A stretch of DNA of 63,708 bases, filler included, from Lenisia limosa (Eukaryota; Protista; Breviatea): assembly GCA_001655205.1 (NCBI GenBank). It is 17 parts of 17 records of this genome, joined end to end, with 100 filler letters (N's around TTAATTAATTAA, not from the genome) between each part and the next. Parts side by side here need not be neighbours in the genome. Positions count along the whole stretch, not along the records: positions 1 to 1,704 come from LPNZ01003410.1; positions 1,805 to 3,519 come from LPNZ01004254.1; positions 3,620 to 8,729 come from LPNZ01008090.1; positions 8,830 to 22,963 come from LPNZ01011663.1; positions 23,064 to 25,558 come from LPNZ01006668.1; positions 25,659 to 34,225 come from LPNZ01004241.1; positions 34,326 to 36,281 come from LPNZ01004929.1; positions 36,382 to 38,761 come from LPNZ01011684.1; 9 more parts are not named here. One strand, given 5' to 3'. The notes under the pieces are model-generated. The model ran no database searches. It was not told the DNA's origin and worked only from the letters and a program-made list of their open reading frames with translations. Each line of letters starts with the position of its first letter. The first letter of the stretch is position 1. The translations under genes and the position numbers were made by a program. This document shows, in pieces, positions 1-63,708 of the stretch.

Positions 1-1581
1 CGGATCCTCGATGCCAATCCCATTCTGGAGGCTTTTGGAAACGCTAAAACGGTCCGCAACCATAATAGCTCAAGGTAAGTGTGAAAGAAAGATATAGATA
101 GAACCACAAAAACGTATGATATACCCTGATTGTCTCTGTTTAGGTTTGGCAAATTCACGGAGTTGCATTTCAGTGATAGGTATCTCATCGCCGGAGCTGT
201 GATTGAAACTTGTGGGCTTTTTGTGTGGACGACCACTTCGCTTTCTAGGACATCATTCATATAAATACAACCTTGATTGATTCCATATCTCTATATCATT
301 TAGTATGTGCATATTATATAATATTAAAGGAATTTTTTTGAGGAAATAGATTCACAAATTGGAAATTATTGTGTCTGAATCACTATAAGCCTCCACATTT
401 GAAATTAGTTTTGTACGAATGCTAATATATTACAGATTGTAATTGGAGCTTGAATGATATATACGCGTTTTGCATCATAGTGCGTAATGCAAATAGCTAT
501 TATTGACTAGATTTGACAAAACATATTAATTAGTATGATAGTAATGAAATTCCATTTGACACAATATGATCTTATAATGACCATTAGATTAGACATATTA
601 ATCAATATAATGACACTTAGATTTACTGGAGAAGTCGCGAGTAGTAGCCCAATCTAGCAACGAGCGAAACTACCACGTGTTTTACCTGCTGACATTGGGT
701 GCTGATGAGGAGGAAAAGAGTGGGTGAATGGGATTCTAATGACATAATAGTAGTTTCATATCTGATATTATATAATATAATTACATGTACATGTACATGT
801 ACTTCTAATGAAAATCAGACAAGACAACCAACATTGTATATTAATTATTTCATATTACTCCTACTCCTATCAGTTACGTTTACATTGGTAGAGCGCCTCA
901 GTCTAAAACACCCGTCCGAATTTCGTATAACTCGTGAAAGTGGCGTCTTTTCTATACCAGGAGAGGAACCTGTTAGAGATTACCAGGTGGGGGGGGGGTG
1001 ATTACCCCCACTAACTGTACGGTGGAGTATGGGTTTCGGTGCTGCAGAAGCGACTAGCCTGTTTGATTATTGTTATCAACCCTCATGTGCTGGCTGTCAT
1101 CCAACAGGGTTGATTTTGGGCAGGGTAGTTTTGTTTCTTAATTTTCCAATTTTAACCCCCCCCCCCCAGGAGCTTAAATCCGCCTTGCTCACTGTGGGAG
1201 TGTCGGCTGAGGAAGTCAATGCAATATTCGACGTTGTTGCCGCAGTGCTTCATTTGACTGACTTGTCGTTCATTAGCGGTTTGCATGGGACTCTCTGTTG
1301 AAACGCGGTTTACCAAATTATCATCAGGATCATCTTCAGCAACAACATCATCATCATCATCAACAATCACCTACAAAAAATATCATCATTAACAACATTA
1401 CACCCTAGACCCCGGAGGTGGTGACGGCGTGGTTGTAGACGACATAAGTGCCACCTCTCCTGCTGCTCTTGCCGCGGGTCTGCTTCAGATTCCTGTTGAC
1501 GTTTTATGTCATGCTCTTGTTGTGAAGTACATTTCCACCCCTATGGGCGAGAAACTGCCCGTTAAGCTTCGTCCAGACCAG
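1..1581 (+). CDS. Myosin motor domain, internal fragment (exons 1-74, 144-211, 621-719, 892-986, 1170-1278, 1409-1581)
   Basis: Spliced translation [34 protein letters not shown]...[27 protein letters not shown]...VAAVLHL contains the canonical myosin head motifs. All introns are GT-AG with consistent phases. Confidence 0.95.
987..1169 (+). repeat. Intron-terminal 'acceptor cassette' repeat, type copy. Others at 5157-5229(+), 7110-7178(+), 23370-23427(-), 25485-25558(+), 39844-39935(-), 43258-43378(+), 46497-46592(+), 48325-48400(-), 49788-49880(-), 53533-53590(-), 56640-56679(+), 60356-60484(+), 62315-62395(+)
   Basis: Consensus GCTGCAGAAGCGACTAGCCTGGGCTTTGTTTGTTTTGTTATCAACCCTCGTGTGTTGTCAGCCAACAGAGTTGATTTGGGCTTTTTTTGTTTCATAAATTTTCCAATTTTACCCCCCCCAG. 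Confidence 0.9.
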
Positions 1582-2231
1582 GTTGGGGATTAAAGCAGAG
1601 TGGTAATTCAAAAAATTGGATCGGAATTTTGTTAAAATTTCTCTAAGAGTGGCACATTTGAACGTGATTTATGCCAAAGACTGATGTGTGTGGTGTGTGA
1701 AGAGNNNNNNNNNNNNNNNNNNNNNNNNNNNNNNNNNNNNNNNNNNNNTTAATTAATTAANNNNNNNNNNNNNNNNNNNNNNNNNNNNNNNNNNNNNNNN
1801 NNNNTAGTTAATACGTGTTCTATATATAATATATATGTATATAATGTATATTTATATACTAGTACATACATATATTTTAAATAGTTGGTTTTGATGCAAT
1901 CTGTTAATGAGTACTGTTATATATACATACACTGGGCTCCCTTTTGTTCACTGACCGAATCATTAATATATCGATAGTATACCCACACACACAAACAGAT
2001 TATATGTATCGATATATTGTAGCTAAGGCTCCACTTCGGTTCGAATATGACTGTATTTCTCGATAAATCCTCGAAAACTATCGATATTTTACCAGTATTT
2101 GCCGAACCGACGTGAAACCCTAATTATAATCTGTACCCCCACATTTACAAACATACTAGTTCACATACCCCCCATCTTTATTATATATAATACAATAAAT
2201 AACCCGCCGCCCAGGCCGGGGCTAAGAACAG

Positions 2232-3075
2232 GACCACTGAGTCCACGGCCGCGAACGAGGCCTCTTCCCGATCACATGCGGTGGCTGCTGTGGGTGGAGG
2301 TACTATTNNNNNNNNNNNNNNNNNNNNNNNNNNNNNNNNNNNNNNNNNNNNNNNNNNNNNNNNNNNNNNNNNNNNNNNNNNNNNNNNNNNNNNNNNNNNN
2401 NNNNNNNNNNNNNNNNNNNNNNAAACGAAAGGACCGTTCGGACGGAACTGTTTCTTCCATGAAAGTATGAGGTGTTCTCTTGGCTCATCTACAAAGGGGG
2501 TGGTAGCTGTGGTAGCTAAAGCTTCACTTCAGTTCAAAAAAGACCGATAAAATATCGATAGTTTTCGAGTATTTATTGAGAAAGTCAGTCTTTTTTTTTT
2601 TAACAGAAGTGAAGCCCCAGTGGTAGTGTCTCTCGTTAAAATTAAAAAGTTGAAGTGGTATTTTTATTATACTTCACCGCGTTGTCAGCCAACAGGGTCG
2701 NNNNNNNNNNNNNNNNNNNNNNNNNNNNNNNNNNNNNNNNNNNNNNNNNNNNNNNNNNNNNNNNNNNNNNNNNNNNNNNNNNNNNNNNNNNNNNNNNNNN
2801 NNNNNNNNNNNNNNNNNNNNNNNNNNNNNNNNNNNNNNNNNNNNNNNNNNNNNNNNNNNNNNNNNNCAAATAGAGGGGCCAGGCTTTTGGAGGGCGCCAA
2901 TATTAACAGGTGGAGGATGTAGTTATTACATTCTTTACATTCTTTACATGATTTACATGTTTTTATTTACACTATTTACACTATTTACATTATTTACAGG
3001 TGTTTTATTCCACTATTTACATTTTTTAGGTCTCTCCTTGCTTTGGGCAACTGTATCAATGCTTTGGTGGAGAAG
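2232..3075 (+). CDS. Kinesin motor domain fragment, kinesin-8-like (exons about 2232-2280, 2874-2909, 3030-3075; others in gaps)
   Basis: TTESTAANEASSRSHA (switch I) and RGARLLEGANINR/SLLALGNCINALVEK; the latter is typical of the KIF18/19/Kip3 class. GT-AG borders. Confidence 0.88.
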
Positions 3076-4832
3076 GTGAGAGGCGGCACATTGTGATGTA
3101 GTAATGATAAAGAAGGTTTTTTTGAAACAAGAGATATCAAATACTCACAGAAGAAATCTAGGGAAACACTTCTTTCAGATCCTGGTAGCTTCTCAAAAGT
3201 CTTGTCACCAGATTTGATTTCGTTTTTTGTTTTGTTTCCGTCATCTTTACACTATTATCTATCAGCTTCCTCATCTTTGTAGATTCCTATATGATATACC
3301 AGATATAGTGTATGTTTTGTAGTGCAATGTCCTGACAAATTTTGAAAAAATTAATTGACAAAATTTGAATTTATTGTGCGAATTGGATTTACCATGACAA
3401 TGTCGCACTTCAAATTTTTCAATTATTTTGTCAATTAATTGTACGGAGCCGTAATAAGTATCCATGTCAGGACTTATCGCGGCTCAACTAATTTTACCCC
3501 CCCCCCCCACCTCTCATCTNNNNNNNNNNNNNNNNNNNNNNNNNNNNNNNNNNNNNNNNNNNNTTAATTAATTAANNNNNNNNNNNNNNNNNNNNNNNNN
3601 NNNNNNNNNNNNNNNNNNNGGAGGGGAGGAGGAGATCTGATGATCGCTCAGGGGGAAAGTTGAAATCTCAAAAGTGATAAAAGTGGTATTATTTTTTCTG
3701 AAAAAATTGAAAAATAAAAGGTTAATTTTTACAACTACAGACATTGTTTTTAAAAAAAGAACCACCCATTTTTAGACAAGCCATTCATTCACCCCTACCC
3801 CTAACATCATTATTAGGGCTTCCCTACGGTCCAAACAAGACCCTATAAATATCGATATTTATCGAGGGTTTATCGAGAAATTCAGTCTTTTTTAGGACCG
3901 TAGGGAAGCCCAAATCATTAGTAATCAGAAGCACCTACGATTCTAGGTTATTTTTTTATTTCATTAATTTTCCAATGCTACCTCCCCAGATTACCCCCCA
4001 ATCCTCCCCACGAAGCTCAGTGTCTCGTCTGCCTCCTATAGCCATGTCGGGAGTGTTTGTAGGATTCCGTAATGGGCTATTTTTTTTCATTCGCATGGCG
4101 CACAGGGGTTCCTATTTTGGAGGGTCCCTCGAAGGAGGGGAAAAGGATCNNNNNNNNNNNNNNNNNNNNNNNNNNNNNNNNNNNNNNNNNNNNNNNNNNN
4201 NNNNNNNNNNNNNNNNNGGGCTCTTTTTTTTTGTTTCATAAATTTTCCAATTTAATTTCACTCCCCCTTTGACATACCAGTGAACCGTCTTTACCTCCGG
4301 TATCTCCTCTACCTAAGTTGACGTGAAGATGATGAGAATGATTGGTTGGCATTTAGTTTGTATATTATTATGGTACTGTTTTCCCTTTTTCTCAATGCAA
4401 CTACTAGTGAAAGATCGGGGCGGGATGGAAGGTATGGAGGAAAGTGTTAATGCTTTCCCCAGGTTCAAAGTAACGTTGCTTCCTCCGGTGCGTTCACCGT
4501 AGCCGGACGGGTAAGTTAGATTGCAAATAAGGGCGCACTGGCGCGCATCGACTTGGAATTCTTTTGAAAACGTTAGAATTCCCATACTCAACATAGGAAT
4601 CCCATGTAATTTGATGAAAATTTGAAGAATGGAATTCCCAATGGGAATCCCGTTGTTGCCGTAGTGTTGAAAGCTGCGGGCGTTTTTCAAAAAAGATTAA
4701 GGAAAACAAACCTCTCATTTTAACCAGTATCTAATTTTGAATGTTATTATATATTATTCTAACCTAGGGGACTGCCAAGTCATTTTTGGTATGCAAATGT
4801 GTTTTGTTTCAATTTACGGTGTTTACGTCAAA

Positions 4833-7800
4833 ATGAGCATCATCGAGTCAATTGTTGAACACTATGAGATGCTACCTCATCCTGAGGGAGGGTAAGTGGG
4901 AATACTCTCGTGTTTCTTATAAGTTGAGTACATATGAATAACAGCTGCTTGCCCCTTGGAGTTTATGTAATGCTAGAGATTCAGGGAATCATTTTGCGCT
5001 TATTAAGGTGAGAAAATTCCATTAATTCCTCTTTCCTTCTCCACTAACATTCTTCATTCTTTCTCAACACATGTTCCCTCGTTCTATTTTCACTCATTGA
5101 TCACCTTCTCCCTCCAGGTACTGATGAAACTCAAATTTACCCCCCCCCTCCCCTGGCTGGGCTTTGTTTGTTTTGTTGCAACAGAGTTGATTTGGGCTTT
5201 TTCAAAATTTTCTAATTTTACCCCCACAGAGTTAAGCTGGAAACAAAATACAGCACAGTATCCAGCCTATCTCTCTCTCTCTCACTCCGTCTCTCCCCGG
5301 CTCAACCAAATATGAGGTCCACTTTTGTTAAAAACCAGTAGTAAAAAAAAAGAAGCTGAAAGTAGTATTGTTAGAACAGTTTTTGGAAAATAGAGGGGCC
5401 ATCTATGTGTTCAAAAACAAGTGGACCTCATTTGTAGACAAGCTCAATTTTAANNNNNNNNNNNNNNNNNNNNNNNNNNNNNNNNNNNNNNNNNNNNNNN
5501 NNNNNNNNNNNNNNNNNNNNNNNNNNNNNNNNNNNNNNNNGGAAACCGCTCATGGCAAAAAAAAGTGGGTTTGGTGCACCCTGCCCTGATCCAGTCTGGG
5601 GCTCACTGTTACAAAAGGGGTATTGTCATGAAATATAATAATAAAAATTCATTTTTGGAAAACATAAACACACAGCCAGTAGCAGAACCCCACTTACGGC
5701 TATACCATCCCTCAAACCCGCTCCCCACCCACCTTTGTCTCACACATCCTTGACATATGTATTTATATCCTTTTTTTCACCCTTACCCAGCGCCTCCACA
5801 GCCATCATGTACATGCTGACGCAGAAGTGCCGCTCGTCGCTCCATCGAATCGCTTCGGATGAGGCATGGTGAGAGGGTCTCAATATTTTCGTCTTCTATA
5901 TACCCTCGATAAATCCTTAATTAATCCTTGATAACTCTTCCGTAAACCCTCCATAAATCCTCGATAAATCTTCAATAAATTCTTGAAAAGTCCCCATTTA
6001 TCATCCTCTACGATACTGAACTGTTTCACGGGGAGAATAAAAATCTTCGTAAACATATGATATTAACGTTTGGACTAGCCAAGTACTATTTACCTTCATT
6101 TTACCATTTTGAACCACTCAAGTGATTCATTGTGGTTGATTTTAAACCTTTTAGGCATATGAATAACAATTTAGGCACTTTTATGATGGTCAGCCAGTTG
6201 TAGTCTTTGAAGTGGCCTCGGGAAGAAGTGGGGGAGGCTTGGTATCTATTCCAATATCATATGATATATTACACTCTATTATTTTGGCGATCAATGCACA
6301 GTGTCTCTCTAAATCACAGAGAATTTCCTATGTTGATTGTTACTGACTATGTAGTTAAGGCAACTGTTTTAGGCAGGAATCACGTCCAAGGAATGGTGAG
6401 TTTGGATGTTACGAAATTCTGTCTTGGGAGAGAGGGGTACTAAAGTGTGGATTGTTACTAAATGCATTCTCCAAACTAGATTCATTACGTAATCTTTACC
6501 AAGCACCAAATCTATGATTTTTGATGATCTTAGTATCCACTAGTGATATGATCATTTAACCGACTTTCGAGTCGAATTGATGAACGAAGATAATTCATCC
6601 CGATTGTATCAGAATATCATTGAGACTTGTCGGTCAATTGTCAGGAGGTTATGAGTAAGCATATCACTGTTTGGAAAATGATAGTTCACACGTATGAAAA
6701 TGACCCAAAAGTGAACAATATATGACCTCTTTTAGAAGTACCAAAAACACAAGTGGAAAATGACCTAACAGTGATTATATGACTCCTTTAGAAGTACCAA
6801 TACGTGGTACCGAGAAATACCTGGTTTGGGTCCTGTCTTCTCTCGGAGGTTATCAACCTGCCTTTTGCCAAGGATCTCTTCCCCAGTATTAAGGTTTGAT
6901 CGGAGTGCCAATGTCTTTTTTATCCCCTCTATCTTGTTGTTTGACTTTGTATCAATAATGTTCAAAATTATATGTTTTAAGACTCTCCAAAATAGGATTG
7001 ATAAGCAGGTGTGCCCGTAGTCTGGCTCGGATGTTGTCAACTTTCATGCAATTTTCACCAAATTCGAAAAAAACATTAATTCTGAACTAATTTCTCAACC
7101 CTCATATGTTGCCAGAGTTGATTTTGGGCTTTTTTTTTTGTTTCTCAAATTTTTCAAATTTACCCCCCCTCACCACAGCAGGATGATAGGGAAGCACAAG
7201 ACGAGTGCTTCGGCTTGGTTGGCTGCACCGTTGCCCCAGGTTGGGGGAGAGGGGTTGATTTTTGATATTGGGGAGGAAAATAATATACATTAGAAACCCA
7301 GGGAAACAAATAAATACATGTATGTACATATCATGTATATATTGAGTGCTGAAATATAATGATTGAGTGATGGGTGCATGATTGGTGGTGGTAGTAAGTC
7401 CAGATCTCCATTTCAGACACTCCATTACTTATCAATTTTCTCGAAATTACATGTAATCCTACTTTTTATTTCACATGAGCATTAATTCTCCAGGATTCGA
7501 ATTTGCCGATTTTGAGATTATGAACAGTGAAACATTTGAGAAGGAGTTTTCGTAAGAGGGCTGAGGGCAAATTTTATGTAACTACTGATGATATAAAACA
7601 TATATATCGGAGATGTATAAACATATGCATGTATTTTATACATCTCCAATATATGTTGAATATATTAGAGCTCCGGGCAATTAATATTAATAAAAATATT
7701 CTATACTATGTATAATACATGTATATCATATTAATATCAAAATATTAATATATTATTTCTTGAAGCAAAAAAGTCATATTAATATAATATTAATACATAA

Positions 7801-8006
7801 TAAAAGGAGTATTAAGAAAAAAATACTGAAGAAACAGTAGAAACAAACAGAAAACGGAAGAACAAAAAAATCAACGGAATGAAATACATATTGTATGTGA
7901 TTTTATGTGCTTTACTTTGTGTATTTAACAAAACAGGGGTGACGAGGAAATCAGGCAACTTATGACGTTTCTCCTTGAGAGCCCAAAGGCGAATATGCCG
8001 AAATAA
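4833..8006 (+). CDS. DUF985 / Cupin_5 family protein, about 9 exons (4833-4891, 5230-5316 uncertain, 5791-5868, 6175-6227, 6355-6395, 6792-6848, 7179-7239, 7494-7551, 7937-8006)
   Basis: MLPHPEGG...ASTAIMYMLTQKCRSSLHRIASDEAW/HFYDGQPV...LGRNHVQGM/KYQYVVPRNTWFGS...LVGCTVAPG/FEFADFE...MPK* has the family motifs HPEGG, STAI, HR..SDE.WHF, VVP..W and VGCTVAPGF. Phases are consistent. Confidence 0.9.
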
Positions 8007-9371
8007 TGACATTTGCTCAGAATTACGCTACGCTCATTTGAAGGGAGGGGAAATGGAAATGGCTTCGTTAAATTATGTTTTTTTTTTATGAATGTTGTTT
8101 TATATACAAGCAGTAATAACATTAAAAATCTGGGACGAATATATCTACTATATATCTATTTATATATCGATATGCATACAAATTCTTAGTTGTGTACATA
8201 GAGTGTATGGGTCCTATACCTAGCATACACTTGTTATCCTCCTGAGTGTAATGGAAATTTTGAAGAAATTTATGACAAAATTTGAAATTAAAGTGTTACA
8301 TTATCTCCCACTTCAAACTATGCAATCCTTCCAAACCTACTAATACCACTTCCGCATCCAAGCTATTAATGCCCCAATAAACCGAAGTAGAACTGTTAAT
8401 AATGTGGATGGATAATGAGGGGGGATACAACACCAAGATCAAGAGAAAAATACCATTCGTCACTTGAGTGGCAGCGAATACTTTTGTGAGAAGTGACCCC
8501 CGCTCTGATTACCAAAAAAATTACATGGGCTTCCTAAGTAAATAAATGGAATCAGCTTTTCATAAGAATCCTAAGTCACTATGCACTTGCAACCCCACGT
8601 TTTGGAGTAGATGATATACAAATTCCCCCACACCCCAAAATAAGAAAGAGAACACATAGAAATTAAATAACTCTGATAATGTAATACGCCTTGTAGTAGG
8701 GAGGCAGATGTGAGGCCTGGGGGGGGGGGNNNNNNNNNNNNNNNNNNNNNNNNNNNNNNNNNNNNNNNNNNNNTTAATTAATTAANNNNNNNNNNNNNNN
8801 NNNNNNNNNNNNNNNNNNNNNNNNNNNNNAACTTTTGAAAATGACTTCAATGTGTAATTTGCTGTTTATTAGGATAAAATTCATACATATTAAGCCAAGT
8901 TATGGCCAGTAACCACGAAAACAGGCCTATTTCATAACTGTCACAATTAATTATAACCGTCACAATTTATGTGCGGCAGCATATGTAATAGAGTATGCTG
9001 CCGCACATAAATTGTGCTTTGTAGGGAAGACAACTTTCAAGTGTTCCTTCCTCTGTCTCCTTCCCTGATATGATATCAATATAATCTAAATTATTAATTA
9101 AGAAGGGCAGAGGCGTATTTTGCCATACCTATGTTTCTCTGGTTTACCTTTCAGACCCCAAATCAGTCCATGGAAAAGATAAATTTTCCAATCGTCTTCT
9201 GATTTCTTACTTCTGGATGTATATAAAACATTACTGAGGCAGTGTTTGGATTATTCTGGGATGATGGAAAATCGGCGAAATAGGGGTCAAAAGGGGGTAT
9301 AAATACTGGTACAACAAGGGGGGTGAACCGGCACTATAATTTTCTTGTTTTCTTGTTCAAAAAGCTGAAAA

Positions 9372-12300
9372 ATGAATAAATATTCTCGTCTTTTTTTGAT
9401 TGGTGAAGGTTGTGTGATTAGTCTTATTGGGCAAGTTTTCAACAGTTTTTAAAGGAATTAATCCTCAAAATGAAGAAGTAGCCCTCAAAGTAATTAAAAT
9501 GGAAGAGATGTCCGACACTGAGAGAAATGAGTGTGTAAAAGAAGTAAGACTTCTTCAAGTATTGGTGTTTTGATTAGCATTGTCCTTATCCCATCCAAAT
9601 ATCTGCAAATGTTATGATTGCTTTGAACAGAACAATGAATTGATAATAGTTTTAGAAATGGCTGGTTTTTTTAAAATGTTGTTATTCAAGAAAAAGGTGA
9701 TTTAGCGTCGTTTCTTATGACATTATTAAAGAAAAAGCAAAGACTATCTGAAATCGCAATTTGGTCTATTTTTTGTCAAATTGTTGAAGGACTCTTTCAT
9801 ATGCATTCATTGAGAGTGATGCATCGTGGTATATTAGAGTTTTTAATGTGATTTAAAGCCAGCAAATATTTTCATTGATGGATCAGGAGCGATTAAACTT
9901 GGTGATCTTGGTTTAGGGCGTCATTTTTCGTTTGATTGTTACTTTAATAGATCTAAAACGCTTCAAGCAACTTCTCTTGTGGGAACACCCTTTTACCTGT
10001 CTCCAGAAAGAATGCAAGTTTGTTGGGGTAGTATTTTTTTTCTTGTTTCTGAAATTTTGTGAGGAATGGCAAGTGGAAGGGGGTACCAGGTTATGTTCTA
10101 AAATCAGGCTTGGTCGAAGGACAAAAAGAACCGTAACCGAGCGTGACTTGAGTGATTTTGATTTAGTTCAAGAAAAGTAATTATTATTGAGAAGTTATAA
10201 TTGTTATACTGACCAAAATCATGTTAAATGTAGTAAAAAAACTAATAAAAAGATGACGGCAAAGTGAGTTTTTGTTCGGATATCGGTGATAATTTTCTTA
10301 TAACCTGCTTTAAGTCCCCAACACTGCGAGGCAACTGTGAGGTACGATTTGACTGCGTTTGCTGCGGGCATCATGCGGTAGTGAGCCACTCACCTTCTGT
10401 GTCTTTCCAGAACGATAAATGCGTTACTGCTGATGAAGCATATACTTGATTTTTTCGTCCATTAGCTTCATTATATTGGCTGAACATGGAAAGTTCTTGA
10501 AAAAAAACCGTCACAAAAGTTACTTCAATTTTTTGAAACCACTGTATTGTCTCCAGAAATGGACTCAGATTCAAATTATCTTTAATAATCCGCGTTTCAA
10601 TTGTGGAACACTTTGATATGCCCGAAATGCTATTATTTTGAAAGAGGGAGTTTTCAAATAATATTTTGGCGTAAAGGAAACTGGGTGACCCGACCCGGTT
10701 CGATTCTGATCAAGCTTCTTACTTGATACTGCTGGAGAGCATGGATTAAGTTACCAATATATGTTTGATTTTGTTGATATTAAATGAATCCACATGTGCC
10801 TTGGTGACAGGTCCAGGCCACTACAAGATAATATAACATATTTTTGAATAATAAACTAACTATTGAGTGGTTTAAAAAAAACTTCCAAAAAAACAAAATT
10901 CACAGAGGTGTGACAGACTGAGCCTGGTTAGCCATTACTCACTCAGCTGTGGCTGGGGTCTCCGAGCACCTAGTGTGACTCNNNNNNNNNNNNNNNNNNN
11001 NNNNNNNNNNNNNNNNNNNNNNNNNNNNNNNNNNNNNNNNNNNNNNNNNNNNNNNNNNNNNNNNNNNNNNNNNNNTCACTATGTGTATTTCAAGGGGAAA
11101 CAAACAATTTGTTTGTTTCCCCTTGATTTCTAATGTTATAATGAATAAAAAAGGAATCAAATACCCTTGTTGTCAACATGGTCACCGCTTTCTTGAAAAT
11201 ACTACATGATTAATTGTAAGCAAGGAGCCTAAAACCCACTCTGACTCCTCCTCCTCGTCAAGCGGTCAAGGTATATAAAGCTGTTCTCTATGGCATTTTC
11301 TTCATAATCTGATGAAATTTCTATGACCGTCAGAGGGGGCCCAAACTTTATAAGTATGGTCGAAATTATAACACATAAGGTTCATATTTTATTGAGTTGA
11401 ATTGGAAAACAACGCTTTTGTGTGTATCTATCATCACCCTTTTCCATCAGGAACCGTTTAAATTGATAGTTATTGAAGTTATTTTGTTACTCCAATAAAT
11501 AAAAAATAGTAATTCGGTAGCACACCCACCCACGAGGTCCAAACTTTCTGGGAGACGACTNNNNNNNNNNTACCCTTTCCCATCAGGAACCGTTTAAATT
11601 GATAGTTATTGAAGTTATTTTGTTACTCCAAAAAATAAAAAATAGTAATTCGGTAGTACACCCAGCCATGAGGTCCAAACTTTCTGGGAAACGACTTGGT
11701 CCTGTAGAAATGCAAAAATTAAATTGATGATCCGAGGATCTAAAAACTTATTTGAATCAAAAAGAAATTGCAAGCTTACTTCTTACAAGGACTATCTTCA
11801 AGATGAGCGCAAAAAAAAATAATGTAAAATTAAAAAAAATCAGCAAAAAGGGGACAATATGTACTATAGTGAAGCTGTGTGCAGAGTTGTCAGGAAAACA
11901 GTTTGGACAGACCCTCCCCCTTTTCTTTTCACTTTTTTTTTCTCTTTTGGATTTATTTGATTCACCATTTTAATTGTTTTTGTTTTTTGTATGAAATTGC
12001 GGNNNNNNNNNNCGAATCAAAAAGAAACTGCAAGCTTACTTCTTACAAGGACTATCTTCAAGATGAGCGCAAAAAAAAAGTAATATTACAAACTTTAATA
12101 AGAGGGGGGGAATGAAAAAAAAAATCAGCAAAAAGGAGAGGAACTGAACTGTGAACTGAACTATTTCCTCAAAAAAATTTTTTTTGATAAAATAGTTTTT
12201 GAGGTGGTCTGCAAAGTTTTTTTATAAAACAAAGGTCAAAATGAGCGTCGGTGGTCCAAAAAAATCATAAGTTACACGGTTTCTGCGCAGCAGCATATAT

Positions 12301-14564
12301 GATATGCTAATAAATAGTTTGATTAGTAAATGTGCAATTATTTTCAATTAATTGGCAATTGCTTCGAAAAAAAAAAATTGCCAGTTGTGGCAATTAATTG
12401 CTAGGTGCCCTAGAAACTCCTTTAAATAAGTTAGATTTAGAAAGAAGTAAGAAAAGAAAAAAAAAAAATCCGGTATTTTTTACATGTGTGTAGGCAAGGC
12501 AGAGTTGAATGGCATGTGGATCATAGCCTCCAAGAGAGAATCCACATTTCTTGATACTCATGCTGATGACATCGCTGGTAACTGAGGAAAATACAGCACG
12601 CATAGTCTTGGCCCTTCAAACTCCCCGAAGAATTTACCCATGACGGTTCTGGTCACTGAAACTCTGTTCTGCTTTTTCCCTGACATCTTCAAGCAACGGG
12701 GATATTTGTCTTGACAGATTTAATCTCTCATCTAAAATTTTTATCAAAGCACTTGAACAAACCTGTCTCCTCACATTTTTAAGCTGACAGGTATATCTCA
12801 ATTACACTCTCCCTCGCGTAAAATTGCAACCTTCGACAGCCATTTCATCAGCTTTTTCTCCATCCAATTCCTCACAAGCCTTCACAATGTNNNNNNNNNN
12901 AACTCTGGCGTTGTTCATTGTCCTTTCGACCTTGTAAATTAGAGTTTACAAAATAAAGGAAATTCGTTAACTACTGTATATACAGCAACATACCTGACAT
13001 TGTCTTTGCCGATTTGTATCCATTGATGATTTTTGAATGGCTTCCTTCAATAAATTATATGCGGTACTCCTTGAAATCTTCATACCGTTTTGTTGTGCTA
13101 ATTGAATGGCAATCTTGTGATCAACATCAAGTCCCTTCTGTAAAATAATTATGGAAAGAGGGTATCTTACCGAGTGCATTTCCTTAATCTTCTTCAGAGT
13201 GCTTGGAATTGCAGCCTTTTCTGTTTTTCGACCAAGGCTCTACGTTGAAAAGGGAGGAATCTAAATTTAAATGATAAGTTACTTTTGCAGTATTTGAGAT
13301 AAGCTCTTTGGAAGGCCTAAGGGTGGATTTGAGGAAGGGTTAATTCAGCTTCCCCACTCTCACAATATCGAAAGTCTGGTATATAATTTGTGAACTGATG
13401 GCTGAAACAGTTTTCTCCCTGTTGGTGAAATAAAAGCATTCACCCTCTTACTTTTGATGCTAGCAGTTTCATTTTTTCGACACTGATTAAGCAGATATGC
13501 CTCCTTGACATCTGTAGGAATATCTTTCCACGTGGCATAACGCCCAACATGCTGATCAAGATGGATCATTTCTGGATGACCTGAGTTCATTTCCGCCGCC
13601 GTAGTTAGGTTTTCAGTTCAACCCTCGGCGAGGTACTTTTTTTTTTTTTTCCCTTCTGTTTTCTCTCCTTTTTTTCTTTTTGTCTCTTCTTTTTCGCCTT
13701 TTCAACAGTATATTTAAGAACATACAAAGGTAATCTGTTTACTAACAACTGCAAGATAATCGTAAAGTGTGTTTGATAATTTTTATGGTAATCACATATA
13801 AATATCATAAGATCGGCTTGTTTTGTTTCAAAATGTATTGAAAATGGCCAAATTTCACANNNNNNNNNNCTATATCGGAAAATTTCACATATTTCTGGAC
13901 GTGATATAGTCACATCTTGTACTAAACCTATATTATATAAGGGTATGATACATTTTAGGGGTTCCCTACGATCCTAAAAAAGACCGAATATCTCGATAAA
14001 TCCTCGATAAATATCGATATTTTAACGGTGTTTTTTGGACCGTAGGGAAGCCCTATATAATATTATATATTTGTTTTTGGTTTTTCAAAACAAATTTATA
14101 TGACATAGTACTACTTTATCTTCTCTTTTTTAAAACAAAGTACATACAATTTTTTAATAGTAAGATTTTCTTTCAGTGGTCCTTTTTTGTTGCAGTCTAT
14201 CTGCAAGTCATGTAAGTTGACTTGTTATAGGAGAAAGGTTATGATTTTAAGAGTGATATTTGGTCATTAGGTTGTATATTATATGAATTAGCAACCTTAC
14301 AGTGAGTTGGCTTTCTCTTTAATGTGATCTCCTTTTTATGAAAAAGGAATCAACTTGTATTCTTTATCTCAAAAAATTCTACATTGTGAGTACCCAAGTT
14401 TACCAGCTCCATATTCAAACGAAGTTTTGTCTATGTCTAACCAGCTTTCATTTCTAATAAAGAGTATGCTCATTATAAAGCCAAGTTCAAGACCGTCAAT
14501 AAATGAAGTGCAAAAAATTTCTCAAAAAATGTTAAAATCGCTTCAAAGTAATGTAAAAATGTAA
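9372..14564 (+). CDS. NEK6/NEK7-like Ser/Thr kinase, complete, 9 exons (9372-9408, 9431-9558, 9583-9664, 9691-9828, 9851-9929, 9951-10017, 14231-14301, 14327-14423, 14445-14564)
   Basis: MNKYSRLFLIGEGKFSTVFKG...VALK...KEVRLLQSLSHPNI...LEMAEKGDL...MHRDLKPANIF...KLGDLGLGRHFS...[41 protein letters not shown]...NLYSL has all catalytic motifs and matches NEK6/7 spacing. Four introns need non-AG acceptors. Confidence 0.93.
10018..14230. mobile_element. Nest of transposon remnants forming NEK intron 6 (4.2 kb)
   Basis: The other seven introns of this gene are 21-26 nt. This one holds a transposase relic, MITEs (e.g. 13957-14056) and a GCAGCAGCA-TA terminus-like motif near 12285-12297. Confidence 0.7.
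12394..13590 (-). pseudogene. Degenerate DNA-transposase relic, possibly Tc1/mariner-pogo-like
   Basis: Long stop-interrupted frame with an HTH-like segment (AIQLAQQNGMKISRSTAYNLLK) and a C-terminal VTSDVISMSIKKCGF resembling the pogo/DDE_1 tail. No DDE triad identified. Confidence 0.45.
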
Positions 14565-14583
14565 CTTTTTCTATCTTTATATA

Positions 14584-15300
14584 TGCTCAGGCGCAGAAAT
14601 CCCGTTGTCTATTCCCCTTTCCTGTTGCTTATTTTTTTTTTTCGAGTTTTTAGCTCAAAGAATGCCACCTCTGTTAACTTCTACATTACGAGCTCGATCT
14701 GCCTAGAGCTCATTGGCATTCGCAATTACCTGGTATATGAGCAAAAAAAAACATGAAGCTAACCTGACCAGGCTGTATCACAGCAACATCTTCACCACCA
14801 TTTAAAACAAAGAATCACACTGGTTTTAAAACTATAACTGAAGCTGCACCAGTCATAGAAACTGACATCACAGCATCACTGATGATTTCACCATGCTCAT
14901 CTGATAATGCTCTAGATATGAGAGGTAACTTGTGTGCAATTGATGAATCCCGTAAATGAACAATAGCCAATGCAGCAGCAGCTCCCTCAAGAAAGTGTTT
15001 TGTTTCAGAATCGAGATCAGAAATTCTAGAATCACACTGGATTGCAGATTTAGCTTGGAGACCTATCGCCTGATCTGGTGCAAGATCCTCTCCTGAATTC
15101 AGAATTTGAACAGACCTTCTGAAATCAACGGTTTTGGAAATCGAAGGCTTATCCATAAAAGTTGATTTGGAAGGCACAGAAAGACACACATTTGGTGCTG
15201 ATAATGGAGCGTTCAGATTGGATTCACTGTATAAAGCTTTGATAAATTGATGAGTAACTTTTGGATATCCTTGTTCTTCAGTTGGTCGATAGACGGAACN
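14584..15300 (-). pseudogene. Copy or allele 1 of an unassigned TIR-element protein (3' half)
   Basis: SVYRPTEEQGYPKVTHQFIKALYSE...HKLPLISRAL...VIVLKPV*FFVLNGGEDVAVIQPGQ/VIANANEL*; near-identical to 15769-16980; left TIR at 14584-14627. Confidence 0.7.
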
Positions 15301-15768
15301 NNNNNNNNNCTCAGAAGAAAGCCCGCCACAATTGAAGCTCACCCTCAAAATCCCCTCCGAGCCCCTCCCAAAGCCCTCCCTTCCCAAACCCTGCCTCCCC
15401 ACACCGCCGTCAAAAATCACCATTCCCCGCATCTCACGAGCCGAGTCCGACTCGCGGTCGAGCCAACGTCGCATCTACCGCACAGGAAACGCAGGTCGGT
15501 TTCCATTGCAAGATTTCTTCCAGCACAGCAGATTTTCGAGTCAATGGGTTACCATCACACGTCATGGGGGCAATATTATCGTTCACATCTCCTGTTTCAT
15601 TAATAATTATCAATTCATATCAGTAACGCATTCGTGAAAGAAATGATGATCGATACACCACTCTGGGAAAAAGATGACATTCCTATTTTGCGGAGACCCA
15701 AGATAATCATAAAAGAGTATATCATCAAACAATATCAACTATTGTACATTATTTCAAATAATAATATA

Positions 15769-17953
15769 TGCTCAGGCGCAGAAATCCCGTTGTTTATTCC
15801 CCTTTCCCGTTGCTTATTTTTTTTTCAAGTTTTTTTTAGCTCATTCTCTGTTTTTGATCGCCCAAATACAGTTTTAGTTAGTTTAAATTACATGCACACA
15901 CTTTTAAACAAAAAATAAACTTTCCTCCTCAAAATAATACCATTTCATCAACACAGTCAACTTGTATCAAGGGTAAATAATAGATATTTACAACAAGTTA
16001 CTTTTTTTCTTTTGTTTTTTCACAAGCTTTGTAAGTGTCGTTGTAGAAGGTGCAAGAATGCCACCTCTGTTAACTTCTACATTACGAGCTCGATCTGCCT
16101 TGAGCTCATTGGCATTCGCAATTACCTGGCATATGAGAAAAAAAAACATGAAGCTAACCTGACCAGGCTGTATCACAGCAACATCTTCACCACCATTTAA
16201 AACAAAGAATCTCACTGGTTTTAAAACTATATCTGAAGCTGCAGTCATAGAAACTGACATCACAGCATCACTGATGACTCCACCATGCTCATCTGATAAT
16301 GCTCTAGATATGAGAGGTAACTTGTGTGCAATTGATGAATCCCGTAAATGAACAATAGCCAATGCAGCAGCAGCTCCCTCAAGAAAGTGTTTTGTTTCAG
16401 AATCGAGATAAGAAATTCTAGAATCACAGTGGATTGCAGATTTAGCTTGGAGACCAATCGCCGATCTGGTGCAAGATCCTCTTCTGAATTCAGAATTTGA
16501 ACAGACCTTCTGAAATCAACGGTTTTGGAAATCGAAGGCTTATCCATAAAAGATGGTTTGGAAGGCACAGAAAGATACACATTTGGTGCTGATAATGGAG
16601 CGTTCAGATTGGATTCACTGTATAAAGTTCTGATAAATTGATGAGTAACTTTTGGATATCCTTGTTCTTCAGTTGGTCGATAGACGGAACCGTTTTGAAA
16701 CTTTTGGATGTTGACTAAGAAAGGATCAAAGCGATCAGGTGTGTAACCACAGTCTTGTTGGGAACTTTGAATAACAGCATATGAAGGGTATTTCAGAGAA
16801 AGAGCAATAATTTCAGCAATTTCCTTCTCAGTGATATCTCTAAAAGGTTAAAAAGTGATAAAAGCCACCAACCTTTTTGAATTTACAGCGAGNNNNNNNN
16901 NNGCATCAGACAGAAGCGGCTTGTTCGTTGGAATGAAGCGTTTTGCTTTGGGTTCAGGCATCTCTAGACGGTTAGTAAAAATACAAAATATGAACCCGTC
17001 GTAAAACAAAACTGAAGTATAAAGAAATACAATATATATGAACAATAAACATCAAACAGTTGGGATTTCGGAGGGTTACCAATTAAATTTCATTCTTGTT
17101 GTTTGCCAATTAAGTAAAGAATCATCTTAGTATCCTCAATAAAAACTTGTATGTGAAATTAAAGCTTAAAAATCAAAAATATATGAGTGTATTAAGTATA
17201 TAAATGAATATATGAATTTTCATGGACACACCGTGGCTTACCGACTCCAAACTTTGCCGCGGATGCCTTGGTCCGGTGAAAAGAGGAAATGTCCCCCTTC
17301 TTTTGAGGGTCTTAAATGCGCTTTATCAAGAAAAGAAACTTAAAGACAACTTGCTGAGATCATAATCTTTAAAACAGTACAACAATAATAAGGTGACAAT
17401 CTCAACTTTATAAAAGGGGGGGTTGAAGAAAAAAAAAAATGGACAAAAGGCAATGAACTGAACTCTAGNNNNNNNNNNCAATACAAAATACGAACACGTC
17501 GTAAAACAAAACTGAAGTATTAAGAAATACAATATATATGAACAATAAACATCAAACAGTTGGGATTTCGGAGGATTACCAATTAAATTTCATTCTTGTT
17601 GTTTGCCAATCAAGTAAAGAATCATCTTAGTATCCTCAATAAAAACTTGTAAGTGAAATTAAAGCTTAAAAATCAAAAATATATGAGTGTATGAAGTATA
17701 CATGGACACACCGTGGCTTACCGACTCCAAACTTTGCCGTGGATGCCTTGGTCCGGTAAAAAGAGAAAATGTCCCCCTTCTTTTGAGGGTCTTAAATGCG
17801 NNNNNNNNNNAAAAAAAAATTTGTTTTTATGAAAAATGTTGAAACTAGTTTTTTACAAAATAGAACTGGAAAAAACACAGAAACTGATGACTAATGACGA
17901 CTTAAAAAAATAGACAACGGGAAAGGGGAATAAACAACGGGATTTCTTGAGCA
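15769..17953 (-). mobile_element. About 2.2-kb TA-flanked TIR element carrying a spliced gene for an unrecognised protein of roughly 300 aa
   Basis: About 40-bp TIRs at 15769-15812 and 17915-17953 (TGCTCA..AGAAATCCCGTTGTTTATTCCCCTTTCCCGTTG, 5-bp indel), with TA outside both. Internal minus-strand ORF with 33-nt GT-AG introns at 16840-16872 and 16126-16158 and one frameshift. Confidence 0.75.
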
Positions 17954-18376
17954 TATGCTTCCGACACTGTGAACATCATTAAAAACCATTGGAAATATGA
18001 AATAATAACAAAATGTAAAATTTCACACAAATTTCAGGAAATTTGGCACTCCAGGCCGGGCGCCCGTGCATATTTCTGCACAAATCAGGACTAAATCTTG
18101 CTACTGTTGTCATTTTGCGATGTTCTTAGATTTGGAATTAANNNNNNNNNNCAGTTCAGTTCAGTTCAAAAATCCGTGAATTGTTTTAAAAAACAACTTT
18201 TGAAAATGACTTCAATGTGTAATTTGCTGTTTATTAGGATAAAATTTATATATTAAGCCAAGTTATGGACCAGTAACCACGGAAACAGGGCTATTTCATA
18301 ACCGTCACAATTAATTATAACCGTCACAATTTATGTGCGGCAGCATATATACTACTAGTATATATATGTGGGTCCT

Positions 18377-19539
18377 CAAAGCTTCGGACATCATTCAAAA
18401 TTCCCGGACACATCAAAACTCCCGGACAGCTTGAAGTTGACACCTTGTATAGGCCATTGCTAGTGTTTTTTGAAAAATATGCTTCGACAGATACATAGAG
18501 AAATGGACCTCCTAATGTTCCCTAACTTTTTTTTCAATTTTGAGCAAATGTCAAAAATCCGTGAATTTGGTCTCCCGGGGGTCTCCCTTTTGCCTTTTCA
18601 TAGAATTGTTTTCTGAATCTTTCTTACCCTCTTTTAGTGTTAAGAAACAAAAATTTGTACCCCTCGGAGTAATTGGTTCCGGGTTCCCATTTGGTTTGGC
18701 TATGTAATGGTGAATTTTGAGGGAAAAATGCTAAAAATAGCACTGTTTACAGGGGTAAAGTTTCCCGGATAGTTGCCATTTATTCCTTGAATGTGGCCTT
18801 TTATAACGGTTTTTGCTTGTTTTTGACCGTTTTTGGACCGTAAATAGAGAGCTTAGGGACTTAATTTGGTTTTGACCCAATAATATGTTAAATTGGGGTT
18901 TCATTATTAGATTAAGATTGAGATTACTTTGAAAAACAGAAGGGAAATAGGGCTTCTGGGTGGTTTATGGTGATTTTGTATGGAAAACTCAAGCTGTCCG
19001 GAATTTTGATGTGTCTGGGAATTTTGAATGATGTCCGGAGCTTTGACTATACATATATAGTCAAAGCTCCATCATTCAAAATCTCCAGACACATCAAAAC
19101 TCCCGGACAGCTTGAATTTTCCCGATAAAAGTACTATAAACTTCATTTTCTTGTTATTTTCGAAAGTAATTTCAGTCATAATCACAGGATTGAATGCGGT
19201 TTTTACATATTCTTGGCTCAAACCCAAATTAAGTCACTTGGCTACCCGTTTGCGGCCCTTAAACTGCCACAAACGACCAAAACCGTTATAATCGGCAAAA
19301 TTGAATGATTAAATGGCAAACTATCCGGGAAAGTTTGACCTTGTAAAAAGCACTATTTTGATCATTTTTCTCTCAAATTTCACCATTACATAGCCAAAGC
19401 AAGAAGGAATCCATAACCAATTACTCCGAGGGGTACAAATTTGTGTTTCTTAACACTAAAAGAGGGATAGATTAAGAAAAAAATCCCGTGAAAAGGCAAG
19501 GGGCCACCCCCGGGAGACCAAATTCACGGATTTTTGACA
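18377..19539. mobile_element. About 1-kb foldback: inverted arms 18549-19050 and 19056-19539, plus a third terminal copy at 18377-18435
   Basis: Matching blocks across the arms, e.g. TGTCAAAAATCCGTGAATTTGGTCTCCCGGG and TTTGTACCCCTCGGAGTAATTGGTT with their reverse complements. Centre is CTTTGACTAT-ACATAT-ATAGTCAAAG; TCCCGGACA sub-repeats. Confidence 0.85.
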
Positions 19540-19619
19540 CTAGTATTGTATTATATGTCACCATATGATATATCAAAATAACAGATTTTATTGTAGACTT
19601 TCCCTCTCATTTATTAGGG

Positions 19620-22600
19620 CTGCATTTACCAGGCGTTGTTGAAGCCCCTCTACCTCAAAGGTATTATCCCACCTACCTGTGGACAGTGCAATGAATGCTT
19701 TGAGAGTTTGATGAAAGCTCAGCAATATCCACGACTTCACGCACTAAGAACGCACCATTTCTATTGCTGCGGGAACTCTCTCGACGTTTCACCCAGATGG
19801 TGTCAAACCGAAACTTCATTCATTAGCTTTTCGAAGACAGACACGACAGGGGCTTGAGTCACTGGCTGATAATTTTGTGAGACTAAAGCAGTCAGAGCTT
19901 TCAGGTTGGATGGGGGGGGGTAATAAGTCATTTACAGGACACTTCTTACGTTTTCAGCGGTTTTCACCCAATGTGCTCCGAAGCAATTGAAGTTCTCTGC
20001 AAGTTTGGAGTTCTTTCAGAGTATCAACTACAGGCTATGTGCCCAACTACATTATCAAGGAAGTTGCATACATTCTTCGACCTGCTGCAGCTCTGTTTCC
20101 TCACTGGGCACCAATCTCTCTACCATTGAAAATGCCTTCAACTCAACAAGGGTGACCGGTAAGCTTTCTTGACTGTCCTAAATCAAGGTTGTTTTGAGTG
20201 TAATTGGGTTTGATTGCATGGGTGATTGTCCGGCTCTCTGTGTCAACGAGTACAAGCCTCCTTCAACTTGCGTTGCCAACAACAATTCGGCAAAGAAAAG
20301 GTCAAAGCCAAAGAAACCAACACAGCCCCCCCCCCCNNNNNNNNNNNNNNNNNNNNNNNNNNNNNNNNNNNNNNNNNNNNNNNNNNNNNNNNNNNNNNNN
20401 NNNNNNNNNNNNNNNNNNNNNNNNNNNNNNNNNNNNNNNNNNNNNNNNNNAAATTAAAGCCCACATTACCCCTCCCTGTCTTACTTCATCATCTCCAAGC
20501 CGGACCCCGATGACCCTTCATGGAGGCGGTTCCCAACTTCTTTAGCAAATCGTTAAAAAACTCAATCTGCCTATCAGTAGCAATTCTTGGGGCTTGAAGG
20601 TCAAAATAATCAGTGAATGGAAACGGATATACTCCATATAATATAGTATTATAGAAATAAAAAATAAGGATTTATACATATCGATATATACTACTAGTTA
20701 ATATAATAGTAGATATCTTTTTTGATATCATATAGTATACTACATTATATGATATGATACAATACAACTATGCATCAAATCTGTATATTATATGATATAT
20801 AATACATATATGATATATATACTATTACACTAAATGTTGAAATACTATTATCAACAAAACAAGATAATGTTGCAATATGTAATGAAGAATAGGTGATCTC
20901 CAAAATATTCAGAAATAGTACGAATAAAGAAGCCGCAACAACTCCAACTGTCCACCTTTCGCCGTGTTTTGGGGGTTATAAAATGATTGGAACAGCGATA
21001 TGCTAAAATCTTCAAAGCCCCTGTCATCTGCCTTCCCCTCTAAGAGAACTACACTGTCAACCAAGAAGACTCAGACGCAGGGTGTTCAATAAGGTATTTA
21101 AGTCATCATAGTCAACCATCCCATTCCCATCTTCTTCCTGGGAGATGGAATTTTTAATCGCTACATCACCAAATGCGTCTGAATAAACTAGTAGAAAAAA
21201 ACCCGTGTACTGATGATGAATTGTGTTTCCAAAGTGCCACATGGTATGGAAAATTCCAAGGCCAGCCTTGACATTATTTTAAAAAAAAAACCTTCGTCTG
21301 TTGAGCGTTCTCCCCTCTGAATGATTTCGTGCTCGCCTCCGTCTGGACTGATACCACATCACCTATGCGCATGGGGCACGAACCAAGGGCTAATATTGAT
21401 TCCATTAACTCTGATATGGTGTGATTGATGGCACCTAAAGGGGTTATACAAACAAGATCAATTCGAGAAATGATCACCACAAAAACGAACCATTGAGGGT
21501 CCCCTCATTCTCCCTAATCAACTTTTGAAGCCGGATTACTGATAGCTTGGAGCCTTCAACGTTGAAGTACTTGTCAAAGAAATCAGTACCAGTCAACCAG
21601 ACCTTTTGATAACCCGAAACTTGCATATTCCTTTGGAGCAACCCTCTTCAAATCGTCTCGAATGAGATCGATCACTCTTCTCCCGTAATCAGCACAACTG
21701 TGAAAATAAGTCACAACTGTGAAAAAAGAACAATCATCAGCAGCAAACCAGTCCAAGGTCGGGAACACGGCATCCAGAGTCACACCCTCCGTCAGAACCT
21801 TCTGATCTGTTTTGGGCATTGACTCATGATTGGGAATTGGGTCGATACCAAATAAAAATATATTTGTAAAATTCTCCTAGAACATCAAACAAATGTTATT
21901 TCTTACATTGCAAAACCTGACGTTGTCATAATAAAGGCCGCTGTCAACCCTTCCAGAGTCTTTAACACGTTTTGTCAACATTGTCAACCGAGATTATACA
22001 AGTGAATCTACAGCCTATGATGATGATGCTAATAAAAAACAAATGCCTACGGTGCTCGAAACTCCTTTCGACTGCAAATATTTTGTGAATGCAAAATTAA
22101 TCTTAAATGTTACTCATTTCATAAAAAGTACGCATACCAAGCTGAAACGTTAGTGGTTCCTTGCCCGAATTGAAGAAATAAACGAAAACCAATGAATTGG
22201 TGTAAAACTTTCTTTCTTTCTAATCAGGGCCAGTTCGTACCTCTGGAGAAAGTATGGCATACATTCAGTGGCTGCTGTGTTTGCCTCTTTTAGTGACGAA
22301 GACTTCAACAAACCAATAACCTTTTCTGACTCAATCAGACAAAATTGCTTCAGATCCTTTGAGGATCAATGACTTGTCTCATCTGTTGTGCTCAATTTAG
22401 TATTACCCTACAATGAGACATTGACAGTCTCAAACGCTCCGCTTATTTATATTCATACACCAATCTTACCATCACATTCTGGACTTCGTGGCTGAATATC
22501 TGCTTCCCATCCAGAGTGCGATGCTTGATCGAGGAATCTTGAAAGAGAAGGAACTGTCGGAGTCCATATGGAGAAATGCTGCTATTTTAGGCTGTTCTGA

Positions 22601-22870
22601 GTCAGCATCTGAAGCTAAGTACGCCTCAATTGCCTTCTTGAGGTAAATGTTCTTTTCTCTAGACGTAAGGATGGGCTCATTTTTATCTTTGTCAACACCA
22701 GCCCAGGCATTCTCAAGCTCAGGAAAATCTGTAGTGAAGTAGCTTTCTACAGGTTTGCGCCCGCGGGAGACCATAATAATAGTTCCAAAAACTAAAAATG
22801 ATGAAGGCACCAACAAAGGGATCTTACATTGGGAGAAAAGGGCACTGAAACAAAACGGTTTTTCCAAGAG
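19620..22870. pseudogene. Degenerate, apparently intron-poor coding relics (probable transposon or viral remnant)
   Basis: Several 60-130-aa frames broken by stops and frameshifts (minus strand about 21050-22870; Cys-rich plus strand 19636-20330). No family confidently recognised. Confidence 0.3.
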
Positions 22871-23270
22871 AAGGTTTTTCCAATTCCAAGTGAGGTTAAT
22901 ACGTATAGGTGGGGGGACATGACCGTGTCCAGGGACATGACCGTGTCCACTTTTTTTTATTTTNNNNNNNNNNNNNNNNNNNNNNNNNNNNNNNNNNNNN
23001 NNNNNNNTTAATTAATTAANNNNNNNNNNNNNNNNNNNNNNNNNNNNNNNNNNNNNNNNNNNNGGGTGTTAACTACTAAAAAAAAACAAAAGAAATAGAA
23101 GAAACTTAACTTGTAAGCGCTTCCTAATTAAACAACAAATTCACATTAAGAGTGGCTCTGTTTCCCAATTTTATTTGCTGTCATGATAAAAAAAAATAAA
23201 ATAAGGCTGTATCTGGCCGAAGCCGTCCATCACGCTGATAGAGATATTGGATTAATTAATTTTAACTCAC

Positions 23271-25304
23271 ATTAAGCGTGGCTCTGTTTCCTAATAAGGC
23301 AATTGTGGGAGGGTCACTGTAGATCTCCACAAAGCCTTGAGTGGAAATTTTGGCATCTCGGGAGTCAAGCTGATGGGGGAGGGGGAGTAAAATGGGAAAA
23401 TTTATGAAACAAACAAAGCCCAAATCAANNNNNNNNNNNNNNNNNNNNNNNNNNNNNNNNNNNNNNNNNNNNNNNNNNNNNNNNNNNNNNNNNNNNNNNN
23501 NNNNNNNNNNNNNNNNNNNNNNNNNNNNNNNNNNNNNNNNNNNNNNNNNNNNNNNNNNNNNNNNNNNNNNNNNNNNNNNNNNNNNNNNNNNNNNNNNNNN
23601 NNNNNNNNNNNNNNNNNNNNNNNNNNNNAAAGCATAAATAAATTTTAATATTGCTCCACTAACGATATGAACCACATGGAAGGGGTGTCCGTATGCGTTC
23701 ACCCTTCCTTATAGTATTATTACATGTAGTATAGGTATAGGTATATTGTAATTAGGGTTTCACTTCGGTTCGAAATAAACCAGGAAAATTTTGATAGTTT
23801 TCGAGGATTTATCGAGACATTTTGTTTTTGAACCGAAGTGAAGCCCTAATTGTAATAGTATCCACTTACGATATGAACAACAGGGAAGGGCATGATGATG
23901 TCGTCGTTGTTATTAGTCCAGTTCCCGATAGGTTCGGCTATATCCAGGCGTGACGGTGCAGCGGTGATAGCGAATGGCCTAGGGTGGGTGAGGGAAAAGA
24001 GCAGAAACTTAGATAGGAAATGTGAGAAGGACGTGTAAATAGACNNNNNNNNNNNNNNNNNNNNNNNNNNNNNNNNNNNNNNNNNNNNNNNNNNNNNNNN
24101 NNNNNNNNNNNNNNNNNNNNNNNNNNNNNNNNNNNNNNNNNNNNNNNNNNNNNNNNNNNNNNNNNNNNNNAACACCACCGCTCCTCACTTGCAAGCAAAG
24201 CCATGGTCTTCAATACCAATGCATATTTCGTAGTTGTCACTCTGAACGGCGGGAACGGTCGCCACAATTACCTATGAAATCACTAGGTATAAGCAGGGCT
24301 TCATTTATACAAAATTTCGGTTCGAAAAGTAGTTAAAATATCGATAGTTTTCGAGGATATATCAGTCTTTTTTTCAACCGAAGTGAAGCCCTAGGTGAAA
24401 GGCGAAACCGATGGAATTAAAAGCGTTCTACCAAATACCACAGACATACAGTTATGTTACAGCCCCGTGTAATTCATTGAAAAAATAACTGCAAAATTTG
24501 AAATGTGACATATACTGTAATGTAATCTCAATTTCAGACACATTAACTTCTAATTGTGATAATTTCTTCAAATAATTTCTTGTTGTCCTAGAAATAGTGC
24601 TCTTTGTTACCCCTTCCCCCTTCTCTTTCCTGAAATCACACCTGACGGACTAAGCCTTGGATAACCCAAACCCATCAAATTACCCNNNNNNNNNNNNNNN
24701 NNNNNNNNNNNNNNNNNNNNNNNNNNNNNNNNCACTAGGGCTTCACTTCGGTTCAAAACAAGACTTCGAAGATTTAACAAGAATTTCAGTCTTTTTTCAA
24801 GCCGAAATGCCCTACTCACCCCCCCTCCCTCAAATTTTACGATTGTAACTCCCCACATACTCCTGAACTGAATAGAGCCGTACTCAGCTGAACTCTCCCT
24901 CCAGGAACCACCAGGTTTATCACCATCATTCTAGAAAGTAAAAAGAATGATATTTTGCATTATTCTAAAATGTTAGGCAATTTGCCCATTATTCAAAAAA
25001 GAAAACCAAATATTTATTTACCATCAGTCTTGCCCGATATTCACACTTTGAGTTTCGTCTTATTCAGTGATGAACATAAACAACCAGGTGTGTTTCAGCG
25101 GGAGTAAATAATTGCATATTCAGAAAAATTTACTCATTGATGAACTAAAAACACCAGCTTATTCAACTCATAAATACAAAAAAAAAACAACAATAACAAT
25201 AAAAAAAAAAAACAACAAGCTTACTCGGGGATGAACATGGTACCGAAAACGATAATGGTGCATCCAGACGAGGGGCAGGAGGCGGGCTCAATTCCGGATA
25301 TTGA
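23271..25304 (-). CDS. IPT/TIG (Ig-like) domain protein, internal fragment (exons 25225-25304, about 24200-24270, about 23860-23990, 23271-23369)
   Basis: SISGIEPASCPSSGCTIIVFGTMFIP resembles the IPT motif I..I.P.SG...GGT.I.I.G..F. Further GT-AG-bounded exons on the same strand. Confidence 0.55.
23753..23848. mobile_element. hAT-type MITE family 1, type copy. About 25 copies, e.g. 2515-2628, 3813-3912, 13957-14056, 24296-24393, 25365-25460, 36030-36125, 38950-39042, 43148-43245, 46242-46342, 48574-48670, 54567-54666, 61478-61560
   Basis: TIR TAGGGCTTCACTTCGGTTCG (subfamily TAGGGCTTCCCTACGGTCC) around a shared core. 8-bp TSDs: ATTGTAAT/ATTGTAAT (23745, 23849), TGAGAGAC/TGAGCGAC (46234, 46343), ATCATTAT/ATCATTAG near 3813. 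Confidence 0.92.
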
Positions 25305-27149
25305 CTGAAATGGTGACCCAATCAAATACAAATTAAACAGTAAAAAAATTAACGTAATAAAAGAAGGGCTTCACTTCGGTTGAAAAAGACTGAAATTCTC
25401 GATAAATCTCAAAAACTATCGATATTTTGCGGGTCTTTTTCGAACCGAAGTGAAGCCCTATTATTATTACATTAATTGCTCTCACCCCTCGTGTGTTGCT
25501 AGCCAAGAGAGTTGATTTTGGGCTTTTTTGTTCCAAAATTTTTCCAATTAACCTCCCCNNNNNNNNNNNNNNNNNNNNNNNNNNNNNNNNNNNNNNNNNN
25601 NNTTAATTAATTAANNNNNNNNNNNNNNNNNNNNNNNNNNNNNNNNNNNNNNNNNNNNACCCCCATACCTCCAGCATCAACATTCCGACGGTTACTGATC
25701 ATCGTTTCGCCAAAGAGTGATGTTCTGAATCCGTATTTCCTCGCTGCTACTGTCTATAGGATAAGGGACCGATCACAATTGTAATACATAGTAATACTAT
25801 TTCGATGTATGTATGGAAACACCCTCTTTTCCCATTATTTTGGTTTTTTTAGAATCAAAATGAAGACCTATCTTAAAATCGCCAAACAAACATCAGGACA
25901 GTAGAAGCAAGACACTGATGTGCAGGTTTCGCTTGCATGGGGGGCAGGGTAAAAGGCAATTGTTTGGTTGAAACTGGCATGGAACTGAATCGGATAAGAA
26001 AAGACTTTAAAGTAGAATATCAGATGAGTTTCATGAAGAAAGGTGAACAAAATTCACTTTCTGCATTGTCTAGTTTAGTCTTCAACTTAAGCAGCTGGAC
26101 AATAATACTTTGATGTTCCATGGAACTGCCAACAAGCTCACTTTGGCACCCCAGACTTCTTCAGAAGAGCTTGTGGCCCCGAGTATCATTTCTGTTGGTT
26201 TGAACTTCAAGTGTCGAACGGCAATGGAATGGTCTACTGACAATCCAACATTCTCAGTCTGCCATGGAATTAGTTTTTGCCCTGCAAAAAATAATTTAGT
26301 AGATATAATAGTCTTCTTCTTCTGAAACTATCTTGTTTAATTTGTCATTTCTACATATTAACCGTCATAGTATTATCAGAGTTATCAAGATCAATTGACT
26401 AAGAAGCAGTGAAAATCAAAAAAGCAAAAGATCCATGACGCATACAAAAGTCGTGGTGTAGAGCCAGTTTGCTGTTGGGTACTTTGTTGCTCTACCAACT
26501 ACTGTCCAAGAAGATCCCAAAAGATTCTATGGAAATTATTTTATGAAAATGAAATCATATCACTACTGGGGTTGTTTTCACACGGATAACTACTATTTTC
26601 CACGCAGAAAAAAGTTACCTCATATCCACTCGTGACAATTGAGCCACAAGTCTCAATAAAACTCTGATACACTCGGGATACACCCTCGTGTTATCTTCGT
26701 TCATCATTTTGCCTCGAAAGCCTGTCTTATGACCATATCACTAGTTGATATACATGTAGGTTAACATCATATCATAATGAAAGTATATATTTGACGATAC
26801 GGTTTGTTCAACATCTCTGAAAGAAAACAGTTTGAGCAAACCACAAGACAATAGCAATGCGTGATTTCACCAGTACTTAATCCAAGATTGTACAATCCTG
26901 TCTCTTCAGCTTCAGAGCATGATGAAACTATTGGGTAAAACATACAACACACAATACCCTTGGAATATTGCAGAAAAGATAATGAACCAACTATTACCTC
27001 AAATTCATCTGAACAGATGCTAAACACCACCCCCCTTTGTTCCACATCTGAACAGATGCTAAACACCCTCCCCTTTGTTCCACATACTGAGTTTGGTAAC
27101 TTGTTCCAACATGGAAACCTGAAGCAATCATCAGTCATATTTAGTGTTT

Positions 27150-27625
27150 TATTTCCGTTCGGTTCGGTAAATTGACACATATCGGTCGGTTAACCAAATT
27201 TAACCGACTTTACCCGACTTTTCAAAAAACACACACCAAAAAAAAAAACAGCCACATCAAGGTTTGAATCCAGCAGAGAGAGTATCGTCATAATTTCACT
27301 TACAATTTATTTCAAAAAAAACAATTGTAATCCATTATTGTTTTTTATTATTTCTGCGTTTTGGAGTGTCAAGGAAACAAAAAAGTATCGTTAATTTCAA
27401 AATTTACATCCTATTGCCTAAAATGGCATCATTAAAAAAAAAAAAAAAAAAAAAANNNNNNNNNNNNNNNNNNNNNNNNNNNNNNNNNNNNNNNNNNNNN
27501 NNNNNNNNNNNNNNTTGGTTCGGTAAAATGGCTTTTTGATATAAGTTCGGTTCGGTTCGGTTCGGTTCGTTAAATTGATTATATTAGAAAGTCGGTTCAA
27601 TTACCGAGCCGAACCGAAGTGAAAC
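27150..27625. repeat. (AACCG/CGGTT)n arrays at a probable transposon end (also 63615-63690)
   Basis: GTTCGGTTCGGTTCGGTTCGG and CCGAACCGAACCGAA runs that merge into the MITE-1 terminus CGAACCGAAGTGAA. Confidence 0.7.
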
Positions 27626-28483
27626 ACTGTCAGAATTTTATTAAGGAAGCTTTCTTGAAATACGGATACACGCAAAACATCATTCCCCTACTTTTTTTTG
27701 AAGCTCTAAAAGAAGGGCTGCAACATCGCCAACTATTGAAGGTGGGAACGGTAAGAGAAGTAACCTCCAACGAATTGAATTTTATGGCGAAGACTAATCA
27801 GTTCAATCATACACAATACACACCCTGCCCCCTCACCGTCAGTAACACTTAAAGAGTCAGCACTCACGGATTTTGCTGACAAATGTACACCAGAGGTACT
27901 GGAAATATTAAGGGAAGCAAACACACTGCTTTGGATCGAAAAATGACGAGGAATCAAATGGGGGACAATGGCAATTAATGGCCATGGAGCTAAAATTGAC
28001 CAGTAAACGAGACCCTCCTAACCTTTGCTGGATTATCTGTCCGTACACTAAAAAACAGAGAAGCAGAAGAATCATGAAAGATCTCATGTTGATTGGGTTG
28101 GAGCGTATTTCTTCTCCCGCTCACTTTCTGGTACTTTCTTTCTTTGTTCTTTCTTTCGGTGGTGGTTTTTTTTTTTGGGTGCGTGCAGCCCAAGGTGCGC
28201 AGGGGGTCGGGGTTCGCCAGCGCAAGCTGGCGAGTGTGCTCATGATGGCAACTATCCGTTAAAATAGTCTTTTTTTCGACTTTTATTCAAAGCACCAAAA
28301 AGGCCACCAAAGAGAACTGGCTGGGGAAAGAATTATAATATTATTAAAATATATATTTATATATGATATATTAAAAACACAAGAAAGAAGGATAGAAAGA
28401 AAGGTGGAAGAATTTGAAGCTGTCTGCAATACACACAACCCCCAATAGCAGTTTGTATGCTTTCGACGAATCTATCAAAACCA

Positions 28484-31400
28484 TATATTAGTGCCCACCA
28501 TTTGTGAGCCGATTCTTGACACTGATCTGACGAGTGTTTGTCAGGTTGCCCAGGCCTGTTCAACACAGGTAAGGATCATTTGCTTTTCTTTATTTTTGTT
28601 CTTTTTGAATCACAGGTATCCACATATCATGGCAGTATCTTGTTGGCTGATTTCACAGGCGACGGTTCCGTCAAGAATGATCTAACACCAATCCACCCAA
28701 CATTCTCTACACGCCCTAAACCCCGCCTTACCTAAAACAAGGTGATACTCTGGCCCTTATGAACTAATGAACCACCCTATAGCAATTTTAGTCGTGAAGA
28801 CTATAGTGCATATATACTTCTCCTTGTGCTGAAGTGACGTTCTCTTTGAAAGTTGTTCCTTTTGAAATCTGACACAAAATCCGGGCTTCTTTGTTGTGCT
28901 TCACATTCCTTATCATGTAGATGACAGACGACAGCAAAGGCTTTAGCATCTCCATCCCCCATGGATTCCAGGTATGTAACTTGGGGGTCACTGTCCCAGT
29001 CAGGGAGTTATTCACTCCCAGTGCCTGAATCTTCGCAAATAAGATTTAAGAGGGCCAGTAACGTAACGTTATTCTGCAAGAGCATCATAAATGATATAAT
29101 GCATCATCAGGAGGCGTAATGAGTTGTCAGTCAAAAACATCGATATGATATACTATCAATATTAACCTTGATTTAGCCCGTTGTGACAGTTCATCATCCA
29201 ACCAACACCCTCAATCGGGTAGTCTATGCACCATTGTCACGCCAGCCGTCTTTTGCCTGTCTTGATGACAAAGTACGATTCTTATATGACCTTTTTCTGT
29301 GCTTCTATTTCTCAGGGGAGAGGGAATATTGGGTTTAAAGAACCTGACACAAGCAATAACACCCCACACCCCCACCCCCGTGCTTTTTTTTTTTAAAAAA
29401 AAGGTAACATACATAATAGCCTATGCCGACAGAGTGATCCGGGGTCATATATATATATATACTACATTATATGAGCCGCTGTGAACCCCCTCTACGTTTT
29501 TCTTTACTATCTATTGTGTTATCTGTGTAAATGTATCTGTTGTTAGAGCTGTTGACATTCCAGGGTGTTCGAGTATGGGAAGGAAAAGGCACTCGAAGTA
29601 AGGTAAGCCGGAAGGATGCAATGGTTTATACGTTTGTTTGATTAATCTTGACGTATGTTCCTTCGATCACAAAGAAACTCACTTGCAGGTTGCCTTTCCG
29701 CCATACTCGGTGCAATTCTTTCTTTCAATGGCCTTCTGTCGAAAAACGGCCGTTTACGTTGTATCTGCGCGAGACACCTCCCTCAGGGTTTCTGGGGTAA
29801 TATATGTATAAAAGGGCAAATTGAACTTCTTGGAGAATCTTTGAACTTCCGAAGATATTTCCCCGGTTTTTTTCAAATCAGCCCTCTCATGCCCAGGTTT
29901 ATGACCCCGCCTTCAATGAGCTTTCATCAACACAAGCAGGGAATAGGTGTGTTGGGTCATTTTCTGGGTATCAGTTCTTTGTTTCAAAGCAAAGTTGACT
30001 TTTTGATCCTTCAACATAATCATTACCCCAAAGACAAGGTACACTGGTCTTTTTTTTTTTTTGAGATGGAATGTATACATATGATATCATAGTATAGTAT
30101 CATTTTATCTTCTTGTTTACTTGATCACGATACTTCAGGCCTGCTCTTTGCATGGTGTACTGTGAGGGGCCTGACCTTCTCGTCACAGCTGGAATTGGTG
30201 AAATCAAAGTGGGTCATCATCGCTTCAAAGCGTAGTTCTCTTTGAGTGGTAGCGATATTACATTCGTTCTGTAGTTTTATCACCTTATGATATCCAGTGA
30301 TGTAAAATAGTGCATCAGATAAAAACCTTGGAAAGTAACAGCAAGGAAATGTGAATGAAGTTTCAATCTGAAATAATATTGCTTGTTATTCTTAGCAATA
30401 ATGGCACATCATTCCTCAGATTTGGCTGGTTTCGAGACCCAGCGGTAACACTGTGCCGGTTGTGACGGAAGTCGACGTGTTGGCAGTTCCTGCGGGTATG
30501 ATTGGCGATACATTTGCAAGAATGGGGCGCTAAATAGTGCATCGAGAGGAAGATTTCAACAATTTTGTCTTTATACTGTTATGCTGTGTAAACTAATCGA
30601 CCTTTTTATTCTTATAATATGTCATATACCCATGTTCACGCGAATTTTATCCCGATTGTATGGCCATCTTAACCCCATCCCAGGGGATATGTGGTTCCAG
30701 GCGCTTCGCTTCGATTCCAGTGGAAGACTGTTCGCTCTTTCGGGAACAGATATTCTCATTTATAACTTGGTGAGCTTTCTAAAAGTATAAAATAGTCGAG
30801 CATGTTCAGTCACTTTTTCGCTGACTGTTCATTTCTTACTGTCAAGAAAACAAGACAACTTCTGGACCATTGGAAAAACGTCCACGAGCACACTGTGACA
30901 GACATTGTTTTTGAGGCATCTTCACGAACATTTGCAACCTCTTCAAAGGTAGGTTACACTGCATTGCTAAGTCTTTTTTTGTGATGATCTTTGTACCAAA
31001 CCAGGCATGAGCTTGATTCAAATTATGATTTTATTGGGTCAATGAAAATAAGGGACAACTTTTGGCACCGTATGTGTTTCCTTTTTAGGATGGAACTGTC
31101 CGCATTTGGGATATCACAAAATCTCTTGTACGGTCATTTACCGCCCATTCCAAGCCTGTAACTGGCCTGATTCTACACCCACACCAAGGTAAGGCAACAA
31201 GCTAAAAATGGCTGACTCAATAAACTCTCGATAATTTAGTTATTTTTATGTTTTCTTACCAATGTGAACCTTCACTTTTCATTGTTTATCAATAACTGAA
31301 GTGATATTGTTCACCAAATACCTTCTTAATATAATGATAGCATCAGGACGAACTTATCGTTCTTTACAAACAGTATATCTATAATATCGTAAGTCATGAC

Positions 31401-33017
31401 TTTGTATATATTTTCAAGAAGTCAGGAACTTTCCGCTATGAAGCACTTTCATTTCCTTAGGTCTCATCCTGAGTTGTTCCTTGGATAACACCGTGCGTCT
31501 TTGGCATTTGGAAACCTTGGAGGAAGTCTACCACCTCAATGCTGGTGGGAGCTGCTGGAGTTGATTTCCCCTAAACAAAAAAGCTAGTAGTATACTATAC
31601 GGTTTTTTAATATTGTTTTCTACGATAAGTATTAATATTTGCGAGACTTTTTGAAGCAACCGTCCTTTTGAGTTTAAACAACTAACTGGCAGGCTTCACT
31701 TCTGTTCGAATATCCAACAAATAGCCTCAATATTTATTATCAAGTATCATATTGATTTTCAAGGTAGTATAAGAATATTCATGGTCTCGAAGTGGGACTG
31801 TATTGATATGATCTGATACACATATGATCTATAGTATCGTGTTTGGGCTGAAGTGAAACCCTACTCGTGCATACTTCTAGTGTTAAACCCGACTACAGCT
31901 GAAATCGCATACTAATTCCCTGTTAACCCCAGCAGAAGCCCCGGTGCGAGGATTCGGATGGATAGACAACGAAACTCTTTTCTGCTTCACCCAGTCCGAC
32001 TTGATAGGTATGCAGTTTTTTTTTTTTTTTTTTCCACATACACTTTTTTNNNNNNNNNNNNNNNNNNNNNNNNNNNNNNNNNNNNNNNNNNNNNNNNNNN
32101 NNTTGTGATTTTTTTTTTTTCCAGTCATTTATGCAAGATTTTCTTCTTATTGTGGTATACAGATAACAGGATACTTAGATGATTCAGGTCACATGTTTAC
32201 TTGCTTTTTCTCTTCTTACTTCCCTGAACGAATCGTTTGTCGTAGTTTCTCATTGTGCAATTTCGCCCTAAGCCAGTTGTTCTTAAACGCCCTAATCATC
32301 ACAGTTTTGCTTGTCAACCACATCTACAATCTCTTCTCTGCCACACACTCCCCATTTATAAGAGGCGAAGTGGTCAAGGACAAAGAAGGCAACCAAGTCC
32401 TGGTAGGAGTTGTTGAAGGAGTTTTTTTTTCGAAATAGTTGCTTGTAGACCGAATTCAATCAAATCCAAGCAATTGTTATGGAAACATGTTATAGTAGAC
32501 ACATACTTTTACACGGTGGGTGGTAGGAAGCAAACTCTTAATAAAATATATTGGTATTTTCATTTCCTTCCCTTGTTTTGTGATCTCTCACCTTTATCTA
32601 GGCGTGTGTCTGTGAAGATGCGGGTATTCGCTTAATCAGTACACGAACAAGGTGGGATAGTAGATATGAGAGTCTCTTCGGTGATAAATATAGCTGAAAC
32701 AAAGCAATATTCACATTGCACATAATGTGATATTTGATAATATAGTATACTATACTATACTATGTAATAATATATAATATATGTGAGTTAAGTATGGCTA
32801 TTTGTATACATTCCCTGTCAACATTGCGTAATCCAATATCTATACTCTCATCTACACGCGTGGATTTTCACATCTGATATATGTAGTATATATGATAATA
32901 TATTAAAACTCACATCTTAGTAAAACCTTGGCTACAGCTCTACCCACTGCCACCTTGTATTCTCCAACCAGCATGGCTTACTCCCCTCACTTATCTGCTC
33001 TCTTTTCAATTCTCGAG
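28484..33017 (+). CDS. Large WD40-repeat protein, internal multi-exon fragment (boundaries approximate)
   Basis: Exons translate to ...VHEHTVTDIVFEASSRTFATSSK/DGTVRIWDITKSLVRSFTAHSKPVTGLILHPHQ/LILSCSLDNTVRLWHLETLEEVYHLNA, which are typical WD40 repeats. GT-AG borders. Confidence 0.8.
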
Positions 33018-34553
33018 GTATGCCCGTTTCCAATACTTTGAGTTGCATTGCAAGTATTGATTTCGACTTCTTTTTTGTACCCGTTTTCACTCCTTCCCTT
33101 TCATGTTTGTTCTTTCCCCATCTTTATTATTATTCTCTATTCTCTATTCGAAACCTTGCTTATGCTGACATGATTGTTACGGCACATCAACATGCAAATG
33201 GATCAGCAAAACAGACAACAAAGAGTATGACGTACCACTTAATCATTTAATCATGGTCAGACAGCTGGTCGTGGCTGGGGAACCAAAATATTAAAATATT
33301 ACAGAATGCACACACCCCACAACATTTCCTTGAAACAAGTTGACAGCTTTTAATATATACATACTGAGTTCGATCCCAACGCGCATTTAATTGAGAGCCA
33401 TTCATACATGTATTCTTTTCTATACTCTTTAGCGGGTCCCTTTGCACCTGCTTTCCGACATGCTATGTCTTCATACTTAAAAAAAAACAACAAAAAAAAA
33501 AACTTTGAAAAATATGCCACGAGATCAATATCAGGACATACAGTTGGAAGGCCACCTCCTCCGTAAACGATTGCTTGCTTGCTCACAGCGTCTGTTGAGA
33601 TCCGCTTCGATCTGCTTAGTATCATACTCATAGAGTTTCAAATCCCTCTCTTTCTTGCGCTGATTGTGCCTCCGAAGTAAATTGGGTAAAATACCATCAA
33701 TTTCGGTCCTCTTGGTGGAGCGTTTGGCGAGAAGAACCTCAAGCAGACTCGGAATAATGTTGACAAAGATGGGTCATTCAACCAAAGCAAGTTTTCTAAG
33801 CTTTATCTATTTGGCAGTTTTTGCGTATTTATTTTCACTCTTCCCCCTTTTCAACGAAATATTTGTTCAAAAGTTATGGGATCTTAATCAATTCTTAGTC
33901 TTTCCTCTCACTGCTTAGAATGGTGTGATGGTCTTCCATGACCTTTCCACTTCACCATGCTTATCCCTCCATGACACAATTCCTCAAGTTTCGAGTATGT
34001 GTTCTCTGTCATGTTTAAGGGGGGCTAGTGCGAAATTAGAATAAACTATATCATATAATAGTAGATATGATATGCAGTACATAAAGCTACATCTCATACG
34101 GAAAAAACACATATTATTTTCCTTGTATTATGTGTGTGATACAGCATTTTCAACTTTTTGTCTTTTTTTTTTGGAATAATAGGATACTATGTGGATTAAA
34201 TAGTAATATTGATTTTTTAAGGGGTNNNNNNNNNNNNNNNNNNNNNNNNNNNNNNNNNNNNNNNNNNNNTTAATTAATTAANNNNNNNNNNNNNNNNNNN
34301 NNNNNNNNNNNNNNNNNNNNNNNNNTGTGGAGACGTCCGACATTGAGGTTGTTTGTGCCCCTGGTTTTGCTGGTAGGGGGGTAATTGTGAGTTGAAGGTG
34401 GGGTTTCACTTCGGTTCAAAAAAAGACTGTATTTCTCGATATACATGTAGATATGATTATTATTTGTCATTTGTCATCTTCATCATTTTGTTATCTTTAT
34501 TGTCATCTTTATTTGAGATCTTCATTCTTGGTTTCATTCTTAAATATGTTTAG

Positions 34554-35904
34554 GCAAAATCTGCAGCATATGTGCCCATGGTTACTACATGGACGATGAA
34601 GGAAACTGTCTTGGTAAGGTTTTTGTTTATAAATGATATTGTATTACTTGGGTTGTGCGTAATTAATTGAAAAAATAATTTCAAATTTTGAAGTTGGACA
34701 TACTGTAACCAGAATCCCCTTTCAGACACTTTAATGTCTTATTTTGTCAGTTAATTTCTTCAAGAAATTAAGTGCATGGAGCCAGTAGTTACATAATAAT
34801 GATATTACTTGTGACATCTAATTTAAAGCCTGTTTCCCATTTTATTATTATTTTTTTTTTTTGGATTTTGTTTGGAGTTTTCACAATTTTCAATTCGTAA
34901 CTAATATCATTACGCATCGAAATTTATTTCGTATTACTCCGCATATTCTTCCAAACTAACTTTTTCAGCTGANNNNNNNNNNNNNNNNNNNNNNNNNNNN
35001 NNNNNNNNNNNNNNNNNNNNNNNNNNNNNNNNNNNNNNNNNNNNNNNNNNNNNNNNNNNNNNNNNNNNNNNNNCAGCTCAATATACCGGCTGCAAATTTC
35101 AAAATTCATTGTAGTGAATAGTATTGCGTCCTACCACCACCCCACTCTCCCCTCACTTGAAACTTTTTTGATGTAAAGGCTCTATTGAAACTGGGGACTT
35201 TACACTGCGAAAATTTCACTTATCGATAGCTCATTGACAGACCATTTTTAAAAAAACAAGAGCAATAATTAGGGCTGCGTGCAATTATTTGAAAAAATAT
35301 TTCTAAAATTTGAAGTGGGATGTAGTGTAACCAGAACACCTTTTCAGACTCTTTAATTTCAGATTTTGTCAATTAATTTCCTCAAAACAATAACTGCACG
35401 GAGCCCGAGAAATAATGTAATACATTAGAAATCTAGGGAAGCAAACATTACATGCTCTTTAGCAATGAGAATTAAAAAATAAGGTTTTATCTGGCCGAAG
35501 CCGTCAACACCATCATGCTTATAAGAGATATTGGAGTATAGTGTAATACCAATTTATCCAATCATTTGCCTTACAACTCTGTGCCCACAGCTTTCTGCGT
35601 GCCTCGTTAAAATAGTATACCACTATTCATCTGATCCTCACATGCACATTTACGCATAGAACTATGTCATACTACATGTACATAATATTTTATGTCATAT
35701 ATGTATACGTAATTATGTATATTATCATACATATTACTCATCTATACTATTCTCATACGTATTATGTTACATAAAGTGTCTTTGTTTTAAAATTGACACA
35801 ATCGCCAGGCGGTGTGTGCGACTGTTTACCAGGATATGAAGGGGCAAATTGCACGGACTGTGCAGCGGCTTACGTTCGGGACTATCATGGTGCTTGTGTG
35901 GCTG
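34554..35904 (+). CDS. Cys-rich EGF/laminin-EGF-like surface protein fragment (exons 34554-34613, 35809-35904)
   Basis: KICSICAHGYYMDDEGNCL and GVCDCLPGYEGANCTDCAAAYVRDYHGACVA (C.C..GY.G..C..C pattern). Confidence 0.7.
35270..35408. mobile_element. hAT-type MITE family 2 (also about 3318-3452, 24462-24590, 34645-34782, 49506-49619)
   Basis: TIR TAGGGCTCCGTGCAATTAATT...AATTAATTGCACGGAGCCCTA; TSD GCAATAAT/GAAATAAT at this copy. Confidence 0.85.
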
Positions 35905-37620
35905 GTGGGAGGGGTGGGGGCGTTTTAAATGGACGGGAATAGTGGGTGATTAAGAAAATTACATTTAGTTAATCCAATCTGTGGACACGCACTGCAACAC
36001 AATGGGGCCCTTCTTTGTCCACAGAGAGGGGCCTCACTTCGGTTCGGAAAAAAGACTGAATTTCTCGATAAAACCTCGAAATCTATCGATATTTTAAAGG
36101 TCGTTTTCGAACCGAAATGAAACCCAAGTACCCTTTATCTACCCCCCTTTTGGGCTTTTTTCTTTGTTTATGTCATAAATTTTCCATTTTACCTCCCTCC
36201 CCTACACACACACATTTTCTTGTAATACACTGAGCACAATAACCCCCTCTATAACGAGTGATGGGATGCGGTGCTGCAGAANNNNNNNNNNNNNNNNNNN
36301 NNNNNNNNNNNNNNNNNNNNNNNNNTTAATTAATTAANNNNNNNNNNNNNNNNNNNNNNNNNNNNNNNNNNNNNNNNNNNNACCACTAAGTGTTGATTTT
36401 CTTTTTTTCCTGCACTAAATATTATTCTTTTGTCTCTTTTTTTTTGTTTTGTTTTTCTTCTCTTATTCTAGGACTTTCCACAATTAAATTGAAAAACAAT
36501 TGATAAAGATGATCTACTCAAAAAACGGCCAAGACCAAGCAGAATCCAACGATCCAAGACGCACGCCGTCGCTGATGGTGTGTCCCATGTAGGGCTTCAC
36601 TTCGGTTCGAAAAATATCGTTAATTTTCGAGGATTTTACTTTCAACCATCGTGCGGGCCCTGATTGCAACAACTTGAGTGGACTTAACTAAACACGGTGC
36701 TAAGTAAAATGGCGTGGGGGTCATCCTTCATATCCTTGAACACCCCCGTCATCCACGCATTTTCGTCGTAAAACAGGATGCGCTGGTTCTCAATTTCCAC
36801 ATCAGGTGCAGAATCGTCCAATGGTGACACCCAGGAATGCATCAGAGTAAGTACTTCGGGCTTGGATTGGGGCGTTTCAACCCACTGAAACCATAAACAA
36901 ACAGAATAAGGTTAAAAATGGTATCCTTGCAAACCTTGCGGGTTTCTGAACGAAGCTTGTGGTATTATTTTCCAAATACCTGGACNNNNNNNNNNNNNNN
37001 NNNNNNNNNNNNNNNNNNNNNNNNNNNNNNNNNNNNNNNNNNNNNNNNNNNNNNNNNNNNNNNNNNNNNNNNNNNNNNNNNNNNNNNNNNNNNNNNNNNN
37101 NNNNNNNNNNNNNNNNNNNNNNNNNNNNNNNNNNNNNNNNNNNNNNTAATGAAACGAGATAACAGATAGTTTTGTGACCCTTTAAACAAATGCTATTTAA
37201 AATGGTTGTCAAGGATTAACTTTTCTATTTTTAGAGGCCCCATTTAATGGAAGACTATTTGACTCTCAGTGCCACTAACTTGCATAACAAGCAGCTGGTT
37301 AAATCCAACAGGTTAGTTTCAACAATAACTGAATAACTGTCAGAACCAAAAAAAAACTGACCAATTCATTGTATTTGGGGAAAGTCCTAGTTTTTCTTTT
37401 CCTCAGTATTTACCTGTCTCTTGTTTATTTTCTGCTCTCTTTTACGTATTATGATGGTTTACCTCTTTCTCCTCACGATAAACTGACCGTGTGATGCCTT
37501 GTTCTTTATTCAATCATGCCACATACGTTTGATGTTAATATACAATGTTACGTACATATTATATTTCTGCAAATTTTATTCCGCATCCACCAAACTCTGC
37601 ATAACCCACCTCACCCCTAG

Positions 37621-38196
37621 GCAACAAGCAAACCAACATCTTGACCCGAAGCTTGAAAAGGAAAATCAGGAAGCTCTGAGGTGAGACCCTCCCGCGCCCT
37701 GCGTCTTTTTGTCTTTTTTCTGTTTCACCATCTCTCCCCTATTTGTAATAGTCTTTCTGCAGTAAAATTAATTATTGAGTTACAAAATAGAATTACTTTT
37801 TGTTTTTTTTTTTTTTTTTTTNNNNNNNNNNNNNNNNNNNNNNNNNNNNNNNNNNNNNNNNNNNNNNNNNNNNNNNNNNNNNNNNNNNNNNNNNNNNNNN
37901 NNNNNNGACTCTACACATAGTTTAAACGATCAGAATTGACATATCTGTAAATCGATGTTTGGGCCAATATTAACCTACTTGATTTGATTCTTGAATCCAG
38001 CATGTTACAAAACTACCAGGGAAATGCATCTATGATGGGGGTATTAATACTCAATACTATCTTCTAAACCCCCCAGGCTAATCCATCGGAACCAACTTGC
38101 CGCGAGCCGACATCGGGAGACGGAAGAAGAGGCCGACGAGTCACGTACAGTGCTTCCGACGGAATCGGCTCGGAGGCGGTCCGCTTTTATGGCCCG
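37621..38196 (+). CDS. Unassigned spliced exons
   Basis: AG/GT-bounded, GC-richer open segments QQANQHLDPKLEKENQEALR and LIHRNQLAASRHRETEEEADESR... Confidence 0.4.
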
Positions 38197-39476
38197 ACGC
38201 TTGAGGTACCCGGGGCGGCGGGGGGTGGGGATCGGGCATACTGCAACTTTATATGATTATTATTTCTCAACATACTGTGAGTGAGAGGAGGGAGAGGGGG
38301 GGTTGTACGTACATATAACACAGAGCACCTAGTGGGCATAAATATACATGTAATATATGTACTACTTGCACCGAGGCAAATATGACGATGAGTTTTGTAC
38401 ATCGCTTTAAGGATTCACTTCGGTTCCGGAAAATATCGATAGTTTTCGAGAATTTATTGAGAAATTCAGTTTTTTTCGAACGAAGTGAAGTTTCTATCTG
38501 TAATCCACTCCACGCACCTCACCCCCCCTTCCTTCTCCCTCTCTCTCTTTTCTCACTCCCCCCGCAGTAACGCAACCGGTGTGGGATCAACCGCATCAAT
38601 GCCGGTCCATGAAAATGAGGTTCCCCGGGGATATTCATATACTATATGATGTAATAAAAAAATATATTTTCATATATTTTTTATTATTCTTATTTTTTTT
38701 TATTTATTTTATGTAGCTATGTATATTTTTTATTTGTATGGAGAGATCCATGAAAATGCGGNNNNNNNNNNNNNNNNNNNNNNNNNNNNNNNNNNNNNNN
38801 NNNNNTTAATTAATTAANNNNNNNNNNNNNNNNNNNNNNNNNNNNNNNNNNNNNNNNNNNNTATTAGGGTGTTTGGGCAATGTAACGCAAAATTGAATGT
38901 TATGACTTCCCAAAGAAAATCGGTCAAGACTTATCCTGATCACTGTATATTAGGGCTTCACTTCGGTTCGAAAGAAACCGGTAGACTATCGATAGTTTTC
39001 GAGGATATATCGAGAAATTCAGTCTTTTATCAAACCAAAGTGATATATGTATATATGGTATCCCCACCCCCAGCGTACCAACTGTTTGCTTGAGGAAAGA
39101 TCCGAAGAAGTCCGAAAGTGCAACGGACATCGCAAATCCGAAGAAAGTTCTTTGGAAAGCTTGGAGCTGAAGTGTCAGCCATATGATGATATAGTATAAC
39201 AATGAGAAATAAAAAATAAAAAAGGTAGTATCTGACCGAAGCCGTCCACATCAATACGCTTAAAAGAGATATTCCATTATTGTATAATATTAATTCACCC
39301 AATTATTTATAGTAGAACATATATTAGGTATTTATTGTTTTCCTTGATTTCTAATGTAATATGAATATGAACTAATACGGAGAATCTATCACCCCCCTCC
39401 CCCCAAATCTAGTAATACATGTATATCTCCATATTATATGTAATATACCATATAAAGAAACTATAGCACCCCCCAC

Positions 39477-39578
39477 CTTATACGGAGAGGGGCTGAAATG
39501 AGCGTCTAACCCCGAGATAATCACGCCAATTAGAACCACTACAACCCACACCATGAAGTACGGAACCTGAGAGTGGAT
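39477..39578 (-). CDS. Exon of a membrane protein, unassigned
   Basis: C-run CTCAG acceptor and GTGGGGGG donor around IHSQVPYFMVWVVVVLIGVIISGLDAHFSPSPYK (one hydrophobic helix). Confidence 0.5.
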
Positions 39579-41959
39579 CTGAGGGGGGGGGGGGGNNNNN
39601 NNNNNNNNNNNNNNNNNNNNNNNNNNNNNNNNNNNNNNNNNNNNNNNNNNNNNNNNNNNNNNNNNNNNNNNNNNNNNNNNNNNNNNNNNNNNNNNNNNNN
39701 NNNNNNNNNNNNNNNNNNNNNNNNNNNNNNNNNNNNNNNNNNNNNNNNNNNNNNNNNNNNNNNNNNNNNNNNNNNNNNNNNNNNNNNNNNNNNNNNNNNN
39801 NNNNNNNNNNNNNNNNAAACAAGCAAAAACAAACACGAGAAACCAACGCTGGGGTGTAAAATTGGAAAATTTATGAAACAAATAAAACCCCAAATCAAAT
39901 CTGGTGGCTGACAACACACAAGTGTTGATAACAACAAAACAAACATTGCATCCCATCATTCCACCGTGCGGTTAAACTGGAATACATGGGGGGGGGGGTA
40001 GAATTTNNNNNNNNNNNNNNNNNNNNNNNNNNNNNNNNNNNNNNNNNNNNNNNNNNNNNNNNNNNNNNNNNNNNNNNNNNNNNNNNNNNNNNNNNNNNNN
40101 NNNNNNNNNNNNNNNNNNNNNNNNNNNNNNNNNNNNNNNNNNNNNNNNNNNNNNNNNNNGCAAAAAGTTGTGCGGAAAACAACAAAACAAAGCAAACTGT
40201 TTTGAGAACATGAATATGTACTAGTGTATAACGTCCCTGAGCGAACACGAAACAAGGTATTTACAGCATCACCCCAAAAAATGTGTGAGAGAAGCACTTG
40301 TCATACATACCCTCTCATAGCTCAACGCAGGGTCATTTTCGATTATAGCTCTCTCGTGCACATCCAACTGGAAGCATGTTAGGTGATTGTGATGATGATG
40401 GTGATGATCTTGAATAATGAAACCCCCTCCCATCTAAGAGATTCGATTTCATGTTTTCCAAATTAAGCTATTCAACTTTTATTAGGTCACGAGCTCTGCA
40501 ATGCGGTCATAATATAATATACAGTGTATATATAAAAAATGATATGTATATCTATATATAGTATATAGACATATCAGATATTGGGGAAGCACGCAGAAAG
40601 CTGTGTGCACAGAGTTGTAACGCATATGATTATGCTATTTATTTGTTTTCCTCTCTTCTTAACAAAACATAATTAAATTTTCTGTCTTCTTAACAAAACA
40701 AAAATATATTTTCTCTCTTCTTAAAAAACACAACAAAACACAATTATGTTTTCTCTCTCCGAAAATGCTGATAATCCTCCTCCTTTATTTGTTTGATATA
40801 AATACCACAGTTAACATTTCCCGTTCACTTCGCTCATTCACTGATAATTTTATCGGTTGTGAATATGGTTTCCCTCTGGTCTAAAAAAGATAGATAGTTT
40901 TCGAGGATTTTTCGATAAATACTGTCTTTTCGAACCGAAGTGAAGCCTTAGGAAACTAAACCCAGATAAAATCATTACATCTAACTTGGATTTTAATGTT
41001 ATATCCTTATCAAAGCAATGTTTTCCTTCTGTCTAGATGATATAATTTCCTTTCCTTGTTCAGTGAATCTATTTTTTTGCACCTCTTACCAGCACTACCG
41101 TGCATCGACTTAGGATTTGATTCCCTCAAGGCGGGATTTCCTTGTTGTATCTGGGAATAATGGTGTTCTCCTGTTAATCATGGAAATCGCAACTTTTTAC
41201 CATAAAAATCTCATCAATGCGCCGTAGTTAAACACCCAATCTCAGGTCAATGTTCCATACATATGTTGAGAGATGAGAAATAGCTGCACCTGACCTCCAT
41301 CGCGCAACCTTTTGCTTACATAAATCTTATGCTATTTGAAAACAGTTTGGTAAAAACTGGAAACACCATTTCGTACTCTGATGTAATACGTTCGTACTCA
41401 GATGTAATATAAATACAAGTTGTACTCAGATGTGATATCCACACTACCAACCTTGTGAAAGAAATATGTCAAACAAAGGTAGACTGTCGGCACAGCCCAG
41501 TCCCATAATGCTGGAACAAAAGGTTTGCTCCCGTCATTGAGAGGAATCGTCTTGGGTCGAGATATGGTCATGCTGCTGGAAAGTTGGAAAGGCGTTTATC
41601 CGAAGAAGAAGAGGGCAAGAACGCCGTTGTCCAGCGTCTGAAGCAGTTTTGTTGTTGTTACAAATACAATTAAAGCTGATTAAAGGCAGAATGGGTGGGT
41701 GCGTGGGTTAGTTCCATTCCCGGTGACGCCGGGGAGAAATCTGTAGTTCAATCTGTTCAAATCTGTACACCCCAGCTACAGATTTATAATTCACCCACCG
41801 GCCACCGGTTGCCCACCAGGGGAGATAGAGTTCTCAAGTTTGCAGCTTGAGCGACAAGTCACGGCAAAGTGAAAAGAAAAAAATTCAACTACTGCAAGAG
41901 TTACTAGAAAAAGACTATTATATTTCAAGTTACTAATCAAGAAAGAAGCAGTTTCCCCC

Positions 41960-43471
41960 TCATTGAGCTCTAATGCCGGCAACAACACTGCCCGAGGACA
42001 ACGTGCCTCGAAAACGCACCCCTCTCTCCCAACCAACCATCCCCTCCTTCCTCCCATCTCCACCAACGATCGCGCCGCCTAACGAAGACTTCACCATCAA
42101 CATGGACGTTGAAGAGGCCCAAACCCCCAAGAATGACTTTAGAACGCCTGTCAGCCGCAGGCCTCTTGAGGGGTCAATTCCGTCCAGCATCGTGACTCAG
42201 CCCCAACAAGTGCTGGTGGGGGGCTATACTGTTTTTGAATAAACAAAAGAGAGAAACAAAACCCCGATGGTATTACTTGCGTATGTTGGAGGCACACAGA
42301 AAGTTGTGTGTATGGGTTGGCACACAGAAAGCTGTGTGTACAGAGTTTTAATGCAAATAATTGGGGAATTATAGTATATGAGTATCGCCCTAATTACGAA
42401 CCGAATAATCTGAAACTCCAAACAAACCTAAATTATTTGTGGATGTTGGGGAGGCATGTAGAAAGCTGTGTGTACAGAAATGTACTCGATGTATCCTCGA
42501 TAAATATCGATGATGTGGTCTTTTTCGGAACATAGGGAAGCCCTATAGAGAGACTATATGGCTATACTATATCATCATACAGTGACCGGGATAAGTCTTG
42601 ACGTATTTTCCTTGGGAAATCACAGAGCAAATCTGTCAAGACTTCTCCCATCAGTGTATAATTGAGAGATACATTGGCTGCATGTAGAGTGTAGGTTTTT
42701 ATGAAAGTTAGAACTTTGCCCCAGCAGCTAACACTGATTTCCTTCTTTAAATAATACCTTTATCTCACCACTAACGCTCATGTGTTGTCCAAATGCTTAG
42801 CAATCAGAGTTGATTCTGGGTTTTTTGTTTCATTATATATACACCCCCAGGAACGACTTTTAATTAACAACCCCAACAGCCCACTGGAACTTTACTTGCA
42901 ATAACACCTTTATTACCTTTTGATAGCAGCCCCCCTCCCCCAAGAAAATTGTCAATAAAACTTTATTACTTACCACCTTCTTTATATATTCCCTCCTTTT
43001 TCTAGCTTGCATAACATAACACTTTATAACTTGCCTTACCTACTTTAAGTAACAGCATGAAATAATCCCTGATAACACCCCAACAGCCCCCCACAAACCT
43101 TACATATAGCCTTTATAACCTACTTTAAAACACCTTTAAAAAACACTAGAGCTTCCCTACGGTCCCAAAAAAGACTGAATTTCTCGATAAATTCTCGATA
43201 AATATCGATATTTTGACTGTCTTTTTCGGATGTAGGGAACCGTAGTGATCCTAGCAGCCCTGCCCTGTCTTTTTTTTTCTGTTTTGTTTTGTTATCAACC
43301 CTTGTATGTTTTCAGCCAACAGAGTTGATTTGGGTTATTTTTTTGTTTCATAAATTGTCCAATTTTACTCCCCCCAGCAGCCCACTCAAGAAGCCGCAAT
43401 TATCCCGCCGCCGCCAACTCAAGTACCGGTTGTGGAACCGCCAGTAGACCGTCTCGCTCAGCCATCCCCCT
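41960..43471 (+). CDS. Pro-rich unassigned protein fragment (exons about 41960-42210 and 43379-43471)
   Basis: PATTLPEDNVPRKRTPLSQPTIPSFLPSPP... and QPTQEAAIIPPPPTQVPVVEPPVDRLAQPSP; the latter is bounded by the cassette AG and GTAAG. Confidence 0.5.
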
Positions 43472-45572
43472 GTAAGCGCAAGATTGCTTTCTTTTTGTCA
43501 CTTTCCCCTTTGACATTTAAGTCTGAAATGATGATTTCTTTACATTTTGTCCCACTCAAAAATTCAAATTAATGTCTCTGTTACACAGAGCAGAATCCCA
43601 ATTTCGTAACCTTATACTGTAGTAATGTCCACTTCGACCAAAGTTCCCCATTCTCCCGCAGACCATCAGCTTACACATCTTCCTCTCGGCCTTCTTTATA
43701 GCCCTGCGGTAGGATGGTGATGATGCTGATGATAATGTTGGTGGTAATGATGGTGATAATGTTGGTGATGATGATGATGCTTTCATTTCTTTAGCTCGTT
43801 TAGGGGTTCATATGGAATTTTTTATTTATTTATTTAATTGTTTTTTGTCTGTTTGTATCTTAACTATTTTTGTTTGACACTGTTTATCCCTTGAACTCTC
43901 TGCTGGTCCGGTATAAAACTGTCATTTTCACCCCTGACAGTGTCCTATTACCCCTGCCCCTAAAGTACTCCACCGAAGCCCCATCAGGTGCGGCGGCGAG
44001 GGGAGGTAATTATATATGCTCTTTGTATATGTTTGTAATAGTATATGTATGTATGTCACTATAAATTATGTATAATATATATAATATATATAATATACAA
44101 TGTAATATTGGAACTCATATCACTTAAAAGCAGGATTTCAAATAAGTAAGAAAGTTGTCTCGGATATACGAGGCAGTTTGCGCGTCATATTGAACGTGAA
44201 GCACGCCATTTTTGCCTCTTTTACTCCTTTCTCATAATCGACTTAAGAGTCGCTATCAATACCAAATAGAATAATGTATGAATAAATCACTCAAAGGAAA
44301 GCCTATTCTTCGATAATTAAACTGCTATCCGAGACAACTTTCCCATTTGAAACCCTGCTGTAACAAAGTGCAACCCCACACTTTTTCAAAGATCATTCCA
44401 ATGAGATGTGTGGATATACACATATGGTCAACATTATTACGAATTTGATGTTCATATCACAAGTGGATATCATAATATATCATATATACTATGATATGTG
44501 TCTTTTTATTATTTTTTTACGCATACCAATGATTTTTTTAAAAAAAAACCAATCAGTTTTACGAATTTTCAGATCACTAGTGGTAATGCTTCACTTCGGT
44601 CAGTAATGACTGAATTACTTTCGATATTGGAGGGAATTCCTCATCGCACCTGAATACGGGTCTACATTTTTACGTGTTATTAATGATTGTTCTTGCTCAT
44701 AAAACAATTCATTTTTACGAATTCACATGTCAATATTTTTACGATTTTAAACGTTCATATCTGATTTTTTACGAATTTAGATGCTCATGTGGCGCATACG
44801 TATCTCCTTTTTCAATGTCAGACACTCTAGATGTGGAGGGGGTTGGTGGGGAGGGGGAGGGAAAATATCGATAGTTTTCGAGGATTTTTCGAGAAAATCA
44901 GTCTTTTGTGTGGAGCCCAAGGTATAAAAGGGTCAGAGAGGGTATAAAGAAGTGGCTGGTGATGGCGGGATGGGCGAGGGGAATAAAGAGGGATAGATTT
45001 TGAGAGGGGGTGCGGGGTTANNNNNNNNNNNNNNNNNNNNNNNNNNNNNNNNNNNNNNNNNNNNNNNNNNNNNNNNNNNNNNNNNNNNNNNNNNNNNNNN
45101 NNNNNNNNGGGGTATTTAGATATTTATTACCTCAACAAAGCTTAAAGCAGGGTGGTAATCAGAAAATTGGCTCGGACTTTCGTTATATTTCCTCTAAGAT
45201 TGGCACAAATTGAATGTGATTTACGCCAAAGCTTGGAGTCTTTCAAACTGAAGAAACGGGTTGTTATTAACTGTCAAACAGCATCCATGACAATTTTCTG
45301 ATTGCCCCCTGCTTTGTCACAAAATAGATTGTTTTTTTTTTTTCAAAAACAGTCTCCTGGTTGTGGTTTTTTTCATAAATGGGATGCCCCTNNNNNNNNN
45401 NNNNNNNNNNNNNNNNNNNNNNNNNNNNNNNNNNNNNNNNNNNNNNNNNNNNNNNNNNNNNNNNNNNNNNNNNNNNNNNNNNNNNNNNNNNNNNNNNNNN
45501 NNNNNNNNNNNNNNNNNNNNNNNNNNNNNNNNNNNNNNNNNNNNNNNNNNNNNNNNNNNNNNNNNNNNNNNN

Positions 45573-45968
45573 CAAGGAAGCTCAGAGCGCGCGCACGTCC
45601 TACCCTGAACTCGAGGAAAAGGTAGGGGAAATAAGAGATGGAATACACTAGAAATTACAAAAGGAATGGAAACCTAATTACCCCCAGATCATAGATTTTT
45701 GACTGCCTTTAATTCATTTAAATTATCCCCAGATTTAAATTCAATATTATTATTGTTTATCACCCCCAGGTTTGAATTCATTATTATTATCACCCAGATA
45801 ATCGAATCTTGGGGGAATGTGCTGGAAATAACAAAAGAAATAATGGGAACAAAATAATTACCCAGATTATCGACTGCCTTTTCTTCATTCTTAGTATCAC
45901 CCAGATAATCGACTATCTTGACCCTGAGGTCCAGCCGCCGCCTATTCTGACTGGAGGAATTCGGGGAA
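45573..45968 (+). CDS. Unassigned spliced exons
   Basis: KEAQSARTSYPELEEK/IIDYLDPEVQPPPILTGGIRGK with GTAGGGG and GTGGGGGGG donors. Confidence 0.4.
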
Positions 45969-46691
45969 AGTGGGGGGGGGTGGCTTTTTGCTTGTTTTTT
46001 GGTGGTAAGAGGTGATNNNNNNNNNNNNNNNNNNNNNNNNNNNNNNNNNNNNNNNNNNNNNNNNNNNNNNNNNNNNNNNNNNNNNNNNNNNNNNNNNNNN
46101 NNNNNNNNNNNNNNNNNNNNNNNNNNNNNNNNNNNNNNNNNNNNNNNNNNNNNNNNNNNNNNNNNNNNNNNNNNNNCGCCACCTCAACCTCAGGGAAATA
46201 ATGGTTCGAGCGGATATTTATTTTTTGTTTTAATGAGAGACCAGGGCTTCACTTCGTTTCAAAAAAAAAGACTGAAATTTTCTCGATAAATCCTTAAATA
46301 TCGATATTTTATCAGACTTTTTCGAACCGAAGTGAAGCCCTATGAGCGACACGCTAATGTACAAGTATGCTGGGAAGGCGCAGAAAGCTGTGTGCTCAGT
46401 GTTTTCAGGCAAATTATTGGGTGAAGTAATATACTGGAGAGGCATGCAAAGCTGTGTGTATATGATGTATAATTCACAAATCACTACGCTGGAGTGATGG
46501 GATATGATGCTGCAGAAGCGACTAGCCTGGGCTTTGTTTGTTTTGTTGTTTTCAACCCTCGTTTGCTATCAGCCAACAGAGTTGATTTGGGNNNNNNNNN
46601 NNNNNNNNNNNNNNNNNNNNNNNNNNNNNNNNNNNTTAATTAATTAANNNNNNNNNNNNNNNNNNNNNNNNNNNNNNNNNNNNNNNNNNNN

Positions 46692-46802
46692 CACGACTAT
46701 CCTGAGTTCCTATGCGACTACCACGCCGTGGTATGTGCCTCGATCCCGAGTACCTGTGTACAGTTACGCAATCTTGTGCTCTCTGCCTTCCCGCGCAATA
46801 TG
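46692..46802 (+). CDS. CNOT1: CCR4-NOT subunit 1 (NOT1 C-terminal domain), single exon
   Basis: [37 protein letters not shown] matches the highly conserved [11 protein letters not shown]...[17 protein letters not shown]; followed by a GTGAG donor. Confidence 0.92.
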
Positions 46803-49683
46803 GTGAGCAACGAAGGAAATTTCAGTGAAGAATGTTGGCGTAAAGGTACTAATCACGGGCAAACGAAGGACATTTCAGTGGAAGAATGTTGGCGTAAAGG
46901 TACAAACTAATCACGAGCCGAATTGATGAAACTAAAAGGCCCAAAATCAACTCTGTTAGCTTAACACACACAAGGCTAGGGCTTCACTCTGGTCACAAAT
47001 AGCATTTATCGAAAATACAGTCTTTGTTTTAAATTATCGATTTTTACCCCCCCCCCCCNNNNNNNNNNNNNNNNNNNNNNNNNNNNNNNNNNNNNNNNNN
47101 NNNNNNNNNNNNNNNNNNNNNNNNNNNNNNNNNNNNNNNCAGGAAATGGGACTTCCCCCTCGCCTTCTTTCTCCTTATCAGGTTGGCACTAAGGCCACAT
47201 TATAACCTCATCTAATTTGACTCCCCCCCCCCCTTAATCGCAAGCTAATCCCCACCCCGGGGGGGGGGGTAATGNNNNNNNNNNNNNNNNNNNNNNNNNN
47301 NNNNNNNNNNNNNNNNNNNNNNNNNNNNNNNNNNNNNNNNNNNNNNNNNNNNNNNNNNNNNNNNNNNNNNNNNNNNNNNNNNNNNNNNNNNNNNNNNATT
47401 TGCACAAGGGATTTTTAAAAGTTGAAATAATTTTGAAATTTTTACATTTTTTCTTGCATTTTCAGCTGAAATCTGAAATCTTGATTTATATATTCCAAAA
47501 CATTTCGAAATTATTTAAAAACTGACATTTGAATGGGTGAGCAAACTAAACTGTCTATTGGTTTATTTTGCATCATTTTCATCCCGTAGAACTCCCTCCG
47601 TGAAGCAGGTATCTTCTCTGCCATCAACCTGTTCCTTCAAGGCCACGACCAGCCCGATTTCTTTGAGACCGTCCTGACGAAGGTCCGTGCAAAGAAATTA
47701 TAGTTGTTTTTTGTTTGTTGTTGTTTTTTAAAAAACTTCCTCCAAACCGCCCTAAACCCTCCAGATCAACTCGCCGGTTGAGGGAAGTGCCTCTGTTGTC
47801 AACCTTGACCTTCTTCACGCTATCACCATCCACATCGGAGTAGAAGCGGGTAGGGTTTTTATAATTTTTATTATATATAAATATTTTTTTTGTTCATGCT
47901 AACGTCATCATCAACAACATAATCACTATTAACAACATGACATCATAAACAACCATAAACAACAATAACATCTACATCAATAACAGTAACATCATAATCA
48001 TTGGAATGGGAGTGTTTATGATTTCTGTTGACATTCCCGCTATTCTCACTCCCTATTTCACGCTGTAGTTCTGAGGGCACAGCAAGGCGACAACTCACCC
48101 ACCAAAACGCAGCCTATGGATATCTTCATGTTCCTGGCCGAACACCTGTCCGCTGAAGGACGTTACCAGCTGATTAACGGTTGGGGATTATGTTGTTATG
48201 TGTCGCTAATGAAAAAGATGATTANNNNNNNNNNNNNNNNNNNNNNNNNNNNNNNNNNNNNNNNNNNNTTAATTAATTAANNNNNNNNNNNNNNNNNNNN
48301 NNNNNNNNNNNNNNNNNNNNNNNNGTAGGCTGACAACACACGAGGGTTGATAACAAAAATAATAATAAAAAAAAGCCCAGGCCAGTCGCTTCTGCGTTTG
48401 GGGTATGAAATACAATATGAATAGGGGGGGAGAGGAAACTAAGAAACGAAGAAGCCGAAAGCAGGAAATTGCCATCAGAGAAAAGGGGAAATTACCATTA
48501 GAGGGAATTTCAATTTGATTTTTTCAGAAATGCAACATGTAACAATGACAATGCTGTAGTAAGAGGGTAACTAGTAGGGCTCCATGGTTCGAAAAAAGAC
48601 CGAATTTATCGATAAATCCTCAAAAACTATCGATATTTTACCGGTCTTTTTCGAACCGAGGCAAAATCCTAGTAACGACCAAATATATAGGCAGATACTA
48701 CCCCCCCCCACGAGGCTTCGAACTGAAAAGTCTCGATACGCAACGGAAGAGTGAAGATCTGAAAGGTAAAAAAAAGCCAACTCTGAGATCATTAAGATCA
48801 TTAAGTAGTGTTGGTTGTATGCCAGGACTTATCATCTTCAGTAGACGTATATCTTAAAATAGTATATAAGCTCTATGATAAGTTCCGATAAACGGGTACT
48901 CATATGGTTAACAAACAATAAAGCTCAATATCCGACTTATCGCTACCAGCGTATCAATACCATCCTCACCATTGCATAGTATCTTATGTTAAATATTACT
49001 AGACTTTAACCTCACCGTTAAAAAGCACGTTTATCTCGCCCAAGAGATATTGGATTATAGTTTCTGGCCGAAGCCGTCCATAACATCATGTATATTATAA
49101 GAAATTATTGTTTTATAGTATATCTGGCCGAAGCCGTCCGTCCATACATACTGTATATTATAAGAGCTATTAGATTATAGTAGAATATGAACACCAAGCT
49201 CACCATTGCATGTCACCTGGTTCAGTCTTGATAACAAAAACTTGTTGAAAAACCCAGTTTGAGCTAAAAAGTCAGGTATTAAAAAAGTGTGGCAAAATCA
49301 TGACTTGAAACGCAGTTTGAGCAAAAAAGCCGGGCATAACGATGACTCAAAATAACAAGCTGCCTTTGGTCCAATAAAATGAAAAAAGACTGAATTCTCG
49401 ATAAATTCACGAAAAATATCGATATTTAAGCAGTCGTATGGAACCGAAAGTGAAATGGATTACAGATGAGGAAAACAGTCAGGAAGCCTCACCAAAACTG
49501 CGAATTAGGGCTCCGTGCAATTAATTTTTCGAAGAAATTAATTGACAAAATTGGAATTTAAATACGTCGCACTTCAAAGTTAGCAACATATTTTTTTCAA
49601 TTAATTGCACGGAGCCCTACGAATCAAAACTGTCTGGGATTGAGATTTGTGGGGGGGGGGGCTTTATACGCATAACAGCTCAC

Positions 49684-49787
49684 TCAGCTCGATTTCGGTC
49701 GTAAATGGTGAGGTTGGTTTGGAGATTGGGAACTCGGAAAACTGGGATGACGTTGAATCGGAACAGCTGGCACTGAGCCGCACCCTG
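49684..49787 (-). CDS. Unassigned exon
   Basis: GAAQCQLFRFNVIPVFRVPNLQTNLTIYDRNRAE between a cassette-derived CCCCTCCAG acceptor and a GTGAG donor. Confidence 0.45.
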
Positions 49788-49999
49788 GAGGGGTAAAATG
49801 AAAATACTGTGCTTCAATCTGGAAACAATATAACCCTGAGACAACACAAAGGGAACAAAAAAAAACCAAATCAACTCTGTNNNNNNNNNNNNNNNNNNNN
49901 NNNNNNNNNNNNNNNNNNNNNNNNTTAATTAATTAANNNNNNNNNNNNNNNNNNNNNNNNNNNNNNNNNNNNNNNNNNNNGCTGGGGCGGCACATCTGT

Positions 50000-51158
50000 T
50001 AAATGATAACACAGGTGTCCTAAGGTGAGCTCATGAAGAATAGAAATCTTCTACTCCGTATGTTTGGTCACTAATCCAATCCACAAACAGTGTAGAATTC
50101 TTAGTAACCGAGACTGGAATAGAAAGGTATGAAGTGTTTTATTGCGTGCTCTGACCAACGCTCTCCCAGCCAAGATAGTGTTTTGTTGTGTTAGGTTAAT
50201 TAATTAGCTTTTTGGGCAGAGATTTAGAGACTGACAGATTATTACGAGTACCTTGTATTGTTTAAAACAGTAAAGGTGATGAAAACCTGATGCTCTTACT
50301 GTGTGTTGAACCCGATGTGGTTGCTCACGCTAACCTTAAGCTCAAAAGGTATTTTTCTTATTCTTTTTCCTCCTTTTTCTTTGATTTGTTGTTTTTTTTT
50401 ACATTTTTTTCAAGGTATGATAACGATATCACATTAAATGTTTTTTTGATGATATCAAAAATATATATTACATCGTGGTTCTAATGTTATTATTTTTGCC
50501 AGATCAAATCCTCTTCGCGATTTCTGCAGTTGTTATATTTGGTCCTTCACTTTCCTTTCTCTACTTTTTTCGAAAAATTTGGATCATTCCATTTGTCATG
50601 GGGGGTGTATTGCTTCCCTTTATGACACTAACAACAATAAGGTATACATGGCGTGCTCCTCTGGGGCCTTCATTGAAACAGAACAGCAGGCACGATGAAC
50701 AACAGGAGAACCCAAAACTTGGAAAGTAACATCGTATTTACAGAGCAAAGGCTAATTTAAAAGGTTAGAATGAAAGAGGGATGACAGACTCCTGTTGATA
50801 AGATAGATATGGTGTTCCACCATTTTCATCTAACGGAATTGAAATACTCACCACCCGTTAAACGCCATCGTACAACTACCGACCTCAAACTTGCCGACGG
50901 AATAAATGTAAGACCTCGTGTGACTTGGTAGTCTTATTTTGTTATATTTGATATTAAATGATATTTAGGCTACCCCGAAGATCACTCAAGACGGCATTAC
51001 AGGCTACCCCGAAGATCACTCAAGACGGCATTACAGGCTACCACGTCGAGTCAATCTCTTTTGAGGTATTCAACGAGGAAAAGGAAGATGCTGATACCAT
51101 TCGGTATGGGAAAGCAAGAGAAGGGAATTTCATTTTTGAGTTCGATGATGTTTCTTGA
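50000..51158 (+). CDS. One or two small unassigned spliced genes (a membrane protein ending 50729; a short gene ending 51158)
   Basis: QILFAISAVVIFGPSLSFLYFFRKIWIIPFVMGGVLLPFM (hydrophobic); MVFHHFHLTELKYSPP...DGIN/ATPKITQDGITGYHVESISF...DDVS*. Confidence 0.4.
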
Positions 51159-51444
51159 GTCGAGCTTCAGGCATATTTAATAAGACAGGCGAATTATTAC
51201 AAAAATATATTTCTATATCATACCCATACATGTAGATAACTATTTTTGTTGGACTGAAGTGAAATCTTGCCAGGGGGGGGGGTAAAATACTCTTTTTGAA
51301 GGGAAAACGAAANNNNNNNNNNNNNNNNNNNNNNNNNNNNNNNNNNNNNNNNNNNNNNNNNNNNNNNNNNNNNNNNNNNNNNNNNNNNNNNNNNNNNNNN
51401 NNNNNNNNNNNNNNNNNNNNNNNNNNNNNNNNNNNNNNNNNNNN

Positions 51445-51569
51445 AAGCAAAATATCACCAAGTGGCTGAGTAATATGAATTTGAAGCACAGTGACAATGG
51501 AAGCCTCCAAATAATCAGATTCAGGTGCTTTAGTGTACAATATATCAACTGGAAATCTTCTACCAGGAA
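51445..51569 (-). CDS. DHX16: DEAH-box splicing helicase, Prp2/DHX16-like, single exon
   Basis: [42 protein letters not shown] matches [46 protein letters not shown] acceptor; truncated by a gap. Confidence 0.75.
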
Positions 51570-53169
51570 CTAGAATAATCTTAGTCAAAAAGAATCTTAA
51601 ATGTAGTAGTGTGTTTAATGATAGTTGTAGTATGTAAAGAGAACAAAGTTCATCTGAGATTTAATACAAAATTTGAATAACACTTCCTATTTTATAATAT
51701 TTTTGAGCCTCATTGAACAAAGTAAAGACGAGAAGGTGGTCTGCCCAAGGATGAGGCTTTCCGCTTCACCACGCATTCCATAAGCCACAACTGGTAGAGC
51801 TAAAAGTTGGCCTTAATCGTCAACAAAATCATGCCAAGATACGATATTAGGAAAATAGGCAACTAAATCAGCGACAACTCTTCCACTCCTTTTTTTTGTT
51901 TTGTTTTCTCTTCTCATCACCATCTTATTTCGTGTGGATTCTCAAGTTCATCGCTTCCACGCGAAGTTGGAGCTCGGTGTCATCTTGACCATTGGTACGC
52001 ACTTCTTTCGGTTGGTGGGTCTCTTTTGTAAGGGTTAGAGAAAATAGAAAAGAATTACAACACTATATAATAACATAAACTATTTTCATTTTGCCTTTTT
52101 ATACTCTATAATTTCCTTTCATTTGTCTGAATTACAATAATAGAACAGAATACAGATTGCTAACATAATCTAATACAAAATGTAGAAGCGTGACAAGCTA
52201 GTCCACAACAAGACGTTTCTCCAGTTGACTATCTTATTCACTACTAAGAAATGGGTTCTGCTGAGACGGCGTCTCTTTATGTTCACGGGCTAAACACCAA
52301 CAATATCGAGTCTGCCAACTCCGTTGAAGGTCACAATCGAACCGGATCTCTTGTGTCTTGTGGAGTCCACTTACGCCTTTACTGAAAGAGGTCAGCCTTA
52401 TTGCGGAACCAACCCTGAAATAAAGTTATTAAAAGCTAATAGTTTACAGCATATTTTGTGTAAATCATCAAAGCACATATAATAAACAGTAAAGATACAG
52501 CTGCTATAACACAAAACAACACACACTGAAACGCACCTTGGTGGATGAGGGATTTCAACTCAGGGACATTGGTGAAGGTACATAATTGTGTACAGTCACA
52601 TTATTGTGTCCACTTTTTCATTCTTTAAATTTTTTGCTTTAAAAACCCTTCGTATGAATAATTGTAGAAAAATAATCTTGTATTGATGTAATAAATTATT
52701 TTGGGCTGAGGCCTGCTTCCACGATGTCATTTTTTGACTCCTAAATTGTGATAATAAAGGAAAGTAATTACTGTTGCATGTTTACTCTTGCCTCAACACA
52801 CTCTTTTTCTTGACTCCTAACGTTGTGAGCTTTTGGGCTTCTAAATGTTGTTAGAGAAGAAGAAAGAATAGTGATTCTAAGGAACAGTTTCCCCCACTTT
52901 TTCGATCCAGTGTTTTTCGGTCTTCGGAGCGATTGATTTGCGAGCTTTGGGAGATGGCTCAAAAGCNNNNNNNNNNNNNNNNNNNNNNNNNNNNNNNNNN
53001 NNNNNNNNNNTTAATTAATTAANNNNNNNNNNNNNNNNNNNNNNNNNNNNNNNNNNNNNNNNNNNNTTGGGGCGGAATCTCCACTGCAATTCTACAGGGA
53101 ATTAGCCGGGAAATGAAGGTTTTAACAGAAATTCTGTTGTCAATAACTCGTGGATATATATTTGTTTCT

Positions 53170-53325
53170 GATATGGATAACAATGAGAAATAAGAAACAA
53201 GGTTGTATCTGGCCTAAGTCGTCCACACCATCACGCCTATAAGAGATATTGGATTACAGTAAATATTAATTCACCCAATCATTTGCCTTATAACTCTGTG
53301 TACACAGCTTTTTGCGTGCCTCCCC
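53170..53325 (+). repeat. Composite intronic repeat family 3, type copy. Parts at 23210-23252, 35490-35605, 39230-39275, 40585-40625(-), 42280-42480(-), 46370-46460(-), 49030-49175, 55075-55130, 58157-58229, 59240-59265(-)
   Basis: AATGAGAAATAA..TATCTGGCCGAAGCCGTCCACACCATCACGCTTATAAGAGATATTGGA..ATTAATTCACCCAATCATTTGCCTTATAACTCTGTGTACACAGCTTTCTGCGTGCCTC recurs on many scaffolds. Confidence 0.85.
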
Positions 53326-53821
53326 GGCATATTAATTCAAAATTGATTATATTAACAGCATATATAACCTTTTCGGTAATGCTCGCCCCCCCCCCCCCCC
53401 NNNNNNNNNNNNNNNNNNNNNNNNNNNNNNNNNNNNNNNNNNNNNNNNNNNNNNNNNNNNNNNNNNNNNNNNNNNNNNNNNNNNNNNNNNNNNNNNNNNN
53501 NNNNNNNNNNNNNNNNNNNNNNNNNNNNATCCCTGGGGGGGAGAGGGTAAAATTGGAAATCTATGAAACAAAATAAGGCCCAAAATCAACTACGTTCAAA
53601 ATAACGACTAATTGGTGACAGAAATATGTCCCACTCTTTACAGGAGCAATCCCCACTCCATCTTATAAGTCTTGACCTATTGTCCTTTGGATATTATATA
53701 GCAAATCGGTCAAGACTTATCCCGGTCACTGTACATATCATATATCGAATCCCATAAATACCCACAACACATTGTATCATATAAACACACCCCCTCCTCT
53801 ATATCCCCCCCCACTCTTTAC

Positions 53822-55896
53822 AGAAGCAGCCCTGAGCCGAGGTTGTTCCGGCGGCAATGGTGTCTTCGTTATCGCTACAAGCAAAGCACTCCACGTTCTG
53901 CAGTCCTGACTTGAAATAGCCTAAAATGTGACAAAATATGGGTATAATAAGGGTAAAACAGGGTAAAGGAAGGTAAGATATGGAAGAAATAAAACAGGGT
54001 AAAATATGGGTTTAATAAATCGTAATTTGAAGAGGAATATTGGTGAAAGCAGGGAATTTGGGAAATATGTGAACAAAACATTCGCTTGAAATAGCCTAAA
54101 AAGTAGTAAAATATAGGTATAATTAGAAGGGTTTAATAAGGGAGATTATGAACGAAAAAGGGGGAAATGGGTTGAAATAAGCAAAAAAATAATATTACAT
54201 CCCGATTTGAAATAGTCTCATAAGTGGTAACTTAGAGAGGGTGGGGGGTGAGCGGCCAGAGAGGTTATTTGTCTTTGTGTATTATTCTTGCTTTCGAAAA
54301 AGGGTTCAATTTAAAGATAAAAAGCAGCCACGGTCTAAATAAAGAAAGAAAGAGGAAAGAAAACAAACAATCAAACAAACAAACAACAAAAACAAACAGC
54401 AAAGCAAAAGAAAACAACAAGGTACGAGAAAAAAGCACCCTATCAATCAGTGAACCAACCTTGAGGACAAGGGAGACAAACTTGGCCTTCTGGGGTATCT
54501 ATATGGGTTATAAATACGGTCCCAAGAAGACCAGTTAATCATTGATATCTATTACTGCGTGTTAGTTAGGCCTTCACTTCTGTTCGAAAAAAAAGACGGA
54601 ATTTCTCGATAATCCTCGAAAACTACCGATATTTACTGGACTTTTTCGAACCGAAGTGAAGCCCCAGTGTTTGCTCCCTGGTTTCTATTCAAAATTATTC
54701 GCAAAAGCCAGTCGCATATACGTCCTTCCACTGTACTTCTACGTTATTTCCTTCATTTATCTTAATATTTTACCTCCGTGTTGTCAGCTAACAGAGCCGT
54801 TGATATTTCCCCACATATCTCTTTGTTTTTATTCATTTCAAATTATTTCTTAACCCAGTCTACTTCCCCTTAGTTTCCCCTATTCTCCTGACCCCCCCCC
54901 ACTTGAAATACCGACACCCTCTTTGCAGGAGCAGTACTGTGAATCACCTAGTTCCACACGGATCTCCCTGAAATGGATTATTTTTTAGGATCTCCTGAAA
55001 CAGATTATATATGGGATTTCCACATAAAAAGGATTACTAACGAGTATAGAGATGAGCGATACAACAAGTTTTGCATCAGGCCGAAGCCGTCCACACCATC
55101 ACGCTTTTTTTTTAAAGAGATATTGGATTTAATATCATACATATAATACATGCATATATCACCAACCCACATTGGCAGGCATATTGAGTATCACCAACCC
55201 ACATTGGCAGGCATATTGAGTATCACTAACCCACATTGGCCGTCCACACCATCATGCTTTATACGCGATATTGAATTGAATATCATACATATCATAAATA
55301 CTGTACATATTATATAATATACTGTGCATATATCACCCACATAGGCAGGCATTTGCAGTCGCTACTCGACACAGAAGCCGCACTATCAGTTAACATTCGA
55401 CTACCACAAGGCATGCACATAGCGCCACTGAGGAACTCGTAGGGCTGGAAGGTGTGTCTGAACGGTCAGATGTGAACGCATGTTAATATTGTGCAATTTT
55501 AAAGTGTAGAAAGTGAAATTATGGTCTTTAAATTCAGGGGGAAAAGAAGGTAAATTTAGGGAGGATAGAGGGGAACATTGCCTCCAGAGTCCATAGTGTT
55601 GGAAGGTTCCGAAATGGATTACATTTATGTGAATTTGCTGGCAAATTAGAGAAATGGGGGTAAAGTACGGGAAAAATTGGAGAAAACGGGGGAAGTTTAG
55701 AGGATAATTAGGGGAAAAGCGGTACATTTAGGCAGGCGAGTTGATAATTCAGGGAACAAGGAGTAAATTTAGTGGAGATAGCCCTCCCCATACTGTGGAC
55801 ACGGGTCACAGGCAAGGTGGCTACCCTGGCTGTTCAGAATCCAGCCCTTCGCGCATCCACATGTGGTGGTTGTGTCTGTTAGTGCTCCTCCCCATT
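53822..55896 (-). CDS. Cys-rich GCC2_GCC3 / ephrin-receptor-like repeat protein fragment (at least 5 exons)
   Basis: TTCGCAKGWILNSQGSHLACDPCPQ; AMCMPCGSRMLTDSAASVSSSDCKC; YCSCKEG; GQVCLPCPQG; ECFACSDNEDTIAAGTTSAQGCFC (C..C...T...GS.S...C.C pattern). Confidence 0.75.
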
Positions 55897-56507
55897 GCTG
55901 AAAGAATGATAAGAACTAATATGATTCAATGGTTATAAGAACTACTAAGANNNNNNNNNNNNNNNNNNNNNNNNNNNNNNNNNNNNNNNNNNNNTTAATT
56001 AATTAANNNNNNNNNNNNNNNNNNNNNNNNNNNNNNNNNNNNNNNNNNNNCCGATTCGTGGCTTCTTCTTGTAAGCGAATGGTTATGCTTCTTCTTGAGG
56101 CTTAATAATGGTGCATTGTTGTTTGTATATATGATGGTTGGTTTTGTAAGCGAATGATGATAAAGGGCTTGTGATATCTTCATATAAGTAGGACAATGAT
56201 GATTAAAAGGGTAGATCTACTCCCAAAAACTCAGACTTTAACCAAAATTAGGCCTCCAAGGCAAAATATGACGTGGATAACATTCGACTTGCCGACGCTG
56301 CTTCCGACGTATATGCCGAGTGGGGGGGGGATATATATATAAATGGACTCCTATCGATATATTATCGGTCTTTTTCGGAAACCCTATGTACTATATGATA
56401 CATATGTTATGAAAAGGTGGGGGGGAATACTGAGGAGAAGTGTCAGGGAGGATCCGAGGTAATTTTCCGGTCAGTCAATCTCTTATTTGGTTCTATTGAT
56501 TTCTTAG

Positions 56508-56829
56508 GTTTGAGCTGACTTCTCTGGTTATACAAGGCAATTGCTGGGACAAAAATGGAGGTATGTTGTTTTTGTACATAATAGCTATTACATATAACTG
56601 TATAATATCATATGATATACAATTAACCAACACAGATTTAAATTGCTTCATAAATTTTCCACATCACCCCCCCCCCCAGGCCGACCACCAGTTGGCCTCG
56701 GCCTGACTCTGGCANNNNNNNNNNNNNNNNNNNNNNNNNNNNNNNNNNNNNNNNNTATCCTCCCTCATCGGACCGTCGGCCCGAATTCCTCCCCCCAGTT
56801 GCCGACACATTAGTGATGGAGAACCTGGG
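56508..56829 (+). CDS. UGGT: UDP-glucose:glycoprotein glucosyltransferase fragment (exons 56508-56560, 56680-56714+, 56799-56829)
   Basis: FELTSLVIQGNCWDKNG/GRPPVGLGLTLA...VADTLVMENLG matches UGGT FELEYLLLEGHC.D...G.PPRGLQ.TLG...DTIVMANLGY. Confidence 0.8.
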
Positions 56830-57129
56830 GTGGGGTGGGGGGTGTAACTATTATGATTATTATTGTTTTTTATTCATTTGTTTGATTTTTTTTTTATTTT
56901 ATTAATTTTGTTACTTACCGATTTCGTATTATTTTGAATTATATTCCGAGAAATCCTGTGCAACACCTTCATATTGGCTTCTGCTTGCTTCGAACGCAAT
57001 TTCTTTCATCTATCTTTGTTGGCTTCAAACAGGAGAAACGTATAACTATGAAAACGGAAAGAAAATAAAAGATAGACAAACGAATAGCATCCGATTCTTT
57101 ACATCCGATTCTTTATATCCGATATTTTC

Positions 57130-58020
57130 CTCAAAAAATATATTGGAACTTATTGGGAAAGGAAGTTGAAAGATGAATAGTGTACAAATCTGCAGAACAA
57201 CTACATTTTAGATGCAAATGCATGTACCGTATCCTGGCTTTGGAAGACACTGCAAATATCAGGGATGAGGCACAACAGAGACACTGGGAGGTTCTTTCCA
57301 CAGGTCCAAACAATGACATGCTCTCAAGCGCCAGAGGAGGGTGCGTGCGGTTGCTTGGAGGTAGTTGTACCTGAATTGATGAAAATAATAAAAAAGCGAA
57401 GTGTCACCCTAACAGCTTCACAAAAATACTACTGGTTAATCAATGTGGGGTCGATGAGTGGCAGTCCTCTTTCATCTCTGACCTTCATAATATGACGGCA
57501 GATCATATTATCGCCTTGCGGCAGGACAATGCGCAACACCACTCCACGTCTCCCATGCGTAGCCAATGGGCTTTCCAGAATCACGGCCAGTTCCACACTG
57601 GATATGAACTTTTCATTCTCCTTTGAGATGGAAGAAGAGGCCCATTGGGAACCGTGCCCAATGATAGCTGACCGTTCCGAGGACACGAAATAAAGTGACG
57701 CCATCAAAACGAGTGAGGTTTCCAGTGAAAGAGTGAACAACAAGGGGACGTTTCCAGTCGCTCAAGTGCCAATAAACAATAACATCCAAGGCAGACTTGG
57801 GAGCGTATGCTCTATTCGCCTCATGCACGATTGGCATATGTGCGGATTAGTCTGAACGAAGTGCTGGATGACTTCTGCCGGACAGGTTCCCAGCAATACG
57901 AAAACGATTAAGTTCAACAAGAGCGTGAACCTTCTCAAAGCTGTGTGTGGTTCTGCAGTGCTTTTACAGCACGCTTGTCTCTAAAATATTTCTCGTCACA
58001 GTCAATAATCTCTCTATGAG
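57130..58020 (-). pseudogene. Degenerate intronless ORF relic inside a UGGT intron (probable transposon)
   Basis: About 170-codon frame with several in-frame stops (SFEKVHALVELNRF...AYAPKSALDVIVYWH...GKPIGYAWETWS); antisense to the host gene. Confidence 0.35.
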
Positions 58021-58354
58021 GACAGGCACTCCTGGTCATGTGTAAAACACTTAGCTCATTATTAAGTAGTCAAACAGTATAAATATGCACACCCCAATAC
58101 AATAGAAATGGGAAACACATATTATAAGGTACATATAGCAATGAGAAATAAAGATGTATCTGGCCGAAGCCGTCCACACCATTACGCTTATAAGAGATAT
58201 TGGATAATAGTATAGTATTAATTCACCCNNNNNNNNNNNNNNNNNNNNNNNNNNNNNNNNNNNNNNNNNNNNTTAATTAATTAANNNNNNNNNNNNNNNN
58301 NNNNNNNNNNNNNNNNNNNNNNNNNNNNATATATAATAATAATAATACGCCCAG

Positions 58355-58510
58355 AAACTATCGATCATCATCCGGCCTGATGATGTGGTTCACCATCCTG
58401 GTCGGTAACGTGGACTTCGAACACCCAAATGTCAGCAAGGATCCGCTGCCGAGCTACTTGTTCCTCCTCTGCGCATTTCTCTTCTTTACTCGCTACCAAG
58501 TCTCTATCAA
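58355..58510 (+). CDS. Membrane-protein exon, possibly a TRP/polycystin-type pore region
   Basis: NYRSSSGLMMWFTILVGNVDFEHPNVSKDPLPSYLFLLCAFLFF resembles pore helix + G..DF + S6. Weak match. Confidence 0.35.
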
Positions 58511-59757
58511 GTGAGGGGGGGATCTATGGGTCTATGTGTTGCTGTGACACAGAGTACCAAATTAAAACCTTCATTTAACAAACAATCAGGGCCTTCATTT
58601 TACTAACCAAATTAGGTGCTTCATTTCGGTCTTTTCCGGCATGGTGTTTGTGCTGTTCATTGCGTTCTTCCGCTCTATGCCCTCTGAACACCGACTGCTT
58701 CACATCCTCTTTATCATACCCGTAGGGAGGGGCATCAAAGATATCGTTTTTGTGTTTCTTTAGAACAGGATAGGCTTCGCACAGAATCCTACCGGTTATA
58801 TCCTCTTCATCATCATCACTAGCCAACAGAGTTTATTTTGGTCTTCTTTTTTTCACAAAAATTTCCAATTTTATCCTCAAACGCCAATATTCTTCATCGA
58901 AATTTTCTTCGTTNNNNNNNNNNNNNNNNNNNNNNNNNNNNNNNNNNNNNNNNNNNNNNNNNNNNNNNNNNNNNNNNNNNNNNNNNNNNNNNNNNNNNNN
59001 NNNNNNNNNNNNNNNNNNNNNNNNNNNNNNNNNNNNNNNNNNNNNNNNNNNNNNNNNNNNNNNNNNNNNNNNNNNNNNNNNNNNNNNNNNNNNNNNNNNN
59101 NNNAGGCTCGGCATTTCTTCATCATCAAGGTAGGACCCGGATTGATAGGCTTTACTGATAAATGTTAACGTCATTCTAAAAAATACTGTTTCCTTTTTCA
59201 TGGTATGCGGTGCTTTAAAAGCCTTTATGACTTTTGGAAGCTGTGGACGGCTTCGGCCAGATACTATCTCTTTAAACTTTCTTGTCTTTTCTTTGATTTC
59301 ATACAGATATGTATCAGCATGATGATACGACTAGCTTTGGCCAGATACTACCTATTATTTTTTACCTCAAGTTTTTGTTAAGTAGACATTTTTGCAACCA
59401 GAACAACAAAAAAATTCTACCTGTTATTTCTCATTTCTCATTTCAACATCAAAAGATATTCTTGGATTTCACCTGATTAGTTTGCAATTCGCACCCAGCG
59501 CAAAAACTCAAGATGTAAGTTCAAACTGCCACATTTGTTGTATTTAATCATTTTCTTCGTTTTCCCCACACATTTGTTGGATTCGAAATGTTCAGCCAAC
59601 GTAGTCGTTCTGGTTTTTTGGTTTATATGTTATTACTTNNNNNNNNNNNNNNNNNNNNNNNNNNNNNNNNNNNNNNNNNNNNTTAATTAATTAANNNNNN
59701 NNNNNNNNNNNNNNNNNNNNNNNNNNNNNNNNNNNNNNCCCCCCCCCCCACCCCCAG

Positions 59758-60650
59758 GTTGTCTTTACTGTTCCCTCGAGAGGAGTGGAGTTTATTTCAT
59801 ATGTGTCCGACACCTCATGTAGTCTGTCGGCTGCTAAAACGGTCACGTGCGATCTTTCATCCGTTAGGGGATACACTATACGTAGTATATCAACTATCAC
59901 GATCTGATATGTATATTTTTTAGTATTACTATTATTTTGTATTTTTTTTATTATTATTTTTTTTATTTTATTTTTTTTTGGGGGGAGGGGAGGAGGGTCT
60001 GTAGTCCCTCTACACATTGTCCAACCTTACCCTTCATTTCAGAATATCTTTTTTGTTTGTTTGTTTTGCTTCAATATTTCCGTATTAACACCCCCAGATC
60101 AAACCAAACGTCACCCTCATTTCCACTGTTGTTCTATCAGTAACTGAGGCGGGCTCATTGGAATGGGACGGCCTTCTCAAGAGCAGTGGGGAGGGTATAC
60201 TAGGTTTACAGATCAAGGAAATTTCACTTGGCATGATAACAGGAATCCATACCAAGATACAAGGCTGTTTGTCAACATCACCCAAGGGATGCGGTGCTGC
60301 NNNNNNNNNNNNNNNNNNNNNNNNNNNNNNNNNNNNNNNNNNNNNNNNNNNNNNNGTTATCAACCCTTGTGTGTTGTCAGTCAACAGAATCATTTTTTTG
60401 TTTCATAAACTTTCCAATTTTACTTTGTCAGCGTTGATTTGGGCTTTTTCGTTTCATATAATTTTACTCACGTCACCGCCTTAGAGGTTCGAGTGTCGAC
60501 ATCTGCTCGTGACACGGACTCAACCAACCAGGTACTGTGGGGCAATTAATTGAGGAATGATGGGATACCTCTCCCTCCAGGCCCAGAATGGCAAAACTCT
60601 TGCTGGTCGTTTTCGGACCGCCGAGAAAAGCACTTCCTCATACCTAGTTT
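59758..60650 (+). CDS. Ig-like DUF11-type domain protein, C-terminal fragment
   Basis: VVFTVPSRGVEFISYVSDTSCSLSAAKTVTCDLSS/IKPNVTLISTVVLS/...EVRVSTSARDTDSTNQ/...SSYLV* resembles DUF11 (P.G..F.S....C.....V.C.L and S...D.D.TN). Confidence 0.45.
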
Positions 60651-60979
60651 AACTATCTGTATTATGACACAACACTTATGAGTGCTGCGAACAACCTTTT
60701 CCCCTCTATTTGCCAGGTATTTCGAGGCCTCCTCTGACCGTTTCAGGAAGCCTCAACCACCACATTAGTGGCCATGCTGGCTCCCTCTGTCGCCGAAGTG
60801 GGGAGTGTTGAGGGGAATTATATACTATGTGTGTATCTGTGTATGTGTGTGTTATTCTTCTGTGTGGAAATGGGAAATATGACAAATGTTGGTATCCCAC
60901 TTTCGAATATTAATTTTGAAAATGACAATCCATTTCTCGGAGTAAAACATTACGCAGAGTCCAAGTTTCTAACCCCCGT

Positions 60980-61772
60980 AGAACTCAGGCCTGTGGTGTC
61001 CTGACGACACCTGTAAGTACTACTGCTTCGAGTCCACAGTCAACGGCCAGTCAAGGTGCGGGGGGAGGGGTGATTTTAGCGAAACAGGCGTACCATGTAG
61101 ACTGCAACAAATTGAATATCTGAAGACAATAAATGGCAATAAATTGAATATACAATATAGAATGAATTGTCTCCTGTTTTACTGTTAAGGGACTCAGTAT
61201 ATTGTCCTCAAGAATGAATCGTCTCCTGTTTTACTGTTTAGATGCGCATCAGGAGAGTTCATGTGTCCCACGGATGGAGCATGCGTATACGATGGAAGAC
61301 TCGTAGGGGCTATAAGAGATGCGGATCTTGAGATTATAATACCAAAGGGCTATAATAATATACAAAGCTACGATTTTATGAAAAGTGATTAGAGAACTGC
61401 AAATCAAGGTACCTTTCTGTGTCTTTTTAGTATAAGATTACAAGGGTCCCCCACTATAATATTTGGAACGCTACTAATAGGGCTTCACTTCTGTCCGAAA
61501 AAGACCGGTAAAAATCGAGAAAGTCCGTCGTTTTTCGAACCGAAGTGAAGCCAAGCCCTAGCTGCTAGTATTCCAAAACCTCCCATAGTACCTTAATTAT
61601 CTCCTCTTAACGCAAATTTTTTTCATCGATATTTCCTTCGTTTTACTCCCTTCTTTATCGATATTTTCTTCGTTTTACTCCCTTCTTTATCGATATTTTC
61701 TTCGTTTTACTTCCCCGTAGTGTGCCACCATTGACTCGTGTGACCCGATTGCCGAGAACACGGACGAGTCAG
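60980..61772 (+). CDS. LDL-receptor class A-like Cys-rich protein fragment (exons about 60980-61056, 61242-61302, 61721-61772)
   Basis: WCPDDTCKYYCFESTVNGQSR/CASGEFMCPTDGACVYDGRL/CATIDSCDPIAENTDES (C...EF.C...G.C and C...DE pattern). Phases are consistent. Confidence 0.6.
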
Positions 61773-62032
61773 GTCTCACTGTTTCGCAGCAGATCGGCAT
61801 CGGTAGGGGGGTCCATTATTGGGTTAAATTTGTGGACAAGGGGGGAGAGGATTTTGGGCTTGTCTAATAAGAAAAAAACATCTGTAGTTGCAAAAATTAA
61901 CCCTTTTTTTTTGGATTTTGACTTTAATATGTNNNNNNNNNNNNNNNNNNNNNNNNNNNNNNNNNNNNNNNNNNNNTTAATTAATTAANNNNNNNNNNNN
62001 NNNNNNNNNNNNNNNNNNNNNNNNNNNNNNNN

Positions 62033-62481
62033 GTCTTCGAGGTCCGTGACTACCTGTCAAAGCCTTCAGGACCCTCGCTTTCAATGAGCATCGGCGACAC
62101 CCCCTTGACTACGTTCAAATTCCAGAACAACGGTGCATCCGTCATCATCGGTTGGGCCTGATGGGGGCATTATTGATATTGATTTTTTTTATGAATGTAC
62201 AGATTTGTAAGGCAAATGATTGGGTGAATTAAATAATGAAACTTCTCTTCAGCAGATACAACCTTGTTTTATATCTCATCTTTTTTTTTTTATATAGCCC
62301 TCGTATGTTACTAAGCAACCGAGTTGATTTTGGAGAATTTTATTTTTTATTATTATTTTTGCTCCTGCCTGGAAACTTTAATTTCGCTCTTTCAGGAGGC
62401 AAAAATGGTCTCTCCACAGTGGTCACCCTCTGCTCCGGACTTCACGAACTCCAAGCCAATGAGAAGCAAGGCATGGCTCAG
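62033..62481 (+). CDS. DNAI2: Outer-arm axonemal dynein intermediate chain 2 (IC69/ODA6-like), fragment (exons 62033-62150, 62396-62481)
   Basis: DYLSKPSGPSLSMSIGDTPLTTFKFQNNGASVIIG/GKNGLSTVVTLCSGLHELQANEKQ aligns with DNAI2 P.LS.KV.D..L...R.Q.NG..IA.GS..G.TT...S.GL..LQ.NEK. Confidence 0.8.
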
Positions 62482-62775
62482 GTGGGTTGTATTATAGATT
62501 ACATTTTGATTATATATATAATCCAATATCTCTTNNNNNNNNNNCAAAAACTGTGACGGTTTTGAATATTTTATGTTTTGCAACCTCATTTTCAAAAAAC
62601 GTGTTCCAGCCTGTAAAAAATCACCTTTTGTCAAGAAATATTGTAAAATTCTAGTTTACTACTTGAAGAATTGAGTAAAACCATCGCCCGTTGGAGTCAA
62701 AAATGGTATATTAAAGACACAGTCACTTCTTTTTGGCCTTTTCTTCATCTTCGCTACCACATGCGAATTGGGACT

Positions 62776-63340
62776 TTACACTCCACCCTGATTTTGTTCT
62801 GCCTGCTTCCGATATATCTTTAACTCGCTTTTACTCGCAATAACCTGAAGATTACGTCATCTCTAGCCAGTTACCAGTTACCACAACCGACCTGTCTTGG
62901 ACGGATTACTGCCACTTGCTTACCACGGTCGAGCACAAGAATTGCACAAGTTTTAATACCAAGCTGGACCAACAGAGTAAATATTCTTAATTGAATCTTC
63001 AATCACTCCACAATGATTTTGGCAAGTGCCCTCGCCAAGAGTGGAAGTTTTTCCAACTTCCAGTTGATTTTGGTTCCTCATCAGGGAAACTGCTAATCTG
63101 GTTTCTCCATGGCTTTAGTGTCCCCGGAACTGAAAGATAGAGGTTTGATGCTTGCATTCAAGCTTTTCGTCGAATAGCGCTCTGAGGTATGTATAAGTGA
63201 CCTTGGGGTATTCTTCAATTGATGGGCGATTAATCATTCCTTTTTGATACTTTTCAATTTCTACTTACTTTAGTATGAAACATATGTAGCTGTCTCCAAT
63301 CTATGAGATAAGCGCGTTTTACATCAAACAAACCTGCACC
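62776..63340 (-). pseudogene. Diverged, disabled homologue of the 15769-17953 element protein, inside a DNAI2 intron
   Basis: IEKYQKGMINRPSIEEYPKVTYTYLRALFDE, EKLPLLARAL, VLDRGKQVAVIRPRQ/VIASKSELK...NQGGV* match the 14.8-17 kb protein. The intron (62845-62891) is at the same position. Confidence 0.8.
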
Positions 63341-63708
63341 AACTTAAAAAAAAGGGGTAAAAACTGGTCAGATCCCGGCTCGATCTTGCCTTCTCCTAAT
63401 ACGAAGCAGTGCATACACCCACTAGACTAACGCTCCCAAAGATTTGTTCGCAAAGAGGAAGTCCAAGTAAAAGGGACGCTACTTAAATAGGGAAAGTTCA
63501 GTTCAGTTCATTTAAAAAAACCCAATTTTTTTTAAAAAAAAACTATAGTGATATTTCCTTTTGGCTTTAATTTACTGTTTACTTGGAAGAAAATATCAAA
63601 ATCCTCGGGCAATAACCGAACCGAACCGAAACCGACATAGTTTTCTACCATAACCGACCGACGGATAACCGAAACCAAACCGAACCGAAATGAAGCACGA
63701 TTGTTCCC

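Follow-up and report, generated by a model that had tools for sequence, protein, structure and literature searches.

The window analysed here was a 63,708-nt stretch, filler included, of the Lenisia limosa (Breviatea) assembly GCA_001655205.1, in which 17 pieces were joined by linkers of 44 N, a 12-mer and 44 N. Genes for myosin, kinesin, a cupin, an IPT/TIG-like protein, NOT1 and a dynein intermediate chain were among those crossed by introns. The introns were patchworks of several repeat families, assembly gaps often adjoined C/G runs, and G-runs were common after donors. One of these repeat families, F1, was collected from all 17 pieces with an nhmmer profile built from 10 copies and a cut-off of at least 7.5 bits. 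A total of 25 matches were detected, 15 of them outside the seed, while the best score was 5.2 bits in the reversed window and 4.3 bits in five 30-nt block shuffles. A 23-mer core was matched 6 times at up to 3 mismatches (0.00 expected from 100 shuffles), and the read depth of F1 was very high. The median pairwise identity was 0.73 (range 0.56-0.92, 101 pairs), so the likeness went beyond low-complexity T/C tracts, the reservation under which a first-pass annotation had described a dispersed repeat among unrelated genes. F1 is a real dispersed, high-copy, non-coding repeat family. Its full unit was about 160 nt and started near 1012 in the myosin copy, longer than the 130-150 bp first described. 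The copies at 2675, 3204, 3944, 4218, 36149, 36256, 39974, 42773, 46480, 46975 (antisense), 48399 and 54778 (antisense, weak) were new in this census. Outside the window, a single 20-mer match with dissimilar flanks was found in metagenome contigs (L001), and none in the viral and prokaryotic contigs searched.

Alignment of the copies revealed a fixed 3' end, composed of a T-tract, TTTTAC, a C-run and AG, together with variable 5' truncation. In a DNA run, 29 contigs leaving the copy at 4253 gave the consensus TAC, C-run, AG with an agreement of 0.51. Of 19 5' ends, 6 had a CCCC run in the 30 nt upstream, compared with a background of 8.8% (p=0.005, post hoc). Besides terminal copies, F1 was also found in internal, stacked or antisense positions, with stacked pairs at 36149/36256, 42773/43262 and 60356/60429.

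Copies were placed by profile match, and exons were called mostly by eye. The most complete copy (1012..1169, plus strand, 129.6 bits) made up 158 of the 183 nt of myosin intron 987-1169, up to its acceptor AG; the next exon matched Pfam Myosin_head, and the reading frame points to splicing there. Removal of F1 would leave 25 nt plus AG with the donor and C-run kept, a plausible small intron. PMC5583752, which gives totals of myosin introns, may bear on its age. The piece 1805-3519 encodes a kinesin rather than further myosin; its introns held a partial, gap-cut core (2675..2700, plus, 7.6 bits) and a weak internal sense fragment (3204..3238, plus, 7.7 bits). On the plus strand, F1 3' parts followed at 3944..3989 and at 4218..4280, the latter with its AG 14 nt beyond the match, before a predicted last exon at 4281 that lay outside RNA cover. 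Within cupin intron 1 an internally deleted copy occupied 5157..5229 (plus), inside a GT...AG unit at 5118-5229, and another (7081..7181, plus) ended cupin intron 6894-7181. A 3' part at 23370..23428 (minus) reached a predicted acceptor in the IPT/TIG-like gene, of which another exon gave a weak TIG match. The copy at 25470..25558 (plus), next to a hairpin MITE where the piece ends, was antisense, as first reported for 25485. Two copies were stacked at 36149..36281 (plus), the first a 3' part without AG (36149-36201) and the second a 5' part (36256-36281) truncated where the piece ends. A long sense copy at 39849..39974 (minus) contained GT at 39964; from that GT to the AG at 39849 it could be read as an intron-like unit of 116 nt with a candidate 12-nt microexon on either side.

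In the plus-strand intron 42216-43380, an internal sense copy (42773..42850) had an AG and no evident exon, and a terminal copy (43262..43380) preceded a predicted Pro-rich exon. Piece ends cut the 5' two-thirds of a copy at 46480..46591 (plus) and the middle part of a sense copy at 48325..48399 (minus). An antisense internal fragment lay in a NOT1 intron (46922..46975, minus), and a weak antisense core at 54778..54803 (plus, 7.9 bits). A copy interrupted by about 45 nt (49785..49880, minus) led to a predicted acceptor. A 3' half (53533..53605, minus) ended intron 53821-53533 at AG 53533-34, whose exon enters a gap, in line with the gene-strand copy beside a gap noted before. The 3' tip at 56636..56679 (plus) ended intron 56561-56679 of a gene which we take to be UGGT-like. 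The copy at 58820..58878 (plus), internal and without AG, had been called antisense; a by-eye spliced reading with GT/AG ends on the plus strand, with no family match, makes it sense. On the same strand, F1 at 60290..60486 spanned a gap with its 3' part duplicated before a predicted exon, and in dynein intermediate chain intron 62151-62395 a core within 62289..62395 stopped 60 nt short of the acceptor.

Acceptors were checked with RNA contigs aligned to 3620-7600 and, at 62395, with a transcriptome protein (P0002); the others were placed by reading frames, and a search for RNA runs covering 20500-30400 listed none. The adjacent AG was used in three checked cases and skipped in one. RNA contigs confirmed the acceptors 3989, where RNA record 8 begins at 3990 with non-intronic letters before, and 7181, and the protein confirmed the junction at 62395. 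At the cupin NAGNAG the distal AG 7180-81 was the one used, so the acceptor first placed near 7178 was right in use and slightly off in position. The AG 5228-29, also proposed as a cupin acceptor, was unused in the cupin mRNA contig, in which exon 2 ends at 5564, and RNA depth was 0 in the bins 4950-5082 and 5216-5348; candidate cupin exons 4979-5007 and 5230-5257 were ruled out. With that exception, a same-strand AG before an exon was recovered as first described at 1168-69, 23370-71 (minus), 43376-77/43379-80, 49785-86 (minus), 56678-79 and 60485-86, and loosely at 62394-95. Protein searches with the myosin and Pro-rich exons gave no match, that with the cupin exon gave a single irrelevant match (P0001), and PDB searches with three exons gave nothing useful.

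Orientation and position of F1 relative to genes were strongly biased. Twenty-two copies were sense and three antisense (p=1.6e-4), or 19:3 when counted by intron (p=9e-4), compared with 15:9 and 4:3 for two palindromic MITE-like families of the window. Family F3 was also strand-biased (1:11), and strand bias is therefore not unique to F1. Often F1 made up the final 40-160 bases of an intron. Among sense copies with a visible 3' end, 9 of 18 stopped within 20 nt of a listed acceptor or exon, a result biased in favour of F1 since exons were sought downstream of its copies. The scripted subset, from which five visibly internal F1 copies had been set aside, gave 9 of 13, compared with 0 of 27 copies of three other repeat families (Fisher p=3e-6); with the five restored the fraction is 9 of 18. 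The 3' ends of eight F1 introns were alike (mean score 34.5, compared with 14.5 in 25 other introns), while their 5' ends were no more alike than those of the others (13.2 and 12.7, p=0.17). None of the eight introns with both ends known carried F1 within about 10 intronic nt of its 5' boundary; the unit 39964-39849 is a candidate for F1 reaching the donor. Of 39 non-F1 acceptors, 21 had a YNAC motif 8-13 nt from the end, so the F1 end fits host acceptor geometry. F1 occupied 11 of 55 listed acceptors and one of the eight introns of the RNA-checked cupin gene, and it does not explain the extreme intron density, as had been suggested.

The tests for known element classes agreed with the earlier report of no terminal inverted repeats (TIRs) or target-site duplications (TSDs). 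The best end-to-end score for inverted repeats was 5 in both long copies tested, and no specific TSD was found in 11 copies (shared-word sum 58, compared with 53.8 in mismatched pairings, p=0.22). One 8-nt TSD-like case occurred at 43268/43377. The internal hairpin first described was perfect as a 9-bp stem in the myosin copy (1075-1083/1106-1114), but folding energy gave no support in six copies (z from -0.83 to +0.88), the consensus contained no base pairs, and the covariation was matched by 232 of 500 shuffles. A functional hairpin or structured mobile RNA was therefore rejected. Non-autonomous Helitron-type elements have a 3' CTRR end and a subterminal hairpin; F1 did not match this class, as it ends in a C-run and AG and its hairpin is unsupported. 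No tRNA-, 7SL- or 5S-derived SINE head was matched in the window at the Rfam gathering score, which a degenerate head would escape.

These results suggest that F1 probably spreads as a copied intron 3' end pasted onto the acceptors of existing introns rather than by making new introns. About half of this confidence belongs to an RNA-templated route and the rest to other secondary routes of colonisation. In the RNA-templated route, the A of TTTTAC would be the branch point, and a copy made by reverse transcription from an F1-bearing intron or pre-mRNA would recombine at the C-run/AG-exon end of another intron. This copy would reach upstream by varying amounts and spare the original donor together with some of the original intron; recurrence of the process might give the stacked and internal copies. 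The acceptor-replacing element envisaged in the first-pass annotation fits the sense bias, the 3'-end position and the three acceptors confirmed by RNA or protein. Its other suggestion, an intron-generating introner, was not supported in the window, where 5' ends were unrelated, copies were also internal, stacked or antisense, and one intact-looking AG was skipped in mRNA. The three antisense copies, the strand bias of F3 and the GT-to-AG unit 39964-39849 counted against pasting; likewise, neither a reverse transcriptase nor an intermediate was identified, and empty/filled allele pairs were not seen. Two expectations were not borne out: the position immediately upstream of the F1 5' boundary showed no enrichment of a relic acceptor AG (1 of 17, background 6%), and internal copies were no more diverged than terminal ones (0.80 and 0.80, p=0.78). 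If the RNA route is true, F1 would offer hundreds to thousands of natural events with which to test spliceosome- or reverse-transcriptase-mediated movement of intron sequence, and a way to homogenise splice signals across a genome.

A bolder and rather unlikely version makes F1 a selfish intron end that arises from excised introns by reverse splicing or reverse transcription and homes to existing 3' splice junctions across the genome. It would have replaced the branch point and acceptor in at least a fifth of introns, now and then arriving entire as a new or nested intron. The copies would then record, at genome scale, how the splicing machinery drives turnover of splice signals, in a form filtered out by current introner screens. 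It is unlikely that F1 is instead an eroded introner, in which whole introns of about 115-160 nt were inserted into exons in sense, MITE insertions and deletions later replaced the 5' part, and the branch point and acceptor end survived under selection. Sense and terminal bias would follow directly, F1 makes up 86% of the myosin intron, long copies have a GT near the 5' end, TIR/TSD-free introners are described in PMC9860276 and PMC10996645, and 39964-39849 might be a whole intron if the 12-nt microexon 39976-39965 is real. But a YAG-12nt-GT pattern arises by chance 1.8 times per kb, the GT of F1 is not the donor in myosin, and none of the eight F1 introns starts with F1, their 5' ends being unrelated even though likeness is still about 73% across 60-160 nt of the 3' part. 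Internal, stacked and antisense copies would also need a separate cause.

It is improbable that F1 is an ordinary retroposon or DNA element, non-autonomous and with a C-rich tail, which inserts at or near C-tracts and whose surviving copies are shaped by selection. SINE-like copies show 5' truncation and a simple-sequence tail, both present in F1; C-runs were enriched upstream of it, and patchwork introns also suit such an element. However, the flanks of F1 carry no specific TSD, Rfam gave no match, and random insertion with selection against cryptic acceptors predicts an antisense excess, opposite to the observed sense bias. Of the antisense copies, no more than one (25470) could lie at a G-run after a donor, common as these runs are. 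F1 would in this case be a single-genome curiosity. Most improbable is a homogenisation of intron ends at the DNA level, by ectopic conversion or templated break repair between C-tract/AG ends, without an RNA step or mobile element: polar similarity of variable length from the acceptor, the lack of TIR/TSD and gaps abutting C/G runs would suit it, yet it leaves unexplained why one family dominates and why donor G-runs are ignored.

Among known systems, intronic SINE or MITE insertions that donate an acceptor, as in Alu exonisation, create new exons from internal copies. As in that process, the pyrimidine tract and AG in F1 are supplied by a repeat to the spliceosome, but F1 abuts coding exons that were already there, at roughly one acceptor in five. 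In the literature searched (titles and abstract openings, partial coverage), no repeat replacing the acceptors of existing introns was found, which does not prove absence. Introners and introner-like elements, as described in Gozashti 2022 (PMC9860276), Gozashti 2025 (PMC12130899) and Roy 2020 (10.1101/2020.10.14.339549), resemble F1 as repeated non-coding intronic families of about 100-200 nt that lie on the gene strand and extend as far as the 3' splice site. Certain introner families supply just that site; one-site families recruit the missing one from a TSD, whereas F1 shows no visible TSD. The surveys demand that similarity begin no more than about 10 intronic bases from each boundary, precisely so that secondary insertions are excluded; F1 does so at its 3' end only. 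One-boundary families are discarded in this way, and an acceptor-colonising repeat would therefore be invisible to such surveys. The TIR/TSD-less introners of fungi and Micromonas, and the proposed spliceosomal intron transposition (PMC10996645; PMC8469720), share with F1 a short, non-coding, sense-oriented sequence without TIR or TSD and a proposed RNA route. They are whole introns at new positions, whereas F1 is mostly a 5'-truncated end piece in longer introns with unrelated donors.

A profile was built from 10 copies of F1, the dispersed intronic repeat, and 25 matches of at least 7.5 bits were detected in the window, compared with top control scores of 5.2 in the reversed window and 4.3 in block shuffles, which bore out the first-pass annotation of a dispersed repeat family. 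The 23-nt core occurred 6 times at ≤3 mismatches and never in 100 shuffles. The full unit was about 160 nt with a median identity of 73%; start points varied among the copies, and their common 3′ end was made up of a T-tract, TTTTAC, a C-run and AG. When 2,345 contigs of the DNA run X1 were aligned over 4 kb, the summed contig depth, which is no copy number, was 25-37 in unique bins and 29,033, 9,265, 3,905 and 1,455 in F1-bearing bins, the 9,265 bin also holding MITE sequence. These observations indicated that F1 is a high-copy family, plausibly with hundreds to thousands of copies in the genome, and many assembly gaps started or stopped within it. No real F1 copy was found in metagenome, viral and prokaryotic contigs, collections with few eukaryotic genomes, and no Rfam family matched F1.

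All F1 statistics were computed from this window alone, with host strand and most exons read by eye; of its 59 kb of called bases, these readings covered about 32 kb. F1 was sense to its host gene in 22 of 25 matches (19:3 by intron), so that the sense enrichment proposed for checking was found within the window. Two palindromic MITE-like families showed no strand bias (15:9 and 4:3), and F3, another repeat family, was strand-biased too (1:11, several copies sharing one intron). F3 copies of about 110 nt (23187-23266, 35452-35559, 39194-39300, 53170-53276, 58121-58228 and others) did not abut acceptors. One palindromic, intronic MITE-like family of about 100 nt, with 24 copies of unbiased orientation in host segments (e.g. 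25365-25460, 36029-36127 and 46243-46342), often lay directly upstream of F1 and reached a very high DNA depth (42,799 at 3753-3885).

Among the 13 of 22 sense matches that could be measured without a gap, 9 had their end 20 nt or less from a listed acceptor, compared with 0 of 27 measurable copies of other repeat families. Five more were visibly internal (3204, 5166, 36149, 39974 and 58820, the last previously called antisense) and four were truncated by a gap or by the end of a piece, which makes 9/18 the fair acceptor-proximal figure, a result favoured by the exon search having been made downstream of F1 copies. The association with acceptors claimed for F1 was real. Of 55 listed acceptors, 11 had F1 in the 70 nt upstream of them, and gaps may hide more; as most introns were without F1, it did not explain the intron density as had been proposed.

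Contigs of the RNA run X2 were aligned over 3620-7600 only. Record 8 started exactly at 3990, right after the AG ending the F1 copy at 3944. In record 9, the cupin mRNA, the F1-adjacent acceptor proposed at 7178 was indeed used, but at the distal AG 7180-81. The acceptor proposed at 5229 did not hold: AG 5228-29 was unused in record 9 and RNA depth there was zero. Bin 5482-5614 contains 24 nt of record 9, and a cupin model in which exon 2 runs to 5564, with 36 nt lying in the gap, kept the cupin frame open and matched the expected 509 nt exactly. The zero depth and this fitting model together showed that one intact-looking sense F1 copy was skipped. The true acceptor of intron 1 lies hidden in the gap, and the 9-nt F1-like word ahead of it is no more than suggestive. 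In the dynein intermediate chain gene, transcriptome protein P0002 was 100% identical to exon 62033-62150 and confirmed the junction to 62396, as loosely proposed, but the F1 core stopped 60 nt short of the AG.

The cupin (DUF985) gene at 4833-8010 (+), supported by an RNA contig, had an extreme intron density, its coding sequence of about 590 nt being split by 8 introns into exons of 41-102 nt; recognisable F1 ended one of the eight. A GT...AG unit ending in F1 (5118-5229) follows an AG|GT junction at 5117-5118 in intron 1, and this junction may serve as a recursive or nested splice site. A GC donor was predicted at 60231 in the DUF11-like gene, and many other donors were followed by G-runs.

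Under the introner rule of Gozashti 2022 (PMC9860276), secondary insertions are excluded by demanding similarity that comes within about 10 intronic bases of each of the two boundaries, and PMC12130899 applies the same both-boundary rule. Both ends were known in 8 F1 introns (F1 intron lengths 119 to 1165 nt); these scored 34.5 for similarity at the 3′ end and 13.2 at the 5′ end, against 14.5 and 12.7 in 25 other introns, two of which were misplaced by one base. F1 therefore failed the published test at the 5′ boundary, and its reading as an intron-generating introner was not upheld. TIRs were absent and no TSD was found beyond shared C-richness, as first reported, whereas dinoflagellate elements recruit one splice site from the TSD (10.1101/2020.10.14.339549 and review PMC11282704). 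The hairpin noted earlier was perfect, but in one copy only; it folded no better than shuffles and showed no covariation. Overall, the first-pass observation was partly confirmed.

If insertion were random and selection acted against cryptic acceptors, antisense copies should be in excess, so the observed sense and terminal bias called for targeting. The F1 end copied host acceptor geometry: among non-F1 acceptors, 21 of 39 had a YNAC motif placed 8-13 nt from the end and 12 of 38 a CCC run. C-runs were over-represented immediately upstream of the F1 5′ ends (6/19), and the myosin intron minus F1 was still a plausible small intron. Together, these features favoured a mechanism in which F1 spreads as a copied intron 3′ end that is pasted onto existing introns. 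The 3′ end would be copied, most likely from reverse-transcribed intron RNA, and would anchor in an existing intron, at its C-run/AG-exon junction. Routes by which spliceosomal reverse splicing yields sense-oriented insertions lacking TIRs and TSDs are discussed as proposals in PMC10996645. Three results counted against this reading: no enzyme or intermediate for pasting was found, relic AGs were not enriched at F1 copies, and internal copies were not older. F1 may instead be an eroded introner, once a complete intron that later lost its 5′ part, in view of the GT...AG unit at 39964-39849 beside a candidate microexon, although such candidates arise 1.8/kb by chance.

The host genome is that of an intron-dense eukaryote, with Pfam matches for myosin, kinesin, NOT1 and cupin exons. 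Sixteen linkers (44 N + 12-mer + 44 N) divide the window into 17 non-contiguous pieces, and gene identity changes across some of these linkers at least, as at 1705-1804, where myosin gives way to kinesin. The genes at 8830-22963 and 25659-34225 were free of F1, and their introns were short, of about 20-30 nt and about 60-150 nt, in contrast with repeat-laden introns elsewhere; the hairpin MITE was present here too, at 13957, which suggests one genome with two intron size classes. Transposon-like reading frames at 12400-17800 were duplicated and partly broken (14850-15299 and 16242-16690 97-98% identical), and the three searched had no Pfam match.

A protein kinase gene at 9372-10018 and 14232-14564 (+; Pfam Pkinase on 4 exons), presumably NEK6/7-like, kept an intact frame (279 aa) only with six predicted introns of 21-26 nt removed. 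Four of these lacked an AG end (three TG, one GG), and two ended in the same 8 letters. Its halves, 4.2 kb apart with small gaps between, may be two genes. Judged from their listings, literature searches brought up no paper describing either tiny GT-TG introns in protists or a repeat colonising existing acceptors. Nested, proliferating introns have been described in fungi (PMC8469720), where they are whole units.

What the first reader, a model, noticed from the sequence alone, without database searches (positions are those of the whole stretch)
9409..14326. Intact NEK kinase whose micro-introns use non-AG 3' splice sites (three GT-TG, one GT-GG)
Seen: introns are 9409-9430 (22 nt, GT..TTGG), 9559-9582 (24, GT..ATTG), 9665-9690 (26, AG), 9829-9850 (22, GT..ATGTG), 9930-9950 (21, AG), 14302-14326 (25, GT..ATGTG) and 14424-14444 (21, AG). 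Removing exactly these gives IGEGKFSTV, LLQSLSHPN, MHRDLKPAN and LQSPFY with correct NEK6/7 spacing and no stop or frameshift. For the three TG introns the nearby AG alternatives I tried give frameshifts or stops. For intron 1, AG solutions exist but break the Gly-rich loop. Two TG introns share TTAATGTG. Known: tiny introns in ciliates and chlorarachniophyte nucleomorphs are GT-AG, and GT-TG is normally a rare exception. Inference: four acceptor changes with no coding damage argue against decay and for 3' site selection by distance from the donor or branch point.
Basis: partly seen in the sequence, partly recalled or inferred. Interest (0 to 1): 0.88.

Follow-up and report, generated by a model that had tools for sequence, protein, structure and literature searches.

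The report
Tiny introns spliced without AG
A NEK6/7-type kinase gene in a small, repeat-rich eukaryotic genome has 21-26 base introns, and RNA data show that four of them are cut out precisely although they end in TG or GG instead of the near-universal AG, so this organism's splicing machinery does not need the AG at least at these sites.

Summary
All seven tiny introns are at the stated coordinates. Contigs of a poly(A) RNA run of the same organism match the exons with no mismatch and lack exactly 22, 24, 26, 22, 25 and 21 bases at six of the seven sites. These six include all four non-AG introns (GT..GG at 9409-9430; GT..TG at 9559-9582, 9829-9850 and 14302-14326). No allowed shift of any of these deletions gives an AG end. 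DNA contigs show only the unspliced form and the same TG/GG bases, so removal happens at the RNA level. Two of the TG introns sit at the same position and phase as canonical NEK7 introns of a brachiopod (Lingula), one of them also of a jellyfish (Rhopilema), so they are old spliceosomal introns that lost the A of AG. All seven keep GT at the start and G at the end.

Not shown:
- The join across the 4.2 kb intron (10018-14230). It holds all five assembly gaps, and one RNA contig runs unspliced through its acceptor.
- The genome-wide frequency of such introns.
- The site-selection mechanism.
- The organism.

I found no report of this in the literature I searched. I rate it a new variant of U2-type splicing, of high interest.

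The parts
9372..9408 (+). NEK exon 1 (ATG at 9372; MNKYSRLFLIGE + first base of the G13 codon)
   Evidence: Translation. RNA contig covers it from 9378.
9409..9430 (+). Tiny intron 1: 22 nt, GT..GG, phase 1, inside the Gly-rich loop
   Evidence: Sequence. 22 nt absent from an RNA contig with 0 mismatches. Possible shifts give only GG..TG or TT..GG, never AG. The AG 5 nt downstream is not used.
9431..9558 (+). NEK exon 2
9559..9582 (+). Tiny intron 2: 24 nt, GT..TG, phase 0. Same position and phase as a Lingula NEK7 intron (LLK|QLNHPN).
   Evidence: Sequence. 24 nt absent from RNA with no boundary ambiguity. Position conserved. The internal TAG at intron bases 17-19 is skipped.
9583..9664 (+). 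NEK exon 3
9665..9690 (+). Tiny intron 3: 26 nt, GT..AG, phase 1
   Evidence: 26 nt left out.
9691..9828 (+). NEK exon 4 (ends in MHR + first base of the D codon of HRD)
9829..9850 (+). Tiny intron 4: 22 nt, GT..TG (or GT..AT if shifted 3 nt left), phase 1 in the HRD Asp codon. Same position and phase as introns of Lingula, Rhopilema and Nematostella NEK7.
   Evidence: Sequence. 22 nt absent from RNA. Position conserved.
9851..9929 (+). NEK exon 5 (RNA cover only to 9902)
9930..9950 (+). Tiny intron 5: 21 nt, GT..AG, phase 2. No RNA evidence.
   Evidence: Sequence and homology only.
9951..10017 (+). NEK exon 6 (…[15 protein letters not shown]). No RNA contig.
   Evidence: The share of words held by X2 is fully explained by the two RNA contigs covering 9378-9902.
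10018..14230 (+). Long intron, GT..AG with a pyrimidine tract, phase 0. It holds all five assembly gaps, transposon-like genes and a very high-copy inverted-repeat element. The join is inferred, not seen in RNA.
   Evidence: Homology is collinear across the join ([14 protein letters not shown]). DNA contigs show at least 660 nt after exon 6 and 206 nt before exon 7. An RNA contig reads through 14183-14301 unspliced.
14231..14301 (+). NEK exon 7
14302..14326 (+). Tiny intron 6: 25 nt, GTGAGT..TG, phase 2
   Evidence: Sequence. 25 nt absent from an RNA contig of depth 27, with no boundary ambiguity.
14327..14423 (+). NEK exon 8
14424..14444 (+). Tiny intron 7: 21 nt, GT..AG, phase 0. Position conserved in Lingula, Rhopilema and Nematostella.
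14445..14564 (+). NEK exon 9 with stop codon TAA at 14562-14564
   Evidence: RNA cover to 14517.

Best explanation
These are genuine U2-type spliceosomal introns of the ultra-short class (21-26 nt), in a NEK6/7-like kinase gene of a fast-evolving, repeat-rich eukaryote. In four of them the 3' end is TG or GG, not AG, yet they are removed precisely from poly(A) RNA and the kinase reading frame is restored.

Shown here:
- Precise removal at the RNA level.
- No deleted form in DNA.
- GT at every 5' end and G at every 3' end.
- Two of the TG introns are at ancestral intron positions.
- Nearby AGs are ignored: one 5 nt downstream of intron 1, and internal TAGs in introns 1, 2 and 4.

Inferred: in such short introns the branch point lies only about 3-6 nt from the 3' end. 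A yUnAy-like A is found there in most of the seven, and the pattern A-N-N-N-G| occurs in five. Geometry would then leave essentially one phosphate that can dock for exon ligation. The terminal G can still pair with the 5' G(+1), the G1/G-1 contact known from C*/P spliceosome structures and from AT-AC covariation. The A(-2) contact with the branch adenosine would have become dispensable. The one long intron of the gene keeps a normal pyrimidine tract and AG.
For:: RNA contigs with 0 mismatches lack exactly 22, 24, 26, 22, 25 and 21 nt at the predicted sites. DNA contigs at single-copy depth (about 42 and 33) are identical to the window across both exon blocks and show no deletion and no variant base at the acceptors; the intron sequences; each retained non-AG intron brings an early stop, and AG alternatives change the protein (most delete conserved motifs); introns 2, 4 and 7 share alignment column and phase with canonical GT-AG introns of Lingula, and introns 4 and 7 also with Rhopilema; the spliced product is a complete kinase domain with GxGxxS, VAIK-type Lys, HRDLKPAN and DLG motifs, and its named best hits are mostly NEK6/7. 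Literature: short-intron lineages have very degenerate splice signals (PMC2483917). Ultra-short introns of dicyemids and myxobolids were logo-analysed from curated genome annotations and described with an AG 3' end (PMC13644364). TopHat provided the intron evidence for the Dicyema gene models (PMC6736024). From my own knowledge, TopHat and standard gene predictors report or model essentially only canonical junctions.
Against: This is one gene only. The RNA evidence is assembled contigs (Logan), not single reads, at modest depth (5.5-27). The DNA run may be the one the assembly was built from, so the TG/GG bases are not independently confirmed. No lariat or branch-point data exist, and the branch-point assignment rests on seven short sequences. 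The full-length mRNA is not shown: exon 6 has no RNA contig, and the contig over exon 7 continues 48 nt upstream into the long intron. The first-stage reader picked this gene for its oddity, so 4 of 7 cannot be extrapolated to the genome.
Confidence: 0.85

Rival explanations
1. The RNA comes from another copy of the gene (a paralogue, second haplotype or retrocopy) that has normal AG introns or none. Under this reading the copy in the window is a decaying one.
For: The genome is repeat-rich and assembled with gaps. Contigs drop rare variants (tool note).
Against: RNA matches the window exons with 0 mismatches over 736 nt. DNA depth over both exon blocks is single-copy-like (42 and 33.5), with no variant letters and no intron-less DNA form. 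The window copy has no stop or frameshift once the segments are removed.
Confidence: 0.04
2. The segments are removed from DNA in somatic nuclei, like ciliate internal eliminated sequences or dicyemid chromatin elimination. The RNA would then simply reflect rearranged DNA.
For: The segments are short, and two of them (introns 1 and 4) have 1-3 nt repeats at their edges. DNA elimination is described for dicyemids (my own knowledge), which are one candidate organism.
Against: The DNA run shows only the unexcised form at full depth and no 21-26 nt deletion (table 4). All segments start with GT. They have the same size class as the AG introns of the same gene. Two sit at ancestral intron positions and phases.
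Confidence: 0.03
3. The deletions are artefacts of reverse transcription (template switching at short repeats) or of contig assembly, or come from a non-spliceosomal cut-and-ligate pathway (IRE1/tRNA-ligase type, as for the 26-nt XBP1 intron).
For: Non-canonical 'introns' in cDNA data are often template-switch artefacts. Intron 4 has a 3-nt GTG repeat at its borders.
Against: Introns 2 and 6 have no repeat at all. The deleted form is the only one assembled at six sites. Every deletion restores a conserved kinase frame. The junctions (AAG|GTT, CAA|GTA, GTG|GTA, ACA|GTG) do not fit the IRE1 loop consensus CNG|CNGN, by direct reading. Four such events in one kinase gene next to three ordinary GT-AG introns of equal size fit the spliceosome far better.
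Confidence: 0.03
4. The gene is a recently broken pseudogene. A transposon-filled 4.2 kb insertion split it. The two halves are still transcribed and their tiny introns still spliced, but no full-length kinase is made.
For: No RNA contig joins exon 6 to exon 7. The 3' contig reads through the proposed acceptor and holds an in-frame TAG at 14228-14230. Depth is 27 for the 3' block against 5.5-7.3 for the 5' block. The intron is full of repeats and expressed transposon-like ORFs.
Against: Both halves are free of stops and frameshifts and join without gain or loss of a residue relative to NEK7. The long intron has a good GT donor and a pyrimidine tract followed by AG. 3' bias and retained long introns are common in poly(A) libraries. 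This rival does not touch the main point, since the non-AG introns are spliced in either case.
Confidence: 0.2

Closest known systems
Ultra-short U2-type introns of dicyemids (Dicyema), myxobolid myxozoans, Paramecium, Stentor and the Bigelowiella nucleomorph
   Same: Same size class (21-26 nt here; Dicyema acuticephalum mean 24.9-26.2 nt, PMC2483917 and PMC2222250; myxobolid medians 22-27 nt, PMC13644364). GT(A/T)-type minimal donor, no pyrimidine tract, weakly conserved A residues near the 3' end, high intron density, and some positions shared with other animals.
   Different: All of these are described as ending in AG (for dicyemids and myxozoans PMC13644364; for the ciliates and the nucleomorph from my own knowledge). 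Here 4 of 7 in one gene end in TG or GG with RNA support. The published animal sets were taken from genome annotations whose tools, to my knowledge, model only canonical ends, so such introns could have been missed.
Rare GT-TG introns / TG alternative 3' splice sites in human U2-dependent introns
   Same: Same end dinucleotides (GT..TG). The terminal G is retained and A(-2) is replaced by U.
   Different: In humans they are very rare, usually alternative sites close to a normal AG, in long introns with normal branch site and pyrimidine tract (my own knowledge; GT-TG is listed among rare classes in PMC1557818 and PMC4176328). Here they are constitutive as far as the contigs show, with three TG and one GG end in one gene, in introns of 22-25 nt.
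Lineage-wide non-canonical splicing in Fritillaria borealis / Oikopleura, and euglenid non-conventional introns
   Same: Lineages in which the GT-AG rule is broadly relaxed.
   Different: In those cases the 5' end is also non-canonical, or the intron ends pair with each other, and the introns are not of the about-22-nt class (my own knowledge; not tested here). Here the donor GT and the last G are kept, and only position -2 varies.
NEK6/NEK7 protein kinases
   Same: Complete kinase domain collinear with NEK7 (IGxGxFS, HRDxKPAN, DLGLGRxFSSKT, SPE, LQSPFY). Named best hits are mostly NEK6/7 at 50-58% identity.
   Different: Very long branch. Lacks the N-terminal extension of about 20-30 residues seen in the orthologues; an upstream exon cannot be excluded.

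Membership tests
U2-type (major) spliceosomal intron | GT (or GC) at the 5' end | tested here: met
   All seven tiny introns and the long intron start with GT.
U2-type (major) spliceosomal intron | AG at the 3' end | tested here: not met
   Introns 1, 2, 4 and 6 end in GG, TG, TG and TG. No permitted shift of the RNA-defined deletions gives AG. Introns 3, 5 and 7 and the long intron end in AG.
U2-type (major) spliceosomal intron | Precise removal from mature poly(A) RNA but presence in DNA | tested here: met
   RNA contigs lack the segments. DNA contigs keep them. Not tested for intron 5 or the long intron.
U2-type (major) spliceosomal intron | Homology of position and phase with introns of orthologous genes | tested here: met
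   Introns 2 (TG), 4 (TG) and 7 (AG) share alignment column and phase with Lingula NEK7 introns, and 4 and 7 also with Rhopilema and Nematostella. Introns 1, 3, 5 and 6 and the long intron have no counterpart in those three species.
U2-type (major) spliceosomal intron | Branch-point adenosine and lariat formation | not testable with these tools
   Candidate yUnAy-like A residues lie 3-6 nt from the 3' end (reading). No lariat reads are available.
U12-type (minor) intron | 5' consensus (A/G)TATCCTT and branch site TCCTTAAC | tested here: not met
   The donors are GTTGTG, GTATTG, GTATAT and GTGAGT, and no TCCTTAAC is present.
IRE1/tRNA-ligase unconventional intron (XBP1/HAC1 type) | Cleavage in paired 7-nt loops with consensus CNG|CNGN at both junctions | tested here: not met
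   The junction sequences do not fit the consensus (direct reading). Stem-loops were not folded.
DNA-level eliminated sequence (IES-like) | Excised form present in DNA | tested here: not met
   The DNA run shows no 21-26 nt deletion at these sites. Contigs can miss rare forms.
NEK6/NEK7 kinase subfamily | Protein kinase domain with catalytic motifs, and NEK6/7 as best matches | tested here: met
   Pkinase E 1.9e-67 over residues 6-257. Named hits are mostly NEK6/7. Motifs are aligned.
NEK6/NEK7 kinase subfamily | Orthology shown by phylogeny | tested here: inconclusive
   end branch of 4.28 changes per column, joined to the breviate Pygsuia under a long-branch warning. No other NEK subfamilies were included in the tree.

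The most novel reading that the evidence does not exclude
In this lineage the AG rule is relaxed to 'any base + G' for ultra-short introns genome-wide. A sizeable share of its introns would be GT..NG, chosen by a fixed short spacing from the branch site. Published gene sets built with GT-AG-only tools would have missed or mis-modelled many genes, and this would be the first eukaryote in which the 3' A(-2) contact of the spliceosome is dispensable as a rule.
Probability: 0.4. Interest if true: 0.92.

Novelty: new variant of a known kind. Interest (0 to 1): 0.82.

Why it matters
The 3' AG is among the most invariant signals in eukaryotic gene expression. It is read twice, by U2AF35 early and by the catalytic core at exon ligation. 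A natural system in which ordinary, ancestrally positioned introns splice with TG or GG ends would show how far exon ligation can rely on geometry plus the terminal G alone. It would also make the question of how 20-25 nt introns are recognised directly testable.

There is a practical consequence as well. Annotation pipelines that accept only GT/GC-AG junctions would break genes like this one. No protein matching this gene was found in the 5.8-billion-protein collection. Gene counts and 'gene losses' reported for ultra-short-intron parasites could therefore be partly artefacts.

Tried and rejected
- First read laying at 90% likeness laid no RNA on the exons, because the 21-26 nt gaps pushed likeness below 90. 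It was repeated at 80%.
- I looked for the gene's own protein or the RNA-contig peptides in the protein collection and found none.
- I looked for a second conserved gene in the piece to test generality. There were no Pfam hits for 18 ORFs, no PDB or Atlas lead for the 160-aa ORF, and no Rfam or tRNA hit.
- That ORF turned out to be a multi-copy element gene. Its relatives are read as uninterrupted ORFs, and the window copy has a TGA where the relatives have Arg, so it gave no intron information.
- ORF-joining on the minus-strand gene at 20850-22900 was judged too speculative without homologues.
- Organism identification failed. The best NEK hit is the breviate Pygsuia (GCRY = Pygsuia biforma), but on a long branch. 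The Lenisia paper and Ogino et al. 2010 are not held.
- Literature searches found no report of non-AG acceptors in dicyemids, myxozoans or other tiny-intron lineages.
- Rejected explanations: U12-type, IRE1-type, DNA elimination, template-switch artefact (see rivals and membership test).


Full report
**What is in the sequence.** The piece (8830-22963) is AT-rich (GC about 0.30-0.45) and full of repeats and short assembly gaps.
- 9409-9430: GTTGTG..TTGG, 22 nt
- 9559-9582: GTATTG..ATTG, 24 nt
- 9665-9690: ..CAAG, 26 nt
- 9829-9850: GTATAT..TGTG, 22 nt
- 9930-9950: ..ATAG, 21 nt
- 14302-14326: GTGAGT..TGTG, 25 nt
- 14424-14444: ..CCAG, 21 nt

With all eight out, the CDS is 819 nt (9372-14564) and gives 272 residues without a stop. 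The product is a full protein-kinase domain (Pfam Pkinase E 1.9e-67). Its named best matches are mostly NEK6/NEK7 at 50-58% identity. It aligns without indels through the Gly loop, HRDLKPAN, DLGLGRHFSSKT, SPE and LQSPFY.

**Assembly gaps.** All five gaps named by the scan's program lie inside the long intron, and no exon touches a gap.
- A DNA contig bridges 13860-13869, leaving out 11 letters, so that gap is spurious.
- The gaps at 11561-11570 and 12003-12012 are flanked by 125-nt and about 66-100-nt near-identical copies. This is the signature of unresolved repeats, so the intron's true length is uncertain.
- DNA contigs run on for at least 660 nt after exon 6 and 206 nt before exon 7, so a long intron is real.

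**RNA evidence.** Two public runs of the same coded organism hold the locus: a DNA-like run X1 and a poly(A) 'metatranscriptomic' RNA run X2. X2 holds 0.44 of the sampled words of 9372-10017, which is what two exon-only contigs covering 9378-9902 should give. At 90% likeness nothing was laid on the exons. At 80% three RNA contigs appeared, each with zero mismatches:
- 205 nt over 9378-9628, lacking 22 nt at 9408 and 24 nt at 9559
- 242 nt over 9613-9902, lacking 26 nt at 9664 and 22 nt at 9826
- 289 nt over 14183-14517, lacking 25 nt at 14302 and 21 nt at 14424

The places are left-aligned. Introns 2 and 6 have no ambiguity at all. For intron 1 the possible readings are GG..TG, GT..GG or TT..GG. 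For intron 4 they are GT..AT, TG..TG, GG..GT or GT..TG. None ends in AG.

The only subtle AG alternative is a 22-nt GT..AG at 9414-9435 that would give IGEGCFSTV. It would put mismatches into the contig and is therefore excluded. Intron 5 and the long intron have no RNA evidence.

**RNA-level, not DNA-level.** X1 contigs cover 9200-10679 (depth 42) and 14025-14607 (depth 33.5) with no difference from the window. They show no variant letter at the acceptors and no 21-26 nt deletion. This confirms the TG/GG bases, although perhaps from the same reads as the assembly. It also argues against a second copy with AG ends and against DNA elimination.

**They are old spliceosomal introns.** I mapped the exon structure of NEK7 in Lingula, Rhopilema and Nematostella from their genomic loci and projected it on the alignment.
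- Intron 2 (TG) shares column and phase 0 with a Lingula intron (LLK|QLNHPN).
- Intron 4 (TG) shares column and phase 1, in the Asp codon of HRD, with introns of all three species.
- Intron 7 (AG) shares column and phase 0 with all three.

The other introns are lineage-specific or shifted. So at least two of the non-AG introns descend from ordinary GT-AG introns.

**Consequences of not splicing.** Retention of any of the four non-AG introns brings a stop within a few codons of the retained intron. In-frame, stop-free GY..AG alternatives exist (37, 4, 8 and 1 for the four introns). All change the protein: they remove or disrupt the Gly loop, or delete helix C/SLSHPN, the HRD/KPAN motif or the [15 protein letters not shown] block.

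**How it probably works (inference).** All seven tiny introns keep GT at the start and G at the end; only position -2 varies (A, T or G). AGs that are too close to the donor (internal TAGs in introns 1, 2 and 4) are ignored. So is the AG 5 nt past the GG end of intron 1, which would give a 27-nt intron. The site is therefore not 'the first AG'.

Most introns have a yUnAy-like A 3-6 nt from the end:
- cttAttgg| (intron 1)
- tttaAtgtg| (introns 4 and 6)
- tttaAtag| (intron 5)
- tctaAccag| (intron 7)

The two TG introns that share TTAATGTG match the AG intron's TTAATAG. A branch site this close to the junction would leave one reachable phosphate for exon ligation. The terminal G can still make the known contact with the 5' G(+1), while the A(-2)/branch-A contact would be dispensable. 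This rests on established knowledge of C*/P-complex structures and of G1/G-1 covariation, plus seven sequences. It was not tested.

**What is not shown.** No RNA contig covers 9903-10017 or joins 10017 to 14231. The 3' contig starts at 14183, runs unbroken through the proposed acceptor and contains an in-frame TAG at 14228-14230. Its depth is 27, against 5.5-7.3 for the 5' contigs. This could be 3' bias plus a slowly removed long intron, or an internal start in the repeat-filled intron, or a gene recently split by insertions. It does not affect the finding that the non-AG introns are spliced, but 'intact' is an inference from collinearity.

**Organism.** It was not identified. The NEK sits on a very long branch next to the breviate Pygsuia, with a long-branch warning. 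The DNA also exists as an ENA metagenome-style assembly, ERZ3820729. Intron size, GC, repeat load and gap rate fit Dicyema japonicum (GC 36.7%, 49% repeats, PMC6736024; Dicyema acuticephalum introns 24.9 ± 2.5 nt, PMC2483917). Myxobolid myxozoans also have 22-27 nt introns (PMC13644364).

**Comparison with what is known.** Ultra-short introns are known in dicyemids, myxobolids, ciliates and a nucleomorph. Their signals are known to be degenerate (PMC2483917). For dicyemids and myxozoans the 3' end is reported as AG, from logos drawn on curated genome annotations (PMC13644364); for the ciliates and the nucleomorph the AG ends are from my own knowledge. TopHat supplied the intron evidence for the Dicyema models (PMC6736024). 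From my own knowledge, TopHat and the standard gene predictors handle essentially only canonical junctions. GT-TG is listed as a rare class in model organisms (PMC1557818, PMC4176328). Ten literature searches found no report of non-AG acceptors in any tiny-intron lineage.

**Generality.** I could not test it. No other recognisable conserved gene lies in the piece or in six further contigs of the same assembly, and both read-laying runs were used. Because the gene was picked for its oddity, 4 of 7 is not an estimate of the genome-wide rate.

**Verdict.** It is a new variant of U2-type splicing and of high interest.

Noticed in passing
window 13976-14055: An inverted-repeat element of about 80 nt (taggggttccctacgatcc … ggaccgtagggaagcccta) has summed DNA word depth of about 94,000, against about 42 for single-copy sequence, with many rearranged joints. 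It is an extremely abundant MITE-like or foldback repeat, and RNA contigs also touch it.
   Followed up: partly
window 12901-13640, minus strand: A transposon-like gene with helix-turn-helix-like segments (…GRKTEKAAIPSTLKKIKEMHS|KGLDVDHKIAIQLAQQNGMKISRSTAYNLLKE…). An RNA contig from a related copy (5 mismatches) skips 33 nt at 13138-13170, a canonical GTAAGA…TTTTACAG intron on the minus strand. Slightly longer introns in the same genome therefore keep the pyrimidine tract and AG. A 390-nt RNA contig covers 13444-13831.
   Followed up: partly
window 14658-15299 and 16054-16690, minus strand: Two 97-98% identical copies of a gene with no Pfam match. Relatives at 54-100% identity sit on six contigs of the ENA assembly ERZ3820729, with coverage from 31 to 747, so it is a multi-copy element gene. 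The window copy has TGA where the relatives have Arg (…LKPV*FFVL versus …LKPVRFFVL), which points to a decayed copy.
   Followed up: partly
window 11436-11696 and 11754-12113: The 10-N gaps at 11561 and 12003 are flanked by near-identical sequence on both sides (125 nt at 95%; 66 nt at 98%). This looks like unresolved tandem or haplotype overlap rather than missing sequence.
   Followed up: yes
window 8906-8990 / 18270-18354, and 18363-19471: The sequence just upstream of the NEK gene is repeated 9.4 kb downstream (94%) and includes a short palindrome (tgtgcggcagcatat…atgctgccgcaca) near 8970-9010. At 18363-19471 lie nested inverted repeats (60-nt and 153-nt arms), a foldback-type element.
   Followed up: no
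window 14579-14651 and 15764-15836 (inverted near 17905-17960): A repeat end (ATATATGCTCAGGCGCAGAAATCCCGTTGT…poly-T) begins only 15 nt after the NEK stop codon, so the gene's 3' UTR runs straight into a mobile-element terminus.
   Followed up: no
window 10295 / 13977: One DNA contig (depth 38) joins 10295 directly to 13977, skipping 3681 nt. Only 27 letters lie on the shorter side, which is in the high-copy repeat. It is either an alternative haplotype without most of the long intron's insertions or a repeat-induced join.
   Followed up: no
window 9930-9950 and 14424-14444: The two 21-nt AG introns are multiples of three without in-frame stops, so their retention would add 7 residues instead of ending the frame. 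The 24-nt TG intron is also a multiple of three but carries an in-frame stop.
   Followed up: no
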